A stretch of DNA of 64,000 nt. It comes from a virus. Both the position numbers and the translations under genes were made by a program. The stretch covers positions 45,386 to 109,385 of the IMG/VR virus record IMGVR_UViG_3300029959_000004. One strand, given 5' to 3'. The notes beneath the pieces are model-generated. The model worked only from the letters and a program-made list of their open reading frames with translations. It was not told the origin of the DNA and did not search any database. Shown in pieces: positions 1 to 64,000 of the stretch. How positions within the stretch are numbered: position 1 is the stretch's first letter; the number at the start of each line of letters is the position of its first letter.

Positions 1-1583
1 TTATAATAGTTAGCTACTTTATATCCTAAGTTCCGACTTCCTGAATGTATCATAATCCAGATATTATTCTCGGTATCTTTTTGAATCTCAATAAAATGAT
101 TTCCCCCTCCTAAAGTACCGATTTGTTTTAACGCGTTGAAATATTCTTTTTTAATAACATTATAGTTTTCTAACATATCTCTAATTGTTTCTGCTTTAAT
201 TGGCATTAAATTTTCATCTTGTCTTTCTTTATGACTTCCGTCACGCCCGTTTCCAACAGGAATAACTTCTCTAATCTTTCCCATTATCTTCTTTAAAGTT
301 TCTCTATCTAATTGTTCTGATTTTAAAGAAGTCTTAACCGCACACATACCGCAATTATGAACAAATACCCCAGAAGATAAGGCAAAATTATGATATTTAT
401 CAATAGTTAAACAATAAACATCTTCTTTTTTATTTATTAGTTTAATTGAAATAATTTTATGATTTTTTCTATTTTTATTCCAATAAGCTCCAAAACCATA
501 TTTTTTACCAATTTCAGAAGATTTGACTCTTCCTTTTTCAGATTTGTTATATTGAATTAAAAATTTCTTTCCTCTTTCTCCAGCTAATTTAGCTTGTTCT
601 TTAAATTTTTCAGTTTTTGAATAATTAATCCAATTTTGTATTGCGTTCTTTTTTACAATTTCTTGGAAATCTTTTCTTTGATGTAATTTTCTCATATTTT
701 CTGATGCCATTTTAGAAAATAAAATGGGATTATTCTTTCTTGCTATTTTAAATCCAACGATACCTAATTTAGAGTTTTTACCAACATTTTTATAATGTAT
801 TTCCCAATGTTTTTTCCAATTAACTCGTTTTATGTTTGTAGGGTTATTGTTATATTTATTAAAATCTATATGGTGTCTAACTCCTTTAGTTTTTTTATAA
901 ATACCATTTAATATATTAAACTCATCTGCTAAAATATGAATATAGCGATACTTATTATTCTTAGGATTATAAATTACATTATAATCTTTCATTTTTTCTT
1001 TTTTAAATTGATGCTCAAATTCAATATCTTCCACTTCAAATGCTTTATTAATGTAAATTGGCATTAACGATTGTCCAATTTTTAATTTTTTCGCTCTAAT
1101 TTCTTTATTTTCTCTATCATAAAATATATGATCTTTAGTGCATTTAATTATTTCATTATTATCCAATTTTATTTCTAAAAGTTCGTTGGCAATTCGTGTT
1201 TTTCTGGGACTATTAATTTTTGATATAACAATATTTGATTCTTTATCCAGAGAGTAACAAAAATTTTCTTTACCTCTATTATATTCTTTAATTAATTCTA
1301 AAAATGATAAATCTCTTCCATCAGTTAATTTAACTTTTGTATCACCAGTAAAACATCCAATATCAACACCTACTGCATTAGGTATTACTACTTTCTTAGT
1401 AGCTAATACTCCACCAATAGGCATACCAAATCCTTGATGACAGTCCGGCATTACCGCTATGTGTTTGAAAGCGAATGGTAAATTGGATAAATTAACCAAT
1501 TGTTTCACAGCTCCGTCTTCTATCTCATCTAACCACATCTTTATTGGAACTTTTTGTTTATCTGTATCATATATTACTTTCAT
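1..1583 (-). CDS. rtcB: RtcB-family RNA 2',3'-cyclic phosphate/5'-OH ligase, intein-interrupted, runs off the window at the 3' end
   Basis: Absent from the ORF track; translated by hand from ATG 1583 (SD GAGGAG upstream): MKVIYDTDKQKVPIKMW...AVMPDCHQGFGMPIGGVLA...PNAVGVDIG[intein]CGMCAVKT...QIGTLGGGNHFIEIQ...IMIHSGSRNLG. These are the RtcB MPDxHxG, DIGC, GNHF and HSGSR motifs. Confidence 0.95.
   Translation of the reverse strand, partial: MKVIYDTDKQKVPIKMWLDEIEDGAVKQLVNLSNLPFAFKHIAVMPDCHQGFGMPIGGVLATKKVVIPNAVGVDIGCFTGDTKVKLTDGRDLSFLELIKEYNRGKENFCYSLDKESNIVISKINSPRKTRIANELLEIKLDNNEIIKCTKDHIFYDRENKEIRAKKLKIGQSLMPIYINKAFEVEDIEFEHQFKKEKMKDYNVIYNPKNNKYRYIHILADEFNILNGIYKKTKGVRHHIDFNKYNNNPTNIKRVNWKKHWEIHYKNVGKNSKLGIVGFKIARKNNPILFSKMASENMRKLHQRKDFQEIVKKNAIQNWINYSKTEKFKEQAKLAGERGKKFLIQYNKSEKGRVKSSEIGKKYGFGAYWNKNRKNHKIISIKLINKKEDVYCLTIDKYHNFALSSGVFVHNCGMCAVKTSLKSEQLDRETLKKIMGKIREVIPVGNGRDGSHKERQDENLMPIKAETIRDMLENYNVIKKEYFNALKQIGTLGGGNHFIEIQKDTENNIWIMIHSGSRNLGYKVANYY
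354..1355 (-). mobile_element. Intein (334 aa) with HNH-type homing endonuclease domain, inside rtcB
   Basis: Starts CFTGDTKVKLTDG, ends EDVYCLTIDKYHNFALSSGVFVHN, followed by Cys+1. 1002 nt, in frame. Internal RHHIDFNKYNNNPTNIKRVNWKKHWEIH is an HNH motif. Confidence 0.93.
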
Positions 1584-1603
1584 TTTATATTCTCCTCTTT
1601 AGA

Positions 1604-1861
1604 TTAGTTTTTAGAATCTTGATGTGAAATTCTATATTCCCAATTCCACCAATCTTCTATAGTTCCTACATAAAATGTACCTTTTCTTTCTACAAAACAC
1701 AGCCACGCTTTAACTTCTCTTTTATCTTTTGTAATATCTACAACTATAGGAAACCAAGCAAACCACTTGTGCCATTCTTCAAGTTTTTTTATTTCTTTAT
1801 CTTTAATTTCTTTTTTCAATCTTACTATATTTTCTTTTGTATAACCATTAGTCCAAATCAT
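1604..1861 (-). CDS. Hypothetical phage protein (WHKWFAWFP type)
   Basis: ORF with SD AAGGAG, which is part of hammerhead stem III. Confidence 0.75.
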   Translation of the reverse strand: MIWTNGYTKENIVRLKKEIKDKEIKKLEEWHKWFAWFPIVVDITKDKREVKAWLCFVERKGTFYVGTIEDWWNWEYRISHQDSKN

Positions 1862-1866
1862 CTATT

Positions 1867-1921
1867 CTCCTTTCGGGCTTATTTAATGCCCTCATCAGTT
1901 AATGAATTACATTAAGAGGAA
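1867..1921 (-). ncRNA. Hammerhead ribozyme, type III
   Basis: Minus-strand RNA UUCCUC^UUAAUG-UAAUU-CAUUAA-CUGAUGA-GGGC-AUUAAAUAA-GCCC-GAAA-GGAG. Intact CUGANGA/GAAA core, three stems, CUC triplet with predicted cut between 1916 and 1915. Loop I UAAU is complementary to loop II AUUA. Confidence 0.93.
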
Positions 1922-2465
1922 CAATCTAAGTAGTAGATTTTTTAGAAATAACTCTCCATTGTCAATAGACCGCCAACAAAAAACACAAAACCTAAAAATA
2001 ACCAACACAAAATAACTATTTCTCGTCTTTCTATTCCATAACAACCACGAAACACACTATCTATATCTCCCAAAGTATGATCCATCTCTTGACCGCTTAT
2101 TTGATACATAGCTTGTTGATATTCAAGAGATTTTTCTTTCATTCTAGAAGTTGTTTCTAGTCTGCTTATTAAAGTATCTAATATCTTTAATTGAGTAGAT
2201 TTAGTCATTCTTTCCGTTTTAAAGATATAGTTAGCATGTTCTTCGCTAATATTACTAACTTTTTCTCTGTATTCCTTAAAATACATCAGTTTATCTTTAG
2301 CTGTTGAAGCGTCATCCGCTAATTTTAAGAACTGTTTATATTTTACCTCGTAGTTATATGCAATATCAACTCCGAGAATTGTTCCTAAAACAAAAAACAA
2401 TATTGCAAGACCAAATAATAGAAATTTCATTCTTATCTCCTTTTTTGGTCTACTACTTAGATTGT
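1921..2465. repeat. Perfect 17-bp inverted repeat (1921-1937 / 2449-2465) bracketing gene 1942-2430
   Basis: acaatctaagtagtaga and tctactacttagattgt are exact reverse complements, both intergenic. Confidence 0.95.
1942..2430 (-). CDS. Membrane protein with N- and C-terminal TM helices flanking a soluble domain
   Basis: Hydrophobic residues 3-24 and about 138-158; SD AAGGAG. Confidence 0.8.
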   Translation of the reverse strand: MKFLLFGLAILFFVLGTILGVDIAYNYEVKYKQFLKLADDASTAKDKLMYFKEYREKVSNISEEHANYIFKTERMTKSTQLKILDTLISRLETTSRMKEKSLEYQQAMYQISGQEMDHTLGDIDSVFRGCYGIERREIVILCWLFLGFVFFVGGLLTMESYF

Positions 2466-2482
2466 CAAAGAACCAAACTTAT

Positions 2483-2809
2483 TTACAAACAGATAGCTTG
2501 ATGTGTTTTTTCATATTCTTCCACGAACTTACATATTATAGTTCCATAGTCTCCTTCTATTCTCTCATTAGTATCTTTCTTAACAATAGACCAAGTTACA
2601 ACCTGATGTTGTAAGTAGTTTTTATACTCCATTCTTTGTAGCATTATGTTATTATCCGTAAGAATATGAAAATTCTTTCTATCTCTCATTGCCATTTTCT
2701 GTGTTCCCATATAAATTTTCCAAGCGTGTTCTTTTGCTCTTGCTAAAACCACATCAATTTGTTGCTTTTCTGTCAGGTTATTTAGCTTATTTACAACGTT
2801 TTGATCCAT
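2483..2809 (-). CDS. Hypothetical protein
   Basis: ORF with SD AGGAGG, in operon orientation. Confidence 0.7.
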   Translation of the reverse strand: MDQNVVNKLNNLTEKQQIDVVLARAKEHAWKIYMGTQKMAMRDRKNFHILTDNNIMLQRMEYKNYLQHQVVTWSIVKKDTNERIEGDYGTIICKFVEEYEKTHQAICL

Positions 2810-2824
2810 TTTACTTCCTCCTAT

Positions 2825-3052
2825 TTAATAACCAAATTTATTTAGAGTATTGTCTAAATACGCTCTCATTACAATTAAAGTCGCTAAAAATTCATCATCT
2901 ACGGTTATTTTTGTTCCACTTAAAGCTACAATATCGTCTAAAGCTACAATATCGTCAATTCTTTTTAATTTAGAGACCTTTTCATTTAGATTATCTGAAA
3001 TTTTAAACATTTCATCTCTACTTAATTTCTTTTTATTATTTCTCATTATCAA
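2825..3052 (-). CDS. Hypothetical protein with internal 6-aa duplication
   Basis: ORF track; DDIVAL occurs twice in tandem. Confidence 0.6.
   Translation of the reverse strand: MIMRNNKKKLSRDEMFKISDNLNEKVSKLKRIDDIVALDDIVALSGTKITVDDEFLATLIVMRAYLDNTLNKFGY
2921..2956. repeat. 18-bp perfect tandem duplication
   Basis: taaagctacaatatcgtc x2, in frame. Confidence 0.95.
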
Positions 3053-3170
3053 ACTCTCTTTCTAATTTAACTATCTCTTCCTCTAATAAAATCTTCTCGT
3101 CTTCTGTTAAATCCTTAAAAATTACGTGAGCCTCTTTCATTAACTTAATAATATTTCCAACTTTTTCCAT
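3036..3170 (-). CDS. Small hypothetical protein (44 aa)
   Basis: MEKVGNIIKLMKEAH...; SD AAGGAG directly after the second hammerhead. Confidence 0.6.
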   Translation of the reverse strand: MEKVGNIIKLMKEAHVIFKDLTEDEKILLEEEIVKLEREFDNEK

Positions 3171-3181
3171 TTTTATTCTCC

Positions 3182-3247
3182 TTAATTGGTCTCATTCAGT
3201 TTTGTATTAAACAAAAGACGGAGATAATGTAACTCTCCGTTTCGACC
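3182..3247 (-). ncRNA. Hammerhead ribozyme, type II with pseudoknot, 1-nt core insertion variant
   Basis: Minus-strand RNA GGUC-GAAA-CGGAGA-GUUACAUUA-UCUCCGUC^UUUUGU-UUAAU-ACAAAA-CUGAAUGA-GACC-A-AUUAA. Stems II, III and I all pair; GUC triplet with predicted cut between 3217 and 3216. Loop I UUAAU pairs with the 3' AUUAA. Core reads CUGAAUGA instead of CUGANGA. Confidence 0.82.
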
Positions 3248-3379
3248 TTATTTAAGTATTAACCAAACTAATATAATAATAGAAATATATATTAGATGTA
3301 TAAACCAAGGAAGAACCTTCCCTCCTAAGACTAATCCTAAGAAGAAAGCTATGAATTTTCCTTTATTCTTATCTTCCAC
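3248..3379 (-). CDS. Small membrane protein (43 aa)
   Basis: GTG start with SD AAGGAG; MEDKNKGKFIAFLLGLVLGG...ISIIILVWLILK. Confidence 0.55.
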   Translation of the reverse strand: MEDKNKGKFIAFFLGLVLGGKVLPWFIHLIYISIIILVWLILK

Positions 3380-3413
3380 GTCTTCTCCTTTCTTAACTAA
3401 GTGGATAGAAAAC

Positions 3414-3788
3414 TTAACTGACTGATTCCACCTTCTTTTCTACACCACTTAACAATTTCTCAATGGTGGTCTGTATCTTCGCTCTCAAAGCACCTCCAAA
3501 AAGAAAATGATCCAATAAAACAACAACACCTACGGTTAAAATAATATCCTGATGATCTTCGTAATACTTTTTCAGACTTTTTAACATTTTTATTTCTCCT
3601 TTCGATTTATTTACGTATTCTAAATCTTCGTCATCCCACCGATAAGAACTTCCTGTTTTTGCTGTAGCGATAACTCTACCATAAATATCAATGTAATCAA
3701 CTACAATTATGTCTCCAATAGTTGCAGCGACTTGCCCATTACTCTTTCCTATAACTCTTAAAACATCTCCTTTTTTAAATACAGACAT
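3414..3788 (-). CDS. Hypothetical protein, SH3-like N-terminus and hydrophobic C-terminal helix
   Basis: FKKGDVLRV...WDDEDLEYV pattern; SD GGAGGTG. Confidence 0.65.
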   Translation of the reverse strand: MSVFKKGDVLRVIGKSNGQVAATIGDIIVVDYIDIYGRVIATAKTGSSYRWDDEDLEYVNKSKGEIKMLKSLKKYYEDHQDIILTVGVVVLLDHFLFGGALRAKIQTTIEKLLSGVEKKVESVS

Positions 3789-3803
3789 ACTTTCACCTCC
3801 TTT

Positions 3804-4013
3804 CTAATTATCTGTTAATTTATTAACTAAATAAATTATAATCTTATAATCCTCATCTCTTAATAATTTTCCTTCTTTATTAAAATATTTATACTCTGCC
3901 GGCAACCCCGCCGTAATCCGCGGAAGTTGTTCAAGAGCAATAGTCCAGTTAAGAAAATCCGGATAGGACTTTTTAGCACTTTCCCTTACTTTAAGTAAAT
4001 CTTTAACTTTCAT
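3804..4013 (-). CDS. Hypothetical protein
   Basis: ORF overlapping the end of the YopX gene. Confidence 0.55.
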   Translation of the reverse strand: MKVKDLLKVRESAKKSYPDFLNWTIALEQLPRITAGLPAEYKYFNKEGKLLRDEDYKIIIYLVNKLTDN

Positions 4014-4440
4014 TCAGCAACTCCGGGTTCTCATAGATATTGCCAATAACGATAAATTTGGGTTTAGGACTAGTATCGCCATCAGATAAACTTATATAAT
4101 TTCTACCATCTGGTGTACCGAAACCAACAAGATCATTCCTATAAATTACTGTATTGATTCGTTTACCAACCCAAGAATTTTCCTCAATAATGTCACCTTC
4201 ATAAATCTCCTTGCCATTCTTATCAAGCAAGCCGGTGAATTCTCCTACTGTTTTAGGGTCAACAAACCAAAAACTAAATTCATTGCTAATAATAGTGTCG
4301 CCTTTAGAATTAACGTTAAGATAGCCATAAACCCATTTCCTGGTTTCTATAGTTTTAGCTCTAAATTTAATTAGTCTCATTTTCTTTATATCTTTCACTG
4401 CAATTGCAACCGTTCGTTCTGCTCTAAGTTCATAAAACAT
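4003..4440 (-). CDS. YopX-family phage protein
   Basis: IKFRAK...WVYG...TVGEFTGLLDKNGKEIYEGDII...VIGNIYENPELL. Confidence 0.9.
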   Translation of the reverse strand: MFYELRAERTVAIAVKDIKKMRLIKFRAKTIETRKWVYGYLNVNSKGDTIISNEFSFWFVDPKTVGEFTGLLDKNGKEIYEGDIIEENSWVGKRINTVIYRNDLVGFGTPDGRNYISLSDGDTSPKPKFIVIGNIYENPELLNES

Positions 4441-4762
4441 AGCTATCTCCTTTCTAATTCCTAATTTTAAAAAACAATATATCTCTACAAGAAAGTTTTA
4501 AACCCTCTCTTATTTAATCAAAGATTGCATTATTACAGCATATACAATTACTGAACCCACGTTAATTACAATAAACTTAAGCTCTTCTTTCATTCTTTTT
4601 TCCTTTTATCTTCTATTTTACATAGACAGTCTTTACAAACAAACCATATATTATGTTCCATATTGTAATAACCGCCTTTTATCTCACTTGCTCCTTCTGT
4701 TAAACATATATCACAAGGTATATATATTTTTCTTCTGTCTTCTCTTTTCTGTTCTTCTTGTG

Positions 4763-5041
4763 TCATTTTAATTTTTCTCCTCTAATCAAGTTTTCTTCAC
4801 AGTCTCCGGGTCCATATTTAATATTAAATAAATATCCTTTATATTCATAACCAACAAAAACACCTTTGTATTTAGCTTCTTTAAAGTCTTTTTGACTTTT
4901 TAAACTTTCCCAAGCTTTATTATTAGGAGAATAATATAGATTTATTCCACATTCCCCATATTTTAAAGCAATTTCAAACCATTCTAATACATTTTTCTTA
5001 GCTTTTTTTAATTCTTCTATTTCCTGTTCTTCTAAAGTCAT
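4763..5041 (-). CDS. Hypothetical protein
   Basis: ATGA-coupled ORF. Confidence 0.6.
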   Translation of the reverse strand: MTLEEQEIEELKKAKKNVLEWFEIALKYGECGINLYYSPNNKAWESLKSQKDFKEAKYKGVFVGYEYKGYLFNIKYGPGDCEENLIRGEKLK

Positions 5042-5229
5042 TTTAACTCCTCTGTAATTATATCTTCTTGTTCACCTATATAAAAAGCATCGTCTCCGTA
5101 TTCTCCATCTATTGCACTTAATTTAGTGTCGTCTTCAAATACAAGAGTATAATAGTATCCACACAGACCCTTTCTTTTTTGTATAGTCTTTATTGTTTTT
5201 CCTATAAAACGTTTTAAATCTTCTTCCAT
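5038..5229 (-). CDS. Hypothetical protein
   Basis: ORF with SD GAGGAG. Confidence 0.6.
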   Translation of the reverse strand: MEEDLKRFIGKTIKTIQKRKGLCGYYYTLVFEDDTKLSAIDGEYGDDAFYIGEQEDIITEELK

Positions 5230-5641
5230 TATATTCTCCTCTTTAATTCCTCATTTTTAATAACAAAAAATCTATATAGTATAACTCTATTCCAATTATA
5301 TTATTTAGGGAATTAAAATAAGACTATTCCTTTATATTGAAAAGTAAATCCTGATAAATAATGCTTTCACTCTTTATTTTCACTTCTTTAGCGTTTTTTA
5401 ACTGTCTTTTAACATAATTCTCTAAAACTTGTATAGCTTTTTCTCTATCCAATTTTATTTCCATCTTATTTTCCTCATTTAACTAAATTAAATATGGTAA
5501 TTTCGCCTTTTTTCTCTTTTTCTAACCATATTGATATATCTTTACGAGAAATTTCTCTTGAGAAGAGTATTCCGTTATGTTTATCATCATTTTTGAAGTA
5601 TTCTATCACACTAATTCTTTTAATCCATCTCATAAAATCAT

Positions 5642-5863
5642 TCATTTAAAACTCCATTTTAACCAACCTTTAATTACTTTTTTTAGCCCTTTTAAAGACT
5701 TAATATAAGGTACTTTACCACATATAAAACATACTTCCCACATATTTAGTGGGTCTGCACAACCACAATTCAAACAAAAAGAATCCTTAGCTGATTTTAA
5801 CTGTTTTCTTAATTCAATTAAATCAACACATTCATCCAAAATTATTGCTTCGTCAATTTTCAT
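5642..5863 (-). CDS. Small zinc-ribbon protein
   Basis: CLNCG...CFICG. Confidence 0.6.
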   Translation of the reverse strand: MKIDEAIILDECVDLIELRKQLKSAKDSFCLNCGCADPLNMWEVCFICGKVPYIKSLKGLKKVIKGWLKWSFK

Positions 5864-5911
5864 TCTTGATATGTTTCATCCATTGGGAAGAAACTCTTAT
5901 TTTCTATTGGT

Positions 5912-6148
5912 TCAATCATTTTCTCCAGTAATAATAGTCCAAATAATACCTATTTTTAGCTTATTAAAGTTTTTTTTCAAAAGAAGACAAATCTCATTTA
6001 CAGAAAAATTGTTTTTAATAAAATCTGTAGTTTCTTTATCTTTTAAATAAAAATTTGCCATATCAAATACATACCAATAATGTAACCTTTTATTTTTCAA
6101 TTCTTCAAGTTTTTCTAATTTTATTTTTAATTTTTTAGTAAGTTTCAT
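5912..6148 (-). CDS. Hypothetical protein
   Basis: ORF with SD AAGGAG. Confidence 0.55.
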   Translation of the reverse strand: MKLTKKLKIKLEKLEELKNKRLHYWYVFDMANFYLKDKETTDFIKNNFSVNEICLLLKKNFNKLKIGIIWTIITGEND

Positions 6149-6530
6149 TCTTTACTCCTTATCTCACAATACTTACCTCTTAATTGCTTTAATGACATCC
6201 GATTAGCTTTCTCACGAGTTAATATCTTCTGATCCTCAAACCATTGAACATATTGCCACTTATGAGTTGGAAGCCAAAAATTTCCCATCTTTTCCTCTCT
6301 TTCTACCGCCATATTTTTGGTGGCAAATTACACATAATCTTTTCCAGTCTTCTCTTCTACTTTTTTTACTCATATTATCATCCATCCTAACTCTTTACAA
6401 CTCTCATAATACGCTTTAAAATTAACATTCTGTTGAGTTATTCCATTTTTTAAATCACTTTGATACATATCAAAAATATAATCTAAATCTACCAATCTAA
6501 AAAACTTTTTTCTTATTTCTTCAATTCTAC

Positions 6531-6737
6531 TCATTTATCTTCTCCGATCATATCTTTAGTCATCTTAACTGCTAAAGCTGTTTTTAAGATTCCATCTGCC
6601 GCCACTACCCAAACTAACTCGTTTTCAGTTTCTATTAGTTTACCAAGCAATTCTGTGGTTTTCCTAAGAAATTCATTCTTATCCGGTGTTAATATCTTAT
6701 CAACTGAAACTATTATATTTCCTTCTCTTATTTCCAT
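6531..6737 (-). CDS. Hypothetical protein
   Basis: ORF with SD AGGAG. Confidence 0.6.
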   Translation of the reverse strand: MEIREGNIIVSVDKILTPDKNEFLRKTTELLGKLIETENELVWVVAADGILKTALAVKMTKDMIGEDK

Positions 6738-6902
6738 ATTGTTCTCCTATTATACTACAATAAAATCTAATTCCGTCATAATATCTAATACTTCTCTTTC
6801 ACTTACCTTGAACGCTTCAGCTATTTCATAAGTGGACATATTGGTTCTCATCAAAGCATTCTTAATTCCTGCAAATACTTCATTTTCCATCTCACTCCTC
6901 CT

Positions 6903-7070
6903 TTAAAATTGCTCAATAACTCTGTAAATACTTATTTTACCTTTTCTTTTTAGTTTATTTTTAATAAATTCTTCAATTTTATCACATAATTCATCTTGTT
7001 CCTCTTTACTATTAACAACTAATTCTCCCTCAAAATATAAAAATCTTAAATTCTCTTTGTTTTTCATCTT
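6903..7070 (-). CDS. Hypothetical protein (start uncertain)
   Basis: ORF track gives 6903-7091; an internal ATG after SD GAGG is more likely. Confidence 0.5.
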   Translation of the reverse strand, partial: KMKNKENLRFLYFEGELVVNSKEEQDELCDKIEEFIKNKLKRKGKISIYRVIEQF

Positions 7071-7089
7071 ATTCCTCATTATAGATAAC

Positions 7090-7124
7090 AAAAAAACCGT
7101 CTACTCCTGTTACGAATAGACGGT
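7090..7124 (-). terminator. Intrinsic terminator
   Basis: ACCGUCUA-13 nt-UAGACGGU stem running into U7 on the minus strand. Confidence 0.7.
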
Positions 7125-7178
7125 CATTAGAAAACTTAATTTTTAGTTTATCCATCTCTCTCCTTAAGAAAATGGACG

Positions 7179-7407
7179 TTGATAATATGTTAATTCATTG
7201 TATTTCCTATTCTTTTATTATAGTAGAGCTGGTTTTCTCCACTTCTTATATTATGATATATTAGGATACTCACCAGCTCTTCTTTCTATAATAAAACCGG
7301 GAATCCTGTTAGTGATAGAGGGGGCATCTGCCCTTCCTTTACTATTCACTAAAGCAGATTTAGAACTATCCAAGATTCCCGGCACTTTTACTTTATACAT
7401 ATTTCAA
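7179..7407 (-). ncRNA. Candidate multi-helix structured RNA of unknown class
   Basis: Closing stem 7397-7407/7179-7190. Hairpin A 7297-7382 has a 12-bp base stem CCGGGAAUCUUG/CAGGAUUCCCGG. Abutting hairpin B 7213-7296 has perfect 11-bp and 9-bp stems. Confidence 0.6.
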
Positions 7408-7677
7408 TTCCTTCATTTAGTTTATCTATAAGATTATGTAATAAACCTTTACATTTTTTACATATTGTGTATCTTTTTACTTCTTCTTTATTTAAAGGTT
7501 TATTACACTCTTGGCATTTTTCTGTCTTTCCCACGCTTAACTCCTTTTAGTCATTATCTATAAAATCCACTTCTTTTTCTCTATCGCTTTGCCTCTCTGT
7601 TCTGCCACATAAACATCTTGAGCATTCTCCAGGAACCTCTCTACCGCAAACACAAATCCAAGTAGGTTCTATCATTT

Positions 7678-7959
7678 TTATTCTCCTAATATAGAATTAA
7701 CTAACTTATTAGTTTCATCTGAAGTAATTTCTTGTTCTATTTCAACGTTTTCTGGTAGTTTTTTATGTTTTAATAACAAGCTAATCCAGTCTTTATGTTT
7801 GCAGTAATTACGATATATTCCAGATAAACAAGAGCAAACATATTGTTTTTTGTCTTTTACTAATCTGTAATTCTGAGAAAACTCTCCATTTAAGAACTTA
7901 GATATTACATATTCCGAAGAATTTTTCTTATGTACTATATAATTTATATCTTTGTGCAT
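7678..7959 (-). CDS. SWIM zinc-finger protein
   Basis: YVCSC...YCKH fits CxC-x(n)-CxH. Confidence 0.8.
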   Translation of the reverse strand: MHKDINYIVHKKNSSEYVISKFLNGEFSQNYRLVKDKKQYVCSCLSGIYRNYCKHKDWISLLLKHKKLPENVEIEQEITSDETNKLVNSILGE

Positions 7960-8724
7960 TTATTTTATAACCTCAACTCTAACATTTAACAATCCATCAT
8001 TAATATTTCCTATTCTTTTAAATGCCTCCGGAGTTAAATCTATTACTCTACCCGGTTTTAGTGTACCGCAATCATTATGACGTACTATAACTGACTTTCC
8101 ATTATCAATATTAGTTACTTTATAAGATTTTCCATAGGTTTTAATTCCTTTCTTTAATGCACAAGTTAATTCATTAGCATTAAAGCGTTCTCCTGTTGCT
8201 GTAATTGTATCCTTATAAAAAGAAGCTTTACCTATCATAACTTTAACTCCAACTAAATTGGCTCTAATATAATCTAAATTCAATCCTTTTCCTGGACATT
8301 CCTCGTGATGCCTTTCAATATTACTAATTCTCAACTGATTTAAAAGAGATATTAACGACTTTTTTTGTGCTTCCGTAAACTTATCATTACCGGTTAAACA
8401 TATTCCAACTAAATTATTGCGACCTTTAGAGTGAGCTCCTATTTTATTGATATTACGACCTTTTTCAATACTACCATCTGTTCTAATTACAAAATGATAT
8501 CCAATACCATCAAAACCTCGTGCTTTATGCCAAGTATCAATAGTTTTAGCACTTACATCCGCAGAAGCCGAATGATGTATTACAGCTCTGCTAAGATCCA
8601 TTTGCGATATTGTAGCATTTATCTTCTTTATAGCTCTATTTCTAGTATGCCCCGCAGCAAAAGCTGAACTATTGAATACTAATAAGAAAACCAAAGCTAA
8701 ATATATTTTCTTTTTGTTATTCAT
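7960..8724 (-). CDS. Signal-peptide lysin: Amidase_2 N-acetylmuramoyl-L-alanine amidase fused to RlpA-like double-psi beta-barrel
   Basis: Signal ending SAFA; VIHHSA, IGYHFVI, GAHSKG, HHEECPG (T7-lysozyme-like Zn amidase); GKASFY...TATGERFN...LTCA...VTNIDNGKSVIVRHND...GRVIDLT..AF (RlpA). Confidence 0.88.
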   Translation of the reverse strand: MNNKKKIYLALVFLLVFNSSAFAAGHTRNRAIKKINATISQMDLSRAVIHHSASADVSAKTIDTWHKARGFDGIGYHFVIRTDGSIEKGRNINKIGAHSKGRNNLVGICLTGNDKFTEAQKKSLISLLNQLRISNIERHHEECPGKGLNLDYIRANLVGVKVMIGKASFYKDTITATGERFNANELTCALKKGIKTYGKSYKVTNIDNGKSVIVRHNDCGTLKPGRVIDLTPEAFKRIGNINDGLLNVRVEVIK

Positions 8725-8810
8725 ATTCTTTTATGCTGGATTAGCGTATTCGCTTTCATCCGCTACTTTACCACTTAATAACACAATAATACCGAGTAAT
8801 ATATTCATAT

Positions 8811-9329
8811 TTATCTCCTATGTTTCGCTAAAGTCAATCCAGCCCAATCTATATGAGCATATCCTTGTTCCTTAGTATTCTTCATATAAAACTTGCAATT
8901 CATAGTCATCCAAAGACTTTTCGGACTATTAAACGGTCTAATCTCCATAATACGTAAAAACTCTTCTCTTTTATGCAACTCTTCAAATTCCTTGTCTAAT
9001 CCTTCTCTTGAACCAGTAAAAACAACAGATTTAACTCCTAAAGAGTTAAATTCTTCTAACAATTCGTCTTTTTCTGTCTTATGCTCCAAAAGTAACATAT
9101 TTAACTCCATATTGCTTTTTAAATCTATTTTTCTAATGAAAACGTTTTCTTTTCTGTGTATAACTCTGTTAATAACTAATCCTAACTTATTAACAAACTT
9201 ATTAACTTTTATGTGATTTCCTTCACAAAAACCTTTAAAAAAATTTATGTATAACAAGATAAAACACAAGAAAACTCTTTTTATTAGTTTATAACTTGAC
9301 GATTGCCTCATTAAAGTAATGAGTATCAA
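8811..9329 (-). CDS. Hypothetical protein (true start probably downstream of 9329)
   Basis: ORF track. Confidence 0.5.
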   Translation of the reverse strand: MILITLMRQSSSYKLIKRVFLCFILLYINFFKGFCEGNHIKVNKFVNKLGLVINRVIHRKENVFIRKIDLKSNMELNMLLLEHKTEKDELLEEFNSLGVKSVVFTGSREGLDKEFEELHKREEFLRIMEIRPFNSPKSLWMTMNCKFYMKNTKEQGYAHIDWAGLTLAKHRR

Positions 9330-9564
9330 CCGTCTTTACTACAAAAGACTTACCTCTTGAAACTTCAATACCTAACTTCTTTAAAGCAGAATACAACGCC
9401 TGAATATGTATCTTGTCGCAATCAAGCATTTCTGCCGTAATCTTAGTAATCTCTGCTTTGTTAGCCTTCTCACTTCTTAAGAAATCAAGAAGTTTATTGC
9501 TAACGCTGTTAACCCTAACTCTTGAAACACTTGCTAAAGCGTCAAACTCATTTAATAAACTCAT
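9289..9564 (-). CDS. Hypothetical, possibly winged-helix DNA-binding protein; first gene of the leftward operon
   Basis: SD AAGGGGG; helical pattern ending in a beta hairpin. Confidence 0.55.
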   Translation of the reverse strand: MSLLNEFDALASVSRVRVNSVSNKLLDFLRSEKANKAEITKITAEMLDCDKIHIQALYSALKKLGIEVSRGKSFVVKTVDTHYFNEAIVKL

Positions 9565-9719
9565 TTTAATCCCCCTTTTTATTAGTTAATTTGCGACTAT
9601 TCTTTAATAAATAGTTTTTGCTGTTAGATACTTAACTAATTTTAGGAGTTTTCTTGTGCTTTAACTTGTCAAAGATCCGTGCTATTTCCTAATTACTCTT
9701 GCTTGCTTCTTACTCTCTT

Positions 9720-9747
9720 ACTATAACACTATAAGAAAATATGTAAA
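9720..9747 (-). promoter_or_regulatory. Leftward sigma70-type promoter
   Basis: TTTACA-16 nt-TATAGT with TGn extended -10. Confidence 0.5.
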
Positions 9748-10113
9748 GATAAATTCAATCAAACTTGTTTTCTCAAGACTTCAAAAGCCGACTATACTAA
9801 ACATACTATCAAGATAATACTATAATAGTATAATAATAAGAGATAATACTCAATACTTAAAAGCTCGTCGCTGTTAAGTAAATCTTATACTAAGTCAATA
9901 GTCTTTTTCTCTATCTATATGCACGGGTACAGTTTAGCTATGCGTTCCGAGAGTAAAAATAGACTCGACTGTTCCTTTCTCTGAATTTAACCTTATTTAT
10001 TACAACGTATTGTGTGTATAATTGCTTGTTAATGAGTGTTTATGTCATATTCTTATTTATTTTGTATAATTTATGATTATTTAGATTAATTTTAAAAATA
10101 GTTAAAATAAGTC

Positions 10114-10141
10114 TTGACAAATGATTGATTTTGTATATAAA
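10114..10141 (+). promoter_or_regulatory. Rightward sigma70-type promoter for the morphogenesis arm
   Basis: TTGACA-16 nt-TATAAA with an AT-rich upstream element. Confidence 0.6.
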
Positions 10142-10219
10142 TATATATGAGAGCTATGAATATTGATACTATATTTATTTTTAATATAACTACATATATA
10201 ACAACAAGTTAAGTATAAA

Positions 10220-10375
10220 ATGAGTAAAAAAAGAGTATTTAGAAGAGAAACTAAGAGTATATCTGAACAAGTAGAAGATCACTTTAAGTATATGTCTCAC
10301 AAGGGAGCTAGAAAGCAGAAAATTGTTAATTTTAAAGACCCTCTGTGGAGACCGAACGGAAATTTAATAGAATAA
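10220..10375 (+). CDS. Small basic hypothetical protein (51 aa)
   Basis: MSKKRVFRRETKS..., manual translation. Confidence 0.45.
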   Translation: MSKKRVFRRETKSISEQVEDHFKYMSHKGARKQKIVNFKDPLWRPNGNLIE

Positions 10376-10385
10376 AGGAAATAAT

Positions 10386-10661
10386 ATGTCAAACAACAGC
10401 AGAATCAATCCGATGTATATAGATACTACTGGATCTTTAATAGGAGTTAATACAAGAATATCTATTAATGGTATTTTAGTATTACCTAGTAATGCTACTT
10501 GGGCTATAACAATTAAGAATGGTGCTGGAGATACAATTTTCTTTGCAGATAACGTTGGTTCTAACGGGGCTATGCCTCCGTGTGTTCCTTTTTGGTCTAC
10601 TGGATTAGAAGTAACTACTTTAACTAATTGTACGGCGTTAATTTATACGAATCCTAGTTAA
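10386..10661 (+). CDS. Small beta-rich protein, possibly virion-associated
   Basis: SD AAGGA; Thr/Gly/Asn-rich composition. Confidence 0.6.
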   Translation: MSNNSRINPMYIDTTGSLIGVNTRISINGILVLPSNATWAITIKNGAGDTIFFADNVGSNGAMPPCVPFWSTGLEVTTLTNCTALIYTNPS

Positions 10662-10667
10662 CTAACT

Positions 10668-10742
10668 GCTCGATAAGCATAGACAGCGATGCAGTGGTTT
10701 TGTAAACCACAGAGCTCAGTGCATGTCTGAGATTGAGCTCCA
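10668..10742 (+). tRNA. tRNA-Thr(UGU) with encoded CCA and atypical D/T loops
   Basis: Acceptor GCTCGAT/ATTGAGC, D stem GCAT/ATGC, anticodon stem GTGGT/ACCAC with loop TT-TGT-AA, T stem CTCAG/CTGAG, ends T-CCA. Confidence 0.88.
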
Positions 10743-10834
10743 TTTAACAGTAAAGGAGATAAAGATGAACAAAAATTTAGAAATTCTGTTATGGGGTACA
10801 GATGAAGAGTTTCACAACCTATTGAGAGAACTAC

Positions 10835-11614
10835 GTGATAGACAAAACGAAGAAAAGAGTTCTGACTGAAGACTCACCATATAGAGATAAAGCGGATGTT
10901 AATATAGTAAGTAAGAGAGCGTTGAAATTAGGTGTAGAGGGTCTTTTTACAGACAAAGAAGAAATTAAACTAGCTAAAGAGCTAGAAAAGAAGTATCTGA
11001 CTGAATACAACATAGAAACAGTCTCAGATAAGAATCTATTATACTATCTAATCTACTTAGAGGTATTACATACAGCAAAGCTTCAAAAAACAGCTAACGA
11101 GTTCACCGTAAGCAATGATAACCTACCGTTGCAACTTCTAGATGCAATTCACAAGAATATAAATCAAATAATAGAGATTAAAGATAAGCTTGGACTTACA
11201 AAAAAAGAAGAAGTCTCAAACGACGCTTATCAGTCGTTGGAGCTTCTGAAGAAGAAGTTCAAAGTTTGGGCAGAGAACAATCAGGCTTCACGAACTTTAG
11301 TATGTCCTCACTGTTCACAGATGATTATGTTAAAGATGCGTACAGAAGCTTGGGAAGCTCAAAAACACACATTTTTTAAAGACAGACTACTGGGTAATGA
11401 ATCGCTAATACGTCTCTATAAGTTAGGAAGACTAACTAAAGAGGAAGTAGCTTCCGTTTTAGGTACTAGTTCAGACTATACAGAGTGGCTGATAAATCAT
11501 TGGAGTGTAGATGTAAACACTCCTTCCAAAGCAGGCATACACTCTGAACAAGAAGCTACAGAAGTTAAGAAAGAAAACAATGTAGAAAAAGAAATTGTTC
11601 AAGAAGAAAAGTAG
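10835..11614 (+). CDS. Putative terminase small subunit
   Basis: Position before the large terminase; helical, CPHC motif, C-terminal HTH-like segment. Confidence 0.45.
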   Translation: MIDKTKKRVLTEDSPYRDKADVNIVSKRALKLGVEGLFTDKEEIKLAKELEKKYLTEYNIETVSDKNLLYYLIYLEVLHTAKLQKTANEFTVSNDNLPLQLLDAIHKNINQIIEIKDKLGLTKKEEVSNDAYQSLELLKKKFKVWAENNQASRTLVCPHCSQMIMLKMRTEAWEAQKHTFFKDRLLGNESLIRLYKLGRLTKEEVASVLGTSSDYTEWLINHWSVDVNTPSKAGIHSEQEATEVKKENNVEKEIVQEEK

Positions 11615-11957
11615 TAGCGGCCGTGTATTAGTCACAAATCAATGGATTCAAGGCATCGTCGCTCACTAGTTAGGCGTAAGGCTCTATACCTTGAAAACTC
11701 TATTCTGAGTACAGTAGTGTAATATTTAACTACTAAAGTCTAATTAGCTTGTTTATTAGTATATCTTAAAACTAACTAGTTTTAGAGTAAATTTTAATAT
11801 AGATAGTGAAGGAGTCTTTAAAGAATTAAACAGATTTATTACAACACTATTTAGAGTAATTAAATATTATTAAAAAAGATTTTACTACGAAGCAACATGA
11901 ATTTTATGTTGCTGAGACCAAGCAAAGCTTGGTAGTGTGAAGAACTATTAAGTCATT

Positions 11958-13550
11958 ATGCTTTTAGAAAAAATAGAAGAATCCGAATTAGAGTTTTTAG
12001 AACTATTAAACTATCCAATATCTTTTATAGAAACTGTATTTAGTAATCTAGATAATTTAACATTACTAGAAGAAGATACTTTCAGTAATGTAAGACTATA
12101 TCAATTTCCTTTACTTTCTTATGAGTATTTAGTAGATAATATACCTCATTTTAGCGAAAAAGAGAATTTTAAGTTAAAAGAGAACAGTGGCAGTATTTAT
12201 TGTTTTGGAGGACGTAGATTTGGTAAAACACTATTGGTAGAGATAGCAGATTTATTACTTTCAATGGTTCATAATAACGGTGAATCTTGTGGATTTAGTT
12301 CTTTTGATGCTATGCACATAAGAAGCATACTAGAGAAAGTAATACAAGTATTAGAGAATCACGTGTTCTTTCAAATATTTGAAGCTCAAATAAATAGAAG
12401 CCCTACTTATAGAATTTTTCTTAAAAGAAATGGATACTGTTGCGAATCTATAAACATGAACTTGAGTGGTGAAAATTCCGGAGGACAGTTCTTTCAGAAG
12501 CATCTTACTAGACTGTACGTGGAAGAGGCTAGTTTTGAAACTCAGAAGGTATATGAGAAGAGACTAGATGCTATAAGTGAAAACGGCTGTGTTAATAGAA
12601 TAGCTGGAATGACTAACTTTACTAAATATAGTCCAGCAGGTAAAGCTTTTTATGATTTAACTAGAAAATCTTTATTAATTAACTATCCTCAGTACGTAAA
12701 TCCAAAATGGGGTGAAGCTGAAAAACAGAGAGCTATTAGAGAGCATGGCGGGGAAGATTCGATGGGTTATAGAATCTTCGTTAGAGGAGAAGTAGTTGAA
12801 GATGGCGTATCCGCTATAGATATGGAAAGAGTTCGTAAGAACTATAATACTAAGAAAACCATTAAACATATAGAAGTTAGTAAAGAAAACTTTGGTAATT
12901 TTGAAAATATAATAATAGTAGAAAGACCTCTTAATTCAGATAGATTGTTTGTGTGTGCTGACATTGGTGAAGCGATTACTGAAATAGTTCTTGTTTCGGA
13001 AGTTAATAATAAATATTATTATCTATATAACATTACTTTATATAATCTAAGCGATAAAGAACAATTTAAGATTTTTAAGTACATAGGTGAAAAAACATCC
13101 GCTAATTTAATTGGATTAGACGTTACTGATGGTATGGGTAGAGCAATTTATCGTTCATTAGAAGAAGTTTTTCCTAAAGAAAATCTTTGTTGGGTAGGAT
13201 TTAACGAAAAGATTAGAGTAGAGATAGAAAAAGACGATAAAGATAATGTTATACTTAAGGATGGTAAACCGGTTTGGAAAGAGGAATATGTTGATAGTTG
13301 GTCTGTAAAGAGATTAAGAGATTTATTATATGAAGAGGGAAAATTCGAACTGCCTTTAGATTATAAATTTGATTCTCAATTAAATCAAGTAATCGCTACT
13401 CAGTCTGGAAATAGAACGCTATACACGTGTATTTCAGCAGAAGATCACTTATTCGCCGCTTTTAGAGTGTTTGGAATAACAGAGTGGACAAATTATTTAA
13501 CTATAGTAAAAAATATTAAAAAGAAGAAATTTTTTAAATCCGGGGTATGA
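11958..13550 (+). CDS. terL: Terminase large subunit
   Basis: Walker A GGRRFGKT, Walker B-like LYVEEA, RNase H-like nuclease acidic motifs CADIG, GLDVTDG, EDHLFAA. Confidence 0.88.
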   Translation: MLLEKIEESELEFLELLNYPISFIETVFSNLDNLTLLEEDTFSNVRLYQFPLLSYEYLVDNIPHFSEKENFKLKENSGSIYCFGGRRFGKTLLVEIADLLLSMVHNNGESCGFSSFDAMHIRSILEKVIQVLENHVFFQIFEAQINRSPTYRIFLKRNGYCCESINMNLSGENSGGQFFQKHLTRLYVEEASFETQKVYEKRLDAISENGCVNRIAGMTNFTKYSPAGKAFYDLTRKSLLINYPQYVNPKWGEAEKQRAIREHGGEDSMGYRIFVRGEVVEDGVSAIDMERVRKNYNTKKTIKHIEVSKENFGNFENIIIVERPLNSDRLFVCADIGEAITEIVLVSEVNNKYYYLYNITLYNLSDKEQFKIFKYIGEKTSANLIGLDVTDGMGRAIYRSLEEVFPKENLCWVGFNEKIRVEIEKDDKDNVILKDGKPVWKEEYVDSWSVKRLRDLLYEEGKFELPLDYKFDSQLNQVIATQSGNRTLYTCISAEDHLFAAFRVFGITEWTNYLTIVKNIKKKKFFKSGV

Positions 13551-13572
13551 TAATAAAAAATCAGAGGCATAA

Positions 13573-15249
13573 ATGACAGAGAAAAATACAAGTGTTAGAA
13601 AGAAGATGAATCCAACCTTAGCTTGGCTGTGGGATATGATGAGTTTTTATGTATCTGATGAGATAAAAATACCTACAACTTTTAGAGAACAAGTAGAACA
13701 AGTAAAAAGTGTTTTATCTAGCGATACCTCAGGTATAGTAAACTCGGTATTAGACTTTGCTATTAACAGTGCTTCTGTAGACTATACTATTGAAACTGAT
13801 AACGAAAATTTTACTGCAATTATAAGTGAATGGTTTAAAAGAATAAATATATCTTCTTTGGGTAGAGTCCCAACAGGAATAAAAGCATTAGCGAAAGAAA
13901 ATTTTAGAGAAAGATGGAAGAATTCTTCTCTTATTTTATTAAGAACTGTTTGGGATAATATTGAAATAAACGGTACTTCTTTATATATGCCTGTTAAAAT
14001 GTGGTTTGTGGACGGAGGTAATATTCAGGTAACTGACGACAATTCTACTAGAATTATTGGGGAAGAGAATTATTATTTAAGAGTAGATAGTAATGAGAAA
14101 CATAATAAATTACTACCAACTTCTAAAGATGAATATATTTTTATTCAAAAACCTTTTAATTCTTGGTCTAGTCTTGAACCGACTCCTTTTATTATACAAA
14201 GAGGTTTGTATAAGAATCTAAAATTATTTGATTTATTGAGTAAAAAAGGAGAAAAGTTTATAGCAAAAGCTTTAGAATATTTATTGATGTTGAAGAAAGG
14301 TTCTGAGAAATTAACTGTAGATGGAGGGTCTGAGTATAATTACAGTGAAGAAGATTTGAAAAAAGTTAAAGATGATTTTAAAACATTAGTGAACAATAAT
14401 AAATCAGAATCTGGAACTCCAACATATGTTACTAATTTTGATACTATGTTAGAACATATATCTCCCGATTATAAGTTAGTAATGAATAGTGAAATATATG
14501 GGCCCATAGAAAAACGTATTTTAGCCGGTTTGGGTTTAATAGATATAGTTGAAGGAACATCTGCTAGTAGACGTGAATCTATTTTAAATCCTAAACCTTT
14601 TATAAGAGAAGTAAAAACTGGGATTTCAGATTTTACAAGTCTCTTAACTGATATTATGATTATGATTCGTGAGAAGAACGAAGCAAAACATCCTAAATTC
14701 TTTGGAGAAAAAATACAGTTTCATTATACTCCAATAGAAGATTTTATAAATGACAATCTAAGAGATCATTTACGTAGTTGTTATGACAGAGGAGTTATTT
14801 CTCAACAGACTTATGCTGAAGTAGTTGGGCAAACTGATTTTGATATTGAAATAACTAGAAGAAAATTAGAGAAGTCTGAAAAAATAGATAAACTTATGTA
14901 TCCTCATCTTACTCAGAATATAGAAGATAAATCAAATGTTGAAGATTTTCCTTCTAAAAATAATGATAATATTTCTTCTGATAAAAAAGGAATAGAAAAA
15001 AAGAATTATAAAGGTAATGAAGAGGAAGAAAATTTAACTGTAGAAGAAATAGAAATTTTAAATAAATTAGAAATATCTGATGAAGAATTAGAGGAAAGTG
15101 TTATTGTAAAGAAAAAAGACGGTTGGCACGTAATTTCTGAAAAAACAAATAAAAATTTAGGTGGTCCCTATAAAACTCGTAAACAAGCCGTAAAGAGACT
15201 CCGACAAATAGAATTTTTTAAGCATAAAGGGGAAGAATCAAATGAATGA
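13573..15249 (+). CDS. Portal protein with acidic linker and small basic C-terminal domain
   Basis: Between terminase and protease; size; GVISQQTYAE-type crown segment. Confidence 0.75.
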   Translation: MTEKNTSVRKKMNPTLAWLWDMMSFYVSDEIKIPTTFREQVEQVKSVLSSDTSGIVNSVLDFAINSASVDYTIETDNENFTAIISEWFKRINISSLGRVPTGIKALAKENFRERWKNSSLILLRTVWDNIEINGTSLYMPVKMWFVDGGNIQVTDDNSTRIIGEENYYLRVDSNEKHNKLLPTSKDEYIFIQKPFNSWSSLEPTPFIIQRGLYKNLKLFDLLSKKGEKFIAKALEYLLMLKKGSEKLTVDGGSEYNYSEEDLKKVKDDFKTLVNNNKSESGTPTYVTNFDTMLEHISPDYKLVMNSEIYGPIEKRILAGLGLIDIVEGTSASRRESILNPKPFIREVKTGISDFTSLLTDIMIMIREKNEAKHPKFFGEKIQFHYTPIEDFINDNLRDHLRSCYDRGVISQQTYAEVVGQTDFDIEITRRKLEKSEKIDKLMYPHLTQNIEDKSNVEDFPSKNNDNISSDKKGIEKKNYKGNEEEENLTVEEIEILNKLEISDEELEESVIVKKKDGWHVISEKTNKNLGGPYKTRKQAVKRLRQIEFFKHKGEESNE

Positions 15250-16675
15250 TAGAAATAAGTACTTTTTAGAAGACCTTACTTTTAACTCGACATATGAACT
15301 GATGGAGTTTTCTAAAGAGAATGATGAATTAAAAGAAATAGCTATAAAAAGAGGAATACAATTACCTTCTAAAGATATAGCTATTTTTAAATGTACTTAT
15401 GCTATGATAGATGAAGAGAATAGAAACGGTTGTACTCTTCCTAAAAAAGAAGTTAAGAAGGCTCTAAAAACTCTTGTAGGTAAAGCTGTAGATAAAGATC
15501 ATTTAAGAAAATCAACTATAGGATATTGGTTAGATGCTCAATTAGATGAAGGAAACATTATAGCTTATGGAGCTTTTTGGAAATCTAACTTTTCTGAAGA
15601 TTACGAAGAGATAAAGAAAAGAATGTTGGATGGCTCTATGAAAATTTCCTTTGAAGCTTGGGGGGATAGAACCTTTACAGGAGAGAAAAGTTATGAATTA
15701 CATAATATAGAATTTGCTGGTGGAGCTTTGTTATTTGATACAATCCCAGCTTTTCCCGATGCGGAAGTTTTGGAGTTTTCTACTAAAAAAGGTCAGATAT
15801 TAGAATTCGCTAAATTGATAGAAAATGCGAAATCAGAAGAAAAAATTATGAAAGAGGAAGAAATGGAAGAAGCTAAATTAAATTTTTATTATGATCAGGA
15901 ATTTATTGGAAGAATTATGATGGAAACGGAATGTTCTACTTGTAAAGCAAAAGGATTTAATGATATTTTATCTATTGATTTTGAAAATAGTAAGGTGAAG
16001 ACTAAATGCTATCAATGTAACGAAATTGCTTTGTATGATTTAAAACCAAGTTCTAGTATTATAAAGAAAGGTAAAAAACCAGAAACTGCAAAAAAAGACG
16101 TAAATATAACAGATAGTAATGCTAAGGAAAGTGAAATAAAGAAAGAAGGAGGAAACATAGTGGACGAATTGATAAAGAAATATAATAAAGCATCAGTTGA
16201 GGAACTCTCCAAGTTTTTTGATGAAACTTTAGCGTCTCTATCTGCTAAAGAAACAGAAAACGCTACCTTGAAGTCTGAAAAGGAAGCATTAACAAAAACA
16301 GTAGAGGAATCAAAGTTAATTATAGAGAACGCAAAGTTAGAAACGGAAAAGATTAAAACGGAGTTTGCTAATGTTAAAACCGAACTAGACAAGAGAATCT
16401 CTACCGAAAAAGCAGCTTTTGTAAAGGCTCGTAGAGATGAGATCGGTGAAGAGTTTGCTAAAGAATTAAGTGATGAAGATATACAAAATGATTTAAAATT
16501 TGAGAATGCAAAGTTGAAGAAAGAGTTATCTATAGCTAAACAAGAAAAAGGATCGACAACTTCAGGAATGGAAGCTGGTTCTAAGATTAAGGCTGAAGCA
16601 AATTCTGAAAGTTTTAAGAAACAAGAAGCAATACGAGATCAAGCATTTGGAAAAATAGACGAAACAAAGAAATAA
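15242..16675 (+). CDS. Prohead protease / scaffold fusion
   Basis: ENRNG, DKDH, ISFEAW and GGALL...PAFPDA fit an HK97/U35-like protease; long C-terminal coiled coil. Confidence 0.78.
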   Translation: MNDRNKYFLEDLTFNSTYELMEFSKENDELKEIAIKRGIQLPSKDIAIFKCTYAMIDEENRNGCTLPKKEVKKALKTLVGKAVDKDHLRKSTIGYWLDAQLDEGNIIAYGAFWKSNFSEDYEEIKKRMLDGSMKISFEAWGDRTFTGEKSYELHNIEFAGGALLFDTIPAFPDAEVLEFSTKKGQILEFAKLIENAKSEEKIMKEEEMEEAKLNFYYDQEFIGRIMMETECSTCKAKGFNDILSIDFENSKVKTKCYQCNEIALYDLKPSSSIIKKGKKPETAKKDVNITDSNAKESEIKKEGGNIVDELIKKYNKASVEELSKFFDETLASLSAKETENATLKSEKEALTKTVEESKLIIENAKLETEKIKTEFANVKTELDKRISTEKAAFVKARRDEIGEEFAKELSDEDIQNDLKFENAKLKKELSIAKQEKGSTTSGMEAGSKIKAEANSESFKKQEAIRDQAFGKIDETKK

Positions 16676-16694
16676 ACGGAGGAAGTTTAAAAAA

Positions 16695-17630
16695 ATGGAA
16701 GATTCAAAAATTAAATACTCTCAGCTCGAAATGGCTAGAGTCATAGGTGAACCCCTGGATCCCAGGAAACCCTATACTGATGTAGTTGCTGCTGTAGCTG
16801 AAACACAATATGCAGATCCAAACGAATATGTTTATTATTTTGATGTGTTAAACGAAACAGATACAATTTATACGATTACTTCAGGTGGAAACGTAACTAG
16901 TTCAAATGTATCTCCCGACTCTGCTACTGCTTTTACATTTATTGATGTTGCAACTCCTGAGTATTATGTTAAGATTACTGATTTAGCCTCCTCAAAAGAG
17001 TCTACTTTAGCTCGTAAGTTAAAAACGATTGAAAGAACGTTAAATATGTATGAAAACAAATATATTTTTGATTTAGCTTCTACTGCTACAAGCACTTCAG
17101 GTTTTCAGAATACTTTAACTTCAGGTCAGATGAGATTCTCTTATAATGATTTAATTACGATGGTTCAGCAAGTTGTAGATTACGGTGATAATTATACGTT
17201 GTTTGTTGGGTCAGAGCTTGATACTGATATTAAGTTATGGGATTGGAATGATAATAAATATCATTCTATGATCGCCGCTTTTGGTGATTTAGGCATTACA
17301 AAAATACGTATGGGTACCGGTAATTTAGCAATTGATAGCGCCACTGGTGTACGTCAGTTGTTAGCTAGTTATGGATATTTAATTGCTAATAGTACTGAAG
17401 TTGGAAAACCGTTCTTGTTTGTTCGTAAACGTTTAAACGATATTGATCTTTTAGGTGGAGCAATTAAGTCCTCTGGTGAAAAACCAGAACGTTTAGTTTT
17501 CGTATCTCCTAACCCGATAGTCGCTTCAGGTGGAACTACTCGTTATTTAGCAGTTGGTGTTACAGGTTTTGAAGAGATCGTTGCGGCTTGTATTAACCCT
17601 TACGCTGTTTCAAGATTTATTAGAAGCTAA
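16695..17630 (+). CDS. Major capsid protein
   Basis: Follows the scaffold, strong SD GGAGG, terminator after it, 311 aa, HK97-like C-terminus (CINPYAV). Confidence 0.78.
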   Translation: MEDSKIKYSQLEMARVIGEPLDPRKPYTDVVAAVAETQYADPNEYVYYFDVLNETDTIYTITSGGNVTSSNVSPDSATAFTFIDVATPEYYVKITDLASSKESTLARKLKTIERTLNMYENKYIFDLASTATSTSGFQNTLTSGQMRFSYNDLITMVQQVVDYGDNYTLFVGSELDTDIKLWDWNDNKYHSMIAAFGDLGITKIRMGTGNLAIDSATGVRQLLASYGYLIANSTEVGKPFLFVRKRLNDIDLLGGAIKSSGEKPERLVFVSPNPIVASGGTTRYLAVGVTGFEEIVAACINPYAVSRFIRS

Positions 17631-17645
17631 TAGTTAGTATATATA

Positions 17646-17690
17646 GAGAATGGGGAGCCAACTACTCCCCTTCTCAACTTTTTAACTTTT
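17646..17690 (+). terminator. Intrinsic terminator after the capsid gene
   Basis: GAGAA-T-GGGGAG...CTCCCC-TTCTC stem followed by T-rich tract. Confidence 0.65.
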
Positions 17691-17706
17691 AACAAGAGAG
17701 GTTTAA

Positions 17707-18147
17707 TTGGTAGAAGAATATAGATCAAAGTATTTATTTAATATTTTACAATTTTTAAAGAATTTTAAAAACGAAGATTTTTACATTACTGATAATAACG
17801 AAAGAAAAACAATTTATGATGAGAAAACATTTAAAAAATTTTTAAAAGAAACGCGTTCTGTTCTAATAATAGAAGAAAAAGGTGATATACAAGGAATTAT
17901 TGGTATTTGGAAATCTTTCGGTAATGTAGAGAGATTTTATATAAAGTTAAATGCGTCAAATGAGTTAGTAGCTAATAATCTTTTAACAGTACTTTTGTGG
18001 AATAATAGAAAATATCTTCATATAAAAATTAAAAAAGATTCTTTATTTCTTAAGACTTTTAAGAATAAAGGATTTGAGTTTAGAGGTGATAGAGGTAAAG
18101 AGGTTTTACTAATTCTTAATAATCAGTATAGGAAATCTAATGGATAG
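17707..18147 (+). CDS. Hypothetical protein, possible GNAT-like fold
   Basis: LIIEEKGDIQGIIGI...FKNKGF pattern; TTG start with SD. Confidence 0.45.
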   Translation: MVEEYRSKYLFNILQFLKNFKNEDFYITDNNERKTIYDEKTFKKFLKETRSVLIIEEKGDIQGIIGIWKSFGNVERFYIKLNASNELVANNLLTVLLWNNRKYLHIKIKKDSLFLKTFKNKGFEFRGDRGKEVLLILNNQYRKSNG

Positions 18148-18706
18148 TATAATATCTAAAGTCAGAGTTTTAATTGATGATAACTTAACAACTGTTTCAG
18201 ATTTATTTACTTATGATAACAGTGCTATCTTTACCTTAACAGAGAATAATGTTGTAACTATTACTGATGTTTACAAAAACGATATTTCAAGTGCGGTAAT
18301 TCATACGTATAGTTCTACTACTGGGAAAGTAACAATATCTTCTTCTCTTACAAGTGGAGATAGTATAAAAGTAGAATATACTTGCTATCAAAATTATTCA
18401 GACACGGAAATAACAGCTTATATACAAGCTGCATTAATACATCTTTCAATAAATAATTATTATAATTTTAATTACGATTCGACTACAGATTCGATATATC
18501 CAACTCCAGATGATAAAGAAGAAAATTTAATAGCTTTAGTTACTAGTATTCTGATTGATCCTGATAATAGAAGTATTAGATTAAAGGATTTAAATATTAG
18601 TAACGCAAAAGATTACCCTACCGATCAAAAAATAGCTAAAATCATAGGTCGTTTTAAAAAAGACGGTCATGGTGTTTTTGATATTTTAGGAACAGGAGAA
18701 TATTAA
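18140..18706 (+). CDS. Head-tail adaptor-like protein with inserted beta domain
   Basis: ISKVRVLIDD...YSDTEITAYI is typical of gp6/gp15-like adaptors; position after capsid. Confidence 0.6.
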   Translation: MDSIISKVRVLIDDNLTTVSDLFTYDNSAIFTLTENNVVTITDVYKNDISSAVIHTYSSTTGKVTISSSLTSGDSIKVEYTCYQNYSDTEITAYIQAALIHLSINNYYNFNYDSTTDSIYPTPDDKEENLIALVTSILIDPDNRSIRLKDLNISNAKDYPTDQKIAKIIGRFKKDGHGVFDILGTGEY

Positions 18707-18810
18707 TATGATTAAAATATTGAGTGTAACTGTAGATGAGATTATAAAAATATCCTCCATAATTGAAGAAAAAATTACAATAGTAGCTGATGTAGAGGAC
18801 TCTACTTCAA

Positions 18811-19089
18811 ATGGCTAAAAAAACATTTGTATTGGGAACCGCAGTAAAGATAACTGTGCGTTTAAACATAAATACAGCAACAACCGCAAAGATTACTATA
18901 GATGATCCCTTTGAAACTATCAAAGTGAACGCTGTTAGTATGACTAAAGATGCTGACAAAATTTACAGTTATGTATATCAAAGTGTTTCAACTGATGAAG
19001 AGGGGGACTATATAGCAACAATAGAGGTAAGTGATGGTACTAATACGGGTGTAGTTCAAAAGTATTTTGAATTAATAGAACAAGAATAA
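18811..19089 (+). CDS. Ig-like virion protein
   Basis: ITIDDP...YSYVYQ...EGDY beta-sandwich pattern. Confidence 0.55.
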   Translation: MAKKTFVLGTAVKITVRLNINTATTAKITIDDPFETIKVNAVSMTKDADKIYSYVYQSVSTDEEGDYIATIEVSDGTNTGVVQKYFELIEQE

Positions 19090-19107
19090 TTAGAAAGGTT
19101 TTTATCA

Positions 19108-19389
19108 ATGGAAGAAAGACGAAAAGATTACCCCGCTATTATGGAACGATTGGCTGTATTGGAAGTAATGCAACAGAAGGATTTAGATGTTGCGGAAGAG
19201 TGGAGAAAAAGTTTTTGTACTAAGTTAGATAAACTAACTAATATAATTATTAAACTCCCTTGTGATAGAAGAGAAGAAAGATGGTTATCTCAAGGAGTTC
19301 AAATTAAATGGATGTGGGGAGTCTTAACTTTCTTTGTAATTTTAGAAGGAGTTTTTATAACTGCTTTAATTAATCATATAGTAGGATAA
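19108..19389 (+). CDS. Holin-like protein (coiled coil plus C-terminal TM)
   Basis: ERRK...ERLAVLE N-terminus and one C-terminal TM helix. Confidence 0.5.
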   Translation: MEERRKDYPAIMERLAVLEVMQQKDLDVAEEWRKSFCTKLDKLTNIIIKLPCDRREERWLSQGVQIKWMWGVLTFFVILEGVFITALINHIVG

Positions 19390-19568
19390 GGAGAGAAGAT
19401 GTCAATAACTAAAGAATTGAGAACAATATTATATAATCATCGTAAATTAATATCTATGATAAGTGGCAAATCTCTTCCTATAAAGAGTATGCTCTTAAAG
19501 GACGTTCAGGATATGAATCAAGTAATAGAATGTGCAAATATAAAAAGAGAAATATCTAAGGAGAAAAA

Positions 19569-19724
19569 ATGAAATTAAGTGCAATTTTAAAATATTCAAG
19601 TATAACAGCGGGAGTAATAATTACTGGTTTTATACTTTATTCTCATCCAATTTTGGTCTTAATTGACGCAATAGCAGCCACTACTTATTTTGCTAGTGTT
19701 TATTTAAAGAAAAAGGGAGAATAA
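19569..19724 (+). CDS. Small two-TM membrane protein (holin candidate)
   Basis: MKLSAILKYSSITAGVIITGFILYSHPILVLIDAIAATTYFASVYLKKKGE; SD AAGGAG. Confidence 0.5.
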   Translation: MKLSAILKYSSITAGVIITGFILYSHPILVLIDAIAATTYFASVYLKKKGE

Positions 19725-20155
19725 TGGAACCTTTTCTATGGTCAAAAGTGTTTGATTTTAGTTTCCCTACAATAAAAAAAATACTGTCTCTTATTTTTAA
19801 AATAATGCTTATTGTGGGTATTCCCGCTTTAATATTATGGGGGTCATATGTTTTATTTGTAAAACCACACACTAATCCAAACCCAACAACAGAGGAAAAT
19901 GCTCAAGTAATTTATCATTTTACTATTAATGTCCCAGCTAAAAGAGTTTTTGGATTTGGAGGAACTCTATGGGGTACTGATATTGGAGTAGTTAAGTATG
20001 ATTTTACTAGTATTACAGCAACTATAATCAAAGAAGTAGTTAAAATAGATCCAACAATAAACTCTGATATTTTAGTATCAAAGATAAATGATAAAATAAC
20101 AAAGGAGATTGTTAAAACAAAACAAAAGAAGTGGTATTTTCTTTGGTTATTTTAA
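19724..20155 (+). CDS. Membrane-anchored protein (lysis accessory candidate)
   Basis: N-terminal TM; lies with the holin-like ORFs. Confidence 0.5.
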   Translation: MEPFLWSKVFDFSFPTIKKILSLIFKIMLIVGIPALILWGSYVLFVKPHTNPNPTTEENAQVIYHFTINVPAKRVFGFGGTLWGTDIGVVKYDFTSITATIIKEVVKIDPTINSDILVSKINDKITKEIVKTKQKKWYFLWLF

Positions 20156-20169
20156 TAATATCTCAAGTA

Positions 20170-20570
20170 TGATAAATATACATAAAAGAAATTTAAAAAT
20201 AAATAGACTCTTAAGAGATAAAAATCTTTGTACTAAGATTTATCTTTATATGTCTACTAAAACAGCAGGAGAAGATTTTGATAGTGAAGAAAAGAATTAC
20301 ACCTACTCTAATTTAAATCCAATAACAGTTAAAGGATACGTTACTGATATAAAACCAGAATCTTTAATATATAGACAAGTTGGTTTAGCTGAAACTGGAG
20401 CAGTTGAAGTGTTATGTGAAAACAGATTTGCTGAATATTTTAGACTTGCTAATAAGATTGAAATTAACAATGATCAATTTCAGGTTTATAAGGACAACGT
20501 TGGAAATAGATTACAAATTACTAAGATTCCTTTCGAGTTATGTAAAATAATGCTAGTGAAGGTGAAATAA
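20170..20570 (+). CDS. Head closure / stopper-like neck protein
   Basis: Position and beta-barrel pattern (KIEINNDQFQV); start uncertain. Confidence 0.5.
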
Positions 20571-21046
20571 TGGGTTATTTTCGTGAGTCTAGATGTGTGG
20601 AACTTTCTGCAATTTATTTTGTAGAAACAAGTCTTAACGCAGATTGGACTGGAGTAACAACAGTAAAATCTTTTGTTAATGCATATAAAGCAACTTTGCC
20701 AGTAGTTTCTGTAGAATTAGCTAATACTCAGAATAATTGGAAAGAAATAGGTTCTACTTCATTATATAATGATTATATTATAAATATAGATATTTTTGCT
20801 AAAAGTAATGGACAAAGAATAGATTTAGCTGATTATTTAATTGATAAATTAAAAGATGGATTTACTTATTATACTCATTCTCAAACATCGGGATCTCCAG
20901 AAACTTTAACTAGAACTGCTTCTGGAAGAATATTTATACATAGATTTTTATCTAATACAAAGTTGAATTTTGGTGAAGAAGGAGTTGACAAATACGATTT
21001 GTATCGTCATTTTCTAAGTTTGCAGGTTAAAAAGGATTCTTCTTAA
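20570..21046 (+). CDS. Tail terminator-like protein
   Basis: LPVVSVE...INIDIFAKS..QRIDLADYL. Confidence 0.6.
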   Translation: MGYFRESRCVELSAIYFVETSLNADWTGVTTVKSFVNAYKATLPVVSVELANTQNNWKEIGSTSLYNDYIINIDIFAKSNGQRIDLADYLIDKLKDGFTYYTHSQTSGSPETLTRTASGRIFIHRFLSNTKLNFGEEGVDKYDLYRHFLSLQVKKDSS

Positions 21047-21816
21047 TGGCTGAATTACAGTTGAGATTAAGGATAACAGAAACTAAAGGTGCTAATCCAA
21101 CAACTTTATTAAAAAGTTTAGAACAAAAATTTTCTAAAGAAGCTATACAAAGAGATTTAGCTGTTGTTAAAAATAAAGTTTTAGAACACGTAGCTATGTT
21201 TATAAATGCTAATAGGCAAAGAGAAGTTGAACAACATACTATGTATGGCGCTAAAGAGGGTTTTAGATTTACTTTAAAAAATAATTTAATTAATGTTTTA
21301 AGAGAAGGTAGTTCAATAGAACATACTGAAGATAATAAAATTAGATTAGGTATTGGTAGTAAAAAATATCTTAATACTTATGCTCGTTATTGGTATGTAG
21401 TTAACTACGGGAAGAAGTTTGGTGGGGGAGTTTATATACCTCCTAAGACTTATGGTTATTTTGGTACTGGAGAAAAACCTATAGCTCTTTGGGCTATGGG
21501 AGGAAAAAAACAAGCTTTTCATCATACCAATACCGGTAGAAAAAAAGGGGAAATACTTCCTTCTTTGTTACAACCAAACAAACCAATTACTCCAATGCAT
21601 TATTTGGAGGAAATGACAAAAGTATTTGAGATTGAAATTGCGCTATTAGAACAGAAATATAGAAATGAACTTAATAGATTAGCTAAATCTTCAGAGAAAG
21701 AATCTTTTTTAAAGACTATTTCTTTAGAGAAAAGAGAACAATTATTATCAAGATTTGGTATTGATGTTGAGAAATGGTCTGAAAGTATAATTAAACAATA
21801 TTTAAGTAGGTTGTAA
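21046..21816 (+). CDS. Neck / tail-completion protein (HK97 gp10-like)
   Basis: YWYVVNYG...PITPMHYLE pattern. Confidence 0.5.
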   Translation: MAELQLRLRITETKGANPTTLLKSLEQKFSKEAIQRDLAVVKNKVLEHVAMFINANRQREVEQHTMYGAKEGFRFTLKNNLINVLREGSSIEHTEDNKIRLGIGSKKYLNTYARYWYVVNYGKKFGGGVYIPPKTYGYFGTGEKPIALWAMGGKKQAFHHTNTGRKKGEILPSLLQPNKPITPMHYLEEMTKVFEIEIALLEQKYRNELNRLAKSSEKESFLKTISLEKREQLLSRFGIDVEKWSESIIKQYLSRL

Positions 21817-21926
21817 GTAAGATAGATTGTTTCAAAAAATAAAAAAACAAGATTACATTGAGTGGTTTTTGTCTATAGGAGAGATCAAAAACAACAAACA
21901 CTCACTAGTAAAGGAGACTAGCAAAA

Positions 21927-23162
21927 ATGATTCATACATCTTATTGGAGACCACGTGTTTACCCTCATAAGGGAGACATCCCTCCGGCACAAATTGATCG
22001 TTTGCAAGATTTATCCGCTTCGGTTACTTTAAATAGAGAAAAGATTAGAGAAATAGGTAGAGACGGCACTGTAGATTGGAGAAAAAAAGTTCCTTCAGTT
22101 AGAGTTACTGCAAGACAGTTAGAATATGGAGACATTGAGTTTTGGCAGAAATTAGCAAACGTAGCAGGTAATGATACTGACATTACTTTGAATGACTTTA
22201 AAACTTCAAAAGTAGATATAGTTGGTTATAAAACAGATGATAGCGGTACTTTCTTGGGAAGTGTTTGGTATCCTAAATTAAGAACTTCTGGTTTTGGTAT
22301 AAACATAGGTGATCCTCAAGCATACATTGAAAGAAACTTTGATTTTGTTGGAGAAGATGAGATTATTTTTCAGGGAGATAACAAGTATTTTAATTATCAA
22401 AGATTCCCCGCTTCCGGTGGAGCACCAGAATCTTTTACTGTTAACAGTCCTAGCCCTGTTGTCGATCCAGATAATTCTGGTCAATATCTCTTGAAAGTTC
22501 TAAGAGTTAACGTTAGTGACGGCACTACAGATGATTTAACATACACTACCGGTACAGCTTCAGGCACTAATTATGCCTTTTCGGCACCATCTACTTTAAC
22601 CGTAGCTACTAGTGCTGGAGATGTTATTAAAGTTTATTATACCGCCGCAACATTTAATACTCAAACACAATCTGCTGTGTTTACAAATAACGATACTGAC
22701 GCAGGTTCATTAATAGCTGAAGCGGCTAGTATATATCTTTATGTTTCTTCTGATAATTATGTTTATAAACTTCAAAGCGTTGGTATAGACGTGTCTTTTG
22801 ATAGAAGTGATTATTATGAAATTGGTAATAAAGAGGTAATACAAACAGGTATTCGTGAGAAAACAGTTAGAGTTACTTTAGGTCGTATTCTAGAAGCCTA
22901 TACTATTGAAGAGGTTCTTCGTGGTGCAGTTGCTAATTACGGCAAATTAGATCCTAGAGAATTTGGTGACGCTATTACTTTGAGAGTTAAATGTTATGGT
23001 AGTCATCTCAAGAATACGTTTAATATTGGTTATAAGATGACTAATTTATCTCCAACTGGATTTGATAACGGTGTACCTTTGAATGATTATGTAACTAGAG
23101 GAGCTTCGTTAGAAGGGGAAGACCTCACGATCAGTAGTTCTGAAGCAACTATAAACGCTTAA
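21927..23162 (+). CDS. Major tail tube protein
   Basis: Strong SD, followed by terminator, chaperones and tape measure; duplicated tube-like motifs (LQDLSASVTLNRE..REIG / LQSVGIDVSFDRS..YEIG). Confidence 0.7.
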   Translation: MIHTSYWRPRVYPHKGDIPPAQIDRLQDLSASVTLNREKIREIGRDGTVDWRKKVPSVRVTARQLEYGDIEFWQKLANVAGNDTDITLNDFKTSKVDIVGYKTDDSGTFLGSVWYPKLRTSGFGINIGDPQAYIERNFDFVGEDEIIFQGDNKYFNYQRFPASGGAPESFTVNSPSPVVDPDNSGQYLLKVLRVNVSDGTTDDLTYTTGTASGTNYAFSAPSTLTVATSAGDVIKVYYTAATFNTQTQSAVFTNNDTDAGSLIAEAASIYLYVSSDNYVYKLQSVGIDVSFDRSDYYEIGNKEVIQTGIREKTVRVTLGRILEAYTIEEVLRGAVANYGKLDPREFGDAITLRVKCYGSHLKNTFNIGYKMTNLSPTGFDNGVPLNDYVTRGASLEGEDLTISSSEATINA

Positions 23163-23172
23163 AAATAACACT

Positions 23173-23215
23173 GGGGGGGGGGAGTAGTCTTATGACTATT
23201 CTCTCCCTTGATTTA
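23173..23215 (+). terminator. Hairpin/terminator after the major tail gene
   Basis: G-run-AGTAGTC-TTAT-GACTATT-CTCTCCC. Confidence 0.6.
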
Positions 23216-23226
23216 ACAACGTAAGA

Positions 23227-23493
23227 ATGGAGAAAAGTATGAGTAAGGATCTCACAAAAGAAATTTTACTAGCCTACCTAGATCAAGTCTTCACTAAAGA
23301 ATTTGCAAAGCTTGTAGGAAAACTACTTAAAAGAGTAGAAATTCTTGAAGACAGAGAATACCTAAAAAAAGAGATTAAAGAACTTGTATATGAATCCTCG
23401 AGGGAAATGCGTGACATTTTCGACTCGTACTCAAAAGGGCTAGAAGTGTCGTATTTTGACTTTAAGAGTAAGAATGAAAAGGAGAACGGGTAA
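23227..23493 (+). CDS. Hypothetical protein
   Basis: ORF track. Confidence 0.6.
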   Translation: MEKSMSKDLTKEILLAYLDQVFTKEFAKLVGKLLKRVEILEDREYLKKEIKELVYESSREMRDIFDSYSKGLEVSYFDFKSKNEKENG

Positions 23494-24141
23494 ATGGACG
23501 AAATAGTAAAAGACGAATTGAAAGAAGAAAAAATAGAAGAGATTAAAAAGAAATTGACCGAAGTTTTAGATTTAACTGAGATGGAAGAGTTAGTGAAAAG
23601 TAATGAAAAGATTTTTGAAGACAATGGAATTACTTATAAAGTTAGAAAACCTACTTATAAAGAAAAACAAGAAGTTTATCAGAAAAGAGTGGAAAGATTT
23701 ACTGAGTTATTAAATAACGAAAAATATTCTTTAGAGTTAGATTTAAAGAAGATGTATTTAAAGAGAGGTATTGATATAGATGAAATGTCTTCAAAGATGT
23801 CTAAGAAAATTAAAAGGCGAGATGAATTAATGCTTCAGTTAGGAGAGTTAGTTAAAAACTCAGCTTCAGAAGACGATTTAAAGAAATTAAAAACAGAAAT
23901 ACAAGAAATACAAGAAGAGATTAAATTAATCTCTATTAATAAAACATCTTTATTAGAATTCTCAATAGAGAATCAGGTTTTAATACATACTTATTCATAT
24001 CTTACTTATTTAGTTTCTGAAAAGAAAGAAGGAGATAGTTGGGTAAAAGTATGGAAGAGTTTTGATGATTTTCAAAACGACTCTACTACTATAGGAAATA
24101 AATTAGCTTATTATGTTACACTAATTAGTTCATTGGAATAA
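23494..24141 (+). CDS. Tail assembly chaperone-like coiled-coil protein
   Basis: Between tail tube and tape measure; YKVRKPT motif. Confidence 0.55.
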   Translation: MDEIVKDELKEEKIEEIKKKLTEVLDLTEMEELVKSNEKIFEDNGITYKVRKPTYKEKQEVYQKRVERFTELLNNEKYSLELDLKKMYLKRGIDIDEMSSKMSKKIKRRDELMLQLGELVKNSASEDDLKKLKTEIQEIQEEIKLISINKTSLLEFSIENQVLIHTYSYLTYLVSEKKEGDSWVKVWKSFDDFQNDSTTIGNKLAYYVTLISSLE

Positions 24142-24145
24142 TACT

Positions 24146-24505
24146 GTGGATATAATATCTTCAGTGCGAAAACTAGCAAAGTCTGATTATTATCAGAACG
24201 TCTATACTCTTGCTAAAGAAAGAAGTTATTTTCGTATTTTTAAGAATGAAGATAACTTTACTGACTTGCAGATAACATTCTTAAAGTATCTTAATTTTTA
24301 CAACACTATATTTACTGATATAGCCTTAGGAGACGTTACTGAAATAGTTTTAAATGATTTTATGTATGAAGATGCTTATATAATGTATAAAAATAAAACA
24401 GATACTAATAAACTGAAAGAGAATAAAAATAATGATAATAAGAAAGTTCCTGTTTCTGGTTCTAGGTGGATATTTAAAAATCCTCCTAAAGCAGGGAAAA
24501 AATAA
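24146..24505 (+). CDS. Second tail chaperone-like protein
   Basis: Immediately before the tape measure. Confidence 0.5.
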   Translation: MDIISSVRKLAKSDYYQNVYTLAKERSYFRIFKNEDNFTDLQITFLKYLNFYNTIFTDIALGDVTEIVLNDFMYEDAYIMYKNKTDTNKLKENKNNDNKKVPVSGSRWIFKNPPKAGKK

Positions 24506-27500
24506 TGGGCGACGAAAAACAATATATATTTAGAATAGTATCCGAGACTCAGGGAATTCAGAAGTCTATTCAAGATATGAAACAGTTAGAAGCGCAAGCA
24601 ACCAAAACTGCTTCTAATCTTCAAAGAACAATAATCGCTCCCTCTGGAAGATCAGCCACTGAGGAGATTGCTAGAAGAACTCCGGGATTTGCTCAAACGG
24701 CAGAACAGAAAAGAATGTTGCAAGGAATTTCTTCTCCCAAGATTATTATGCCTACAGGGGTGATAGGTGGAGGAGCTAGAAAAGAAGAATTTACTGGAGT
24801 TGCTGAATCTCTAGAAAAAGTTGAAAAATCAACTTCTAAAGCGAGAACAGGATTTCAGGATCTCACTGAAGAATTTAATAGAAGTAGGAAACACACGAAA
24901 GATTTAGGTAAAGAAACTAAAGGTTTAGATATGGATTTAGGGAAACTAGCATTACGTGCAGCTGTTACTATTCCTATATGGTTAGCATTACGTTCAGCTT
25001 TTATGGGAGTATTGACTACTATTACATCTGGTGCTAAATCTATTGTAGATATGGATAGAGAATTAGCTAGAATTAGAACAGTTACAGATGATGTAACTGA
25101 TATGACTGGATTTTTAGATGAATTAGGAACTACTGCAAGAAGAATGTCCACGGAGACGGGAGCTTCTGTAGAAGATATACTTCACGCTTTCTATGGATTT
25201 AAAGATGCTGGCTTATCTACAGAAGTAGCTATGGAAGGCATGAAAGTATCTGTTAAAGGCTCAATAGCTTTATTTGGTGATTTAAAAGAAACAGCCAAAA
25301 CTCTTACAGATATTTATGTTTTGATGGGAGATAAAATAGAGGGAGCGAGAACTCCTCAAGAACGTATGGAAAGAATTATGTCTTCCATAGCTGTTCTACA
25401 GAAAACTAATAAATTTGAATTAAATGAATATATAGAAGGTTTAAAGTCATTTGCAGCTTCCGCCGCTTCTAGTAATTTAACTCTAGATCAGATGACATTT
25501 ATGCTTGCTAAAACTAGTAACTTTATGCAAAGAGGTTCTACTGGTGGTACTCAGTTAGCCAGAGCTTTTAAAGAGTTATCTATTAACGCACAAAAATCTG
25601 GCTTATTGCTAGGGAAAGCCATAAATCTTGACAATGTAGATAAGTTTGATTTAATGTTGAGTATGATGGAAGAATTAAACACTCGTTTTACTCAAGGTAA
25701 AGACATAAGTCAAGAACTCTTTGATATATTTGGTATAAGAGCGGAAAAGTCAGTTGCAGCTTTTGTAGTTAGATTTAAAGATGTAGTGAAAGAATGGAAA
25801 AACTTTGAAAATTTATCTCCAGAAAGAAGAATGGAAATTCTTAATGATCAGTTTAATACAGCTACTTTAACTATAGAACGTCAAGTACAGAGATTACAAA
25901 AGATTAGAGAACAAATGGGAGCTAATTTTCTTGCTGGAATTATAGGTATTGATTTAACAAATACTAAAGACGCTGCTGAAGGATTGAAATTAATTAATGA
26001 TAGATTAAATGATATGATACCTACTTTAAACGCCGTAGGTAGTGCAATAAGACCTCTATTACTTCTTTTATCGACTTTGGTAGCTTTAAGAGAAGCAAAA
26101 GTATTTTTAAATTTCTTAAAGAAGACTCCAGTCACAGCAGGTGTTGTTGGAGGAGCAATTTTAGGTGGTACTATACTTTCTAAATTAGAAGAAGAAAGAA
26201 AAGCTTCTAAAAAGACTTCTCAGTCTGATCAATATAAAGCTTATCTAGCTTCGGGTGGTAAAATGGGTCCTGGTTTATATAGAGAAAATCTCACTTTTGG
26301 AAACAAAAAGGATATAGCAGGTATTGAGTTAGAACCCATAAAAATAATAAAGAAAGCAACCGAAGATACTCAAAAAATTATAAAAGAAACTAGAAATACA
26401 GAAGAAGATATAACTGGTTTTTATGATTATCAATCTATGATGTTAGAAAGAGGTAAAATTCTTGGCCAAGATCAGTTAGATATAGAAAGAAGAAGATTAG
26501 ATTTAATTATACAAAGTACTGATATAACAGAAAAAGATAAAACAGTACACGAACAAAAGTTAAAAATAATTCAATTAGAAAATGAAGAAGTAATTAAATA
26601 TTCTCAAAATATACAAACTTCTCTTAGTTCTTCTTTAAAGGATATAATGAGCGGTAAGGGAGGAAATATCTTTACCGCCTTTAACACGGCTATAGTAGAT
26701 AATTATAGAAATACAATGTCTGAAGGAGTTTCTAGTATCATTATGTCTACCGGTATTGGTGAAATGTTCGGTGGAGCTATGTCTAAACTAAAGGGTCAAT
26801 TAGGTGGAGTTAGAGGTATGATAGAAGCTGCTCATGAAACTGTATATGGACAAATAGTTAGAGGGCATAGAGATGGTTTATCTGGAACAAAAGCTATTTT
26901 ACCGGGAGTATCAGGAACTGCTTCTTCAAGTACAATAGCTGGAGCTTTATCTACAACTGGAGGTTTTTGGGCTGGATATACCGGAGCAGGTTATCAACCG
27001 GTAGCTGGTAATAATAGAAATGTCTGGGTTCCTGCTAGTAATTATGGGCAAAGAGGTTATAAACAATCTAGTTTGGGTTCTTATCAAAGAGGGCAAATGG
27101 CTTTAGGAGGAGCTCAATCTGCATTGACTGGATATTCAGCTTATCAGTCAGCTTCTCAAGGTGGTCTCGGAGTGGGAGGGTCTATTGCTAGCGGATTATT
27201 AGCAGCAGGTGGGAGTTTTGCTGGAGTAATGTCTGGTATAGCGATGGCTTCAGGAACAGCAGCTACGGCAACCTCTGCCGCTACTACTGGTACCGCTAGT
27301 GTATTGGGTCTTTCTATGGGACCTGTTGGTTGGGCTATGATGGGAGTAGGGTTAATGATAGCTGCAATGATACCAAGTTTATTAGGTGGAGAAGAAAAAA
27401 CTTCTACAGAAACTAAAACAACTGAAAATAAAATATCTTCTAGAATAGATGTAACAAATAAGAATTTAGAGATAATTAATAGAAATTTAATAGGATTAAG

Positions 27501-27606
27501 AACGGATATACGTACATATATATTGCCAAGTTCTGCTTATTTTAGTTCTAAGACTAGTCTTGATGAAGAATTCTCTATAGCTTCTAGAATGGCTTCAATA
27601 GAATAA
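24505..27606 (+). CDS. Tape measure protein
   Basis: TP901-type core (DMDRELARI...GSTGGTQLARAF), helical, Gly/Ala-rich hydrophobic C-terminus. Confidence 0.9.
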   Translation: MGDEKQYIFRIVSETQGIQKSIQDMKQLEAQATKTASNLQRTIIAPSGRSATEEIARRTPGFAQTAEQKRMLQGISSPKIIMPTGVIGGGARKEEFTGVAESLEKVEKSTSKARTGFQDLTEEFNRSRKHTKDLGKETKGLDMDLGKLALRAAVTIPIWLALRSAFMGVLTTITSGAKSIVDMDRELARIRTVTDDVTDMTGFLDELGTTARRMSTETGASVEDILHAFYGFKDAGLSTEVAMEGMKVSVKGSIALFGDLKETAKTLTDIYVLMGDKIEGARTPQERMERIMSSIAVLQKTNKFELNEYIEGLKSFAASAASSNLTLDQMTFMLAKTSNFMQRGSTGGTQLARAFKELSINAQKSGLLLGKAINLDNVDKFDLMLSMMEELNTRFTQGKDISQELFDIFGIRAEKSVAAFVVRFKDVVKEWKNFENLSPERRMEILNDQFNTATLTIERQVQRLQKIREQMGANFLAGIIGIDLTNTKDAAEGLKLINDRLNDMIPTLNAVGSAIRPLLLLLSTLVALREAKVFLNFLKKTPVTAGVVGGAILGGTILSKLEEERKASKKTSQSDQYKAYLASGGKMGPGLYRENLTFGNKKDIAGIELEPIKIIKKATEDTQKIIKETRNTEEDITGFYDYQSMMLERGKILGQDQLDIERRRLDLIIQSTDITEKDKTVHEQKLKIIQLENEEVIKYSQNIQTSLSSSLKDIMSGKGGNIFTAFNTAIVDNYRNTMSEGVSSIIMSTGIGEMFGGAMSKLKGQLGGVRGMIEAAHETVYGQIVRGHRDGLSGTKAILPGVSGTASSSTIAGALSTTGGFWAGYTGAGYQPVAGNNRNVWVPASNYGQRGYKQSSLGSYQRGQMALGGAQSALTGYSAYQSASQGGLGVGGSIASGLLAAGGSFAGVMSGIAMASGTAATATSAATTGTASVLGLSMGPVGWAMMGVGLMIAAMIPSLLGGEEKTSTETKTTENKISSRIDVTNKNLEIINRNLIGLRTDIRTYILPSSAYFSSKTSLDEEFSIASRMASIE

Positions 27607-27618
27607 AGGAAAAATAAA

Positions 27619-28008
27619 ATGAGCAAAACCTACGATTGGACTGTATATACAATCAACTCAGATGGTTCTACTTGGGATGCAGATACTTCTCTTCCTAGAC
27701 CAAATCAGGATTTAGAGAAGAACATAATTTCTACTGTTCAAACTATTAAATTAGCTGACGGAAGTGAAGCTTTTGTAACTCCAGAGGTTAGACGTAACAA
27801 AGGTACTATAACTTTCTTTTGGGCAGACACAACTTCAACTTTAAGAAATCAAATAGAAGGTTATATTAACTTCGGAGAAAAAATAAAAATAGTTACTCAT
27901 GATAATCAAACTATATATGGTAGATTTATGGATTATAAAAGAGTTTGGTTTACTGGAGATACTTCTCAATTTGACATAACTGCAACTTTCAAGGAGTCTG
28001 ATTCTTAA
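27619..28008 (+). CDS. Distal tail protein-like
   Basis: Directly after the tape measure; ends ITATFKE. Confidence 0.6.
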   Translation: MSKTYDWTVYTINSDGSTWDADTSLPRPNQDLEKNIISTVQTIKLADGSEAFVTPEVRRNKGTITFFWADTTSTLRNQIEGYINFGEKIKIVTHDNQTIYGRFMDYKRVWFTGDTSQFDITATFKESDS

Positions 28009-28009
28009 T

Positions 28010-29812
28010 ATGTCTAAAGAAGATTTATTACCAGCTACAATACAAAATCAACTAAATAATGCTGATGTGAAGATGAAGTTTATTCTAAAGATTGATAGTG
28101 TAGATTATTCTAATTATTTAATAAGTTGGTCTGTAAGTAGCGATGTTAATTTCGGCTCCATGTCAGCAACTTTTGTGTTAAATAACGATGCAAATATATT
28201 TGGAGATAATGGCAGTAGCAAAATAGAAGTTGGAGACATTATAGAATTTAACGAACTTTTTGAAGGTTCTACTAAAGAATTCAAAAAATTTTATGGACAA
28301 GTAAATCAACGTTCTTATGTTGAAACGGGAACAGATAGAAATGTAAGCATAGTTGGTCTTGATTTTATTTCTTCTTTACAATTTTTAGATATAGATTTGG
28401 AGGTTGAAGGAACTAAAATAAAGGTGGAAGAGGAAATATTAACACCGAATTATCTATCTTCTCCAAACGATACATTGGCACAAGTATTTAATTTTGCAAA
28501 TGATGGAATAGCAGATAACCCATTACCTATTTTGACTATTAGAAATAAAAATACTGATGTTGAAGACCCACAGTGGGATGGTTATGAAATTATGTATGAA
28601 AACGGACAGGTTAAGTTAGGTAGTTGCTTAAACGCTAAAGATAATTATGATTTAGTAGCTACATCATATTATTTTTATGTAAAAGGTGTTTATGCAGAAG
28701 ACATAATAGAAGAAATACTTACTGAAGTAGATGGCTATGGTAAATATCTCTTTAATGAGTCTAACGCTCAAGCAGTTATAGATAATCATCTAACAACAAC
28801 ATTTTATGATGAAACAGGTACTAATACTGATACGATGGTTCCTAACTATACTCAAACTGAGATAACTATTTATCATCAATTATCTGCTAGTATTAGTGCG
28901 GGAACTACAAGTATAACACTAGATTCCGTAGAAGGACTACCTGATTCTGGAGAAGGTAATATCAATGGAGACATCTTTACTTGGACTTCAATATCTGGAA
29001 ATACTTTATCGGGAATATCTACTAGTGGAAGTTACGCTTTAAAAGCTCATACTAAAGACAGTTATTTTGAATATACTCATACTTATTCTGCCGGGCAGGT
29101 ATGGTATTTAACTTATAGTAATATTCAGAGTAGTTTAATGAATAGTCATTTTACAATACCTTCAGGTACACTTGAATATTTTGACGCTAGATACGGAAGA
29201 ATAATTTTAAGTGTGGCATTGTCAACTACAAGTACAGTTACTTGTAATATTAATTATAGATTTAAAACGTTGCAAGCTTCGGGAATAGAATTAAATAGAA
29301 TAGTTTTTCGTTCTAGAGAGGTGGAGAATAGATATGAAGCTATAAAGAAGGTTCGTGAATATTTAGCTCCCAACTATTTAGTGAGAACTAAAGGTGATAA
29401 TAAAATATGGTCTAGTTATTTTTCACAGAAAGTAAACGAAGATTATACTCTTAAATTAGCTACATCTATGACTTTTATGGAAGATGAAGATTTATATACT
29501 AGAGTGATGTTTTTTGGGAAGAATAAAAACCCGACTAATTTAATGTATAATGATGGAGTTACTTTTGTAGGAACTGGTGAATCTTATAAAGCTACAGCTA
29601 CAGCGTCGGAACTTACTAATTTAAGAGAAGATGGTAACTATTATGTCTACGGTTCTCCTGTTTCCGGTGTAGGAGCTATAACAGTAGAAACTATTAAACC
29701 TATTGTATATATAAATGAAGTCGCTATAGACAATACTTCTCATTTAGTTGCTGGGCAATCGGTTGTTTTAGAGATAACTACAACTACAGAAACTAAGTCG
29801 GGGGGTAAATGA
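28010..29812 (+). CDS. Tail-tip/hub protein, N-terminal part
   Basis: Hub-like motifs (SATFVLNN, IEVGDII, KKFYGQV, LYTRVMFFG); ends ...TTTTETKSGGK. Confidence 0.65.
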   Translation: MSKEDLLPATIQNQLNNADVKMKFILKIDSVDYSNYLISWSVSSDVNFGSMSATFVLNNDANIFGDNGSSKIEVGDIIEFNELFEGSTKEFKKFYGQVNQRSYVETGTDRNVSIVGLDFISSLQFLDIDLEVEGTKIKVEEEILTPNYLSSPNDTLAQVFNFANDGIADNPLPILTIRNKNTDVEDPQWDGYEIMYENGQVKLGSCLNAKDNYDLVATSYYFYVKGVYAEDIIEEILTEVDGYGKYLFNESNAQAVIDNHLTTTFYDETGTNTDTMVPNYTQTEITIYHQLSASISAGTTSITLDSVEGLPDSGEGNINGDIFTWTSISGNTLSGISTSGSYALKAHTKDSYFEYTHTYSAGQVWYLTYSNIQSSLMNSHFTIPSGTLEYFDARYGRIILSVALSTTSTVTCNINYRFKTLQASGIELNRIVFRSREVENRYEAIKKVREYLAPNYLVRTKGDNKIWSSYFSQKVNEDYTLKLATSMTFMEDEDLYTRVMFFGKNKNPTNLMYNDGVTFVGTGESYKATATASELTNLREDGNYYVYGSPVSGVGAITVETIKPIVYINEVAIDNTSHLVAGQSVVLEITTTTETKSGGK

Positions 29813-31392
29813 TTTTAATTATTTTATTATCTTTGTTATCTTGGAGTTATCTTTTAAGTCATTCACATAAACATCCTATACTTGGTGTTCCTAGAGAAAT
29901 AAGAGGAGGCGGTGGGGGGGAAGTATCCTCTCACACTTACTATTATTATCGTATAAAGATGCCTCATACGAGTTTAGATCCTTCTAAGTCAATTATTTTT
30001 TACGACGCTTATGGAGTAGAGATTTACACGTTAGCACCGTACAGTGAATATATGGATTACGGTATGGGTATTGTAAACGTGCCTGGTTCCGAAAAAAATC
30101 TTACTGTAGAAAGTATTGCTACAGCTACTTATTATGTATTCTATTCTACTGATAATATAATTATTGATTATGAGAAAGCGGAATTTAAAATAGCTAAAAA
30201 ATTAATAAAAGTACCAGCTCAAGCTGTTGTAAAAGCTACTTATCAGTATTACAGTGTTGTGACTATTTTCACAGACGTAGCCTCGGTAATAGACGGAAGA
30301 TACGATACTCAAGTTCAAACTATATTTTATGGAGAACCACCGACTGGATATAACTATGCGATTATAGACTTAGGAGCTGTTAAAACAATTCAGGCTTTAG
30401 ATATACTAACTGGTTTTTTTAAACCAGATGAAAACAGAAAATTTAATGTTAATTTTAAAGCAACTATACAATATTCTCTAAACGGAACAGATTATTATGA
30501 TATTTCTGACAAAACAAATACTTTCTCTTTAAGTGGTGGTGAATCTAAGAGTTTTGAAGAAGAAGATTTGGGAGTAGGTTTTACTGCTAGATATTTAAAA
30601 CTTCTTTTAGAAAATGTAGATAAAATAGAATATTCTTCTACTAAAGTTACTGTTAGTGATACTAATAGACAACAATTAATAGATTATGGAACTATAGATA
30701 GTGATACAGATAACGGAACAATAGTAACCATTCAGTCTGGCGTATGGGTAGTTGCTCTAACAGAAATATCCGCCTTTGATAACATTGTAATGAAATCTGA
30801 AGCTAAATTAATACCGAGAACTTTACTATCTCAAGCTATAAGTATAGAATCTGGAGATGTTTCTGGTAGTTATCCAACTACAGTAAATGTAGATTCTACC
30901 ACTGGATTTGATGATGTAGAGTCTGGTTACACATACAAAACAGCTTATATATTAAATGATGATGGAACATATGATGCTTTTACTTATACAGGATTAACAG
31001 CAACTTCATTTACTGGAGTAACTGGTTTAGCTGAATCTCATTCTGTAGATGATGCAGTTGTTCAGGAAATAGCTGGTGACACTACAATTTATGATTATAA
31101 TACTTTAAGACCTAAACTGGGAGATAGATTATATAAAGCTAATAAAGTAGATGATAATACTTTATATAGTCAATCACAATTAGATTATGTAGCTAAGGAG
31201 TATTTAAAAGAATTTGTTAAGAATCACACTAAGATACAAGTCGAAGTATTATATTCTCCTCATTTAAACGTAGGAGATACTATTAGAGTAATTGATTCTT
31301 TTTCAGGTATAGATCGTAACTACTTTATAGAAAGTATAAAAGATAGTAACGGGTTTTACACTTTAGTGTTAAGTTATTATCCCTCTTCATAA
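29809..31392 (+). CDS. Tail-tip/hub protein, C-terminal part, with discoidin-like domain and hydrophobic leader
   Basis: IIDLGAVKTI...IQYSLNGTDY...TARYLKL (F5/8-like) and PHLNVGDTIRV hub C-terminus; ATGA-coupled. Confidence 0.65.
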   Translation: MILIILLSLLSWSYLLSHSHKHPILGVPREIRGGGGGEVSSHTYYYYRIKMPHTSLDPSKSIIFYDAYGVEIYTLAPYSEYMDYGMGIVNVPGSEKNLTVESIATATYYVFYSTDNIIIDYEKAEFKIAKKLIKVPAQAVVKATYQYYSVVTIFTDVASVIDGRYDTQVQTIFYGEPPTGYNYAIIDLGAVKTIQALDILTGFFKPDENRKFNVNFKATIQYSLNGTDYYDISDKTNTFSLSGGESKSFEEEDLGVGFTARYLKLLLENVDKIEYSSTKVTVSDTNRQQLIDYGTIDSDTDNGTIVTIQSGVWVVALTEISAFDNIVMKSEAKLIPRTLLSQAISIESGDVSGSYPTTVNVDSTTGFDDVESGYTYKTAYILNDDGTYDAFTYTGLTATSFTGVTGLAESHSVDDAVVQEIAGDTTIYDYNTLRPKLGDRLYKANKVDDNTLYSQSQLDYVAKEYLKEFVKNHTKIQVEVLYSPHLNVGDTIRVIDSFSGIDRNYFIESIKDSNGFYTLVLSYYPSS

Positions 31393-31405
31393 GAAAGGAA
31401 TTATT

Positions 31406-31906
31406 ATGAAACCTTTAACAAATGATTTAAAAATTAAAATAGAAACTGCTATTAAAAATAAAATAGATATTTCTAATCTTATAGAAGATGTAGATTTAAG
31501 AAATCTCAATCTATCTAGAGCTATTATAAAGAAATTAAATATAAGAAATAGAGATATATCTGGATGTAATTTCAGTAACACTATTCTTGGTGATCCAGAA
31601 GTTAAATTATCGGTTTCTTTTATTGATTGTAAGATGCAACATTGTAATTTTGAAGGAGCTAATTTTATAGGTATTTCTTGGATTAGAAGTTGCGACGCAC
31701 AATTTTGTAATTTTAGTAATGCTGATGTGAGTAAAATATCTTATGCTAATACTAACTTTCTTGGGTCTAGATTTTGTGAAGCTATAATACGTATTGGAAC
31801 TAAAGAGGGTTTAAATTGTAAATTCCCAATAGAGATGTTTGAAAATCTTACACGTGGTTGGGGAATGAAATTAAAAGCGGAATATAATAACGAAACACAA
31901 GTATGA
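31406..31906 (+). CDS. Pentapeptide-repeat protein
   Basis: VDLRN LNLSR...CNFSN...CNFEG ANFIG...CNFSN ADVSK...TNFLG SRFCE. Confidence 0.8.
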   Translation: MKPLTNDLKIKIETAIKNKIDISNLIEDVDLRNLNLSRAIIKKLNIRNRDISGCNFSNTILGDPEVKLSVSFIDCKMQHCNFEGANFIGISWIRSCDAQFCNFSNADVSKISYANTNFLGSRFCEAIIRIGTKEGLNCKFPIEMFENLTRGWGMKLKAEYNNETQV

Positions 31907-32077
31907 AAGGAGTAAGAAAATGAACAAAGAAGAATTAAAAAATATGTTAAAAGAGAAGGAAGATTTGTTAGAAAGAGTTCGTAATACTATGCAACAGTTA
32001 GTTGGACAGATTCTATTAATACAGGATTTGTTAAAGACAGAAGAATCAAAAGTAGAAAAAAAGGAATAAATTAATAA

Positions 32078-34399
32078 GTGAGTAAGATTACATATAAAAA
32101 TCTCTATAGTAATGTAGTAAAGGAAATTGAGAAGAGAGTAACTTATAACAACGCTTCTTCTTACAAAAATCAAACCAGTAGAGATTTTGTTGGGTCTTAT
32201 TCTAGTGCTACATCAGACGCTACCACTGCTGAAATAGTTTCTGCTATACAAAATTTATTAGAAGAAGCTCTTCCATCTAGTATTATAGAAGGATTAGAAG
32301 TTAGTGAAACAACTCCTATTTCAGATAGTGTGATAATTACTGCTGGTAAAGGTTCAGTTGGAGGAGTATTATATGAACTTTCTGAAAAACTAACTCTTAA
32401 AATACCTTTTGATAGTTCAAACACTATATTCTATATAGTTCTTTATAAAGACAGTATAGAAATAGAAAAGACTTATGATTCTAAGAAATTAACTATAGCT
32501 AAAATAGTAGTTCCAAGACCCGGAGTTACTAATTTAGTTCAAGATGATAAAGACGAATCTTGGAATGCTTATATCGTTAATTTTAAAGAGTTTAAATTAT
32601 ACGGTTATCAAGATCGTTTTGAAGAAGATACTATAGAGTTATTGAGAGATAATATATCCCCAATTTTAGCAGATAATTTAATAGGAAATATTAGATTAAG
32701 TGAAAATTTAAAGATTATAAATACTCAAGGCACTTTAGAATTGGATAGTGCTGAATTAAGATTACTTTCAACAAATGAAACTGCGTTAGCTAAATTTAAT
32801 AGAAACGGTACCTTCTTTTATGATGATAGTGGTATAGAAATAGCTAAATTTACTACAGATGAAGCTAGAGTAGGTAATATTAGAGTATTAAAAAACGCTA
32901 TTCAGAGCGGTAATTTTGTAAGTGGAAATACTGGTTTTCGTATTAAAGACGATGGAGATGTAGAGTTTAATGATATAACTGCCAGAGGCACTATATACGC
33001 TACGTCTGGTTCTATAACAGGAGACGTATTAGTAGGTGGGATTTTAACCGCATTATCTGGTAGTATAGGTGGATGGACTATAACAGCAAATGAATTATAT
33101 GCTACTGCAACAGGAACAATAAAAACTTCAATAAATGCTGGAAGTGGTTATGATGGTGTAGTTTTAGACAAAGACGGATTAAGAGTATATGATTCTATTT
33201 TGGGCAATGTTATTAATCTACCTTCTGATGGTTCCGCACCGACGTTTTCTAGTGGCGTTATAACGAGTAGTGTATTTACTGTAGATACTAGCGCAGTTAT
33301 AAGAACTTCAGAAACTGTTGGAGATGGTACGACAAACAGTGCTGGAATTTTAATAAACAATACTGGGTTATATGGTTGTGAAGCTAATCAATCTTTAACT
33401 GAAGCTAATTTAAAAGCTTTAATAGATGGTACTATTAAGATAAAGGGAGAAATTGAAGCTAGTTCTGGTAAAATAGGTGACACTGTTATTAATTCCACTA
33501 AATTGCTGGGAGGATTAATAGAAGGAGCCACTATTCGTGGTACTATTATTGAGAATAGAGAGTCATTTCCTAAAATAAGATTAGATGATGAAGGATTTTA
33601 TTATCAAGTAGCTTCTACTTCAGGAAAGTATGGTTCTTCAGAGTCAGGTAGTTATGGATTTAAATATGGTGATGGAACTCATTATGGTAGCGGTGTTGTT
33701 GCTTTTTTATTTAATCCTAACTTTCCTCCTCTATCAATAGTTTCTTCTCAAGATGTAGCTGATATTCATTTGTATAATAGAGCAAGTGATCCTATTGCCG
33801 GAACACATACTGTTGGCGACATCATCTGTGTTGATGGTGATTTAAGAATGTGTACAAGTGGTGGAACTCCAGGAACATTTACTAATATATCCAGTGGAGA
33901 AAATTTTGTAAATTTAGCTAGTATACCAAGTGAAGCGGGAATTATTCCCGTTGCAAATATAGATGTAGGAACAACGGCTAGTAAAATATTACAGTTAAAT
34001 AGCTCAGCACAAATACCTGCTGTTGATGGTAGTTTACTAACAAAAATGATCAAATATATTTACTTTGTTGTGCCTGAAGAGGCTTTAGTTGTTAATACAG
34101 ACAAGATAGGAAGAATATATGTAAACTTTGCGGGTACAATAAAAGAAGTACACGCTTCAGTTAACACTGCTCCCACTGGAGCTTCAATAATATTAGATAT
34201 AAATAAGAATGGTAGCACAATTTGGACTACGCAGGCTAATAGAGTTTCAATAGCAGCAACTGAATATGTTGGTACAAAGAGTACATTTGATACAACATCT
34301 TTAGTAGATGGAGATTATTTAACTATAGATATAGATGCGGTAGGTAGTACAATAACGGGAGCGAAATTAACAGTAAGAATAAAAATAGAAGCTTCATAA
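32078..34399 (+). CDS. Tail spike/fibre protein
   Basis: SGNFVSGNTGFRI..DGDVEFN and SGSIGGWTI repeats (lambda J C-terminal-like); C-terminal TAPTGASIILDINKNG...GAKLTV domain. Confidence 0.75.
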   Translation: MSKITYKNLYSNVVKEIEKRVTYNNASSYKNQTSRDFVGSYSSATSDATTAEIVSAIQNLLEEALPSSIIEGLEVSETTPISDSVIITAGKGSVGGVLYELSEKLTLKIPFDSSNTIFYIVLYKDSIEIEKTYDSKKLTIAKIVVPRPGVTNLVQDDKDESWNAYIVNFKEFKLYGYQDRFEEDTIELLRDNISPILADNLIGNIRLSENLKIINTQGTLELDSAELRLLSTNETALAKFNRNGTFFYDDSGIEIAKFTTDEARVGNIRVLKNAIQSGNFVSGNTGFRIKDDGDVEFNDITARGTIYATSGSITGDVLVGGILTALSGSIGGWTITANELYATATGTIKTSINAGSGYDGVVLDKDGLRVYDSILGNVINLPSDGSAPTFSSGVITSSVFTVDTSAVIRTSETVGDGTTNSAGILINNTGLYGCEANQSLTEANLKALIDGTIKIKGEIEASSGKIGDTVINSTKLLGGLIEGATIRGTIIENRESFPKIRLDDEGFYYQVASTSGKYGSSESGSYGFKYGDGTHYGSGVVAFLFNPNFPPLSIVSSQDVADIHLYNRASDPIAGTHTVGDIICVDGDLRMCTSGGTPGTFTNISSGENFVNLASIPSEAGIIPVANIDVGTTASKILQLNSSAQIPAVDGSLLTKMIKYIYFVVPEEALVVNTDKIGRIYVNFAGTIKEVHASVNTAPTGASIILDINKNGSTIWTTQANRVSIAATEYVGTKSTFDTTSLVDGDYLTIDIDAVGSTITGAKLTVRIKIEAS

Positions 34400-34413
34400 C
34401 AAAAGGAGTAGCG

Positions 34414-34587
34414 ATGTTTTGGGAAAAGAAAGATTGTATTTATAATTGTTTAAAAGAAAAATGTCCTCAATGGGTTATTTTAAATAACAGTGTTAAATTA
34501 GAAAATGGAGAAACAAAGAATACTCCCGAAGGTAGATGTGCAATAGCTTGGATACCACAATTACTTATAGAACTAAGGAATAAATGA
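34414..34587 (+). CDS. Small Cys-rich protein, possible fibre chaperone
   Basis: MFWEKKDCIYNCLKEKCPQW...CAIAWIPQLLIE; SD AAGGAG; ATGA-coupled to the fibre gene. Confidence 0.55.
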   Translation: MFWEKKDCIYNCLKEKCPQWVILNNSVKLENGETKNTPEGRCAIAWIPQLLIELRNK

Positions 34588-35885
34588 AAGGTATAATTAT
34601 AAACTGGATAGGAACTATTGCATCAATACCAAGCGATTGGTTATTATGCGACGGTAATAATTCTACACCTAATTTACTGGGAAAGTATCTTTTATCAGTT
34701 GGAGATGGTGAAGAACCGGGAACAACTGGAGGTTCAGAAACACATACACATACTTCTCCTGAGCATACTCATACACAAGATGCACACAGTCATAGTGGGA
34801 ATACAAATACAACTGCTGATGATGGTCGTAGCGGTATTCTTATATACTATGGACAATATGCTGGAAGTCCTCATTATCATTCTTTTACTACGTCTTCAGC
34901 AATAGCTACAAATCAAGTGACGAGTAATATTGTAGATTCGACAAGTAACAACCCACGTCATTATAAAGTTGCTCCTATAATAGACGTTTCTATTAATGGA
35001 AGTAAATATCCTAACAATTCTATAGTATTTTGGGGGCAATCTACTTTACCATATGGTTGGTCTATTTGTAATGGGACTGAAGATACTCCGGATTTAAGAA
35101 ATTGTTTCTTAAAATTTATAAACTCAGAAGAAAATCCCGGAGATACGGGAGGTTCTAACACACACTCACATACAACAACACACACTCATATACAAGATGA
35201 GCATAATCACAGTGGGAATACAAATACAACCTCAACTATTGTTCATCAACCTTATTATCCAGCTAGTCCAACTTATTGGACAGCCCCGGCTGGGCATATA
35301 CATAGTTTAACTGTTAATTTATATTCAACTATTAATCAAAATGATAATTCTGAGATAAGTTCTGAAGATGGTCAACCTAATTTTAAAAAACTTTTAATTA
35401 TATTAAATACAGGTATTAGTAATAGACCAAAATATTCAATATTAATTTGGACGGGAAGTATTGCAAATATTCCATTGGGTTATGTTTTATGTAATGGAGA
35501 AAATGAAACTCCAGATTTAAGAAATTATTTTATAAAAGGAGCAAATGACTCTAGTGAATTATTAAATATTGGCGGTTCATCGATTCATAATCATACTGCC
35601 AGCTCTCACACTCATATACAAAATTCACATAGTCATACAATATTAGCTAATAATAGTGGTGATGAAGTAGTAAATAATCAATATGCGAATAACGGTACAC
35701 CTGCTATGAGACACAATCACTCACATACAGTTTCTGACGCATTAACTACTGCTACTAATCAATCAACAACTGTTACAATAGATAACTGTTCATCTCAAGC
35801 TAATTATCCACCTTATTATAAAGTAGCTTTTATTATGCAAGACAGAGAAATGGATATAGGAGCTTATTCATTTACAGTATCATAA
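34584..35885 (+). CDS. Tail fibre with three tandem collar + HxH needle modules
   Basis: Three copies of I..W....P.GW..C.G...TP.L...F, each followed by HTH/HSH motifs. Confidence 0.8.
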   Translation: MKGIIINWIGTIASIPSDWLLCDGNNSTPNLLGKYLLSVGDGEEPGTTGGSETHTHTSPEHTHTQDAHSHSGNTNTTADDGRSGILIYYGQYAGSPHYHSFTTSSAIATNQVTSNIVDSTSNNPRHYKVAPIIDVSINGSKYPNNSIVFWGQSTLPYGWSICNGTEDTPDLRNCFLKFINSEENPGDTGGSNTHSHTTTHTHIQDEHNHSGNTNTTSTIVHQPYYPASPTYWTAPAGHIHSLTVNLYSTINQNDNSEISSEDGQPNFKKLLIILNTGISNRPKYSILIWTGSIANIPLGYVLCNGENETPDLRNYFIKGANDSSELLNIGGSSIHNHTASSHTHIQNSHSHTILANNSGDEVVNNQYANNGTPAMRHNHSHTVSDALTTATNQSTTVTIDNCSSQANYPPYYKVAFIMQDREMDIGAYSFTVS

Positions 35886-35892
35886 AGAAAAT

Positions 35893-36231
35893 ATGAAAAC
35901 AAAATTAGAAGATACTAGAAAATTTACATTTAGTGATAAAGTATTTATAATAAAAGAAATTTTAGAACACATAAATTTTAAAATGAATTGGACTTGGAAT
36001 ACAGGTTGTTGCTCTTTTTGTAAAAATAAATTAGAAAAAACTATAACTCATATCTTTTATAGAATAGAAATATTAATATGTTCAGATGTTGATGAAACAA
36101 AAGCTACTTTAAATAATATAATAATAATAGGGAACACAATTGATAATAGATTGATGCAAATAAAAGAAGAAAAATATATAAAAGAAATATTAAGTTTGTC
36201 AAACAAATTTAAATATTTAATCGGAGAATAA
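35893..36231 (+). CDS. Hypothetical protein
   Basis: ORF track. Confidence 0.5.
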   Translation: MKTKLEDTRKFTFSDKVFIIKEILEHINFKMNWTWNTGCCSFCKNKLEKTITHIFYRIEILICSDVDETKATLNNIIIIGNTIDNRLMQIKEEKYIKEILSLSNKFKYLIGE

Positions 36232-36232
36232 A

Positions 36233-37093
36233 ATGTCATATCCACAGAATTTATTAACAATTTACACGTTGGTTGATAATGTCGACGATGTTTTAGCAAC
36301 TCATCCTAACGTTTTAAGTGCCGAGGTTAGATACTTAGAAGATAAGATCGGTATAGATAGTTCTGCTGTAGTTACATCTATAGATTATTTTTTAAAACAC
36401 GCTTCTGGAGCTTACAGAACACATACACATGATGGTTCTAGTGATGATGGAGCACAATTAGATTGGGATAGTTGTTGGTCAGATGCTGTGCATAATCATA
36501 CTTCTAATGCTGAGGGAGGATTAATTAATCTAACTACTGGAATAACTAGTATCTTACCTGTTCTTAATGGAGGTACTGGAGTTTCTACATTACAAGATGC
36601 TTTAAATGCTTTGGCTGGAGGAGTAACCGCCAATAGAGTCTTAAAAGGAAATGGTTCTAATATTGTATTGTCACAAATAGATTTAACTACTAATGACATT
36701 ACAGGTATCTTACCAAGAGCAAATGGAGGATTAGCTACAACTATAGCTAATAATACAGCTAGTGGTCCCGTTTTTTTAGATTCAAATAGTAAGATACCAA
36801 TAGCTCAACTAGGATCTTGGGTGGATAAAACTTCTTCTTATGGAGCACAACAAGCAACTACTGATGGATTTATTATTGTACTTGGTCGTGCTAGTGCTTC
36901 TGGAACTTATGCTTATTTCTATACAGATGGGAGTAGTGATCCAACTTCATTAAAAGGACAAATATATACAAATAGCGGAACTACCGAAATATATGGTAAT
37001 ATTTTCTGTCCTGTAAAAAAGAACGATTATTGGAAAGTTGTAAATTCTGGTGTTGGTGTAATGGCAGTTTATTGGATATCATTAGGAAGTTAA
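36233..37093 (+). CDS. Fibre-like virion protein
   Basis: ILPVLNGGTG / ILPRANGG shaft repeats and a small C-terminal head domain. Confidence 0.7.
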   Translation: MSYPQNLLTIYTLVDNVDDVLATHPNVLSAEVRYLEDKIGIDSSAVVTSIDYFLKHASGAYRTHTHDGSSDDGAQLDWDSCWSDAVHNHTSNAEGGLINLTTGITSILPVLNGGTGVSTLQDALNALAGGVTANRVLKGNGSNIVLSQIDLTTNDITGILPRANGGLATTIANNTASGPVFLDSNSKIPIAQLGSWVDKTSSYGAQQATTDGFIIVLGRASASGTYAYFYTDGSSDPTSLKGQIYTNSGTTEIYGNIFCPVKKNDYWKVVNSGVGVMAVYWISLGS

Positions 37094-37122
37094 AAATATA
37101 AATAAAGTAAGAGGAAAATAAA

Positions 37123-40100
37123 ATGAGTGTATCTCGTGTGAATGACAATCTACCAGTAACAACTAAAATATCTACATTGTCTGAACAAATACTAGAAATA
37201 TTCGGTTTAGTTCAGCAAGCTAAATTTTCGGAGAATGATGTTTCTCAGTTAACTACAGATTTTGGTTTAGATAGAAAATATCTGAGAAATCAATCTTTAG
37301 GACATACTTTAAGTACTTATACTGGTTGGACTCATCTACACTCAGAAAGTGGTTACTCTTTATGGAAATATTCTCCTACTAACTATAAATACAATTCAGT
37401 TAATGAATTATATTTAGATGACGTAGTGTTAGAAAATAGAGGAGAAGCAAATTCTGAATCAGATACTACTTTTACTTATGTCTATTTAGATGCCGGGTCT
37501 TTATTTATAAATAATACAACTGAAGCTGGTACTGAAGATGGAACTAGTTTTAGTCTAATGAATGATACAAGTGATTATTTATATATGGGTCTTTCTTCAA
37601 CTTTTGCAGGTATTTCTTTTGAGTTTGATACTAGAGGTTCTAACTACACTCTTGAATGTGAGTATTATAATGGAAGTGTTTGGACTAGTTTAGATATATC
37701 GGGAGCAACTTATACTGACGATACTTCTAATTTTGAAAGCGATGGAAGAATTTATTGGACTATTCCTTCTAATTGGGCTATAACTACTATTAATAGTGCT
37801 TCCGCTTACTGGGTTCGTATTTCAACGTCAACAACACCGGTAACTACAGCTACGTCTTATATAATTACTCCAGCTAATTCGGTTATTTCTTTATTGAAAA
37901 TGTCTAGCGAAGAGATTTTAAATGAAGATTGGGCGTGGTGTAGTTATGGTTCTTCTATATATGTAACTATAAGAAATGCCGGTCAGTCTGCTTATGAAGG
38001 AAACTATTATATAACTTCTTCTAGTACATCTGTAAATAAACAGAATTATTTTATACACAATCACGAATTTTTAGCGGATTATGAAGATTCTACTTATGTA
38101 CAAACTGATTTAATAACTAATCTTGATGATTTAAGTGATGTTGTAGTAAATTCAGGATTAATAGATTGGCAGTTTTTAGTTTGGGACGCAGGAGATGCTG
38201 TTTGGACTAACAAAACTTTAAATTTAGATGATTTAAATAACGTAGCTGTTGATAGTGGTTTAACTAACGGAGAAGTACTAACTTGGGACTCTGGAGATCA
38301 AGTTTGGAGAAATGCTACTATATCAGAGACTATGACACATTCTGGTTTATCAGATATGCCAGACATCGGTGGGACTAATTCAGATCATGACGCAAGATAT
38401 TATACAGAAGCAGAGATAACTTCTTTGTTAGCCGGTAAACAGAATCTCGATTCTGGTTTAACATCTCTTGCGGGATTAACTTATACAGCAACGGCCTTTG
38501 TAAAATATACTGGAGCAGATACTTTTACTTTAGATACAAATGCTTATTCTTTAACTAGTCATACACACTCTATTACTAATTTAACTGATGTACAAATATC
38601 AGGACAAACTACTAATCAGGTACTTGCTTGGAATGGTTCTAATTGGGTTAATAGTAATTTAGCTATAGAAATAACATCTTTAGATAATTTGAGCGACGTA
38701 AGAGTTGATTCTGGATTAGCTTACGGACAAGGGTTAGTATGGGATTCTGGAGATTCCATATGGAGAAATCAAGAAGTTTTATTATTAGATCAATCTACCG
38801 TTCAAACAGTTATCGGTACTCCTATATTTTCAGACATTAAAATATCCGGGATGTCTTTAGGAACTTCAACGTATTCTACCATAAAAGATTTTGCTAACTC
38901 ATTTGGATCAGCAGGTAGAAAGACAGGAGGAGTTATAAGTGACGCTGGAAGTGGTTATGTAGCAGTTACTACAGGAACGGGATTTATTAAAGCCACTGAT
39001 GATGATAATACAAATATTTTATTCTTTGATTGGCCGTCTCCGTCAAATATTCAAATACCTTCCTTCTCTACTCGTTATATCGGTGTAGAATATAATTTAG
39101 GAACTCCTCAAGTAGTCGTAAGAAGTAGTTTCAACTGGAATTTAGACAGTGAATTTCCTCTGGGTAGAGTTATTAATGAAAATATTAACGGGTCTGATAA
39201 ATTGTATGTTTATAATTCTCCTTGGTGGGTAACTGATGGAATGACAAATACTATAGAAGTTATACGTAGTTTTGGATTACTTCGAAGAGATGAATCATTA
39301 GGAGGATTAACGCTATCTGTTACTGGAACAAGAAATATTTCAGTAACAGCGGGAACAGTTTGGAGTGCATTAAATGAATTTAATTTTAGTGGAATAGATA
39401 CTTCTGTTTCTGGAACCGTAGAAGCTTATTGGTATAAGTCGGGAACGGGTTGGCAGAGTTCTGATGTTAGTCAATATTCAGTTACTCAGTGGAATGATGT
39501 GTCTCAGACAACTTTGCAAACTATTGATGCTAACAAATACTGTAACGTTTGGGTATATGTGGAACTTGATGCAAATACTCCAAAAGTAGCTATTATTTAT
39601 CCACAAGCACAATATAATACTCCTGCGTCTGCTGAAGCAACCTCCGCTCCCTCAAATCTTCCTACTCATATCAGTAATGTAGGTATTTTATTGGGAAGAA
39701 TAATTATAAAACAATCAGTAGATGCTCCTGTAGCAACTCAGACAGCTTTTACTACTACATTTTCAGCGAGCGTAGTAACTGATCATGGTAATCTTTCTGG
39801 TCTTGCTGATGACGATCACACTCAATATTTATTAGTTGACGGAACAAGAGCTTTAAGTGGCAATATTAGTGTTGGTGGTTATGCTATTTCAAATGTAAAA
39901 TTAGGAAGTTTAACTTCAAATGGATTTGTAAAAACTTCTGGAGAAGATGGAACTCTTTCAGTTGACACTAATACTTACTCTATTTCCGCACATACTCATA
40001 CTTTAGATAATTTATCTGATGTTATGGTATCTAGTGGATTAATTGACGGTCAAATACTTACTTGGGATTCTGGAGATTCAATGTGGCGTAATATAACTCC

Positions 40101-41193
40101 AGTGGCTGGAGTAACTAATCACGCTCTCTTATCAAATTTAGACTACGCTTCATCGGGTCATACAGGTTTTCAACCGACAGGTAGTTATTTAACTGATTTA
40201 TCTGGTTTAGATACAGATGATTTATCTCAGGGTGCTACAAATAAATATGATCAAACTGTTGTTTTAACTGAAGGATCAAATATAACAATAACTGGAACTT
40301 ATCCAAACTTCACTATAAACGCAACTAGCGGAGTAACTACTTTAGATAGTCTATCAGACGTAATGGTAAGTTCTGGTTTAACTAATGGACAAGTGTTGAC
40401 GTGGGACTCTGGAGACTCTATATGGAGAAATATGACTTCTCCCGCTGGAGTAACAAGTCATCCTTTGTTAACAGAACTTGATTATGCTTCCTCTGGACAT
40501 ACTGGATTTCAATCATCTTTAGTTAATTCTGCTGGGCTTTCCACTGCTATAGGTGGTGATGTTGCTGTTGTAGATGGAGGAACTGGTAAATCTTCTTGGA
40601 CTCAATATTTAATTCCTTATGCTGATACCACAACTTCTTTTAGTCAAATAGCTATTGGAACTAGTGGTCAAGTATTAACAAGTAATGGGGTTGGTTCAGC
40701 ACCAACTTTTCAAGACTCTACTGGAGGTGCTTCTTCTCTAGATGAATTAACTGATGTATCTGTAGCTTCCGGTTTAGTTACTGGTCAAGTTCTGACTTGG
40801 GATAGCGCAGACGCTACTTGGAGAAATATTTTACCTATTTATTCTAAATCTTTTGTTATTACTTATCCAACAGCATCTGCGGACAGTCCAATATGGAGAG
40901 TGCCAGAGTCTATAACAATAACTCATATACACGTGTTATGTATAGGAGGAACTAGTATTGAAGGAAGATTGTGGCAATATGATTCTAATGGTTTAAATGG
41001 TTCTTCAATAGATACATCCAGTATTATTGGTTTAGCTGGTCAAAACGTTGATGACGATGGTACAATAGATGACAGTGGTAGTTCCGGTGGATTAATAGTT
41101 GCTGGTAATTATTTAGGATGGAAAACAACAACCGTTACTGGTTCCGTTACGAGAGTAATTGTTACGTTCGATTATACAATGAAAATACTTTAA
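37123..41193 (+). CDS. Long fibre/structural protein with seven LxxLxDV-xSG-...W repeats
   Basis: Seven copies of roughly LDxLSDVxVxSGLxxGQVLTWDSGDxxWRN, plus HGNLSGLADDDHTQY and LDYASSGHTGF fibre motifs. Confidence 0.8.
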   Translation: MSVSRVNDNLPVTTKISTLSEQILEIFGLVQQAKFSENDVSQLTTDFGLDRKYLRNQSLGHTLSTYTGWTHLHSESGYSLWKYSPTNYKYNSVNELYLDDVVLENRGEANSESDTTFTYVYLDAGSLFINNTTEAGTEDGTSFSLMNDTSDYLYMGLSSTFAGISFEFDTRGSNYTLECEYYNGSVWTSLDISGATYTDDTSNFESDGRIYWTIPSNWAITTINSASAYWVRISTSTTPVTTATSYIITPANSVISLLKMSSEEILNEDWAWCSYGSSIYVTIRNAGQSAYEGNYYITSSSTSVNKQNYFIHNHEFLADYEDSTYVQTDLITNLDDLSDVVVNSGLIDWQFLVWDAGDAVWTNKTLNLDDLNNVAVDSGLTNGEVLTWDSGDQVWRNATISETMTHSGLSDMPDIGGTNSDHDARYYTEAEITSLLAGKQNLDSGLTSLAGLTYTATAFVKYTGADTFTLDTNAYSLTSHTHSITNLTDVQISGQTTNQVLAWNGSNWVNSNLAIEITSLDNLSDVRVDSGLAYGQGLVWDSGDSIWRNQEVLLLDQSTVQTVIGTPIFSDIKISGMSLGTSTYSTIKDFANSFGSAGRKTGGVISDAGSGYVAVTTGTGFIKATDDDNTNILFFDWPSPSNIQIPSFSTRYIGVEYNLGTPQVVVRSSFNWNLDSEFPLGRVINENINGSDKLYVYNSPWWVTDGMTNTIEVIRSFGLLRRDESLGGLTLSVTGTRNISVTAGTVWSALNEFNFSGIDTSVSGTVEAYWYKSGTGWQSSDVSQYSVTQWNDVSQTTLQTIDANKYCNVWVYVELDANTPKVAIIYPQAQYNTPASAEATSAPSNLPTHISNVGILLGRIIIKQSVDAPVATQTAFTTTFSASVVTDHGNLSGLADDDHTQYLLVDGTRALSGNISVGGYAISNVKLGSLTSNGFVKTSGEDGTLSVDTNTYSISAHTHTLDNLSDVMVSSGLIDGQILTWDSGDSMWRNITPVAGVTNHALLSNLDYASSGHTGFQPTGSYLTDLSGLDTDDLSQGATNKYDQTVVLTEGSNITITGTYPNFTINATSGVTTLDSLSDVMVSSGLTNGQVLTWDSGDSIWRNMTSPAGVTSHPLLTELDYASSGHTGFQSSLVNSAGLSTAIGGDVAVVDGGTGKSSWTQYLIPYADTTTSFSQIAIGTSGQVLTSNGVGSAPTFQDSTGGASSLDELTDVSVASGLVTGQVLTWDSADATWRNILPIYSKSFVITYPTASADSPIWRVPESITITHIHVLCIGGTSIEGRLWQYDSNGLNGSSIDTSSIIGLAGQNVDDDGTIDDSGSSGGLIVAGNYLGWKTTTVTGSVTRVIVTFDYTMKIL

Positions 41194-41205
41194 GGAGAAA
41201 TATAA

Positions 41206-41793
41206 ATGGCTACTTTAGAAATAGATAAAATGGAATACTCCTCCGACGCCAATGCAAGTGGATTTCAGAAAGGTCATAAACCTTATGGTGGAGCTATTAA
41301 AGGTAGATTAAAAGGACAGATTCCCCATAATAAGGGAACATCTGTTTGGTTGGAATATCAATGCCAAGAATGTAGTAATAGTTTTAAGATTAGAAAGTGT
41401 CATAGTGAGAGAGATAGGGGAAAATATTGTAGTCGTAAATGTTATGTTAAAGCACAAACTATTTATAAACTTTCTCCCACAGAAAGATTTGTTCATCGGT
41501 TTAGACAATTAGAAGAATATGCTGTATGGCGGATGGATTGTTTAAAAAGGGATTGGTTTAAGTGTCAAGAGTGTGCTACCAAAGAGAATTTAGAAGTTCA
41601 TCATATAAAATCATTTACGGAATTAGTTATAGAGTTTTTACAAGAATATAATCAATTTAGTCCAATTGATGATACCGAGATATTATTACGATTAGCTGTT
41701 AATTATAAACCTTTCTGGGATATAAATAATGGAAAAACTTATTGCGAATCGCATCATAAATCATTGAGGAGAATATACAATGGCAACACTTGA
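41206..41793 (+). CDS. HNH homing endonuclease carrying a copy of the neighbour's N-terminus
   Basis: GFQKGH..HNKG, CQEC..YCSRKC, RDWFKCQEC...LEVHHI...NGKTYCESHH. Confidence 0.88.
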   Translation: MATLEIDKMEYSSDANASGFQKGHKPYGGAIKGRLKGQIPHNKGTSVWLEYQCQECSNSFKIRKCHSERDRGKYCSRKCYVKAQTIYKLSPTERFVHRFRQLEEYAVWRMDCLKRDWFKCQECATKENLEVHHIKSFTELVIEFLQEYNQFSPIDDTEILLRLAVNYKPFWDINNGKTYCESHHKSLRRIYNGNT

Positions 41794-43186
41794 GGTGGAT
41801 AATATGGAGTATAGCACTCCAGAACTTGCACAGACGGCGTATGTAACGAATGCTACTTCTGGGGCTACGGGTGGAACAATAACTACCGACGGAAATTATA
41901 CTGTCCATACATTTACTTCCAGCGGAACTTTCACGCCTTTTAACTCTGGAAACGCAGAAATTCTCATTGTAGCTGGTGGCGGTGCTGGTGGAAATAGACA
42001 TGGTGGAGGAGGGGGTGGAGGGGGAGTTATCCATATTCCAGTTGCTACTTTAACTGCTACCGCATATACAGTAACTGTTGGGAATGGTGCCCCTACTAAT
42101 ACTGCTGGGACTGACGCTACGGGACAAAATGGTTCAGATTCTGTATTTTCTGGTGATTCAAAAACAGAAACTGCTTCAGGTGGTGGTGGTGGTGGTGCTT
42201 ACACAGGTCATTCCGCAACCAATGGAGGTGGTGGTGGAGGTGGACGAGGTGAAAGTGGAACTCCACCTGGAGGGAGCGGCGTTCAATCTGTTACTAACGA
42301 TTTTGGTTCTGCTACTGGTTATGCTTATAATGGTGGTATGGGTAATGTTGGCGGCGAAGATGAGAGAATTGGTGGTGGCGGTGGTGGTGCGGGTGGTGCT
42401 GGAACAGGTATTACTGGGACAAAACCAACAGGTGGTGCAGGTCATTTGAATGATATTTCGGGAACAAGTTATTATTATTCAGGTGGTGGTGGAGGTGGTG
42501 TTTGGTCAAGTGCCGTGGTAGCAGGAAATGGTGGAACTGGAGGAGGCGGTGGCGGTGGAAGTGCCAATGCGGGTGGTGCTGGAACAGGTGGAACTGGAGG
42601 TAGTGCAAACGGTTTTAATGGTGATACAAGTGCCAATGGTGGTGCTGGAGGTGTCAATACTGGAGGAGGCGGTGGTGGAAGTGGGCAGGCTAATTATGGT
42701 GGATTTATGGGTAATGGTGGTGCAGGTGGTTCTGGTATTGTAATCATTCGTTATCTAACTTCTTCACAAAGTTATTTAGGCTCTTTTTCCGAATCCACAA
42801 TCAAAACTCAAGGAAGTTATGCGTTAAAGATACAGGCGACGCAGACGTACAGCCTAAATAAGACCTTGATCAAAACATTCTCAAGCAATCAAGACCTGTC
42901 AGGAGTAAACACTCTCAAATTAGATATGCGGGCAAGTAGGACAGGGACTAATGTTAAATTAGGATTGCACGACACAGGCGGAACAACTACTGAAATTACT
43001 CCCACCATAATCACAGCAGATACCTACGAAACAAAGACCTGGGATTTATCAGCAGTAGCGGATAGCGATAAAAATGCTATTGATACTTTTACGATTACGC
43101 CGACAAATGCGGATGCGGCGAATACAATTTATTTAGATAATTTTGAAATAGCTCAAGCGATAGATGTATTTGGTATAATTACTTAG
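41780..43186 (+). CDS. Glycine-rich virion protein with C-terminal carbohydrate-binding-like domain
   Basis: TGGTITTDGNYTVHTFTSSGTF...IVAGGGAGG...GGSGIVIIRY Gly-rich domain; C-terminal jelly-roll ending IYLDNF. Confidence 0.78.
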   Translation: MATLEVDNMEYSTPELAQTAYVTNATSGATGGTITTDGNYTVHTFTSSGTFTPFNSGNAEILIVAGGGAGGNRHGGGGGGGGVIHIPVATLTATAYTVTVGNGAPTNTAGTDATGQNGSDSVFSGDSKTETASGGGGGGAYTGHSATNGGGGGGGRGESGTPPGGSGVQSVTNDFGSATGYAYNGGMGNVGGEDERIGGGGGGAGGAGTGITGTKPTGGAGHLNDISGTSYYYSGGGGGGVWSSAVVAGNGGTGGGGGGGSANAGGAGTGGTGGSANGFNGDTSANGGAGGVNTGGGGGGSGQANYGGFMGNGGAGGSGIVIIRYLTSSQSYLGSFSESTIKTQGSYALKIQATQTYSLNKTLIKTFSSNQDLSGVNTLKLDMRASRTGTNVKLGLHDTGGTTTEITPTIITADTYETKTWDLSAVADSDKNAIDTFTITPTNADAANTIYLDNFEIAQAIDVFGIIT

Positions 43187-43227
43187 TTATTTTCTTTTTT
43201 TACATAGTTTACATTTAGTTTTTATTC

Positions 43228-43869
43228 TCATTTTATTAATCTCTTATATTTTCTAGAGGCGGCGTTATGTTTTATTACAATATTATCACATTTAATATAA
43301 GGTTCTTTCCCGTCTGGGAGAGATGAGATCCAACAGTAATTTAGAGGAAGAGGAAAGATTTTAATAGATTCTTTTCTCTCCTCTAATAACTTTGCTAAAA
43401 CCTTCTGCTCCCACTCTTGTGCCGTTTCTGCACGAACATACCACTCTCTTACAAAATCTCTCATCTTTTCACTATTGCGTATAAACATAGTCCCACTAAG
43501 TACTTCCATTATATGAGAGTTGTTTTTATACCAAAAGTCCCAATTTAGTGTATGGAAAGCTATATCTACATCTTCTGGAATTTCGTTAAACAATTTGGGA
43601 TAGGAGAGAACTTCCGAATCGGCGTCCAAGACGATTATATTATAGGAAGGGAACTTTTCCATAGTTCTTAATATAGAAAGTGGTTTCTGAGCTACATTCT
43701 TTATCCAAGAACCTCTATTCTCAACTACTTCTATGTGATACTTCAATCCCAACTTATCTAAGCTAGGTAGCAGTTGTGTGGAAAGTATTAGTTCATAGGG
43801 GCTGTTTTCCGAAACAAATGCACTTACTATACAATTATCTATTTTTATATTTCCTTGTTCAAATATCAT
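43228..43869 (-). CDS. GT-A glycosyltransferase (nucleotide-diphospho-sugar transferase, GT77-like)
   Basis: KPLSI...VLDADS (DxD)...LSGTMFI...WEQ...IKHNAASR. Confidence 0.8.
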   Translation of the reverse strand: MIFEQGNIKIDNCIVSAFVSENSPYELILSTQLLPSLDKLGLKYHIEVVENRGSWIKNVAQKPLSILRTMEKFPSYNIIVLDADSEVLSYPKLFNEIPEDVDIAFHTLNWDFWYKNNSHIMEVLSGTMFIRNSEKMRDFVREWYVRAETAQEWEQKVLAKLLEERKESIKIFPLPLNYCWISSLPDGKEPYIKCDNIVIKHNAASRKYKRLIK

Positions 43870-43873
43870 TTTA

Positions 43874-44605
43874 TTACCAAACTCCTCTTTGCGACTGTGT
43901 TTCGGTTAATATATTTTCTTTAGAAAATGGTTCAAAATTATCTAATCTCTTATTTTGAATTATTCCTTCTTTTATCCAACTTCCTTCTAATATTTTTCTA
44001 TCTTCCTTATAGAATCCACTTCTAAATACAGTATCAGTGTGAGCTTCTTTATGATTGACTATTACAGGTACGGGTGCTATTTCTAACTGTCCTCCTGCTT
44101 CATATGCTCTCATAACTACATCGTTCTCAGATTGACCACATATAAATCTTCTGTCATATCCTCCAAGCTCATTAAAAAACTCTCTATTCATTACTCCAAA
44201 AGGAGCCATTCTAGGAGCATTGGGATCTTTACCTCTAAGTCTATGAAACTCAGTTATGTCTCTACCGTCTTCTACAGTTCTAAAAGCTACTACTAGTTTT
44301 CTATTATTAAACATCTTAAAGAACTCATATACTCTATCCAAAGCGTTGGGAGGGTAAATGGCGTCATCGGCACTCCAATTTATGAGCTCTCCTTTAGCTT
44401 CGTTAAAAGCTATTTGATAGCACTGGCTAGGCTTAGTTTTTGAGGAAATATACTTAAAGTTATTCGGTAACTGTACTAAAGGAGGATTGGGACCTACATA
44501 TATTAACTCCCACTTCAAATCATTCTGTTTTAAAGAGTTATATGTAGCTTCCCATTGTTTTGGCCTCAGAGCACTCGCACAAATTGAGATCCGTATGTCA
44601 CTCAT
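43874..44605 (-). CDS. GT2-like glycosyltransferase
   Basis: AKGELINWSADD, GGYDRRF, SENDV. Confidence 0.85.
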   Translation of the reverse strand: MSDIRISICASALRPKQWEATYNSLKQNDLKWELIYVGPNPPLVQLPNNFKYISSKTKPSQCYQIAFNEAKGELINWSADDAIYPPNALDRVYEFFKMFNNRKLVVAFRTVEDGRDITEFHRLRGKDPNAPRMAPFGVMNREFFNELGGYDRRFICGQSENDVVMRAYEAGGQLEIAPVPVIVNHKEAHTDTVFRSGFYKEDRKILEGSWIKEGIIQNKRLDNFEPFSKENILTETQSQRGVW

Positions 44606-44805
44606 TTATCTCTCCTCGATTTAGTCTTAAACTTAAATTCTTCCTTTTTATATCCCTCTTTTACTCTATCTATTTTACAATCTCTTTTAATGTGCTCTAT
44701 ACTCTCTTCTTTCTTGATGTTTTTAAGTCTTTTTTCGAGTTTTCTAGTCTTGTTTCTTATTCTTATAGCACTGGTGTATTTCGAGTTACTCTTTTTAGCT
44801 TTCAT
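44602..44805 (-). CDS. Small basic hypothetical protein
   Basis: ORF with SD AAGGAG. Confidence 0.5.
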   Translation of the reverse strand: MKAKKSNSKYTSAIRIRNKTRKLEKRLKNIKKEESIEHIKRDCKIDRVKEGYKKEEFKFKTKSRRDK

Positions 44806-44936
44806 TCAAATCTCCTTGTTTGTTAAAATATAGCTGTTTTTTGAGTTTTGGCTCTTCAAAATTCAACGATCTGAGCTCTAAAATTAAAAAGCGTATATAT
44901 CTACTTCTATATGTAGATCGTGTCTTAAAACGCTTC

Positions 44937-45755
44937 TTATGAACTAGTTGAGCAACCGTAAAAGTCACATTTTGAACACAAAACACTAGAATTTCTGTTT
45001 CCTTTTATGTGTTCTTTGAGTAAATCTAATCTTTTATTACTATTCCAAGCTTCTTCTAATGTCATATCTTTAATATTACCGAGTTTATTTATTTTAGTTG
45101 GATCAAATCTTACACAAGGAAATATATCACCGAATCTATCTATAACTAAATGTGTATATAAATCTTGACAAAAACCAACTTCTGGGATTGTTACTTTCTT
45201 AGTGTAACCAAAACTTCCTTCGGGTTTATGAAGTATTCTTGTAGCTATAATACAATTGTGAACTTTTGCTAATGTTTCCCACTTTTCCTTGTTTTCTACA
45301 TTACCCAATAATCTAAATATAACAAGTGGAGATTTTTGGAAATCTTTATTCATTAAAAATTCAAAAACTGTTGTAAGTTGTTTATCTCCTTCAGGATCAT
45401 TTTCTATCACTGAAATAGTTAACGTATTTAAATTTTCTTTTATAGCTTCTCTAATTTCTGTTCTTGCTAATAGTTTACCATTAGTATTTAAACATTTTAT
45501 ATTATTTGGAAATAACTTCAAAGCATCTGAGAATCTAGGATAGAGTAACGGTTCTCCATTACTATGAAATTGAATAATGATTTCTTTAGGGATTTGTATA
45601 GTTATTTTCTCCAACAATTCGAAATCCATATATCCAAAATTACAAAGTTCAGGATGCTCTTTTTCTAAACGTCTACGACCGCACATCCAACAGCTTTTAT
45701 TACATTCAGAACTGATTTCTATATTCACTACACTTAATCCATTTAGATTACTCAT
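44937..45755 (-). CDS. Radical SAM protein with SPASM/twitch domain
   Basis: CNKSCWMC, GEPLL, C-terminal C..GDIFPC..C..C. Confidence 0.9.
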   Translation of the reverse strand: MSNLNGLSVVNIEISSECNKSCWMCGRRRLEKEHPELCNFGYMDFELLEKITIQIPKEIIIQFHSNGEPLLYPRFSDALKLFPNNIKCLNTNGKLLARTEIREAIKENLNTLTISVIENDPEGDKQLTTVFEFLMNKDFQKSPLVIFRLLGNVENKEKWETLAKVHNCIIATRILHKPEGSFGYTKKVTIPEVGFCQDLYTHLVIDRFGDIFPCVRFDPTKINKLGNIKDMTLEEAWNSNKRLDLLKEHIKGNRNSSVLCSKCDFYGCSTSS

Positions 45756-46006
45756 TTTCTTATCGCTTTCTTGTAGTATTCGCTATTCTTAGAAACTCTT
45801 TGTTTACCGTCTTTTTGCATATTCCAAACGTTCATTATTTCGTCTTTCTTAGGTTCTAAGAACTCTTCAAGTTCTGTTAAATCTTTAGTTTTCATACTAC
45901 TTTTCACTTTGTGTCTTAGTATTCTGTTTAATATTCTTTTGTCTAACTTTTCGCTTTTTGCTGTTGTAAATCCAACTATCGGGGTCTTTTTTCTGCTTCG
46001 ACTCAT
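45752..46006 (-). CDS. Small basic protein (MSRSRKKTP type)
   Basis: SD GGAGG; ATGA-coupled to the radical SAM gene. Confidence 0.65.
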   Translation of the reverse strand: MSRSRKKTPIVGFTTAKSEKLDKRILNRILRHKVKSSMKTKDLTELEEFLEPKKDEIMNVWNMQKDGKQRVSKNSEYYKKAIRK

Positions 46007-46397
46007 TTAATTCCTCCACTATTTCACACATGTTTTTATCGTAATCTTTACAAAACATTACTTTGTGTGTTTTAGTCTTATCTGTTTTTATAGGAGAACA
46101 AACAATCTCATATTCAACTAACTTATTTCTTATATACTGCACATTGTCTACAGTAAAAGCTATGTGATTGAAAGACTCTGTAGAGTTATTAGGCATCCAA
46201 TATAGTTCTAACATGTCTCCGTTGTCAGTTCTTAATTTTACCCAAGTTAAAACCTTTAACCCTAAAAGAGACTCTATATAATCTCCCTCTTCTCTGCCAG
46301 TACTGTCGTATTTCAACCCCAATAGTTTCTGATAGAAGAAGTTGGCTTTTTCTAAATTGTTTACACAGATAGCACTATGACGTATATTTTTAGGCAT
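45897..46397 (-). CDS. VOC/glyoxalase-family protein
   Basis: HSAICVNNLEKANFFY..LLGL, LEL, HIAFTV, FCKDYD.N.CEIVE. Confidence 0.85.
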   Translation of the reverse strand: MPKNIRHSAICVNNLEKANFFYQKLLGLKYDSTGREEGDYIESLLGLKVLTWVKLRTDNGDMLELYWMPNNSTESFNHIAFTVDNVQYIRNKLVEYEIVCSPIKTDKTKTHKVMFCKDYDKNMCEIVEELNESKQKKDPDSWIYNSKKRKVRQKNIKQNTKTQSEK

Positions 46398-46399
46398 AT

Positions 46400-47641
46400 T
46401 TATTTCTCTTTCACTACTGAAGCTATAATTTCTAATCCTTCCGTGAGAGCTTCGTCTGTAATCGTCAACGGCGGAGCTATTTTGACGCTATTTTTATGTG
46501 TTCTAATCAATAAAAGACCTTTCTTAAAACATTTCATAACTATTCTATCTGCTTCTTTTTCATTCTCAGTGTGTATAGCACATAATAAACCATTTCCTTC
46601 AACTTTCAATCCTAAATAATCCGTAAGAAAGTTAATCATAGAATATCCTAGTTTAGCAGAACGTTCTACTAACTTGTGTTTTTTTAAATACTTAAGATTA
46701 GCTAGCCCTGCCGAACAAGCAATAGGATTAGCTGAATGTGTAGAAGACATACTACCTACGTCTACACAGTCAATTATATCTTTTCTTCCTATAACTCCAG
46801 ACAGAGAAACACTAGAGCTAATACCTTTTCCTAGACAGATTAAATCAGGTCTATCTATATCATAGTGTTCATAAGCAAACATCTTGCCTGTTCTACCAAA
46901 CCCCCCCTGTATCTCATCAAAGCATACTAATATATCATTATTTTTAGCCCATTTAACTAAATATTGTATATATTGTTTAGGATAAAACTTAGCAGACCAT
47001 CCTTGATAACTTTCTATTATAATACCAGCAACACCTCTAGATTTACCATTGTCAAATATATTAATAAAACTTTCTATATTTTCTTGAAAAGGATTTATAT
47101 ATCCAACATCTTTATATTCTTCATTCGTATTAAAAGCCCAGCTGTTTTCTTTAGTTTCTCCTTTTAATCTTTCAGCTAACATTGTTCTTCCGTGCATAGC
47201 TCCTTTAACAGAATAAATAACATTTCTTCCTTTTTTTAATCCATAACTTTTCATTAATTTAACAGCAACTTCTGTGGCTTCTGTGCCTGCACTTACCAAG
47301 AAAGCTTTGCCTTTAGGATAGCAAGTTTCTATTAGTTCTTTTATAAAGTTATACCGCACTTCTGTTCCAAAAGTATATGAGTGAGCTAACGGTCTATTAA
47401 TCTTCTTTCTGATAGCATTCATAACATCTCTGTTACCGTGCCCACAGTTTGCTACACATATGCCACTTGTAAAATCAATAAATTGGTTACCGTGTCTATC
47501 CCAAACTAAAAAATCTTTAGCTTTATCCCAAACTACAGGTATCTGTCCTTGCATACTATGTGCTTCATATTTATTTAAATTTTTTAAAAGTTCTAAATCT
47601 TTAAAATGAGGCAGTTGTGTAACTATCTTAGCATATTTCAT
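46400..47641 (-). CDS. Class III PLP-dependent aminotransferase
   Basis: WDRHGNQFIDFTSG, GTEATE, HGRT, FDEIQGGFGRTG, PDLICLGKG. Confidence 0.92.
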   Translation of the reverse strand: MKYAKIVTQLPHFKDLELLKNLNKYEAHSMQGQIPVVWDKAKDFLVWDRHGNQFIDFTSGICVANCGHGNRDVMNAIRKKINRPLAHSYTFGTEVRYNFIKELIETCYPKGKAFLVSAGTEATEVAVKLMKSYGLKKGRNVIYSVKGAMHGRTMLAERLKGETKENSWAFNTNEEYKDVGYINPFQENIESFINIFDNGKSRGVAGIIIESYQGWSAKFYPKQYIQYLVKWAKNNDILVCFDEIQGGFGRTGKMFAYEHYDIDRPDLICLGKGISSSVSLSGVIGRKDIIDCVDVGSMSSTHSANPIACSAGLANLKYLKKHKLVERSAKLGYSMINFLTDYLGLKVEGNGLLCAIHTENEKEADRIVMKCFKKGLLLIRTHKNSVKIAPPLTITDEALTEGLEIIASVVKEK

Positions 47642-48324
47642 TTCATTAATCCTTTCGCTAGTTTAAAATCAAATTCATCGTCTATCTCCATTGTTCTTTC
47701 TGTTACAAAAGGCATTATAGAGTTACCATACAACTCGTTGTTTTCCAGTATTTGTTTGGTAACTAATATATCAACATAACCATTAGCACTATAAGACGTA
47801 GGAACTTGTTGATTTGGCAAGTTACTTAATTCTTTATTAAACGGCTCTAGATAGCAGTTCTTAATAGAATATGTTTTATATATACTTTCCTTCATCTCTT
47901 CTACGCTTCTTAAAGAAGAATATTTAGTACTGTCAAACTTTTTCATAGCTTTTCTTACTATGTTAGCGTCTCTAAAAGGAGTAGTAGGTCTTAAAAATAT
48001 CAATTGATCTGGATATTCTCTTTTTGTTATGTAATATTCATCTAAGAGATGTTTGATCCAATCTAAATCAGTTGAAATATTTGAAGCTAACTCTATCGGC
48101 CTCTTGATATTTATAAAAGTGGAGCGTACTAAACTATCAGAAAAATCGCTAACAGCTTTCAGTATCTCGTCTGAGTCTGAAGAAACATATACTGGCAAAC
48201 TAAGCATTCTCGCTACTCGTAGAGTATATTCTATTAGTTTATGTTTCCCAAGATTTTTAATATTCTTGTTCTTTACTCTTTGACTACCTGAACGAGCTCC
48301 GCAAATTACAATTCTATTGTACAT
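47638..48324 (-). CDS. neuA: CMP-nonulosonate (acylneuraminate) cytidylyltransferase
   Basis: ARSGSQRVKNKNI, LRPTTPFR, ANG, EIDDEFDF. Confidence 0.88.
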   Translation of the reverse strand: MYNRIVICGARSGSQRVKNKNIKNLGKHKLIEYTLRVARMLSLPVYVSSDSDEILKAVSDFSDSLVRSTFINIKRPIELASNISTDLDWIKHLLDEYYITKREYPDQLIFLRPTTPFRDANIVRKAMKKFDSTKYSSLRSVEEMKESIYKTYSIKNCYLEPFNKELSNLPNQQVPTSYSANGYVDILVTKQILENNELYGNSIMPFVTERTMEIDDEFDFKLAKGLMK

Positions 48325-49153
48325 CTTTAGTTCTCCAAAGTTTTTCTCTAATCTTCATTTCCGAAGGCGTTATAACCTTTCTACCGTCTCCCAGTTGCTT
48401 TTCAGCGTCTTTAATATAATCGACCATTTTTTTAAATCCATTAATTTCTATTGAAGATGCTTGGTCACTCCCATACATTGTCCTATCTAAAGTTATGTGG
48501 GCTTCTATAGAACTTGCTCCCAAAACAACAGCTAATACGGGAGGAATAATACCGGGAGAATGACTACTAAACCCCACTTTACAATTGAAAGTGTCTTTCA
48601 GAGTATTTATAGTTAGTAAGTTCAAATCTTCATCGGGACAGGGATAGGTACTGTTACAAGACATCAGTTCATAACTACAGTCATATTCTTTAAAAATATT
48701 AATAGCATAATCAATCTCTTGTATCGTAGACATACCGGTAGAAATGAAAGTATATTTCCCTTCTTTAGCTATTTCTCTTAATAATTCTTCATGACCCAAT
48801 CTAGCTGAGGCTACTTTATTATATTTACAGTCGTATTTCTTCATAAATTCTAAACTTGATAAATCCCAAGAAGATACCATCAAATCTATCTTCTGTAAAT
48901 CACAATATTTCTTTATAATATCATATTCTTCTTCATTAAATTCTAACTGCTCCTTCAAATCCCTATTTGATAATCCAAAAGGAGACTCTCTATATTTATC
49001 TAACTCTTCTTTGGTGTATGTAGAATTTACATTTCTCTTTTGTAGTTTAAATACATCCGCACCAGCGAACACTGCACCGTCAATCAATTTTTTACACAAT
49101 TCTATATTTCCAAGATGATTAATCCCGGCTTCAGCGACGATTAATGTCTTCAT
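48314..49153 (-). CDS. neuB: Nonulosonic acid synthase (NeuB family, no C-terminal SAF domain)
   Basis: AEAGINHLG, FKLQK, KVASA, ISTGMS, STYP, GFSSH, EAHITLDRTMYGSDQ. Confidence 0.92.
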   Translation of the reverse strand: MKTLIVAEAGINHLGNIELCKKLIDGAVFAGADVFKLQKRNVNSTYTKEELDKYRESPFGLSNRDLKEQLEFNEEEYDIIKKYCDLQKIDLMVSSWDLSSLEFMKKYDCKYNKVASARLGHEELLREIAKEGKYTFISTGMSTIQEIDYAINIFKEYDCSYELMSCNSTYPCPDEDLNLLTINTLKDTFNCKVGFSSHSPGIIPPVLAVVLGASSIEAHITLDRTMYGSDQASSIEINGFKKMVDYIKDAEKQLGDGRKVITPSEMKIREKLWRTKDVQ

Positions 49154-50013
49154 TATTTCTCCTTTTTAATAGTCAAAACTATAGTATCTGATTTCTTTAA
49201 TATTCTACACAAGTACCATTTATATAGATTATCAAGAATTGGTATATTTATCTTTAGATTTGTTGGTTTCTTTCTAATTAGCCAGTTTAAATGATTAACT
49301 ATTCCGTAATTCTGTTTTCTTTCTACGGTACAGTTAATTATCTTATTTCTATATAATAAACCACTTACGGTTTCTATAGTATAGAAGAAATGATGATCTG
49401 GTCTATAATAAAACTTCTCAAACTCTTTAATCTTATATATAGTCAATAAAGGATCTTCTAGATTAGGAAATTCCAGTAATATAGTTCCGTTATCTTTTAG
49501 TAAATCTTTCAATCTACTTATAAACTTAATCGGATCTTTCATATGTTCTAAAATATGTAGTCCATAAATAAAATCATATTTAGCGTTGTCTAACTCTTTA
49601 TCAAAAATATCATTACAGTAAATTTTAGCTTTCTCATCAGTTACTGAGAAGTCTTTATCTATGCCAACAATATGATATTTATGTTTAGTCAAATATCTAA
49701 CATTACTCCCAGAACCACAACCTACTTCTAATATAGAGTAATTTCTGTTAATATATCTTTTTATATATTTGCTAATACGATCAGAAGGAGTTTTCTGATT
49801 TGAGAAATCTTTCTGCTGATTATAATTTTTATATATCTTCTCCAGTTCTTTATCACTCCATTGAGGTATTAACTGTACTGTTTTACAGTTCTTACACTCC
49901 ACTATCTTTCTTCTAGTATTATAACACTTAAATCTAATCTCATCTTTTCTTGCTATCGTTCTTGATTTAAACAAGTCTTCTCCACAAATACTACAATGCA
50001 TTTTTTTCTCCAT
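49153..50013 (-). CDS. Class I SAM-dependent methyltransferase with N-terminal Zn ribbon
   Basis: CSIC..CKNC, ILEVGCGSG, HILEH..DP. Confidence 0.88.
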   Translation of the reverse strand: MEKKMHCSICGEDLFKSRTIARKDEIRFKCYNTRRKIVECKNCKTVQLIPQWSDKELEKIYKNYNQQKDFSNQKTPSDRISKYIKRYINRNYSILEVGCGSGSNVRYLTKHKYHIVGIDKDFSVTDEKAKIYCNDIFDKELDNAKYDFIYGLHILEHMKDPIKFISRLKDLLKDNGTILLEFPNLEDPLLTIYKIKEFEKFYYRPDHHFFYTIETVSGLLYRNKIINCTVERKQNYGIVNHLNWLIRKKPTNLKINIPILDNLYKWYLCRILKKSDTIVLTIKKEK

Positions 50014-51336
50014 TTAATTATGACGAAAGCCTCTCCACGTTAAGTCTTTCTCTATATAAAGTCTCTTTAGTTGTTTCTCTGCTGAGTATATTTTATTCTT
50101 ATAGTAGTTACATAACAACTGAAAGTTAGCACTATATAAAGCTTTATAAAATTCTTCGTCAGTTAACTCTGTAAAATTTATACTTAATAAGTCACTGTTT
50201 TTAAGTTTTTTCTCATAAAAATTCGCAGTATCTTTAACTAAATTCTTTTCTTTTGCTGTTTCAAATAACTCTGACCCCGGATAAGGTTGTACTGGTGATA
50301 TAGTTCTTAACTGAGCCCCATCATCATATTTAATTAAAAACTCTATTGCTTTCTTGAGAGTTTCTTTATTATCTCCTATGTTTCCAAACATTATGTTAAG
50401 ACCTGGACTAATTCCTTCTTTTAAAGTAGCTTCTACACCATTAATAATCTGAGATACTGTTAAATCTTTTTTTATGTTAGTTAGAACTTTGTCATCTAAA
50501 CTCTCTATACCGTAATTAATAAATATACATCCTGCTTTCTTAAGCAATTTTAGTATTTCTGAATCTGTATAGTTTAATCTACCTTCACATCGCCATTTAA
50601 TATTTAAAGGAATTAAAGCTTCCGCTAATTCTACCGTACGTTGTTTAGAAGTGAATGTTAAATCATCTGCAAAATCTATATAAGTTATATTATATTTGTC
50701 TTTAAGAAATTTAATTTCAGAAACTATTTTTTTAACACTTCTTAATCTTACTCCAGGAACATTTCTGTAGCAAAATGTACATCTTCCCCAACATCCTCTT
50801 CCAGTAAGCATAGACATTGAAAATTCATTGTTACTTATGTTAGGAAATCTTTGTAGACGATAATATGAAATAGGAAACATATCATAAGCTGGAAACGGTA
50901 AATCATCTAGATTTTCTACTAACTTTCCTTCTTGTATTCTATCATTTGTTAAATTTTGAAAAGTTAACTCTCCTTCTCCCTTTATGCAAACGTCAGCCTC
51001 AGTCTTTCTAAGAAAATATTCAGGATCTGCTGACGGCATATGACCACCGATAATATACTTAAACTTTTTTCTGTTAATGGAAGCGTTAACAGCTTTACTA
51101 AACGATAATAATGTTTTATAAGTATAATAACCAGCTATGCTCCCAACAGCTACTATATCAAAATGATTGTTATCTAAATATTCGGTTATATGCTCGTTTG
51201 GATAGTGATTAACGTCTTGATTATAAATCACTATCTCATTACCCGCTTCTCTTAGAACACTAGCAAGGTAAGCTACTCCTAGAGGGAATGAGTGAATATA
51301 GTTCGAATTATTTAGCACAGATAAGAGAATTTTCAT
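50014..51336 (-). CDS. B12-binding radical SAM enzyme
   Basis: PLGVAYLAS, IIGGHM, GEGE, GRGCWGRCTFC, GIES. Confidence 0.92.
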   Translation of the reverse strand: MKILLSVLNNSNYIHSFPLGVAYLASVLREAGNEIVIYNQDVNHYPNEHITEYLDNNHFDIVAVGSIAGYYTYKTLLSFSKAVNASINRKKFKYIIGGHMPSADPEYFLRKTEADVCIKGEGELTFQNLTNDRIQEGKLVENLDDLPFPAYDMFPISYYRLQRFPNISNNEFSMSMLTGRGCWGRCTFCYRNVPGVRLRSVKKIVSEIKFLKDKYNITYIDFADDLTFTSKQRTVELAEALIPLNIKWRCEGRLNYTDSEILKLLKKAGCIFINYGIESLDDKVLTNIKKDLTVSQIINGVEATLKEGISPGLNIMFGNIGDNKETLKKAIEFLIKYDDGAQLRTISPVQPYPGSELFETAKEKNLVKDTANFYEKKLKNSDLLSINFTELTDEEFYKALYSANFQLLCNYYKNKIYSAEKQLKRLYIEKDLTWRGFRHN

Positions 51337-51482
51337 CTGACGGAGACAACACCTTCCATTTTTCCAGTACCTTTACAGTCAGGACAGTTCTCTTCTTCAT
51401 TTGTCACGTTCTTACCAGTTCCATCGCAAGCGGGACAAGTAATGATTACTTTCTCTCCAGGTTTCTTAAATTTTGGAATCAT
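51333..51482 (-). CDS. Stand-alone DnaJ-type zinc-finger peptide (49 aa)
   Basis: MIPKFKKPGEKVIITCPACDGTG...CPDCKGTG; ATGA-coupled, SD GAGGAG. Confidence 0.7.
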   Translation of the reverse strand: MIPKFKKPGEKVIITCPACDGTGKNVTNEEENCPDCKGTGKMEGVVSVR

Positions 51483-52197
51483 TTTTAATCTCCTCTATAG
51501 TTTGATTATATGTTAATTTACGAAATACATTATATGTAGATACGTCAGAACAATTAATTATACTCGGTATATATCCAAATATAGAACGCATAATGGGATT
51601 AAAGGAACTATTGATGTTATTTGTATCTCCAGTCATATTGTAAGACACATTATCAGCTAATTTTTTATCTTCTAATATTAGTTCCGGTTTGTAATAAGAA
51701 GATACTGAATTATCATAAATACCACCACCGTCAGCACCAAACAATATGATTGTTTTCGCATTAAGTTTGAGCAAGCAAGCAATATATAAATGTAAACTAA
51801 CACAAAATTGGTTGCAATCAAATCCAAGATTTTCTCCGTAAATAATTTTATTTTTATATTTCTCATTAAAGTCGCTTCCTATTCTATTTCTTAAATCATA
51901 TAAATTATCTTTACCTTGTTTTAGAGTAATATAAGTAGTGTTTTCTCTGTTTAGATACTCTATTAATCTTGGTAATCTAACTCTACTCTCATATTCTACA
52001 TTATTTTTAACAGTAGAACAGTCAAATACTATATCAAAAGACTTGTTTATCTTCTTTAATATCTCTTCACTTGGATTAAAGTAATTCATACCACACCAAA
52101 CTATATTTAAGTTTCTAAACTCTTCTATTCTAGACTCAAGTTCAGAAAGACTACTACCGTGTGCTACTATGGCACATATTTTATTACTCAAATCCAT
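51466..52197 (-). CDS. Maf/DUF115-like (sialyltransferase-fold) transferase candidate
   Basis: CAIVAHGSSL, IILFGADG, IINCS motifs. Confidence 0.65.
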   Translation of the reverse strand: MDLSNKICAIVAHGSSLSELESRIEEFRNLNIVWCGMNYFNPSEEILKKINKSFDIVFDCSTVKNNVEYESRVRLPRLIEYLNRENTTYITLKQGKDNLYDLRNRIGSDFNEKYKNKIIYGENLGFDCNQFCVSLHLYIACLLKLNAKTIILFGADGGGIYDNSVSSYYKPELILEDKKLADNVSYNMTGDTNNINSSFNPIMRSIFGYIPSIINCSDVSTYNVFRKLTYNQTIEEIKNDSKI

Positions 52198-53003
52198 TCG
52201 CCTTTTTCCCCTTGACTGATAGTATATAAAGTATCATTATTATCATATTTTTGTACGTTAATATCAGTTCTAAATCTCAGAAAAGTTTCTTTCCCTTCTG
52301 GATTTCTACTTACCCAAAGATTTCTTAATGTACTAAAATCTTGTTGATGATACTTTCTAAAACTGCCACTATTACTGTGCTTATTGTGTATAGCCCAAAC
52401 CATAGCTGTGGGACACAGTGCGTTTGCTGTATGACCGCTAGCAGATTTAATTCTAAATAATAAATCGTTTTCACATTGTCCAGTAATGAATCTATTGTCG
52501 TAACCACTCATCTCTTGATATAAACCGTTAGCTATAACAAAGAAAGGAAACAATAAAGGAGAAGTACGTCTTTCAGGTGGCATCTCTCTATCCTTAGCTA
52601 CTATATAATGTGTATAAGATGTTTCTGCACAAAAAGCGTCTTCAAACATTCTAAAACCATAAGCTATTTTATATTTATTATAATTAGTGTTTTCTGGGAA
52701 GTCTTTTATAAACTTATACATATTATCTAAAGCTCCCCTGTGATCAGGAGTAAAATAAACTGCGTCATCCGCTGTTATTGACACATACTCTCCCTTAGCT
52801 TCCATAAATCCTATATGTGTACACTGAGCTGGCTTTACAGAGGTTTCTATCCATCTAGCGTTAGACGGTAACTCTTCTATTGGAGATTTGGGACCAATAA
52901 ATAGTACTTCCCAATTTAGTTCATTGTCTTTTAAAGAATCACAAAACTCTTTCCAATACTGAGGTCTTATACTTGGGCATATTAAGGAGAATTGTTTGTT
53001 CAT
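52188..53003 (-). CDS. GT2-like glycosyltransferase, paralogue of 43874-44605
   Basis: SLICPSIRP, AKGEYVSITADD, GYDNRF, CENDL, shared C-terminal SQ..GxW. Confidence 0.85.
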   Translation of the reverse strand: MNKQFSLICPSIRPQYWKEFCDSLKDNELNWEVLFIGPKSPIEELPSNARWIETSVKPAQCTHIGFMEAKGEYVSITADDAVYFTPDHRGALDNMYKFIKDFPENTNYNKYKIAYGFRMFEDAFCAETSYTHYIVAKDREMPPERRTSPLLFPFFVIANGLYQEMSGYDNRFITGQCENDLLFRIKSASGHTANALCPTAMVWAIHNKHSNSGSFRKYHQQDFSTLRNLWVSRNPEGKETFLRFRTDINVQKYDNNDTLYTISQGEKGEWI

Positions 53004-53755
53004 AATTTACACTCCTGATACTTATCTATATATTGGCTCAATTTTTCTACGTTTCTTGCTACGTATTTATCTGCTCTTGGAGCTGATATTCCTAAACTGT
53101 GAGCATACACATCTAAATCGTCCTTTGGTCTTCTACCTGATCGAAAGGACAAATGTTTGATAATGATACAATCTCTCAAATCAACTACTCTATTTATAGC
53201 TCGATATGTGGCGGCTAACGCCCAATCTGCTCCGTCTCTAACAAATTCGGGGTCAAAAGCATAACCTAATACATCTATCGCTTTCTTAGAAAGAAGAGGA
53301 AAACAAGCCATCCAATTGTTTATGTTTCTGTGAGGCTCTCTTTCAAAGTCTTCCGGCATTCCGTAAAGTATTCCGTCTGGATGTATTCTCTCAAATTCAG
53401 ATAATTTATTCCAAGCTCTGTCATCCCATCCGTGCAGTTCGAACAAAGCGTCATCATTAGAAAATATAATGTATTTCCCCTGAGCGAAATTAACAGAACA
53501 CCAATTATGATAGTCTTTTACTAGATTGGGAGAACGCTCTCTACAATGAAAAAACGTCTCAACCGCCGGGGTTATGGTAAATTCGTTTATAAAAGCGTTC
53601 TTTACATAACTATCTGTTATAACATCGTCATTATCATAAATAACTCTAATTTCTACTTCATTCTTATTTATAGTACTTTCATAAATACTCTTCAGTAGAT
53701 TGTGTAACATTATTACTCTAGTTCTAGTAGTTATCAGAATTGAGAAACTTTTCAT
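53000..53755 (-). CDS. GT2-like glycosyltransferase
   Basis: SILITTRTR, GKYIIFSNDD, CFPLL, ADW. Confidence 0.85.
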   Translation of the reverse strand: MKSFSILITTRTRVIMLHNLLKSIYESTINKNEVEIRVIYDNDDVITDSYVKNAFINEFTITPAVETFFHCRERSPNLVKDYHNWCSVNFAQGKYIIFSNDDALFELHGWDDRAWNKLSEFERIHPDGILYGMPEDFEREPHRNINNWMACFPLLSKKAIDVLGYAFDPEFVRDGADWALAATYRAINRVVDLRDCIIIKHLSFRSGRRPKDDLDVYAHSLGISAPRADKYVARNVEKLSQYIDKYQECKL

Positions 53756-53858
53756 TTTTACTCCTAAAATATTCTATCCAATATTTTCTATTTCCATTAG
53801 TTTTTGCATGACATTTTCTACAAATAGATATTAGATTATTAATTTCATTATATAAATT

Positions 53859-55310
53859 CTATCTTTCTATAATTAAAGTTGATTTTGAGGATAAAGAATC
53901 CATTCTTTGTTTTATCTCATTTCTTATTTTTTTAGTCTCTTTCGGGAAAGAGAATATTTTGTTTTCTATATGATAGTTGTATACACAACGTCTAATAAAA
54001 CCAAAAAATCTATTTGCTGGTATATTCTTTATAATCCACATACCAAAGTAACGAGATAAGCCGGATAGTTTAGAAACTAAACAACCGAGAGCATAAATAT
54101 TATATCTAATATTTTTTTCTTTCTCACTAAAACAGTTTAGAGGAGACTTCTGAAACATATGAGTCATATCTCCTACAAATGTATCTTTATCTATATATTT
54201 ATGTTCTATACAGTAATCGTAAAGTTTAGTGCCTTTCATAGGTTCAGTTGTAGTATAGTTTACATAAGTTACTTTTGCTCTCCTACTTACTTCTATAGTA
54301 TTTAAATCGTCTTCTAATGTAGATTCTGGTGTAGCTAACATAAAATTAACAAAAGTGTTTATATCATAGCTTTTAATTCTTTTTAGTTCATATTCTATAT
54401 TCACATCTCTCATACTTCTATTCAACACTTTTTCTCTAACGTGTTGAGAGAGACTGTCTACAGATAAATTAACAGAGTAACATCCCGCTTTCTTGAGTAG
54501 TTTTAGAATATCGTCATCTACTCTATCAAACCGCAAATAACAGTTGAACGGTTTTCCTATTCTTTTGGAATATTTTTCACTAAATTCTTTTAGCCAGTCA
54601 TCAGCTTTCATAGCGAATAAATCATCTCCCATCTTAACAAAATCCATCTTGTATCTTTCTTGCACATATTCTATTTCTTTAATAATTCTTTCAACTGAAA
54701 ATCGTCTAAACAATGTACCTTTATTTTTATAAAGCTCGTGATAATGCACGTTGCAACAATAATTACACCGGAAAAAACATCCACGACTAGTATAAAAGGT
54801 TTTCTTCGGAATATTCTTTAACCAGGAATTAGATAATACCAAATCTCTGTCAGGAAAAGGCATTTCATCTAAGTTGCTAATCAGATTTCTTACTGGATTA
54901 ATACCTTTAGGAGTAATAAGATTCTCTACATCATCATAATTTCTATCTTGTTCTAATCTATCTAAAAACTCTTCAAAAACTAATTCCCCCTCTCCTCTGC
55001 AAAATACATCAATACCACTATCTTCATATGTTTCTGGAGAGAAAGTTGCTTGAGGACCTCCCAAAATTGTTACGCATTTATGAATGTCTTGAGCCTGCTT
55101 ATTAGCTTCTATCAATTCTTTAAATCCCATTATATTAGCAGAATAAGCTATTACATCTGGTCTAATTGTATCTACCGTTTTTCTAAAATCGTGACTTCTC
55201 AAAGAACAAAAATAAGTACTATGTTTTCTTTGTTTAGCTACCGCCGATAGATAAGATATTGCTATATGATCAGCAAAATCTAATTGTTGTATTACGAATA
55301 GTATTTTCAT
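53859..55310 (-). CDS. B12-binding radical SAM enzyme
   Basis: ILGGPQAT, GEGE, SRGCFFRCNYC. Confidence 0.92.
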   Translation of the reverse strand: MKILFVIQQLDFADHIAISYLSAVAKQRKHSTYFCSLRSHDFRKTVDTIRPDVIAYSANIMGFKELIEANKQAQDIHKCVTILGGPQATFSPETYEDSGIDVFCRGEGELVFEEFLDRLEQDRNYDDVENLITPKGINPVRNLISNLDEMPFPDRDLVLSNSWLKNIPKKTFYTSRGCFFRCNYCCNVHYHELYKNKGTLFRRFSVERIIKEIEYVQERYKMDFVKMGDDLFAMKADDWLKEFSEKYSKRIGKPFNCYLRFDRVDDDILKLLKKAGCYSVNLSVDSLSQHVREKVLNRSMRDVNIEYELKRIKSYDINTFVNFMLATPESTLEDDLNTIEVSRRAKVTYVNYTTTEPMKGTKLYDYCIEHKYIDKDTFVGDMTHMFQKSPLNCFSEKEKNIRYNIYALGCLVSKLSGLSRYFGMWIIKNIPANRFFGFIRRCVYNYHIENKIFSFPKETKKIRNEIKQRMDSLSSKSTLIIER

Positions 55311-55838
55311 TTAATCGTAGAAAAGATCCTGTCTCTCTATAATTAATATTGAAGTATCTGTTTTTCTAGCAAAATCATATACGTAATGCACTTCTTGTAC
55401 ATCATTTAATTTAAATACAGGGAACTTGCAAGCTACTTTCAATAACTCTGTTAAATCTTGACTGTGTTGTATGCCAGCCTTCTTAAGGCCTATAGTGGTT
55501 CTAAATATTATTTTTGGTTTATATAACCCTCTACTTAACTTCTCAAAGCAGTTTAGATGATTAACTATGGCATCCATGGCTCTGGGTAAGAAGTCACATC
55601 TCTGATATATGGACACCGGTAAAAATCCCTCTAAAGATAATCCCAAACTCAGAGAGAGTTGAAGCTCCTCTGCTACAGGCATCTCAACTCTTCTGTTCAA
55701 AGAAATGTCTTTGAGAGTAGAGTAGTGGTCTTCGCTAGCAACCTGTTGCCCAAGAAATATTACTTTAGGATTTTCTGCTAGTTTAATATTCTCTTCGACT
55801 ATTGCTCTGTGATAATTACTATAAGGTTTAAATGTCAT
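55311..55838 (-). CDS. TPP enzyme beta subunit (pyrimidine-binding domain, E1-beta/transketolase-like)
   Basis: IFLGQ, EMPVAEE, RCDFL..AMDAIVNH, QHSQD. Confidence 0.85.
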   Translation of the reverse strand: MTFKPYSNYHRAIVEENIKLAENPKVIFLGQQVASEDHYSTLKDISLNRRVEMPVAEELQLSLSLGLSLEGFLPVSIYQRCDFLPRAMDAIVNHLNCFEKLSRGLYKPKIIFRTTIGLKKAGIQHSQDLTELLKVACKFPVFKLNDVQEVHYVYDFARKTDTSILIIERQDLFYD

Positions 55839-56791
55839 ATTTCACTTTTTTCTAAAATTGTTAATAATCTAATATTAAAAATTTTAAAATATTCAATCCA
55901 ATATTCTCTATTAGTGTTAGTTTTTATATGGCAACTATTACACAAACTTATCAAATTATCTACATTTATATTCATTTTATCATAATTAATATGATGAATA
56001 CAAAGTTTACGTTTACATTCTGTTTCTGATACTCCACATATTTGGCATTTATAACCATCTCTAAATCTAATTTGTTCTTTAAAAGTTTTGTTCCAACCTA
56101 ATGGATATATTTTAAAAGATTTATTTTCTTTCCAAAGTGGACTATTTTCTCCAGTATATTCTCCTCTCATAGCTTTACAACATGAACATGGGCAATCTAT
56201 TTTATGAATTTCTCTTAATTTTTGTCCTTTATGCGAATTAGATAATTTTTGTATATGTTCTTTTGTTAATTTTATACCCCTGGTAGAATGCCCAGAAATA
56301 AATTTTTGTATAGAATTTATCTTACATTCAAAAGTTATTCCACATCCACAATTACAGAATCTATTTTCAATTGGAATTTTTCTTTTAGATGGAAGATTTC
56401 TATTATTATGCCCACTTATAAATCTTTTTGTAGAATTAACTTTACATTCAAAACTAATACCACAACCACAAATACAATATCTTATTTCTAAAGGAATTTT
56501 CCTCTCTTTTTGTCTTAACCATCCCTTTTGTAAATTTTTAATTGGAGGATTTTGTTTTGTATAATGACCATTAATAAATCTCTTTTTAGAAGTAACAATA
56601 CACTCAAATTTATTATTGCATCCACAACTACAATTTCTTTCTTCTCGTTGTTTTATTTTTAATACTGCGACTTTCAAAACTTTTTCATTAGTTTCTTTAG
56701 TTAATCCCTTATTCCAAGGTATTTGCCCCTTTTTAAATTCAGTCAAAGGATGAATTCCTTTTTTAAATTGACCAGAATTAGAACATAACAT
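55835..56791 (-). CDS. HNH homing endonuclease with three CxCGC repeats
   Basis: GQFKKG..PWNKG, three C.CGC..FEC...FI.GH units, RDGYKCQIC..IHHINYDK..NLISLC.SCH. Confidence 0.88.
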   Translation of the reverse strand: MLCSNSGQFKKGIHPLTEFKKGQIPWNKGLTKETNEKVLKVAVLKIKQREERNCSCGCNNKFECIVTSKKRFINGHYTKQNPPIKNLQKGWLRQKERKIPLEIRYCICGCGISFECKVNSTKRFISGHNNRNLPSKRKIPIENRFCNCGCGITFECKINSIQKFISGHSTRGIKLTKEHIQKLSNSHKGQKLREIHKIDCPCSCCKAMRGEYTGENSPLWKENKSFKIYPLGWNKTFKEQIRFRDGYKCQICGVSETECKRKLCIHHINYDKMNINVDNLISLCNSCHIKTNTNREYWIEYFKIFNIRLLTILEKSEI

Positions 56792-57389
56792 ATTTTGTGC
56801 TCCCAGAATGAGGATATTGACGATTATACTCGTACATAATTACATTTTTTTTATAAATATTAAACAAGTCGCATTTATTCTTACAATTCTCACATCCCCA
56901 TGAATTTAAAGTATTTGCATTAACGCTATAATGATTATTTTCTATAATAAAAATGATAGGTAATTGAAATCCACAAGAAAATCTAATGGATTCTGTAGCT
57001 ATACCTGTTAAAGATGTCATATCTCCTAAGAAGCACAATACTTTATTCTTACTGTTCTTTAGTTTTAACCCCATAGCTATACCTACGGCTATTGGTGCTA
57101 TACCAGCTACTATAGAAGAAGTTATAAAGTTTTTATCAAAGACGCTCATAGAATATCCTTCTAATATCTGTTTTTTAAGTTCTTCTTTAGAACGTCCTGA
57201 TAGCAACCAATGTAAATGTGATCTCCACGTTGACAGTATTACGTCTCCGTCTTTATAATTGTCTTTAAATATTTGTATTAGTTGTTCTTCATTATTATCT
57301 ACTAGATGAACGGGAGCTTTTATTTCCCCTTTGTTGTAAAGTTCAGCTATTTCCTTCTCAAATTCTACAAGTTCCTGTTTAGTTAGCAT
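56778..57389 (-). CDS. TPP enzyme alpha subunit (E1-alpha-like)
   Basis: APVHL, STWRSH, SSIVAG, FLGD...ENN TPP motif; start taken at MLTKQEL. Confidence 0.88.
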   Translation of the reverse strand: MLTKQELVEFEKEIAELYNKGEIKAPVHLVDNNEEQLIQIFKDNYKDGDVILSTWRSHLHWLLSGRSKEELKKQILEGYSMSVFDKNFITSSIVAGIAPIAVGIAMGLKLKNSKNKVLCFLGDMTSLTGIATESIRFSCGFQLPIIFIIENNHYSVNANTLNSWGCENCKNKCDLFNIYKKNVIMYEYNRQYPHSGSTKYVMF

Positions 57390-58057
57390 TTCTCTACTTC
57401 CGTTAGATAGTCGGTTGGTATAAAATTGCATAATTCTTCAGTTCTATGTTTAATAAATATACAATCTGTTAAATCAACAGTTTTTTTCATTTTATAATAT
57501 ACTGAAGTTATGTGCGTGTCAGCAGTATTATGATAAAAGAAAGGATCGAATAAATGACCAAAATGTTCTATTCCTCTTCTTGATATTACAGGAAAAGAAC
57601 ACGCTGGGATAGGTTCTCCATTAAATCCTCTAGCTCCTATATTGTCTTTAGTTATACCCAATACTATATCATCGGGTAGTTTAGACAATGCTTTACTGTC
57701 CCAATCTTTATAGGCAAATACAGCGTCATCATTCATTGGCATTATGTATTTACCTTTAGCGTACTCTCTAGTAAGAAGATTTACATAAGCTACTATACCG
57801 GGGAAGTTCTGATTATGAAAAGTCATAGAAACTGGATCTATTTCATAATAAAATACTTGCTTGTTCTTTTCTTTGTATTTATCTAAAATAGCTTTTAATC
57901 TAACGTCTCCAGTATTTATAGCTATATGAGTATCTATCGTATCTGGATAAGTAGCGTTGTCATATATTGAATTTAATACAGTGCGTATCCATTCCCATCT
58001 TAAAGAAGGTAACACTATACTAAAATTAGTAGATTGTTCTTGTTTAAATACGCTCAT
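57383..58057 (-). CDS. GT2-like glycosyltransferase
   Basis: SIVLPSLR, AKGKYIMPMNDD, SFPVI, ADT. Confidence 0.85.
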   Translation of the reverse strand: MSVFKQEQSTNFSIVLPSLRWEWIRTVLNSIYDNATYPDTIDTHIAINTGDVRLKAILDKYKEKNKQVFYYEIDPVSMTFHNQNFPGIVAYVNLLTREYAKGKYIMPMNDDAVFAYKDWDSKALSKLPDDIVLGITKDNIGARGFNGEPIPACSFPVISRRGIEHFGHLFDPFFYHNTADTHITSVYYKMKKTVDLTDCIFIKHRTEELCNFIPTDYLTEVEKC

Positions 58058-59301
58058 TATAAATACAGTCTCCCTATCCTTTTATGTATCATACCATCTA
58101 TATGAGATAATATTTTCCCCCCGAATTTCTTTTCTATCATATTTAAGTATCTATCATTTCTAAAAAACTGTTGAAAAGCGGAATCTCTAAACCGAAGCAC
58201 TTCTTTTGCAGTTAAATACTTAGTAGGTAAAGATTTGAATTCTTCACTCACTTGAGCATATTGAGACCATTTTGTAGGTAGAATTACTCCTTTAGCTTTA
58301 AGTTCATTATAAAAACTTGTTTCTGGAAAAGAAGTAACACAGTAGAAGTTTACATATTCACAGTTTAGTTCTATAGCTAAATCCAACGTTTCTTGCATAG
58401 TGTCTTTTTTATCTTCCCAAAAACCGAACATAAAATTACCCAACACACATATATCATTATCTTTTATCATCTTTACTATAGTTTTAATTTTTTCTTTAGT
58501 AAAATTACCTTTGAGAACTCCTTTTCTGATTTCATCTGAACCACTTTCTATCCCGAGAGCAAGCCATCTAATACCCGCTTTTCTCATTAGTTTAAGCATT
58601 TCATCGTTCATAATATCTATTCTAGCATAAGCCCAGATATTAAAATTATAATTTCTATCTATAATAGCTTGACATACCTCTTTTATTCTTTTAGGACTAG
58701 ATACAAATAACTCATCCATCATCTTTATATTTACAACATTTCTTTTAGCTAGCTCATCAAAATCTCTAATTACGCTTTTTATGTTTCTTTCTCTAAACTT
58801 ATTCCCGTAAAAATTTTTGATCACGCAAAAATTACACTTGAAATAACACGATATAGAACTATAGTTAACTCCGTATGGAGAAGCTTCTAAATTATTAGTA
58901 AAACTGTGCCAATTAGAAGCTCTGTATTTATTTAAGTCTACTAAATCCCAATTAATTTTGTATTTACAAGGATCTACTGGCAAACTACTATGAGAAATAA
59001 CCTTAACTTGTTTTTCAAACAGTTTCTCTAATTTATTAATCTCGTCTTTCTGTTGAATAAATCCGGAAGGATGACTACCGGTGGCTAACAATACTACAGT
59101 TTCCGCTTTCATATCATTTAAAGCTTTATTCAATATCTCTTTATGAGACAAATCATCTGCTTCAGCATCTATGATTAAATCTGTTTTATAGTAGTCGGCT
59201 AAAACCAACTGCCAAACGGGAGTTTCTATAGACTTATATTCGTGTAAGTCTTTACAATATTGTGAGTTACCGTTACTTTTTATTATTACTATTTTACTCA
59301 C
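58057..59301 (-). CDS. Radical SAM enzyme, B12-dependent class (N-terminal domain degenerate)
   Basis: SCYFKCNFC, WAYARID, LGIESG, FMFG. Confidence 0.88.
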   Translation of the reverse strand: MSKIVIIKSNGNSQYCKDLHEYKSIETPVWQLVLADYYKTDLIIDAEADDLSHKEILNKALNDMKAETVVLLATGSHPSGFIQQKDEINKLEKLFEKQVKVISHSSLPVDPCKYKINWDLVDLNKYRASNWHSFTNNLEASPYGVNYSSISCYFKCNFCVIKNFYGNKFRERNIKSVIRDFDELAKRNVVNIKMMDELFVSSPKRIKEVCQAIIDRNYNFNIWAYARIDIMNDEMLKLMRKAGIRWLALGIESGSDEIRKGVLKGNFTKEKIKTIVKMIKDNDICVLGNFMFGFWEDKKDTMQETLDLAIELNCEYVNFYCVTSFPETSFYNELKAKGVILPTKWSQYAQVSEEFKSLPTKYLTAKEVLRFRDSAFQQFFRNDRYLNMIEKKFGGKILSHIDGMIHKRIGRLYL

Positions 59302-59832
59302 TTAGGTGATCCTCACTTCCAATTTAAATTTATTTTTCCAGTAGTCTCTATTATAATTAGCTCTTATATTACACCAATTACATAAAGCTATTAAATTATT
59401 AATATCATTATTTTTCTTATCGTAATCTATATGATGACACGCTAAACCATATCCCATAACTATTATATGTTCTTTTTCTGTCATATTACAATTTTTACAT
59501 ACATAATTATCTCTTTTTTTAATTTCTTCTTTTAATTCTCTATTGAATTCTCTAGGATATCTTTCATAAGATAATCCACCTTTCCAAGAAGGATTTTTAG
59601 TTGGATCTTTTAATAGTATTTTCATTGATTCACTTATCTTATCTTTTTCCCATTGTTGTCTTTTTCTACCAGTATGAATATATTTACTGGCACATGATCT
59701 ACATCTCTTTGCGGTATAGACTTTTACAGATTTATTGCAATCTATACATAAAGGGAGACCTCCTTTCCAGTAAGGATTACCGTCTCCTTTTCTAATAACT
59801 TTAAAATGTTTAAAATATTTTTTTCTATTCAC
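59302..59832 (-). CDS. HNH homing endonuclease
   Basis: NPYWKGG/NPSWKGG, RDNYVCKNC, CHHIDYDKKNN..NLIALC..C. Confidence 0.88.
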   Translation of the reverse strand: MNRKKYFKHFKVIRKGDGNPYWKGGLPLCIDCNKSVKVYTAKRCRSCASKYIHTGRKRQQWEKDKISESMKILLKDPTKNPSWKGGLSYERYPREFNRELKEEIKKRDNYVCKNCNMTEKEHIIVMGYGLACHHIDYDKKNNDINNLIALCNWCNIRANYNRDYWKNKFKLEVRIT

Positions 59833-60193
59833 TTAGGTGATTTTTCTTGATGTCCTGAAAACCAGAATCTGTTATTTTATTAACTAGATTTTTTACACTT
59901 ATTCTAAGATTATTTAATTTACGTATTTCTATAGCTCTTATCCCTACTTCATATAGAATACCATCTAGTTTTCCTTGTCTCATATCAGATTCTTTTTCCC
60001 AAACTAAAGAATTAATATCGTATAATATTTTAAAAAAATTATCAATATAGAATTGAGAATATTTTTTCTCTAAAATAGAGAGCTCTTTACTAAAAGCTTC
60101 CCACTCTTTATCATTCTCAGGGTCTCTAATTCTTTCGTGTTTTAATTTAGCTATAGATGCACGGTCTAATATATCGCCGTTGTCCCTTTCCAT
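59825..60193 (-). CDS. DUF6165-like helical protein
   Basis: GDILDRASIAKLK...IN..VWEKE...N..R..VK..VN. Confidence 0.6.
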   Translation of the reverse strand: MERDNGDILDRASIAKLKHERIRDPENDKEWEAFSKELSILEKKYSQFYIDNFFKILYDINSLVWEKESDMRQGKLDGILYEVGIRAIEIRKLNNLRISVKNLVNKITDSGFQDIKKNHLSE

Positions 60194-60501
60194 ATTATTC
60201 TTCCTCTCTTATTCCAAATGCGTCAAATTCAGTAGTAATCCAGTTATCACAGTATATACACATAACTTGACCATCTACTACTATAGTTTCTAAATACTTA
60301 TCTATCATTTTTTTACATCTATTACAATATAATTTGTCATTGAATTTATATAGATACTTCACTGTTCTCACGTCTCTTTATTACATATTTTTCTAGTAGT
60401 TTATCTGTTATTTCACTCAAATCAAAAGTAATACCTCTATTATGAGTTATTTTAACATATTTCAAAAAATATTCATAAAAGTCTTTTCTAAATTCATTCA
60501 T

Positions 60502-61614
60502 TTAGACAAAATTTCTGCACATAGGATCATCTTTATTAATTGCTAATCTTTCACATTGAATGTTGTAATGATTGAAGGTACATCTTGATTTACAATTAGC
60601 ACACCCACTATTGAAGACTAAATCATAATGTTTTTTACTACCCCAAAACTTCCATATATTTTCCGGATTTGGATAGTGTTCTCCTAATTTATAATACTCC
60701 AGTTCTCTAGTGTCTGGGCAAAGATAACAACTTCCAGAAGGATTTACTTGCAAACACAATGGACTTGCGTAACACTGTGAAAAAGTTCTTAGTGGGGTAA
60801 AATCATCGTTAAATTTATGAACAATGGTATATGCGTGAAAATCTTTATCATTAAGTTTTTGACATTCTTCAAATTGTTTTTTTATAGATTCTATATCATA
60901 AGGATTAGATTTAGCTTCTTCGGATATTCCCTGATGTCTGAAGTCAGCTGGTCTAATGTGACAATCCTTAACTCCAATCTCTTTAGCTAGTTTGCAAGCA
61001 TCGTATATTTCGTGTTGATTATAACTAAACACTAAAAATTTAAACGCTACATCACAGTTAGTATTTAGTTCTTTAGCTCGTTTTGTTAGTTTTTGAATAT
61101 TTTCTATTACTTTGTTAAAATAATTAGCTTTTCTTCCTATTCCATAAGTTTCTTCAGTGGCTGAATCTACAGATACGCCTATCCATCTGCAAGTTTGAAC
61201 CGCTATATCAATAGTTTCATCATTAAAATTTATGCCATTTGTAGCAATACTATTTTCCATACCAAGTTCTTTAGCCAATAATAACGCATCCCAAAGTTTA
61301 GTGTGAAGAGTTGGCTCTCCGCCTCCCCCGTGACATATTCCACGAACTCCCCACTTAGCGAAGAACTTTATTAGATTCAAATAGTGTTCATCGTCTAGTC
61401 TATTTATTTTATCATTTTTAAGATATTTCCCATAATTGCAATGTTGGCATTTAAGTTGGCAAGCATTAATAGGATCTAACGATACTTCTATAGGAGCTAA
61501 CGGAGAGTTTCTCTTACCAAGTTTCCATTTATCTATAGCGGTATAGTGATTTATGTATGTTAATCCTTTAGCAGAATTAAACGAATTGTACCAATCATCC
61601 CACTCTTTACTCAT
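60502..61614 (-). CDS. Radical SAM protein with SPASM-like domain
   Basis: CQLKCQHC, GGGEPT, C-terminal C..CYLC..C..C..RC. Confidence 0.9.
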   Translation of the reverse strand: MSKEWDDWYNSFNSAKGLTYINHYTAIDKWKLGKRNSPLAPIEVSLDPINACQLKCQHCNYGKYLKNDKINRLDDEHYLNLIKFFAKWGVRGICHGGGGEPTLHTKLWDALLLAKELGMENSIATNGINFNDETIDIAVQTCRWIGVSVDSATEETYGIGRKANYFNKVIENIQKLTKRAKELNTNCDVAFKFLVFSYNQHEIYDACKLAKEIGVKDCHIRPADFRHQGISEEAKSNPYDIESIKKQFEECQKLNDKDFHAYTIVHKFNDDFTPLRTFSQCYASPLCLQVNPSGSCYLCPDTRELEYYKLGEHYPNPENIWKFWGSKKHYDLVFNSGCANCKSRCTFNHYNIQCERLAINKDDPMCRNFV

Positions 61615-62332
61615 TTTTATTAAACTCCTTTATATAATTTTCTATTCTTTTTCGATATTGAGGAACTCCATATAAACTTATGAGATTGTGACAATTAGGG
61701 TCTCTAAAAAATCTCTCTTTCATACTTCTAGCTGTTTCGTCATAGGGAGCTTTACCGTCGTGATAGCTTAAATGTTCTATGTTTATATCTGATATGTGCA
61801 ACGTTCTGTTAATAGAGGGATGTGAATATATCTCCCAAAGTATTCTATCGCTTCCCCAAGACAATAGTTTGGAACAGTGATATTCTCCCAATAATTCAAA
61901 AGCTTCTCTAGTTATTAATGGAAAACAAGGATGAGTAGCTTTACTTCCTTTTTCATTCACTGATACATATGCTATTCTATCTGATTTATTTATAAGAAAA
62001 GCTTCTATTTTTTCTATTAAAACTTTATCCCAGTTCTTCGTAAGAAACTTTACATCGTCACCTATACCAAAAAGAAACTGTCCTCTAGCTTCTTTTGCTA
62101 AAAAATTATAGTAATCTCGATTTAGTGATTCACTTCTTTCAGAAACAAAACTCTTTAAAAAAACATCTTTTGAATTTAGTGTATATAAACTATCGTTATC
62201 TAACTTTACTAATAATTCTATATTGTTTAAATCACTGACGGTTTCATATATATTTTTTATCAGTTTATTAAACTGTTGTTCCCTGTTTCTAGATGGAACC
62301 AAAACACTAATTTTTGGAGTTGATAAGCTCAA
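61607..62332 (-). CDS. GT2-like glycosyltransferase
   Basis: ISVLVPSRNR, ARGQFLFGIGDD, CFPLI. Confidence 0.85.
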   Translation of the reverse strand: MSLSTPKISVLVPSRNREQQFNKLIKNIYETVSDLNNIELLVKLDNDSLYTLNSKDVFLKSFVSERSESLNRDYYNFLAKEARGQFLFGIGDDVKFLTKNWDKVLIEKIEAFLINKSDRIAYVSVNEKGSKATHPCFPLITREAFELLGEYHCSKLLSWGSDRILWEIYSHPSINRTLHISDINIEHLSYHDGKAPYDETARSMKERFFRDPNCHNLISLYGVPQYRKRIENYIKEFNKNE

Positions 62333-63026
62333 AGGAGTCTCCCCATATTAAATTCTTTGCTTTTCTTCTATTATACATTATCTTGTCTGCGTTTAAATGT
62401 TTTCTAACATCAGTATGAGTTTCGTCCATCTCATTTTTAAAGAAAGCTGGATGATAGTGGGTTAACAATGGAGCTATTTCTTTATCGTTTTTATAGAACA
62501 ATTTTTTATGTTTACTAGCATATTCATAAAGCTCAGTATCTAAATACAGTCTTTTATATGATTCACAAAAAACTTTTCTTTCCGGAAATCTATCGGCAAA
62601 TTTATTTCCTACAGCACCAAAAGCTGTTTTACAAGCTTGATTTTCGGGTATATTCTCTTGTATTATAGAAACTACTCCGTCTGTGTCTGGGAACCAAACA
62701 TTCATAGCAGTTTTAACTCTAAACAAACATTCAGGATGTAGTTCTACGTCATCGTTAATATATACCATCATATCTGCGTTCATATTTTTTAGATGATAAT
62801 TCCAGAGTTTAGAAGCTTCATAAGGAAAATCTAAGAGTCTAGTAAAGACACCTTTATTTTCTCTTAGTATATTACTGTCTGTTTGAAAGTCTGCTTTATC
62901 ACTATAATATATGTAAACATAAGAATGACAATCTAATCTAGCTCTGGCTTCTTCTACTGACTTCAAACAACGAAGTAATTTTTCACGTCTGTGATATGTA
63001 GGCAACACAATGTTTAAATTGTTAAT
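62307..63026 (-). CDS. GT2-like glycosyltransferase, probable ATT start at 63026
   Basis: LNIVLPTYHR, VYINDD, LDTE. SD AGGAG lies 6 nt before ATT, with an in-frame TAG just upstream. Confidence 0.82.
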   Translation of the reverse strand: MNNLNIVLPTYHRREKLLRCLKSVEEARARLDCHSYVYIYYSDKADFQTDSNILRENKGVFTRLLDFPYEASKLWNYHLKNMNADMMVYINDDVELHPECLFRVKTAMNVWFPDTDGVVSIIQENIPENQACKTAFGAVGNKFADRFPERKVFCESYKRLYLDTELYEYASKHKKLFYKNDKEIAPLLTHYHPAFFKNEMDETHTDVRKHLNADKIMYNRRKAKNLIWGDSFELINSKN

Positions 63027-63703
63027 TTTAGTCTCCTATTTATTTTATCTGTATTACGTTCATAATCTTTGCCCAAAATTGGATGCCATTTATTTAGAAA
63101 AGTCTCTACATCTTGTTCCCAATATTTACTTCTGTGTTCTCTATATATCTCATCATCAATTTGTCTTGGTATAACACAAGCGTCTTGACATATCTCTACG
63201 CTTCCATTATTAGTCCAGCATTTGAGACTTGCATCTATATCTCCCCAACTATACATAAAATCTTTATGAAAGACATTACCTAAGAAATATACAGTGTCTC
63301 TACTCAAACATCCATAGCAAGCATATAATCTATCATAACAGCCGAAGGGCCCGATTTCCTTACCGTTTGGATGCATCATCTTAAAGGCACCTATAAAATG
63401 TTCTTTCTTATCTTTCATAAAATTAAGCATATTCTTTAAACAGTCTTTTGTAGGACTTACATCATCACTAAAATATACTACATATTCAGAACTAGAGTTT
63501 TCCCAAGCCACATTTGTTGCGGGAGCACTACCTTTACATACATCTTCTTTTATCCATTTAGTCTTTATTCCCTTTACTTCAAAAGGACTAACAACTACCA
63601 ACTCGTAGTTTGTAGAAAAATTAGTTTCGTCAAACTCTCTAATGCTTTTTGTTAAAGCTTCTGGTCTTAAAGAAGGTAAAAGAATACTAATCTCTGTTTT
63701 CAT
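63014..63703 (-). CDS. GT2-like glycosyltransferase
   Basis: ISILLPSLRP, YVVYFSDD, WGDID. Confidence 0.85.
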   Translation of the reverse strand: MKTEISILLPSLRPEALTKSIREFDETNFSTNYELVVVSPFEVKGIKTKWIKEDVCKGSAPATNVAWENSSSEYVVYFSDDVSPTKDCLKNMLNFMKDKKEHFIGAFKMMHPNGKEIGPFGCYDRLYACYGCLSRDTVYFLGNVFHKDFMYSWGDIDASLKCWTNNGSVEICQDACVIPRQIDDEIYREHRSKYWEQDVETFLNKWHPILGKDYERNTDKINRRLKLTI

Positions 63704-64000
63704 TTAATTTACTATAGAACCGCTCATAATTAATTTTTTCAAAGCAAGTAATAGAACTTTCCGGACTCACGTTGTATATCTTAGTCTTTATATCTGGACT
63801 AGTAAAATATTGCCAATCTGATACTTCATCTTTAATATTAGTTCCGTTTCTATATAATTCCGGTTTACCAACTCCAGTAGATTTAACTTCTATTACATCT
63901 TGATAGAAATGTGTTTTACTACTGTTAGAGCCAAAATCAAAACCCAACAGATATATGTTTTCTGAATTTTCTTTAATAGCTAAATGCAAAGCAAAAAACC
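63687..64000 (-). CDS. Maf/DUF115-like transferase candidate, C-terminal part (start outside window)
   Basis: ALHLA...IYLLGFDF...THFY...IYNVSPESSI..FEK. Confidence 0.6.
   Translation of the reverse strand, partial: FFALHLAIKENSENIYLLGFDFGSNSSKTHFYQDVIEVKSTGVGKPELYRNGTNIKDEVSDWQYFTSPDIKTKIYNVSPESSITCFEKINYERFYSKLNENRD

Follow-up and report, generated by a model that had tools for sequence, protein, structure and literature searches.

RNase III processing of the early polycistronic mRNA of phage T7 sometimes results in better translation of the downstream cistron. Hammerhead ribozymes have been described in prophages as clusters that flank genes, three of which cleave in vitro as well as in E. 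coli, and it was proposed that long phage transcripts are in this way processed into gene- or operon-length mRNAs; in the same study an insertion after A6 lowered hammerhead activity, and ribosome-binding sites are not mentioned (Perreault 2011, PMC3088659). A 2019 review likewise considers that ribozymes may process polycistronic transcripts or alter their stability or translation; hammerheads number in the thousands in bacteria and phages, and what they do there is still largely open (PMC6765202). Outside phages, self-cleaving ribozymes have been reported to assist translation initiation in fungal and plant RNA viruses (PMC13725137). In the literature on phage hammerheads and translation initiation we found no description of a natural hammerhead with a Shine-Dalgarno sequence (SD) in one of its stems.

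The hammerhead analyzed here, termed HH-III, belongs to an uncultured phage from a groundwater metagenome (IMG/VR virus record IMGVR_UViG_3300029959_000004, 109,385 bp with direct terminal repeats) whose G+C content is about 29-30%. Bases 45386-109385 of this record constitute the window, that is, the whole stretch of 64,000 nucleotides under analysis, and coordinates below refer to the window unless the genome is named. PHROG matches are few in the phage genome and no tRNA genes were found in it. From about position 11,600 leftwards, the genes of the window are densely packed on the minus strand. The features required for the description of HH-III, its neighbors and its two sibling ribozymes (HH-II and HH-I) are the following:

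3188-3247, minus strand: HH-II, a type II hammerhead recognized from the sequence and with a relaxed descriptor, between the stop codon at 3248-3250 and the ATG at 3170
1942-2430, minus strand: upstream gene, 162 amino acids, a predicted membrane protein without family, whose stop codon lies 20 nt before stem III of HH-III
1924-1938, minus strand: small hairpin of 5-6 bp, 2 nt upstream of stem III, seen in the minimum free energy (MFE) fold of the precursor
1867-1921, minus strand: HH-III, a complete type III hammerhead, from direct sequence reading, descriptor scans, shuffles and a covariance model
1917-1921, minus strand: 5' strand of HH-III stem III (anti-SD), which pairs with 1871-1867 and lies on the upstream cleavage product together with C1916
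1915-1916, minus strand: predicted scissile bond of HH-III, 3' of C1916 (C17) and 5' of U1915 (1.1), from the hammerhead consensus
1899-1915, minus strand: stem I hairpin of HH-III, 1915-1910 paired with 1904-1899 (6 bp), 5-nt loop 1909-1905
1892-1898, minus strand: core CUGAUGA (C3-A9) of HH-III, from sequence reading
1875-1891, minus strand: stem II hairpin of HH-III, 1891-1888 paired with 1878-1875 (4 bp, with G10.1-C11.1), 9-nt loop
1867-1874, minus strand: core GAAA of HH-III (1874-1871) and the SD A-GGAG (1871-1867), the latter forming the 3' strand of stem III
1604-1861, minus strand: ORF85, 85 amino acids, AUG at 1861-1859, 5 nt after stem III
3-1583, minus strand: rtcB, 748 amino acids in the full genome, extending beyond the window; Pfam RtcB, 146 bits
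genome 41407-41742 (5408-5743 in L040), minus strand: cREC_REC gene, 111 amino acids; PF20274, 71.5 bits, a cyclic-phosphate processing receiver domain
genome 40376-40501 (4377-4502 in L040), outside the window, minus strand: HH-I, a type I hammerhead with the core CUGAAGA and a stem II of 5 bp

The invariant core positions C3 U4 G5 A6 N7 G8 A9 and G12 A13 A14 are all intact in HH-III, the topology is that of type III (stems I and II closed by loops, stem III open, A15.1-U16.1 present) and the cleavage triplet CUC, formed by C1918, U1917 and C1916, fits the NUH rule. Stem III comprises five base pairs, two of them G-C: the wobble U1921-G1867, U1920-A1868, C1919-G1869, C1918-G1870 and U1917-A1871, the last being pair 16.1-15.1. 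The putative contact between loops I and II, of the kind on which rapid cleavage at low Mg2+ depends, would consist of a 4-bp A/U complementarity, which loops so rich in A and U are likely to show by chance. The AUG at 1861 has a single SD, and this SD is the 3' strand of stem III: GGAG (1870-1867) is followed by 5 nt, a spacing that is ordinary in this phage (14 of 85 genes; the mode is 6). An in-frame UAG at 1864-1862 fixes this AUG as the start of ORF85, leaving none further upstream. Sequence reading thus bears out the original prediction that AGGAG at 1871-1867 serves both as a strand of stem III and as the SD of ORF85, 5 nt before its AUG, and with the predicted cut at 1916/1915 the partner of this strand, 1921-1917 together with C1916, ends up 5' of the break, as had also been claimed. 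The SD could therefore become fully accessible only once the RNA has been cut and this partner has dissociated.

On the other side of the ribozyme, the hairpin at 1924-1938 would form the 3' end of the upstream mRNA after cleavage; a G+C-rich hairpin occupies the matching position in L205, a phage contig described below. ORF85 itself belongs to no Pfam or PHROG family, matched only itself in a search of 5.8 billion proteins, and has weak protein relatives in two viral contigs of IMG/VR, both of which lack a hammerhead. A promoter-like site at 1937-1965 on the minus strand combines a perfect -35 hexamer and a 17-nt spacer with a weak, A-rich -10, and transcripts from it would begin about 10 nt before the hammerhead; it was not counted because such promoter-like matches are about as frequent in the region as in shuffles (69 vs 64).

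Several lines of evidence indicate that HH-III is a true ribozyme fold. When the whole 109,385-bp genome was shuffled 300 times with dinucleotides preserved, no shuffle contained a compact type III hammerhead whose stems reached at least 6, 4 and 5 bp, and 9 of 300 did so at the relaxed limits of at least 4, 3 and 3 bp. A covariance model, termed R1, was built from eight other phage type III hammerheads, with which HH-III agrees in stem lengths. Searched over 121 kb, R1 returned exactly 1867-1921 on the minus strand (45.3 bits, E 1.6e-12, all 15 of 15 pairs standard), its single match in the phage genome, a score that is inflated because five of the eight training sequences share the stem II of HH-III, which was the search pattern. 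The same model also recovered the hammerhead of L205, absent from its training set, with 37.4 bits. Similar sequences are scarce: a distant blastn search of the locus against 50,697 phage records gave one unrelated 78-nt match only, and the exact stem II plus SD pattern retrieved nothing in metagenome contigs. The matches listed for the locus itself include no RNA run and come from four DNA contig sets of groundwater and landfill metagenomes, as the source contig, as identical low-depth fragments and as a landfill relative with 11 differences in 246 nt, the contig of which, among the matches listed, ends inside the hammerhead. Lacking close relatives, the locus offers no covariation. Judged from its sequence, HH-III is very probably a genuine hammerhead and is predicted to cleave itself.

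HH-III does not stand alone. HH-II directly follows a stop codon and stops 5 nt short of the next GGAG, and its core, CUGAAUGA, carries a 1-nt insertion at A6/N7. The 5 nt of tail immediately preceding GGAG could pair with loop I of HH-II, also 5 nt long, at the usual position of the type II pseudoknot, which would thus likely abut the ribosome site of the next gene. HH-I also begins directly after a stop codon; its stem III of about 10 bp encloses an insert of about 70 nt, and an SD and a GUG start are found 13 nt beyond it. All three ribozymes are on the minus strand and each takes up the space that separates a stop codon from the following SD. With a relaxed descriptor, in which loops of up to 130 nt and a core insertion were allowed and which yields 0.9 matches per shuffled genome, stem sums at least equal to those of HH-II, HH-III and HH-I were reached 0.04, 0.17 and 0.003 times per shuffled genome, respectively. 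Together they bracket a 1.3-kb block of four genes and a 6.9-kb block that starts with ORF85 and rtcB and includes the cREC_REC gene. This layout is the known phage arrangement of gene-flanking hammerheads. A fourth hammerhead-like match at genome 13596-13715 (minus strand, outside the window), whose core contains an insertion, whose stem I has 4 bp and whose loops are long, was set aside as being at chance level; it ends in GAAA-GGAG-AUAUG, and such matches occur 0.04 times per shuffled genome.

The reading that we favor, with a probability of roughly 0.55, is that HH-III is a processing ribozyme, one of three on a leftward polycistronic transcript, and that exposure of the SD is constitutive and its masking modest. 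The predicted cut, between C1916 and U1915, falls within the 80 nt that separate the 162-aa gene from ORF85 and would split the upstream four-gene block from the block running from ORF85 and rtcB to the cREC gene. The upstream product would end with the small hairpin and an 8-nt tail carrying a 2',3'-cyclic phosphate, and the downstream product would start with a 5'-OH in the hairpin of stem I, beyond which stem II and then a single-stranded SD would follow. The closing helix would have come to use the SD as one of its strands because the ribozyme is tightly packed between stop codon and start. Paired in the precursor, the SD would be freed as the 6-nt tail of the 5' product dissociates, so that its exposure would be coupled to processing and essentially constitutive, with a masking that is brief, probably modest and not responsive to a signal. 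The cleavage activity of HH-III, the fates of its products and any effect on translation are what we infer from these features.

We then have to consider whether masking of the SD is itself the selected function, with translation of ORF85 depending strongly on cleavage and the ribozyme acting as an insulator or timer that Mg2+, temperature or the kinetics of folding might adjust. The geometry favors this, the SD being wholly contained in stem III and its partner departing on the other product, and synthetic switches with an SD in a hammerhead stem do work in E. coli (PMC7445771). The modelled energies are less favorable. In nearest-neighbour calculations the hammerhead fold reaches -11.2 kcal/mol vs -12.1 kcal/mol for the MFE structure, a register-shifted, inactive fold in which the SD is also paired, a point in favor of masking; the hammerhead-compatible share of the modelled ensemble is about 2%, a figure for secondary structure only, tertiary contacts being outside the model. 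Opening the SD costs 1.47 kcal/mol before cleavage vs 0.92 kcal/mol after it, and opening a 31-nt footprint costs 6.3 kcal/mol in the precursor vs 4.6 kcal/mol in the 3' product at 37°C; at 25 and 15°C the two states differ by about as much. The predicted unmasking on cleavage therefore amounts to 0.5-1.7 kcal/mol for a helix of 5 bp, values that are lower bounds, since tertiary structure does not enter the calculation. The product tail pairs weakly with the SD (-4.8 kcal/mol at 37°C, -7.0 kcal/mol at 15°C) and should thus be released quickly.

Furthermore, no sensor is apparent: the Rfam searches returned no riboswitch family for HH-III, and loops of 5 and 9 nt are too small for a ligand domain, so that with neither aptamer nor sensor cleavage is presumably constitutive. 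In both siblings, HH-II and HH-I, the SD is not part of a helix whose strands part when the RNA is cut. The original prediction had made translation of ORF85 dependent on cleavage; the geometry that it described holds, but the small modelled unmasking, the missing sensor and the unmasked siblings speak against the switch that it implied. A regulated translation switch at HH-III is not supported by this modelling, and masking as the selected function is, in our estimate, unlikely.

The distribution of the layout among other phage hammerheads bears on the same question. In a sample defined by stem II sequence only, most type I and type III phage hammerheads have an SD and a start codon within ~25 nt, as do nearly all the other phage hammerheads that we examined (within about 25 nt). 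An exhaustive scan of IMG/VR in which a hammerhead core had to precede GAAA-GGAG, 3-9 nt and ATG yielded 77 loci, among which no other type III hammerhead is in the register of HH-III, a result that speaks against a function built on masking. At least 21 of these loci are type II hammerheads whose tail leads straight into the SD, and in two type III loci, L063 and L199, the SD starts 0-2 nt after stem III. Two cases in other phages or metagenomes do reproduce the overlap. In L205, a phage contig of 37% G+C without protein similarity to the groundwater phage genome, an A-rich SD forms the 3' strand of stem III in a register shifted by one base, and ATG follows after 5 nt. A metagenome scan requiring both stem III strands of HH-III gave at least four further type III hammerheads, among them L340 (60% G+C; R1 49.5 bits), in which ATG stands 5 nt after stem III and opens a frame of at least 65 codons. 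The other three of the four listed have no start codon nearby, which counts against masking as a function, and a purine-rich stem III is for this reason not in itself the mark of an SD. It is to be noted that the spacer from the end of stem III to the AUG is exactly 5 nt in all three overlap cases (1867-1859 in the window, 776-771 in L205 and about 1210-1202 in L340), although these are unrelated and differ widely in G+C content, a repetition that would fit a masking function.

Across the type III examples, SDs are spread from the interior of stem III to about 10 nt downstream of it, and in our reading the overlap is the compact end of this continuum and looks like compaction. The shared 5-nt spacer in three unrelated cases could nevertheless indicate selection for overlap over mere compaction. 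Taken together, the layout with the SD in stem III is a rare but recurrent variant. As a separate observation, the metagenome contig L280 carries two type III hammerheads on its plus strand, at 2757-2806 and 7951-8001, about 5 kb apart (R1 46.4 and 42.9 bits); L205, L280 and L309 are alike in that stem I has 7 bp and a GUAU loop and stem II has 4 bp and an RAAA loop, which suggests a distinct subfamily of phage type III hammerheads.

A broader version of the masking argument would make HH-III, L205 and L340 members of a natural class, in which stem III is the SD at a fixed distance of 5 nt, translation is licensed only after self-cleavage, and, in the groundwater phage, the ends so produced might be substrates of RtcB and cREC. 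We regard this class as doubtful. If true, it would represent a protein-free coupling of mRNA processing to translation in phages.

The presence of rtcB behind ORF85 raises a different possibility, in which RtcB, together with cREC, religates or circularises the hammerhead-bounded segments and so produces circular or spliced mRNAs, or a feedback on ORF85 and rtcB. Hammerhead cleavage leaves exactly the ends that RtcB joins, and both the 1.3-kb and the 6.9-kb block are bracketed by hammerheads, the latter encoding RtcB as well as cREC_REC, the gene of which shares its block with rtcB. A religated HH-III site would, however, be recut, and phage RtcB is more simply explained by the repair of tRNA or rRNA cut by host nucleases. 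The association is also not general: only one of 17 other phage rtcB loci has a hammerhead within 4 kb, a type I ribozyme on the opposite strand, and this weighs against the negative feedback through RtcB religation that had been envisaged. Circular or spliced products of phage hammerheads were raised as a possibility in earlier work, where they were sought but went undetected (Perreault 2011, PMC3088659). Cutting and rejoining at this locus is accordingly improbable in our view. The further idea that translation of rtcB might be cleavage-dependent is not supported either, since rtcB has its own SD after the ORF85 stop and would not depend on the masked site. All the same, three ribozymes that would produce cyclic phosphates beside the genes for RtcB and a cREC protein deserve attention at the RNA level. 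The rtcB gene is also interrupted by an intein of 334 amino acids at about 354-1355 on the minus strand (Pfam Intein_splicing 67 bits, and Hint), situated directly before the Cys of the RtcB DIG-CGM motif, a conserved metal-binding Cys of RtcB; the middle part of the intein contains an HNH-like stretch rich in His and Asn.

Another view holds that HH-III has the shape of a hammerhead but is catalytically weak or dead in vivo and serves at most as a structured leader. One argument for it is that Rfam misses the ribozyme. The search with Rfam hammerhead models that had been suggested as a check came out empty, no hammerhead family being reported at gathering thresholds in the window or the rest of the genome, nor for HH-III at E<=10 on either 401 nt or 3 kb of sequence; RF00008 gave no match to HH-III at E<=10 on the whole genome either, its gathering score of 48.5 bits not being reached. 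This insensitivity extends to the siblings, since none of the three phage hammerheads is reported by the Rfam hammerhead models at gathering and HH-II, like HH-III, is also absent at E<=10. We attribute the miss of HH-III to seed models that cover short, A/U-rich phage variants poorly, since HH-III has the full structure that defines a hammerhead. The weak, A/U-rich stem I and the lower energy of the competing fold also fit a poor catalyst, as does the core insertion of the sibling HH-II, which is of the kind reported to reduce activity (PMC3088659). Against this, HH-III retains the invariant core, G10.1-C11.1, A15.1-U16.1 and the CUC triplet, its stem lengths match those of eight other phage type III hammerheads, and such preservation in a genome of 29% G+C is unexpected without selection. 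A weak or dead HH-III is therefore an explanation to which we give little credence. The Rfam search further returned a weak preQ1-II match (21.6 bits), which was rejected as reflecting the A-rich SD tail only. Finally, chance resemblance can be practically dismissed: a very relaxed descriptor does yield 0.9 matches per shuffled genome, but the compact one gave 0/300 in shuffles, R1 reports HH-III at E 1.6e-12, and the ribozyme sits in an intergenic gap on the coding strand with two more hammerheads nearby.

HH-III is a probable hammerhead that escapes the Rfam models. Should the effect of masking be small, as the modelling suggests, the locus would be a clean example of tight packing of a ribozyme between a stop codon and a ribosome site; should it be large, the locus would provide a natural precedent for synthetic ribozyme switches of ribosome-binding sites and a function of phage hammerheads beyond cutting.

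Comparison with the described systems places the locus accordingly. HH-III shares with the type III ribozymes of RF00008, known from viroids, satellites and phage, the same core and CUC triplet, an open stem III and loop-capped stems I (6 bp) and II (4 bp), but it falls below every reporting threshold of that family, has A/U-rich loops and is DNA-encoded in a phage operon instead of in a rolling-circle replicon. As in T7 RNase III processing, the cut would be intercistronic, just before a ribosome site, and would give stable mRNAs of a single or a few genes with hairpin ends; in T7, however, a protein makes the cut and leaves a 5'-phosphate and a 3'-OH, whereas cleavage by HH-III is predicted to be RNA-catalysed and to leave a 5'-OH and a 2',3'-cyclic phosphate. 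The ribozymes of RNA viruses similarly fill a short intergenic region or 5' UTR and are cut a few nt before a start codon, but they are eukaryotic, cap-independent and IRES-like elements of RNA genomes, mostly of type I, and do not involve Shine-Dalgarno pairing (PMC13725137). With the synthetic aptazyme switches HH-III has in common an SD paired in a ribozyme helix and a masking strand that cleavage allows to leave; these constructs rely on the extended stem I of a type I scaffold and on an aptamer that modulates cleavage (PMC7445771), whereas HH-III uses a natural 5-bp stem III, has no aptamer and shows small predicted masking. Another parallel is with the prophage clusters of Perreault 2011, in which hammerheads of mixed topology are likewise located on one strand, within a few kb and in intergenic gaps of a phage transcript, and in which a core insertion near A6/N7 occurs, as it does here in HH-II. 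The present locus differs from them in that the SD is a strand of stem III and that the flanked genes include rtcB and cREC. The ribozyme type and its intergenic placement are thus known, and the built-in ribosome site is a rare variant of them.

Follow-up and report, generated by a model that had tools for sequence, protein, structure and literature searches.

A perfectly paired 17-bp helix is predicted to form in a polycistronic phage mRNA between the two intergenic gaps that flank a single cistron (ORF162), and the 3' strand of this helix runs flush into stem III of a predicted type III hammerhead ribozyme. In other phages, the same position beside type III hammerheads is mostly occupied by a short local hairpin, and such hairpins are uncommon beside type I hammerheads. 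These observations suggest that the helix acts as an 'upstream clamp' for the type III hammerhead, enlarged to hold a whole cistron, and that it would give the upstream cleavage product a capped 3' end and/or stack on stem III. We place the probability of this reading at roughly 45%.

The helix and the adjoining hammerhead motif

The source record is a 109,385-bp IMG/VR phage genome with direct terminal repeats and a G+C content of 31%. Bases 45386-109385 of this record, a stretch of 64,000 nt, constitute the analyzed DNA (hereafter, the window). Coding sequence accounts for 93% of the genome, leaving 7% non-coding, and all genes around the 17-bp helix are on the minus strand. From 5' to 3', the mRNA comprises ORF108, a 17-nt spacer, the 5' arm of the helix (ACAAUCUAAGUAGUAGA), CCAAAAAAGGAGAUAAGA, and the AUG of ORF162. 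ORF162 ends in UAA and is followed by AAAA, the 3' arm (UCUACUACUUAGAUUGU), and UCCUC (1920-1916), with the ribozyme predicted to cut after C1916. The RNA 3' of the cut comprises stem I, CUGAUGA, stem II, GAAA, GGAGAAUAG, and the AUG of ORF85, after which rtcB follows. A cREC gene and the intein-containing rtcB lie just downstream of the helix and hammerhead region. Coordinates are compiled in Table 1.

Table 1. Features in and around the helix and hammerhead region, in window positions
Feature	Position	Strand	Description
Type II hammerhead-like motif	3182..3247	-	8-nt core CUGAAUGA; cut 3217/3216; intergenic
ORF108	2483..2809	-	Upstream cistron; stop codon 17 nt before start of 5' arm
boxA-like 12-mer GUUCUUUGACAA	2462..2473	-	Overlaps start of 5' arm; weak lead
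UUCUUU	2467..2472	-	Directly 5' of 5' arm; can pair with GGAGAA (1865-1870), the ORF85 SD, as alternative to stem III
5' arm ACAAUCUAAGUAGUAGA	2449..2465	-	Begins 17 nt past ORF108 stop; 6 nt from ORF162 SD
ORF162	1942..2430	-	Looped-out cistron; AUG at 2430; UAA stop 1944-1942; SD AAGGAG 2437-2442
3' arm UCUACUACUUAGAUUGU	1921..1937	-	Begins 4 nt past ORF162 stop; last base flush with stem III 5' strand
Type III hammerhead (predicted)	1866..1922	-	Cut C1916/U1915; descriptor and CM
Stem III	1917-1920; 1867-1871	-	5' strand UCCU; 3' strand AGGA(G), the ORF85 SD
Stem I	1899-1915	-	UUAAUG-UAAUU-CAUUAA; 6 bp
Core CUGAUGA	1892-1898	-	
Stem II	1875-1891	-	GGGC-AUUAAAUAA-GCCC; 4 bp
GAAA	1871-1874	-	
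ORF85	1604..1861	-	First cistron of 3' cleavage product; SD inside stem III
rtcB, 5' part	1..1583	-	Intein-containing; 748 aa; continues past window start

A repeat search found that the two arms are complementary at all 17 positions, with 511 nt between them. One further wobble pair, G2466-U1920, is available only in RNA of the minus (coding) strand and extends the helix to 18 bp. The arm 17-mer occurs at these two sites only, both in the window and in the genome as a whole. Both arms are intergenic, lie between minus-strand ORFs, and enclose the SD along with the entire 162-aa, two-TM ORF. The offset between the helix and stem III is zero, with U1921 paired and U1920 opening stem III, and the 3' arm ends at 1921, which is 5 nt from the predicted cut (1916/1915). 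The repeat search and these coordinates confirm what an earlier note on this DNA had described, namely exactly complementary intergenic arms with one additional G-U pair in minus-strand RNA that loop out the SD and ORF, run into hammerhead stem III, and end 5 nt from the cut. No promoter was found adjoining the 5' arm in the window.

The conserved hammerhead core is complete (CUGAUGA, G1891/C1875, GAAA, U1917 as U16.1, and C1916 as H17), and its stems I and II are closed while stem III (4 bp plus a wobble) is open, as in the type III topology. A type III descriptor comprising the core, the three stems, U16.1, and H17 matched the real genome once and 200 shuffled genomes four times in total (0.02 per genome). 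A CM trained on 28 type III hammerheads from other phages, with the window sequence excluded, aligned over its full length to this site with all pairs standard (43.1 bits; rough E of 1e-9) and gave no other strong match in the window. Loops I and II (UAAUU and AUUAAAUAA), between which a hammerhead would make its tertiary contact, depart from the GC-rich consensus of phage examples. Rfam (RF00008 and its clan) yielded no hammerhead match in the window or its sub-regions, even at E values up to 10. Nor did the same search find any of the other canonical type III and type I phage hammerheads tested, and it recovered the type II and twister controls. Since other phage type III and type I hammerheads were missed too, the Rfam result reflects the models. 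The type III motif is well supported, and self-cleavage is predicted from its sequence.

This genome carries two further hammerhead-like motifs. The type II motif is intergenic and its predicted cut is located 751 nt 5' of the 5' arm; a type I motif with a canonical core is found at genome positions 40453-40541, also intergenic and on the same strand. Cleavage at 3217/3216 and at 1916/1915 would release a four-cistron RNA of 1301 nt. Phages and prophages are known to carry clusters of hammerheads that flank small ORFs (Perreault et al. 2011, PMC3088659; de la Pena review, PMC6155905), and hammerheads have been proposed to process transcripts into mRNAs that differ in how stable or translatable they are (PMC6765202). 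What the thousands of phage and bacterial hammerheads do biologically is an open question (PMC6155905, PMC6765202). The window resembles these clusters (PMC3088659, PMC6155905) in its mixed topologies on one strand, its use of intergenic gaps, its polycistronic unit, and its small genes that lack functional annotation, but it differs in adding a helix that is flush with stem III and loops out a cistron.

Placement of the arms and the enclosed gene

Perfect inverted repeats 17 nt or longer, with both copies inside 3 kb, were present in 4/30 Markov-shuffled genomes (13%). Considered genome-wide, the 17-mer inverted repeat alone is only marginally beyond what chance would yield. The location of the arms was evaluated separately. 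When the 3' arm was required to lie within the 30 nt preceding the cut, the score of the helix was reached in none of 1500 dinucleotide-shuffled versions of the upstream 2 kb (empirical p < 7e-4; Gumbel fit 8e-5), for a local p of about 1e-4. The helix is also a lone outlier among the 32 genes with flanking gaps of at least 12 nt on both sides, with a score of 40 against 21 for the next best. Because the arms are intergenic in a genome that is 93% coding, form the only outlier of 32, and have a local p of about 1e-4, their placement exceeds chance, and we conclude that it is non-random.

The enclosed gene is predicted to encode a protein in which a helical bundle is flanked by one TM helix at the N terminus and another at the C terminus (AlphaFold pLDDT 85). 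ORF162 falls into a conserved family of hypothetical viral proteins with the motifs LADDAST and EYQQAMYQISGQE. It had no match in Pfam or PHROG, its AlphaFold model had no informative PDB match, and the atlas search returned only 'hypothetical' proteins. One homolog (P0002) is 83% identical and is encoded on an ENA contig of 797 nt, and three others (P0003-P0005) are 51-57% identical. INPHARED phages included no relatives of the window in DNA or protein mode, and IMG/VR included none when searched with ORF162, its family alignment, or ORF108. Matches to ORF85 in IMG/VR were limited to 42-50% identity and came from unrelated, GC-rich contexts.

More distant ORF162 homologs from metagenome and genome scans (L003-L006) are associated with neither a hammerhead nor the arms, and one of them (L004) has direct repeats on either side, which suggests a moron-like cassette. 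Together with the frequency of 17-mer inverted repeats in shuffled genomes, these homologs in other contexts are what might be expected if the helix had no selected function and were a chance match or a scar of ORF162 acquisition, for example by insertion into an older palindrome. We consider a helix with no selected function quite unlikely: the match is perfect, both arms fall in the 7% of the genome that is non-coding, they abut stem III and enclose exactly one cistron, the local p and the lone-outlier status are as given above, and the same layout is present in an unrelated phage (L021; see below).

Identical 17-bp sites in inverted orientation around one gene could also point to an element that acts as DNA, either the ends of an invertible or mobile cassette, as the earlier note had proposed, or paired protein-binding sites that loop the DNA. 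The cassette proposal found no backing in the genome, which lacks both serine and tyrosine recombinases (PF00239 and PF00589 absent), contains no additional copies of the arm, and shows no target-site duplication. Moreover, inversion would place the ORF on the non-transcribed strand of an all-minus block, and only at the RNA level do the G-U extension and the flush junction with stem III make sense. A DNA-level role is therefore very unlikely.

A flush hairpin in phage type III hammerheads

Phage hammerheads recovered from two IMG/VR pattern scans were classified as type III (about 30) or type I (about 100). The 60 nt before the cut of type III hammerheads (n = 30, although several share contigs, so that the effective n is below 30) had a folding energy of -20.1 kcal/mol, as compared to -12.9 kcal/mol for their own controls located 120-400 nt further upstream. 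In 27/30 cases the segment before the cut was more stable than its own control (Wilcoxon 5e-7), and the energy was still -19.5 kcal/mol when the stem III strand was left out. Type I hammerheads from the same scans (n = 97), in contrast, showed no such difference (-12.9 versus -12.5 kcal/mol; p of 0.38), and the two types differed from each other (Mann-Whitney 1e-6).

A flush hairpin was defined as a contiguous hairpin with a score of at least 15 and a 3' strand that ends 0-3 nt (mostly 0) from the 5' strand of stem III. By this definition, flush hairpins were identified in 70% of the 30 type III hammerheads, and the figure was 10% both for 98 type I hammerheads and for shifted controls. RNA 3' of both type I and type III hammerheads is less structured than controls and leads into an SD and start codon, which fits intercistronic processing.

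The window departs from the common arrangement in lacking a local hairpin, with folding energies of -8.7 kcal/mol for the 60 nt before the cut and -7.5 kcal/mol for its control. Its helix falls outside the local-hairpin definition, which covers loops of up to about 60 nt, since its 511-nt loop holds a cistron. An unrelated phage contig (L021) is, with the window, among the few type III cases that have no local hairpin, and both have a long-range helix that encloses an ORF. The L021 helix (6100-6113 / 6821-6834; 12 Watson-Crick and 2 G-U pairs) has a 707-nt loop that contains a whole 195-aa ORF, ends 3-4 nt from the cut, and appears in the MFE as well as the centroid fold. Each arm lies in an intergenic gap, and the 5' arm is about 20 nt downstream of a promoter-like site (10/12 positions). 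The p value of the L021 helix is about 0.001-0.002, which becomes about 0.05 family-wise with 30 tests. Relatives of the L021 ORF are 36-46% identical only, and none has a hammerhead. Significant long-range helices were identified in just 2 of the roughly 30 type III hammerheads, and a third was marginal.

The lengths of these helices bear on the suggestion, made in the earlier note, of an RNase III site. Host RNase III would then cut the duplex and thereby excise the ORF162 cistron or trim its ends, and a stem of this kind would be expected to have about 20 bp or more. The window helix is a perfect duplex formed by the flanks of a functional unit, with 17-18 bp, or about 22 bp (near two turns) if stacked on stem III, and the boxA-like 12-mer directly 5' of the 5' arm recalls rrn operons. 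However, the positional equivalents in other phages are hairpins of 5-12 bp, which are too short, and a ribozyme cut is already supplied 5 nt away. Furthermore, no RNase III gene was found in the phage genome, and the boxA-like core (GYTCTTTRA) occurs 10 times in the genome. Collectively, these observations make an RNase III stem rather unlikely. The operon comparison has similar limits. As in the stems around 16S rRNA, where boxA accompanies the helix, flanks pair over a long distance and a boxA-like 12-mer precedes the 5' strand, but the window encloses a translated mRNA, its duplex is 17-18 bp, and the boxA match is indistinguishable from chance.

Predicted folding, cleavage products, and a proposed clamp

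In a 661-nt context, pair probabilities for the helix ranged from 0.69 to 1.0, most being about 1.0, and the region had a z of -4.5. The helix probability dropped to 0.14 in the 1301-nt RNA released by both cuts, because an imperfect alternative pairing into the coding sequence of ORF75 is isoenergetic. Ribosomes would be expected to disfavour this alternative in vivo.

Nearest-neighbour folding of the 661-nt RNA, with energy models that leave out hammerhead tertiary contacts, gave stem III a probability of about 1% and preferred an alternative pairing of the ORF85 SD, in which UUCUUU pairs with GGAGAA (pair probabilities of 0.35-0.77 in MFE and ensemble predictions). Ensembles constrained to one or the other pairing differed by about 3 kcal/mol. 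These predictions raise the prospect of a translation-coupled switch. In this scenario, the helix would set UUCUUU (2472-2467) beside the ORF85 SD, and the extended helix would replace stem III, turning the ribozyme off and closing the SD; ribosomes initiating or terminating on ORF162 would then open the helix, allowing the hammerhead to fold, cut, and free the ribosome-binding site of ORF85 and then rtcB. The arms are within reach of ribosomes, given their distances to the ORF162 SD and stop (Table 1), and L021 is predicted to form an analogous pairing between its 5' flank and SD. Nonetheless, the alternative pairing is weak, comprising 6 bp in the window (2 of them G-U) and, in L021, 3+3 bp and a mismatch. 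It also persists in a model with the 5' arm blocked, which indicates that the helix is not required for it, and the tertiary contacts omitted from the models weigh further against relying on it. Most phage type III hammerheads have a plain local hairpin at this position that a ribosome never crosses. Thus, we regard a switch as unlikely.

The clamp reading starts from the topology of the ribozyme. In the minus-strand polycistronic mRNA, the arms would pair and the SD and ORF162 would sit in the loop, such that the long-range helix takes the position of the usual flush hairpin. In a type III hammerhead, the cut lies 5' of stems I and II, and for this reason its upstream product would otherwise end as a bare single strand. 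Among hammerhead topologies, only type III yields a 5' product with no terminal hairpin from the ribozyme itself, and a flush helix would provide that product with a paired 3' end. After cleavage at C1916, the upstream mRNA would end in the helix followed by UCCUC>p, a tail of 4-5 nt. Tails of 4-5 nt are too short for 3'-to-5' exonucleases to load, given the requirements of PNPase, RNase II, and RNase R. Before cleavage, the helix may stack coaxially on the 4-bp stem III and may prevent invasion of that stem by upstream coding sequence. The ORF85 SD, held in stem III, would also be freed on cleavage and release. We infer, accordingly at the level of prediction, formation of the helix in vivo, ribozyme cleavage, and protection of the 3' end and/or stabilization of stem III.

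The enlarged loop may have originated through insertion of ORF162 into the loop of a clamp hairpin. Such an insertion would leave clamp function intact and is compatible with the clamp reading. Of the four functions put forward in the earlier note, an insulator that lets a cargo gene reside in the RNA without misfolding the ribozyme comes closest. The part that holds is the position, as the helix occurs where phage type III hammerheads typically have their flush hairpin. Generic insulation of the fold is less favoured, since type I hammerheads lack hairpins of this kind, and this absence points instead to a role specific to the type III topology, namely capping of the 3' end or stacking on stem III.

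The earlier note also raised the idea of a ligation splint, in which the helix would hold RNA ends for the phage RtcB to seal into a circle of roughly 550 nt that carries ORF162. Hammerhead cleavage leaves a 2',3'-cyclic phosphate, the substrate end of RtcB, and the intein-containing rtcB and the cREC gene are just downstream. Yet the search for a ribozyme or other source of a 5'-OH near 2466-2482 found none, and a single cut abuts the helix. The sole upstream hammerhead cut is the type II site, at a distance from the arm (751 nt) at which the helix would not hold the resulting end. In addition, RtcB relatives in 17 phage contigs are without a same-strand upstream hammerhead, the helix context, or the neighbour genes of the window, the only hammerhead among these 17 loci being one type I on the opposite strand, and evidence of a nearby RtcB is absent for most clamp-bearing phage type III hammerheads. 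The ligation role is thus not supported and appears highly improbable.

A bolder extension of the clamp reading, which we put forward tentatively as possible but doubtful, is that the clamp helix represents an undescribed fourth module of phage type III hammerheads that can be expanded to hold a whole cistron. Cleavage would then yield a 'panhandle', pseudo-circular mRNA, with a 3' end paired to its own 5' UTR and a 2',3'-cyclic phosphate beside the rtcB/cREC RNA-repair module. A limited literature search, which is not proof of novelty, found no description of a helix flush with type III stem III or of its long-range, cistron-looping form.

Known systems share elements of this arrangement. T7 RNase III sites and intrinsic-terminator hairpins likewise place a duplex at a new 3' end and leave a tail too short for exonucleases; unlike in the T7 sites, the cut in the window would be made by a ribozyme, the end would carry a 2',3'-cyclic phosphate, and the partner strand belongs to the 5' UTR of the cistron, at a distance of 511 nt. 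Long or coding sequence is also looped out by a ribozyme-linked helix in group I and II introns with ORFs in peripheral loops and in the discontinuous hammerhead of the mammalian Clec2 3' UTR. In the window, however, the ORF is outside the ribozyme stem, and the helix is a separate domain that would stack on an open stem III.

Collectively, our findings suggest a topology-specific accessory helix that is present where cleavage would otherwise leave the upstream RNA with a naked 3' end and absent where hairpins of the ribozyme itself would cap it. Such a helix supports the view that phage hammerheads are intercistronic processing sites built for stable products. Should the clamp prove real, it belongs in ribozyme search models; at present, Rfam misses these phage type III examples. 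The gene-enclosing form suggests that the accessory helix can accommodate a translated insert, a property that would bear on the architecture of phage mRNAs and on the design of ribozyme-based insulators.

Structures flanking phage hammerheads

A GC-rich hairpin flush with the 5' strand of stem III was usual in phage type III hammerheads and not in type I hammerheads, where the type III set comprised about 30 IMG/VR loci (e.g., L104, L127, L131, L193, and L197). In this IMG/VR set, the RNA 3' of both type III and type I hammerheads was unusually unstructured and was followed by an RBS, and examples of both types escaped Rfam gathering thresholds.

In both cases of a long-range helix, that of the window and that of an unrelated phage (L021), the SD after the hammerhead can pair with the bases directly 5' of the 5' arm, and this pairing is an alternative to stem III or lies beside it. 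Separately, a plus-strand 12-mer, AATGACAATCTA, has GACAATCTA in common with the 5' arm and was observed in four copies, versus a composition-based expectation of about 0.2–0.6.

RNA-repair genes and other hammerhead motifs of the phage

The phage encodes both rtcB, in the product of which the RtcB domain (PF01139) is split by an intein (PF14890; residues about 93–410), and a cyclic-phosphate receiver gene. The type I hammerhead of the same genome is positioned after a stop codon and before the next SD; the loop in its stem III is about 68 nt long. A type II hammerhead-like motif features a pseudoknot between loop I and the 3' tail (UUAAU/AUUAA); it had no Rfam match and scored only 13 bits with a covariance model (R1) built from 28 type III hammerheads of other phages. 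Insertion after A6 in the hammerhead core is reported to lead to low activity (Perreault 2011, PMC3088659).

Positions of features in the window, the phage genome (genome, L020), and other contigs
Feature	Position	Strand	Remark
Alternative pairing, window	2467-2472 with 1865-1870
Alternative pairing, L021	6091-6097 with about 6888-6894		SD region
12-mer AATGACAATCTA	genome 37610, 60135, 82527, 108310 (last three, window 14750, 37142, 62925)	+
rtcB	window 1-1583, continuing to genome 44722; L020:6722-8968	-	748 aa
cREC_REC gene	L020:3407-3742		about 3 kb downstream of rtcB
Type II hammerhead-like motif	window 3182-3247	-	core with extra base, CUGAAUGA
Type I hammerhead	L020:2375-2503; genome 40375-40503	-	canonical core
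Type II hammerhead / twister-P5 pair	L028:1261-1329 and 1535-1593	-	Rfam calls
Direct repeats AATAATTTAATRCCGAAAGGCGAAAG	L004:2952-2979 and 3481-3506

Ribozyme loci and an ORF162 homolog in other contigs

Rfam called two ribozymes in a single phage contig (L028), a type II hammerhead and, about 200 nt from it, a twister-P5. Type III hammerheads in both polarities, with a repeat period of 480 nt, were identified in IMGVR_UViG_3300003576_000155 (1122 nt). This entry among the viral DNA contigs has the appearance of a dimer of a circular RNA, viroid-like or satellite.

The homolog of ORF162 in a 41-kb metagenome contig (L004) is bracketed by direct repeats that contain a small hairpin and an SD region. 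This bracketing suggests that the ORF162 gene family was acquired in a cassette-like manner.

Follow-up and report, generated by a model that had tools for sequence, protein, structure and literature searches.

A phage tail hub gene divided at a beta-hairpin loop, with two halves predicted to reassemble non-covalently

Phage genes in pieces are associated with free-standing homing endonuclease genes: nrdA of phage Aeh1 is split by mobE, and the T4 topoisomerase genes 39/60 occur with mobA (PMC2988022). Fractured genes, in which split intein halves are encoded with a free-standing endonuclease between them, have been found mainly at phage loci (Dassa et al., 2009; PMC2677866). Type A BIL domains without a +1 nucleophile mostly cleave, and can ligate via the freed amine (PMC4031507). 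In the T5 tail, the opened hub is anchored to the outer membrane by a pb3 hairpin whose hydrophobic tip (LFGL) lies under basic residues (bioRxiv 10.1101/2022.09.20.507954). Descriptions of gene fission by homing endonucleases or inteins mainly concern DNA-metabolism enzymes of phages; the gene considered here is predicted to encode a structural tail hub.

The locus lies in a window of 64,000 nucleotides from an environmental virus (IMG/VR record IMGVR_UViG_3300029959_000004, positions 45,386 to 109,385), genes 1 and 2 and their parts being on the plus strand. Gene 1 (28010–29812), the putative N-terminal half of the hub, encodes 600 aa ending in ...TKSGGK-TGA, and gene 2 (29809–31392), the putative C-terminal half with an N-terminal leader, encodes 527 aa. 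As read from the sequence, the gene 1 product has the C-terminus ...VVLEITTTTETKSGGK, with its TGA at 29810–29812, and translation from the ATG of the ATGA stop/start overlap (29809–29812) yields a gene 2 product beginning MILIILLSLLSWSYLLSHSHKHPILGVPREIR-GGGGG-EVSSHTYYYY. The overlap, which suggests translational coupling and is represented by ATGA, TAATG or TAA-GTG at the equivalent point in relatives, is directly preceded by a G run forming an SD-like element (29800–29805). The gene 2 frame is -1 relative to gene 1, GGT codons are located at 29804 and 29911, and removal of 95 nt (29810–29904) would fuse K600 in frame to G33. A first-pass annotation had quoted the ORF ends, the ATGA, the leader, the 95-nt gap and the GGT codons, all of which were reproduced on re-reading. 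It had overlooked a TAA in the gene 2 frame immediately 5' of the ATG (29806–29808), which stops any -1 frameshift fusion from the G_GGG_GGT run.

The 32-codon leader (29809–29904) consists of a hydrophobic helix of ~17 aa with an invariant Trp and, after it, a basic linker ending in ...HKHPILGVPREIR. It is followed by a Gly5 tether (G33–G37; 29905–29919); this Gly run is specific to split or insert-bearing forms, in nearly all of which it precedes the hairpin strand, and is absent from plain fused loops. The HTYYYY motif of that strand is conserved family-wide. A start of gene 2 at Met51 was considered and rejected, because residues 38–50 form the conserved strand of the hairpin and most homologues have a residue other than Met at position 51.

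Structural modelling indicates that genes 1 and 2 together encode a tail (baseplate) hub of the gp27/T5 pb3 type. Hubs of this class, which close the tail tube as trimers, are built from the tube-like domains HDI and HDIV together with inserted domains. An AF2 model of the fused homologue P0090 (53% identical to gene 1; pLDDT 82.8) was used for fold comparison, and the gp27/Mu gp44/VgrG/T5 pb3 hub fold was recognised in it. Z scores with gp27-like hubs were 17–20, including the best match 9gtr_q (Z 20.1, rmsd 3.8, 319 aligned), 1wru (Mu gp44; Z 18.5) and 1k28_D (T4 gp27; Z 16.7), and those with T5 pb3 (7zhj/7zqp) were 13.4–14.3. The alignment spans model residues 12–1070, suggesting that both halves are needed for the fold. 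As for baseplate hubs, genes 1 and 2 belong to the tail module and come shortly after the tape measure gene, the order being tape measure (24505–27606; phrog_28, 9.5e-29), a 129-aa ORF, gene 1, gene 2 and fibre genes. No match was obtained by tblastn of both halves against INPHARED phages, the Pfam sheath family was not found across the 109-kb genome, and neither gene could be assigned to a PHROGs or Pfam family beyond a sub-threshold F5/8-C match. The latter (PF00754, E 3.6e-4) marks a CBM32 / F5-F8 type C-like domain within gene 2 (residues 158–269; 30280–30615), which resembles CBM32 structures with Z ~11.

Most relatives have an undivided hub gene. Gene 1 homologues are mostly single ORFs of 1045–1440 aa that cover residues 1–600 and then continue; in the majority of relatives the hub is one ORF of ~1050 aa, and the fused form is present in 39 of 64 loci. 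Among cluster representatives with both junction flanks, 33 are unbroken through the loop and in two it is interrupted by a Hint insert; a further 12 representatives terminate in ...GG(G)K or a comparable Lys end, and one has a CFI-box. In the P0090 model, the region corresponding to the junction is a long beta-hairpin, with strands E589–601 and E611–623 on either side of a loop. The first-pass annotation had proposed that the two ORFs hold complementary halves of one hub protein, broken in the loop of a long Thr-rich beta-hairpin, and had recommended a search for single-ORF homologues. Such homologues proved to be the majority form; together with a fold spanning both ORFs they bear out the idea of complementary halves, and the P0090 model places the break in the hairpin loop as proposed. 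The annotation had also expected many homologues to contain a GGKGG hairpin unbroken. Most do have the hairpin unbroken, but a continuous GGKGGGG is absent from every unbroken homologue: their loops read GGGKSKSVS, SGCHGISKESYTKI, SGGKHPTTTT and similar.

The arrangement of a stop/start in this loop with a hydrophobic leader after it recurs in nine further loci and in ~25 of 78 protein clusters, suggesting that the combination of split and leader is more than chance. In a tree built by a quick search and midpoint-rooted, all split or insert-bearing forms fall in one clade (SH-aLRT 99) that contains no plain fused members, with the exception of L014 and L053. To account for these two loci, either separate events or a lateral transfer of the cassette at the junction must be assumed.

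Joint modelling of the two chains, which had been recommended as well, predicts that the halves assemble and that the hairpin is rebuilt in trans. The predicted complex, containing one copy of each half, scored 0.62 versus 0.00 for the best of three controls, a mark reached by 58 of 80 solved complexes and by two of 110 mismatched pairs (rough counts, own alignments having been used), and since single-chain gp27-like hubs have already been solved, this score may partly reflect a remembered fold. Runs agree in at least 85% of contacts, and partner pLDDT is at least 76. In the model, chain 1 residues 564–599 contact chain 2 residues 37–53, and residue 586 pairs with residue 50. Hairpin strand 1 is formed by gene 1 residues 586–599 (29765–29806), equivalent to E589–601 of the fused homologue, and strand 2 by gene 2 residues 37–53 (...EVSSHTYYYYRIK...; 29917–29967), equivalent to E611–623. 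These results support the earlier suggestion that the halves may assemble non-covalently.

Probably, the hub gene has been broken into two at the tip of the long beta-hairpin, its halves reassemble non-covalently and the leader is translated. Both halves would be produced from one mRNA, the second by termination-reinitiation at the ATGA, and the two chains would co-fold non-covalently by strand complementation, gene 1 residues ~586–599 and gene 2 residues ~37–50 building the hairpin. The leader would hang from the hairpin tip via its basic linker and the Gly5 tether; it would be selected to stay hydrophobic but, as its loss in sister phages suggests, would be unneeded for assembly.

Diverse states of the loop are found among relatives: it can be empty (a stop, then MGG...), or hold a hydrophobic leader, an HExxH domain, a CFI-box domain or an in-frame Hint/intein-like insert with Gly at +1, or free-standing HNH endonuclease genes can lie between the halves. 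Such intervening endonuclease genes measure 0.66–1.4 kb; HNH ORFs are present in L021 (phrog_144, 4e-10) and L019, and a 458-aa zinc-ribbon ORF in L032 has a weak HNH-family match (phrog_8446, 2.5e-5). In L053, L067 and L023, the Lys is followed by a Hint domain whose first residue is Cys or Ser and whose +1 residue is Gly. That of L053 is a mini-intein (K/C...VHN/GGG) that matches Hint and Intein_splicing and ends in His-Asn, in place of which L067, L023 and P0087 have a Cys-rich tail of ~60 aa after the Hint domain. The HExxH leader module of relatives had no usable match in the ESM Atlas, and comparison of its AF2 model (pLDDT 76) with PDB structures gave nothing above Z 4.8.

Judging from these sequences, selfish elements concentrate at the break point, and the variety of inserts and endonucleases at one loop suggests that the locus is a "gene in pieces" at a mobile-element hot spot, free of endonuclease in the window. 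As no endonuclease gene is present at the window's own split point, where the halves overlap by ATGA, the mobile-element origin is deduced from relatives. The window does encode an HNH protein elsewhere (41206–41793), which is 54% identical to the L021 endonuclease (E 7e-33). The split may have occurred first, with an endonuclease settling in the gap, or an endonuclease or intein may have caused the split; the sequences fit either order. The first-pass annotation had missed this mobile-element context.

The pattern of sequence change suggests that the leader is a genuine translated N-terminal extension containing a TM-like hydrophobic helix. Its ORF is kept in 10 of 10 hydrophobic-leader loci, indels are multiples of three and synonymous changes are present, including third-position changes within S-H/Y-K-H/N-P-I; relative to gene 1, the leader is in frame in L001 (TAA-GTG) and at -1 in the window. 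Leader dN/dS is 0.3–0.8 versus 0.06–0.24 for the core, suggesting that constraint on the leader is weak and compositional. Hydrophobicity is kept despite fast amino-acid change: D, E, K, R, N and Q are all absent from residues 2–16 in 16 of 25 clusters, whereas 0.87% of 15-mers from the ORFs of this phage lack all six. Basic residues come after the helix, and features of Sec or lipoprotein signal peptides are absent on reading of the sequence (uncharged M-I-L-I-I N-terminus, E and R at -3/-1, no Cys). Querying the ESM Atlas with just the leader gave nothing but generic single helices at the N-termini of membrane-anchored proteins, a weak lead, and a promoter and terminator scan of the leader returned nothing meaningful. 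The leader lies outside the confident interface of the predicted complex. In the tree, the leaderless L019 and L002/L020 nest among leader-bearing sisters, and L002 resembles the outcome of a ~90-nt deletion of a leader like that of the window; these sister phages suggest that the leader is dispensable. Most likely, the leader would stay attached as a membrane-contacting or assembly-tethering appendage.

Several routes to a single chain, or to no functional product, were weighed against this account. In a translational bypass of the T4 gene 60 type, as the first-pass annotation had suggested, the ribosome would take off at the GGT at 29804 and land on that at 29911. Matching Gly codons indeed flank the gap and AGGAGG is located just 5' of the putative landing site, but such codons are unavoidable in a GGK/GGGGG context and AGAGGAGG (29902–29909) is merely the codons of R32-G33-G34. 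The proposal is contradicted by a gap that is an open, conserved, hydrophobic-coding ORF in every lineage, changing in length by whole codons and differing between relatives in its frame relative to gene 1 (0 in L001), by close relatives that are split without any gap (L002, L019 and L020), and by an RNA (29780–29930) that folds worse than 195 of 200 shuffles (z +1.95) and so has no stable take-off stem-loop; also, take-off codon and stop are not adjacent (GGT, AAA, TGA). Bypass is thus very improbable. Scarcely credible is a fused protein arising from RNA editing or splicing of 29810–29904, from a -1 frameshift or from readthrough: the 95-nt deletion would restore the frame and G_GGG_GGT is formally a slippery heptamer in the right phase, but a -1 slip at 29800–29806 would meet the TAA at once, readthrough cannot cross the frame change, and the junction has no Rfam family (E ≤ 1) and no RNA structure. 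No such rescue is possible in the relatives with an endonuclease gene between the halves, and RNA editing, also raised earlier, is both without support and unnecessary. The homopolymer G runs flanking the junction might point to a sequencing or assembly error, and a broken gene might be a decaying pseudogene; against this, the contig of an independent groundwater run is identical over 29741–29978, a landfill run covers 29500–29906 with four substitutions and no indel, the probable source run has a depth of 371, many divergent loci share this architecture, and both halves are under strong purifying selection (core dN/dS as above). An artefact or relic is thus highly unlikely. The speculation that splitting the Lys loop evades host ubiquitin-like conjugation finds no support either, since the Lys is retained as the C-terminal residue, and nothing ties host or phage to Bil systems.

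The fate of the leader allows other interpretations. It could be a pro-peptide cut near the R32/G33 bond, leaving a mature half that starts with oligoglycine and is possibly ligated to the C-terminal Lys of gene 1. Very different N-terminal modules, including the conserved HExxH module, all stop exactly at the Gly run; in the MGG... forms removal of Met would expose Gly; and the canonical intein C-terminus of L053 (VHN/GGG) would self-cleave by Asn cyclisation. However, the residue before the Gly run is variable (R, Y, F, L, C, A or N), so that no single protease specificity fits, and AXA motif, lipobox and positive n-region are lacking. A 500-aa cytoplasmic tail protein is implausible as a Sec substrate, a promptly discarded leader would have no obvious need to keep its hydrophobicity, and the HExxH module has no recognisable protease fold in its model. 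Gene 1 of the window lacks a thioester-forming module, and hence a chemistry to drive ligation. Removal of the leader is therefore unlikely. It is also rather doubtful, though conceivable, that in this clade the chain break is no scar, the mature hub needing two free chain ends at the hairpin tip and the loop modules serving the break. If so, separate genes, cleaving Hint domains (+1 Gly), CFI-box, HExxH and TM-like leader would be alternative ways to make or use the break, and the leader on its Gly5 tether might be a membrane-inserting tail-tip anchor, comparable to the "legs" that hydrophobic hairpins form in T5 pb3. Another possibility is that the oligoglycine exposed at the N-terminus serves as substrate for a ligation or processing step.

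Whether or not the break has a function, environmental phages preserve many states of this locus: an unbroken loop, a Hint insert of the cleaving type, halves separated by an endonuclease, and a split free of endonuclease, with or without a leader. This series is a natural data set on how a gene breaks and its pieces continue to work. For annotation, gene callers will call two "hypothetical proteins" where one hub exists. The TM-like leader, CFI-box and HExxH modules at one hairpin tip provide leads on contact between tail tip and membrane and on self-processing domains.

A hub gene broken in two, with halves predicted to reassemble non-covalently, resembles the Aeh1 and T4 genes in pieces in several ways: an essential phage gene that relatives keep whole is divided into two ORFs at one position, this position is taken by HNH endonuclease genes in some genomes (here, those of relatives), translation is coupled by UAAUGA-like stop/start overlaps, and non-covalent assembly of the halves is expected. 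Unlike in those cases, the broken gene encodes a structural tail hub and the break falls in a beta-hairpin loop, no endonuclease is present at the window's site, the downstream half bears a conserved hydrophobic leader and a Gly5 tether, and Hint, CFI-box and HExxH modules occur at this site as well. With fractured genes, the locus shares intein-like inserts at the same site in relatives; it differs in having no split-intein halves, as gene 1 stops at the extein Lys (...GGK) and the leader ends in ...EIR before the Gly, so that trans-splicing is not expected. Neither gene 1 nor gene 2 has a Hint/intein Pfam match, and intein block F/G is missing from the leader (no His-Asn).

The Hint domains of L053, L067 and L023, with Gly at +1, resemble type A BIL domains (PMC4031507), although they occur in relatives only and not in the window; if they cleave in the same manner, they would produce the same two chains that the window encodes directly. 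As in T4 gene 60, a coding sequence close to a mobile endonuclease site is interrupted by a short insert with matching Gly codons on its flanks; unlike in gene 60, the insert is translated and forms the N-terminus of a second protein, a take-off stem-loop is missing, the stop does not directly follow the take-off codon and the frame relation varies between relatives. The T5 pb3 chain is continuous, and its hairpin arises from the plug in an HDII insertion (residues ~225–245) and may be non-equivalent to the hairpin here, but pb3 belongs to the same hub fold class, and the hairpin tip of the divided hub likewise carries a hydrophobic helix beside basic residues.

Sequence comparison gives good support to the split hub locus as a real feature. 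Gene 1 (28010..29812, plus strand, 600 aa) ends in ...ITTTTETKSGGK-TGA, and gene 2 (29809..31392, plus strand, 527 aa), in the -1 frame relative to gene 1, overlaps it by ATGA and takes its start codon from that overlap. The gene 2 N-terminus consists, in order, of a 32-residue leader (MILIILLSLLSWSYLLSHSHKHPILGVPREIR), GGGGG and EVSSHTYYYY; deletion of 29810-29904 would fuse the two genes in frame. Direct reading of the ORFs bears out the first-pass annotation, which had described a tail-tip protein broken at a Gly-Lys loop by a stop and a hydrophobic leader. The phage, whose whole record is 109,385 bp with direct terminal repeats and ~31% G+C, comes from groundwater metagenomes. Assembly error as the source of the junction is ruled out by an identical contig for 29741-29978 in a separate groundwater run and by a landfill relative spanning 29500-29906 with four substitutions and no indels.

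The tape measure gene (24505-27606) lies upstream of gene 1, with a 129-aa ORF between them, and gene 2 is followed further downstream by fibre genes. Directly 3' of the hub, before a 773-aa tail-tip fibre gene, is an ORF for a pentapeptide-repeat protein (31406-31906, plus strand, 166 aa; PF00805, 3.4e-11), which is unusual for a tail module. Genes 1 and 2 have no family in Pfam or PHROG and no match among cultured phages (tblastn, INPHARED); most structural genes of the record have no PHROG family, and no Pfam sheath family was detected in its 109,385 bp.

A search of gene 1 against 1.8 billion cluster representatives yielded 148 relatives, most of which are single proteins of 1045-1440 aa spanning residues 1-600 and beyond; a single unbroken ORF, for which the first-pass annotation had proposed a search, is the majority state. 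When representatives were sorted by anchoring on both junction flanks, 33 were uninterrupted through a loop of 5-20 residues (e.g., ...TITEGGGKSKSVSV-HTYYYY and ...TETKSGCHGISKESYTKI-HTYFYY), 12 terminated in ...GG(G)K or a similar Lys end, two carried an in-frame insert of ~150 aa and one had a CFI-box at the terminus. In an AlphaFold2 model of the fused homologue P0090 (1070 aa, pLDDT 82.8), strands 589-601 and 611-623 form a long hairpin, and the split site corresponds to its low-confidence loop, 602-610. The model resembles gp27, Mu gp44, VgrG and CIS hubs (Z 17-20) and T5 pb3 (Z 13-14), and structure comparison places a CBM32-like domain within the second hub half. The structural alignments cover residues 12-1070, and the hub fold therefore requires both halves.

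Complex prediction for gene 1 residues 250-600 paired with complete gene 2, compared with three controls, gave a score of 0.62 (best control, 0.00). Among solved complexes, 58 of 80 scored at least this high, as did 2 of 110 mismatched pairs; these counts are only approximate because custom alignments were used. Contact agreement between runs was at least 85% and partner pLDDT at least 76, with ~560 contacts predicted between the halves and sheets common to both chains. Gene 1 residues 564-599 are placed against gene 2 residues 37-53, residue 586 facing residue 50, suggesting that the hairpin would be restored in trans; modelled together, the halves are thus predicted to associate, as had been proposed earlier. 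As single-chain hubs of the same fold are already solved, a remembered fold may explain part of this result. Leader residues 1-36 lie outside the confident interface.

Comparison among relatives indicates that the leader is translated. The frame is open from the coupling start through to the Gly run in all 10 hydrophobic-leader loci, and leader length varies among them by whole codons. The stretch S-H/Y-K-H/N-P-I shows third-position changes, and one Trp is invariant. Leader dN/dS is 0.3-0.8, pointing to weak sequence constraint, and that of the next 110 codons is 0.06-0.24. In 16 of 25 clusters, residues 2-16 are nevertheless devoid of D, E, K, R, N and Q, as are just 0.87% of 15-mers in the phage's own ORFs; this composition fits a transmembrane-like helix. 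The N-terminus is uncharged, basic residues lie C-terminal of the helix, and neither an AXA site nor a lipobox is present.

The simple reading is that the halves are translated separately with coupling; in all forms, the G-rich SD-like element before the gene 2 start is made up of the gene 1 Gly codons. The first-pass annotation had also considered ribosomal bypass of the gap or RNA editing, and these, like frameshifting or readthrough, would yield a fused hub chain. None is supported, because the frame relation of leader to gene 1 is not constant: the start is ATGA (-1 frame) in the window, L024 and L025, TAATG in L018 and L022, and TAA-GTG in L001, where the leader shares the frame of gene 1. 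Moreover, the supposed gap shows coding constraint, and some relatives are split with zero gap, while in others an endonuclease gene (0.66-1.4 kb) separates the halves. A TAA (29806-29808) closes the gene 2 frame directly 5' of its ATG, so that ribosomes slipping by -1 on G_GGG_GGT would meet a stop immediately. Of 200 shuffles, 195 fold more stably than the junction RNA (z +1.95), which has no Rfam match.

The most intriguing aspect of the locus is the variety of junction states in its relatives, as surveyed in 95 loci (IMG/VR and JGI metagenomes) and 78 protein clusters. The majority have a continuous ORF. In others, Hint inserts stand in frame after the Lys, with Gly next: L053 has a canonical mini-intein (K|CFVAGT...ILVHN|GGG; Hint and Intein_splicing matches), and those of L067, L023, P0086 and P0087 combine a Hint domain with a ~60-aa Cys-rich tail followed by GGGGG. 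Gene pairs may be leaderless (...GGGKF-stop, then MGGN...; L002, L019, L020, L014, L035-37, L079), may carry a window-like hydrophobic leader (L001/L017, L018, L021, L022, L024, L025, L028, L066 and about 25 protein clusters) or may have short leaders alignable to the Hint-insert tail (L033, L084). In one subclade (L057 866-1126; L029-L032; P0022, P0025, P0026, P0029, P0038, P0056), the second half begins with a ~85-aa module bearing an invariant HExxH...D..DN and ending exactly at the Gly run. Its AF2 model (pLDDT 76), a small hairpin with two helices, matched nothing above Z 4.8 in the PDB; the module may be a mini-metallopeptidase.

The first half can also be prolonged, directly after GGGG(G), by a CFI-box-CTERM domain (NF041770; L079 2095-2475, 4.6e-19; P0103 residues 606-678, 3.4e-14), which begins with Cys and occupies the Hint position of other relatives. 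Endonuclease genes stand free between the halves in L021 (HNH, 218 aa; phrog_144, 4e-10) and L019 (HNH, 319 aa, 60% identical to that of L021); the inter-half ORF of L032 is a 458-aa zinc-ribbon protein with a weak HNH PHROG match (2.5e-5). Further inserts in relatives show that invasion of the hub gene is not confined to one site. The first half of P0086 contains a LAGLIDADG/intein-splicing match (residues 334-532), and that of P0080-P0085 has 170-600 additional residues with no family assigned. In the window, an HNH endonuclease ORF (41206-41793, plus strand, 195 aa; phrog_5956, 1e-6) has a nuclease domain 54% identical to the L021 inter-half enzyme (E 7e-33), indicating that the same endonuclease family is active elsewhere in the phage.

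In a quick ML tree built for 64 loci on the core of gene 2, all split and insert forms except L014 and L053 fall in one clade (SH-aLRT 99), which contains no plain fused forms. Hydrophobic-leader forms are dispersed within it and leaderless forms are nested among them, L019 adjoining L001 and L018, and L002/L020 adjoining the window. L002 (3451-3575) and L020 keep TTTTAAT, the first seven bases of a window-like leader, and then pass straight to Gly codons, the start ATG arising where the two meet. This is no more than suggestive of leader loss through a ~90-nt deletion that preserved a start codon, the match being 7 nt in AT-rich DNA.

Retention of the leader on the protein is favoured, because a peptide destined for discard would have no need of hydrophobicity. 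Alternatively, all leaders might be removed so that the mature second chain starts with oligoglycine, an idea permitted by the several unrelated modules that stop exactly at the Gly run, among them plain MGG and a VHN|GGG junction of the self-cleaving type. Cleavage is the main outcome for type A BIL domains that have no +1 nucleophile, although they can also ligate via the freed amine (PMC4031507). Nothing in the window gene 1, however, could activate its C-terminus for ligation. For a retained leader, T5 hub pb3 offers an analogy: it is anchored in the outer membrane by hairpins whose hydrophobic tip, LFGL, lies beneath basic residues (bioRxiv 10.1101/2022.09.20.507954). Aromatic-hydrophobic loop tips occur in some unbroken relatives (e.g., ...TTGFLFWQR... 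in L058), and these and the leader might be likened to such hairpins.

The locus most resembles the genes in pieces that endonucleases have produced in T-even phages, Aeh1 nrdA/mobE and T4 39/60/mobA (PMC2988022), and 'fractured genes', in which split inteins flank a gap holding an endonuclease (PMC2677866). The window locus differs from these precedents in that it has neither intein halves nor an endonuclease at the split, breaks a tail hub and carries a conserved, transmembrane-like leader on a Gly tether.

Follow-up and report, generated by a model that had tools for sequence, protein, structure and literature searches.

A large phage island of glycosyltransferases and sugar-tailoring enzymes, possibly for glycosylation of the phage's own virion proteins

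The described systems closest to the locus reported here are those of the chloroviruses (PBCV-1 A64R and its partners) and of mimivirus fibrils, in which virus-borne soluble glycosyltransferases and sugar-tailoring enzymes build an unusual glycan on the virus's own structural proteins, in the cytoplasm and without host ER, Golgi or lipid carriers. The present locus shares these traits, its protein target being a candidate. However, those systems belong to eukaryotic viruses, and the A64R system has, to our knowledge, no nonulosonate, radical SAM or TPP enzymes. According to Freeman et al. (Cell Host Microbe, 2023; cited in PMC12801897), mycobacteriophage virions are reportedly also glycosylated, with glycosyltransferases decorating capsid and tail proteins. 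These tailed phages, with their own glycosyltransferases near structural genes, offer a precedent for virion glycosylation, although the number of transferases reported per phage is small (one to a few) and genes for sugar synthesis or tailoring are reportedly lacking, whereas the island combines ten transferases with five radical SAM enzymes and a branch for CMP-nonulosonate. In the Maf flagellin O-glycosylation islands (Campylobacter, Aeromonas and Magnetospirillum, with Maf 5mu5), the genes for a NeuB/PseI-type synthase, a CMP-activating enzyme and an MptE/Maf-fold transferase lie, as in the phage, in one cluster with genes for methyl and amino tailoring, and the enzymes act in the cytoplasm on protein, which is a candidate target here. 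By contrast, the corresponding phage transferases are bare catalytic cores, the phage has no early Pse/Leg genes, and its seven additional GT-A enzymes point to an oligosaccharide and not to single nonulosonate residues. Finally, AviB1/AviB2, a PDH-E1-like pair of the avilamycin sugar pathway, and split transketolases resemble the phage in having separate alpha (PP) and beta (Pyr) TPP subunits in a sugar cluster without E2/E3 genes, but the phage subunits are about half the normal length (217 and 175 aa), their genes are separated and their activity is only predicted. No comparable phage glycan island was described in the literature searched.

The source is an uncultured, virulent-type tailed phage of 109 kb, with a circular record (127-bp terminal repeat). 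In the window, the stretch of 64,000 nucleotides analysed here, the island runs from position 43228 to the end and then for 337 bp across the origin of the record, about 21 kb in all. Its 23 enzyme genes are co-oriented on the minus strand, as are two HNH genes inserted among them; this is the orientation of the replication and nucleotide-metabolism arm and not that of the structural operon. On one side it adjoins the fibre gene at 41780-43186, converging on the fibre genes; on the other it does not extend far beyond 64000, its last gene spanning the origin. Past this end lie genes for a PD-(D/E)XK (Cas4-like) nuclease, dCMP deaminase, MazG, RNR, PolB and RecA, and the island is directly downstream of the first four of these. 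Gene classes were called with Pfam and NCBIfam profiles, paralogy with BLASTP and hhalign, and folds with Foldseek on models, as follows (window coordinates, strand, product):

43228-43869, minus: GT77-like retaining GT-A glycosyltransferase (PF03407, 26.2 bits against a cut-off of 22)
43874-44605, minus: GT2-like, paralogue of 52188-53003 (weak PF00535 match, E 0.003; BLASTP E 2e-44; hhalign probability 100)
44937-45755, minus: radical SAM with SPASM domain (PF13186, 39.6 bits; CxxxCxxC at residue 18)
45897-46397, minus: VOC/glyoxalase-fold protein (PF00903, 38.8 bits)
46400-47641, minus: class III (omega-type) aminotransferase (PF00202, 252.7 bits)
47638-48324, minus: NeuA/PseF-like CMP-nonulosonate synthetase (PF02348, 42.4 bits; PseF model TIGR03584, 74.6 bits, under the equivalog cut-off)
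48314-49153, minus: NeuB-family nonulosonate synthase (PF03102, 223.4 bits; under both the NeuB and PseI equivalog cut-offs)
49153-50013, minus: SAM-dependent methyltransferase (PF13489, 70.9 bits)
50014-51336, minus: B12-binding radical SAM (PF02310, 60 bits; PF04055, 72.8 bits; best PDB sequence match AprD4)
51466-52197, minus: minimal sialyltransferase-fold (Maf/MptE/GT42-like) transferase (no Pfam match; model pLDDT 93.6)
52188-53003, minus: GT2-like, paralogue of 43874-44605 (BLASTP, hhalign)
53000-53755, minus: GT2-like, in a paralogue group with 57383-58057 and 61607-62332 (weak PglI match; BLASTP; hhalign)
53859-55310, minus: B12-binding radical SAM (PF02310, 47.8 bits; PF04055, 51.7 bits)
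55311-55838, minus: half-sized TPP E1 beta-like subunit, Pyr domain only, 175 aa (PDH E1 beta model NF006667, E 2.4e-7, residues 12-131)
55835-56791, minus: HNH homing-endonuclease-like (HNH-region matches to IscB and ZorE models)
56778-57431, minus: half-sized TPP E1 alpha-like subunit, PP domain, 217 aa (PF00676, 67.2 bits; TIGR03182, 84 bits, far under cut-off)
57383-58057, minus: GT2-like (PF00535, 21.9 bits, just under cut-off; paralogy by BLASTP and hhalign)
58057-59301, minus: radical SAM with class-B-type core, HpnJ/PhpK-like (PF04055, 51.4 bits; NCBIfam matches to the core only)
59302-59832, minus: second HNH endonuclease-like gene, a mobile insert (paralogue of 55835-56791 by BLASTP)
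59825-60193, minus: DUF6165-like small protein (PF19662, 22.5 bits, under cut-off)
60502-61614, minus: radical SAM, 370 aa, Cys-rich C-terminal region, SPASM/twitch-like (PF04055, 76.7 bits; no Pfam SPASM match)
61607-62332, minus: GT2-like, paralogue of 53000-53755 (BLASTP E 2.5e-21; hhalign)
62307-63008, minus: GT2-like (weak PF00535 match; hhalign)
63014-63703, minus: GT2 transferase (PF00535, 24.0 bits against a cut-off of 23.3)
63687-64000, minus: the second Maf/MptE-like transferase, C-terminal part (whole ORF of 216 aa rebuilt on the circle; N-terminal part at genome positions 1-464)

The gene classes that the sequence-only reading had listed were all recovered in place with Pfam and NCBIfam: seven GT2-like, one GT77-like and two Maf/DUF115-like transferase genes, together with those for NeuA, NeuB, the methyltransferase, the aminotransferase and the VOC protein. 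The Pfam GT2 cut-off was passed by 63014-63703 only, the other six GT2-like genes being assigned from weak matches and paralogy (BLASTP); hhalign places those starting at 43874, 52188 and 63014 in one group and those starting at 53000, 57383, 61607 and 62307 in another. Homologues of 62307-63008 are present in G002, L034, L036 and L044. The GT77-like gene is the last of the island, facing the fibre gene. The top PDB fold match of its model (pLDDT 90.7) is domain 1 of PBCV-1 A64R (2p6w; TMq 0.65, E 7e-9), a chlorovirus capsid-protein glycosyltransferase, at 14% identity and at fold level only. Mimivirus glycosyltransferase R699 is also among the top matches, and many retaining GT-A enzymes resemble the model as well. 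The gene is kept at the fibre junction in three relatives, with orthologues at the same junction in G001 and G002, and in other phage contigs homologues have a tail fibre gene (L041) or portal and terminase genes (L042, L043) as neighbours.

NeuB and NeuA cover the two final steps in making a nonulosonic (sialic-like) acid, and the phage has none of the early genes, with no NeuC-type epimerase, SDR dehydratase or DegT aminotransferase. The NeuB-family protein is a TIM barrel without the C-terminal SAF domain, and its best PDB sequence match is the pseudaminic acid synthase 8h2c. The model of 51466-52197, a member of a family with 409 representatives at 50% clustering, has a sialyltransferase fold, with Foldseek matches to the GT42 sialyltransferase CstII, ST8SiaIII, Maf 5mu5 and MptE. 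The second protein of this type gave a sub-threshold PF01973 match (24.3 bits) on its N-terminal part and was matched by the profile of 51466-52197 with an E-value of 6.7e-7. Both are 216-243 aa long and lack the extra domains of the flagellin Maf proteins (approximately 600 aa).

The tailoring set consists of five radical SAM enzymes, the methyltransferase, the aminotransferase, the VOC protein and the TPP pair. The CxxxCxxC motif is intact in all five radical SAM enzymes, which show partial NCBIfam matches to RiPP maturases, AprD4, PhpK and HpnJ. Three of them had been read as B12-class; 50014-51336 and 53859-55310 do carry a B12-binding domain, but none is detectable in 58057-59301, which shares the core class and in which the N-terminal 115-130 residues are unaligned (hhalign starts at residue 116-132). 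Similarly, SPASM assignment of two enzymes held for 44937-45755 but found no Pfam match in 60502-61614, which has partial matches to SPASM/twitch, viperin and MoaA families and 18 cysteines, nine of them C-terminal. The DUF6165-like gene adjoins the orthologue of this 370-aa enzyme in G001, L033, L034 and L036. Undescribed sugar chemistry by radical SAM tailoring is plausible; SPASM and B12 radical SAM enzymes also modify peptides. The nearest solved relatives of the aminotransferase are acetylornithine, GABA and ornithine aminotransferases. The TPP pair is indeed present, but in half-sized form, with a beta-like subunit that lacks the C-terminal domain, and its genes are split by the HNH gene 55835-56791, which is not part of the pathway; in G001 a B12 radical SAM gene lies between them instead. 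A split transketolase of full size takes the position of the mini-E1 pair in the related island L034, which favours a role of the pair in C2 transfer on a sugar. Neither HNH gene had been mentioned in the earlier reading. Their relatives in G001 occupy other sites, and the G001 orthologue of 58057-59301 contains a LAGLIDADG intein; the sites of homing endonucleases and intein thus differ between the two phages, and the enzyme genes are unbroken.

In G001, whose terminase is 57% identical, every island enzyme gene is kept in near-identical order. Between the two phages, 22 island orthologues average 65.2% identity, compared with 58.0% across 20 structural genes and 52.3% in the replication arm; the most conserved island gene is 53859-55310 (83%). 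This conservation, the intact CxxxCxxC motifs and the mobile elements that spare the enzymes indicate, at the level of sequence, that the island is functional and under selection. In the more distant G002, only the GT77-like orthologue (51% identical) is retained; it directly follows the fibres, and behind it GT10-like, GT2/7-like, epimerase-GT fusion, NTP-transferase-LicD and sulfotransferase genes take the place of the rest. The comparison points to a variable glycan slot with a conserved GT77-like anchor.

No island protein contains a membrane-span-type hydrophobic segment, and no protein in the genome has at least four, a flippase-sized or polytopic membrane protein being absent. An initiating phosphoglycosyltransferase, flippase, polymerase, ligase, Gtr-type membrane protein or other export gene is likewise not encoded in the genome, so that the absence of flippase and polymerase genes noted earlier for the window extends to the whole phage. 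Because the enzymes are all soluble and export, polymerase and initiating genes are lacking, stepwise cytoplasmic assembly, as the sequence-only reading had proposed, is the natural interpretation and is well supported. We consider the island to be a self-contained cytoplasmic glycan-building system with the phage's own virion proteins as the most likely acceptor, with a probability of about 0.5. Judged by gene content, its product should be a sialic-acid-like, heavily modified sugar chain made in the infected cell. The host would provide common nucleotide sugars and an aldose, which NeuB would condense with PEP, and NeuA would make the CMP-sugar. GT-A enzymes would extend an acceptor in the cytoplasm one sugar at a time, the two sialyltransferase-fold enzymes would add the nine-carbon acid, and sugars would be C-methylated, branched by two-carbon transfer, deoxygenated or aminated by the radical SAM, TPP, methyl and amino enzymes. 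The acceptor would most likely be one or more virion proteins, for which the GT77-like enzyme at the fibre genes may perform a conserved first or anchoring step. This choice of target is a best guess, at roughly even odds, to which the fibre adjacency, the GT77-like gene kept at the junction and the A64R fold match lend circumstantial support. Cargo genes generally collect at module boundaries, and adjacency to fibre, portal or terminase genes may therefore mean little; in L033, a DNA ligase gene comes after the related island. Striking Ser/Thr tracts are absent from the virion proteins, in which the best windows of 40 residues reach 0.40-0.42 S+T.

Soluble GT-A enzymes also commonly act on undecaprenyl-linked intermediates that the host could export, and the case for host surface conversion is therefore only weakened by the soluble enzyme set. 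The substrates of the transferases could be lipid-linked (undecaprenyl-phosphate) intermediates of the host or host surface proteins (flagellin, pilin, S-layer) that have yet to be exported, and the altered glycan could be displayed by the host's flippase or ABC transporter, where it could block superinfection or keep progeny from sticking to debris. O-antigen and capsule GT-A enzymes are typically soluble or peripheral, like those of the island, Maf/MptE-like enzymes (Maf 5mu5 is among the fold matches) are best known for flagellin glycosylation, and the island lies in the non-structural arm. Such remodelling nevertheless appears less likely than virion glycosylation, given the missing initiating and membrane components and the missing extra Maf domains; the classical seroconversion cassettes also differ from the island, as they are of small size, encode membrane-bound proteins and occur in temperate phages. 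Moreover, the present phage (G000) and G001 have the island in common despite divergence in the distal parts of their fibre proteins, so the glycan does not track receptor specificity.

A radical SAM-modified peptide or metabolite that is subsequently glycosylated, serving as a soluble inhibitor or signal instead of a coat, would agree with the partial NCBIfam matches, since SPASM and class B radical SAM enzymes mostly tailor peptides and natural products, and with the occurrence of PDH-E1-like pairs in antibiotic sugar pathways. It is made improbable by the lack of a conserved small ORF as precursor peptide (conservation between G000 and G001 does not extend to the gap that follows the SPASM gene) and of an exporter or immunity gene, by ten transferases, far above the number usual in natural-product pathways, and by the purely glycan-type cassette in the same slot of a distant relative. 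Sugars attached to phage DNA bases for restriction evasion would suit the position downstream of the nucleotide-metabolism genes, and phage DNA is able to carry oligosaccharides (PMC13326640). The precursor of all glycosylated pyrimidines known in phage DNA is a hydroxylated or hydroxymethylated base, made by a ThyA homologue or another enzyme of the kinds listed next (PMC13326640). The genome encodes no ThyA homologue, ThyX or C5-methylase, and gave no TET/JBP match in a search that had no positive control, which disfavours DNA hypermodification, as had been anticipated; the ThyX of G001 is ordinary, and we know of no report of nonulosonic acids on DNA. DNA modification is an unlikely role for the island, and base glycosylation against restriction is given very little credence.

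If, as preferred here, the glycan is built on virion proteins, the GT77-like step would be held constant at the fibre genes while the rest of the cassette is exchanged among relatives, and the sugar coat of the particle would therefore differ from lineage to lineage.

The IMG/VR record of the phage studied here (G000) comprises 109,385 bp, the window being its final 64 kb; the first 127 bp are identical to the last 127 bp, leaving 109,258 bp of unique sequence and indicating a circular or circularly permuted genome. The virion genes form a plus-strand block (10.4–43.2 kb) that encodes a tape measure protein, a tail-collar fibre, a tail-tip protein and two further fibres, one of 1356 aa and one rich in Gly. 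The candidate major capsid gene is at 16695–17630, and the fibre genes include 37123–41193 and 41780–43186. All remaining genes lie on the minus strand. The glycan-enzyme island is the 3'-terminal part of this arm, and it and the fibre genes are oriented convergently. The sequence past position 64000, where the cluster had been expected to run on, was examined, and the island was found to stop just past the window. Its first gene is an origin-spanning Maf/MptE-like ORF, and after the island come a PD-(D/E)XK nuclease gene and then genes for dCMP deaminase, MazG, class II RNR, PolB and RecA. A 294-aa ORF beyond the origin was considered as a second Maf-like gene and dropped, being the PD-(D/E)XK nuclease instead. 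Promoter and terminator scans gave results at chance level only, Rfam produced no match within the island and no tRNA genes were found in the window. Pfam and NCBIfam scans placed the gene classes listed by the sequence-only reading at their expected positions, and the genes most relevant to the argument are the following (window coordinates unless stated otherwise).

41780–43186, plus strand, Gly-rich fibre
43228–43869, minus strand, GT77-like glycosyltransferase
44937–45755, minus strand, SPASM radical SAM enzyme
50014–51336, minus strand, radical SAM enzyme, predicted class B
51466–52197, minus strand, Maf/MptE-like protein
53859–55310, minus strand, radical SAM enzyme, predicted class B
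55311–55838, minus strand, half-sized TPP E1 beta subunit
55835–56791, minus strand, HNH-like gene
56778–57431, minus strand, half-sized TPP E1 alpha subunit
58057–59301, minus strand, 414-aa radical SAM enzyme
59302–59832, minus strand, HNH-like gene
60502–61614, minus strand, 370-aa radical SAM enzyme
63014–63703, minus strand, GT2-like glycosyltransferase
63687 to genome position 464, minus strand, origin-spanning Maf/MptE-like protein

The seven GT2-like proteins (224–271 aa) fall into two superclusters in BLASTP and hhalign comparisons. The GT2 family cut-off (PF00535, 23.3 bits) is passed by the 63014–63703 protein alone (24.0 bits); three of the others score 17–22 bits, and three are linked to the family by paralogy alone. 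The GT77-like protein exceeds the PF03407 cut-off (26.2 vs 22 bits), as expected of a GT77-type Nucleotid_trans protein, and its DxD motif (DAD at residues 82–84) is invariant across 21 homologues. Its structural model adopts a GT-A fold (pLDDT 90.7), for which the top PDB match is A64R, the capsid glycosyltransferase of the chlorovirus PBCV-1, followed by other retaining GT-A enzymes, including protein-glycan enzymes and one mimivirus enzyme.

The nonulosonate branch of the island includes a NeuB homologue with a full-length PF03102 domain (residues 1–241; 223.4 bits vs a cut-off of 22.1), the best solved relative of which is a pseudaminic acid synthase. This 279-aa protein lacks the C-terminal SAF/antifreeze-like domain, stopping at model position ~274–280 of 327–329, and scores below both equivalog cut-offs (TIGR03569, 231.7 vs 399.65; TIGR03586, 176.6 vs 340.25), and its substrate is therefore not assignable. 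The NeuA homologue matches PF02348 over residues 5–62 only (42.4 vs 22.6 bits) and aligns over its full length with the PseF model, at 74.6 bits vs a cut-off of 205.7. NeuC-type epimerase, SDR epimerase/dehydratase and DegT aminotransferase genes were not found in the genome, which implies that the phage encodes only the final two steps of the pathway. The origin-spanning Maf/MptE-like protein (216 aa) scores 24.3 bits against PF01973 (MptE-like; cut-off 34.6) and matches the profile of the 51466–52197 protein (E 7e-7). The latter (243 aa) has no Pfam match, and its profile found nothing meaningful among PDB sequences; its AlphaFold model (pLDDT 93.6) resembles CstII, ST8SiaIII, the Maf structure 5mu5 and MptE (probability 1.0, TM ~0.5). 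The family comprises 409 cluster representatives, and homologues are mostly ~250 aa long. Maf flagellin glycosylation proteins, in contrast, are multidomain proteins of ~600 aa that have flagellin-binding regions and are encoded at a flagellar locus, and the short island proteins, in their phage context, do not belong to such systems.

The tailoring enzymes were only partly as first described. The CxxxCxxC motif is intact in all five radical SAM enzymes. Three of them had been assigned to the B12 class, and this holds for the 50014–51336 and 53859–55310 proteins, which combine a B12-binding domain with a radical SAM core and are thus predicted class B (cobalamin-binding) enzymes that probably act on sugars; in the 58057–59301 protein the radical SAM core alone is detectable. 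Likewise, the SPASM assignment stands for one of two proteins, that at 44937–45755 (PF13186, 39.6 bits vs a cut-off of 21.5), while the 60502–61614 protein shows no PF13186 match, and its placement relies on a Cys-rich C-terminus (residues 281–366) with partial family matches. The TPP alpha/beta pair is present, although half-sized and with an HNH gene between its subunits: the alpha subunit has 217 aa (TIGR03182, 84 bits vs 394; full-length norm ~320–360 aa) and the beta subunit 175 aa (30 bits vs 321; full-length norm ~325 aa with a C-terminal domain). No E2 or E3 partner genes were found for the pair, which is predicted to be a minimal enzyme of the E1/transketolase type rather than part of a dehydrogenase complex.

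Relatives of the island genes appear to be almost lacking among GenBank phages, where megablast of the island found no match and tblastn retrieved three weak phage records for NeuB and none for the B12 radical SAM enzyme. A scan of IMG/VR with the NeuB protein alone likewise found nothing; a terminase search, on the other hand, yielded ten related IMG/VR contigs. In one of these (G001; 88.5 kb, terminase 57 % identical), the entire island is present in the same place and with the order nearly kept. The mean identity between the two phages is 65.2 % for 22 island orthologues, compared with 58.0 % for 20 structural genes and 52.3 % for the replication arm. Mobile genes differ between them: the HNH genes occupy other positions in G001, the orthologue of the 414-aa radical SAM enzyme carries a LAGLIDADG intein, and a DUF559 endonuclease gene occupies the site equivalent to the 308-bp gap at 60194–60501. 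The order E1 alpha–HNH–E1 beta–B12 radical SAM (53859–57431) becomes E1 alpha–B12 radical SAM–E1 beta in G001 (35102–37600), a local swap that is possibly linked to the endonuclease insertion. The enzymes are thus preserved whole, with selfish elements relocating around them.

More distant relatives show how the slot varies. A 90-kb contig (G002; terminase 54 % identical) shares its virion module with G000 and retains the GT77-like gene, first after the fibres, together with one GT2-like homologue, but not the rest of the island; the remaining slot holds two GT10-like genes, an epimerase-GT fusion, a GT2/7-like gene, an NTP-transferase-LicD fusion and two sulfotransferases. Reshuffled versions of the island occur in other phage contigs: L033 has additional genes for a DegT aminotransferase, an SDR and another B12 radical SAM enzyme, and L034 has a full split transketolase at the position of the half-sized E1 pair. 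The core kept in both L034 and L036 consists of the 370-aa radical SAM enzyme, DUF6165, a Maf-like gene, a GT77-like domain and a glycosyltransferase like that at 62307; NeuB accompanies this core in L034 only. In further phages, GT77-like homologues adjoin a tail fibre gene or the portal and terminase genes. A scan of GTDB genomes found no relative of the terminase, and its one Maf-like match comes from a Patescibacteria MAG, in a contig of 1.2 kb that is too short for a host call.

Several further observations concern mobile elements and assembly. The two HNH-like genes (55835–56791, lying exactly between the E1 genes, and 59302–59832) are paralogues, 43 % identical over the HNH region, and since related copies occupy other sites in G001, G002 and G003, they look like active homing elements. 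A 195-aa ORF between two fibre genes (41206–41793), with an orthologue and four further paralogues scattered over G001, probably represents another mobile endonuclease family. Judging from sequence signatures, inteins are numerous in this lineage: those of G000 are indicated in a 486-aa protein (genome 2891–4351; intein signatures), the class II RNR (4364–7429; LAGLIDADG intein) and the primase-helicase (15742–18630; weak LAGLIDADG matches), and in G001 the intein-bearing radical SAM orthologue (32176–34434) measures 752 aa vs 414 aa and PolB 1030 vs 708 aa. The adjacent tail-tip ORFs 28010–29812 (600 aa) and 29809–31392 (527 aa) correspond to one continuous 1049-aa ORF in G002, the gene being split in G001 as well. 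Exact copies of the 51466–52197 and 43228–43869 proteins are recorded on one 419,765-bp contig, far longer than the phage, which may reflect concatemerisation, a chimeric assembly or a copy linked to a host.

The observations support a glycan-assembly system that is cytoplasmic, working and under selection. Virus-encoded glycosylation is established in chloroviruses, giant viruses and a few mycobacteriophages. The fold match to A64R, the conserved fibre-proximal position and the mycobacteriophage precedent indirectly favour virion proteins, which are the most likely acceptor, with a probability of about 0.5. No Ser/Thr-rich acceptor tracts stand out in the virion proteins. Between G000 and G001, divergence has affected the distal fibre regions but not the island, so the glycan does not track receptor specificity. 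The island might instead remodel the host envelope by way of host export machinery, a possibility that deserves consideration but is the less probable one: phage seroconversion cassettes of the Gtr, O-acetyltransferase or Wzy type have integral-membrane transferase or flippase parts, and none of the island proteins has a hydrophobic span. The absence of flippase and polymerase genes from the window was borne out in the same way, as no protein in the whole genome has at least four membrane-type segments.

That the product is a glycosylated small molecule or peptide is unlikely, as the gap that follows the SPASM gene yielded no conserved small ORF of precursor type. In G001, a 66-aa ORF with eight cysteines (46889–47089) directly follows that radical SAM gene and has no counterpart in G000, where the equivalent 331-bp gap (44606–44936) is not conserved. 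Least probable is modification of the phage DNA. Known sugar-bearing pyrimidines in phage DNA need a ThyA-homologue hydroxylase/hydroxymethylase, or a TET enzyme with a C5-methylase, to provide the attachment point (PMC13326640). The required ThyA homologue is absent, which ranks this reading low; PF00303 (ThyA), PF02511 (ThyX) and PF00145 (C5-methylase) found nothing in the genome in searches with positive controls, and PF12851 (TET/JBP) was unmatched in a search whose control was silent. The sequence-only reading had noted no nucleotide-hydroxymethylase gene in the window. G000 has dCMP deaminase and MazG-like genes (genome 1362–1931 region) but a thymidylate synthase of neither type. In G001, a ThyX gene lies at the island border, between a Cas4-like nuclease gene and the island.

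If virion proteins are indeed the acceptor, a more specific, and tentative, picture can be drawn, in which the particle would bear an oligosaccharide of some ten residues with a nonulosonic-acid cap, its skeleton or neighbouring sugars being C-methylated, two-carbon-branched and aminated by the five radical SAM enzymes and the minimal thiamine enzyme. Lineages would swap this cassette behind a conserved fibre-proximal transferase, thereby varying their coat. To our knowledge, no virus has been reported to make such C-methylated, C2-branched and aminated glycans with a nonulosonate cap. Phage nonulosonate glycosylation islands were not described in the papers searched, nor was a tailed phage that makes and activates its own sialic-like sugar and tailors the glycan by means of five radical SAM enzymes.

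The island is notable for these five enzymes and for being kept across a phage pair with structural proteins averaging 58 % identity. It also offers candidate enzymes in a clear genetic context, including the minimal TPP E1 pair, the 250-aa sialyltransferase-fold proteins and the class B radical SAM enzymes, although its value is tempered by the tentative assignment of the acceptor. Should the particle be the target, phage coats would represent a large reservoir of glycan diversity that is still unexplored, and they could influence adsorption, stability, recognition by the immune system or by grazers, and the design of phage therapy.
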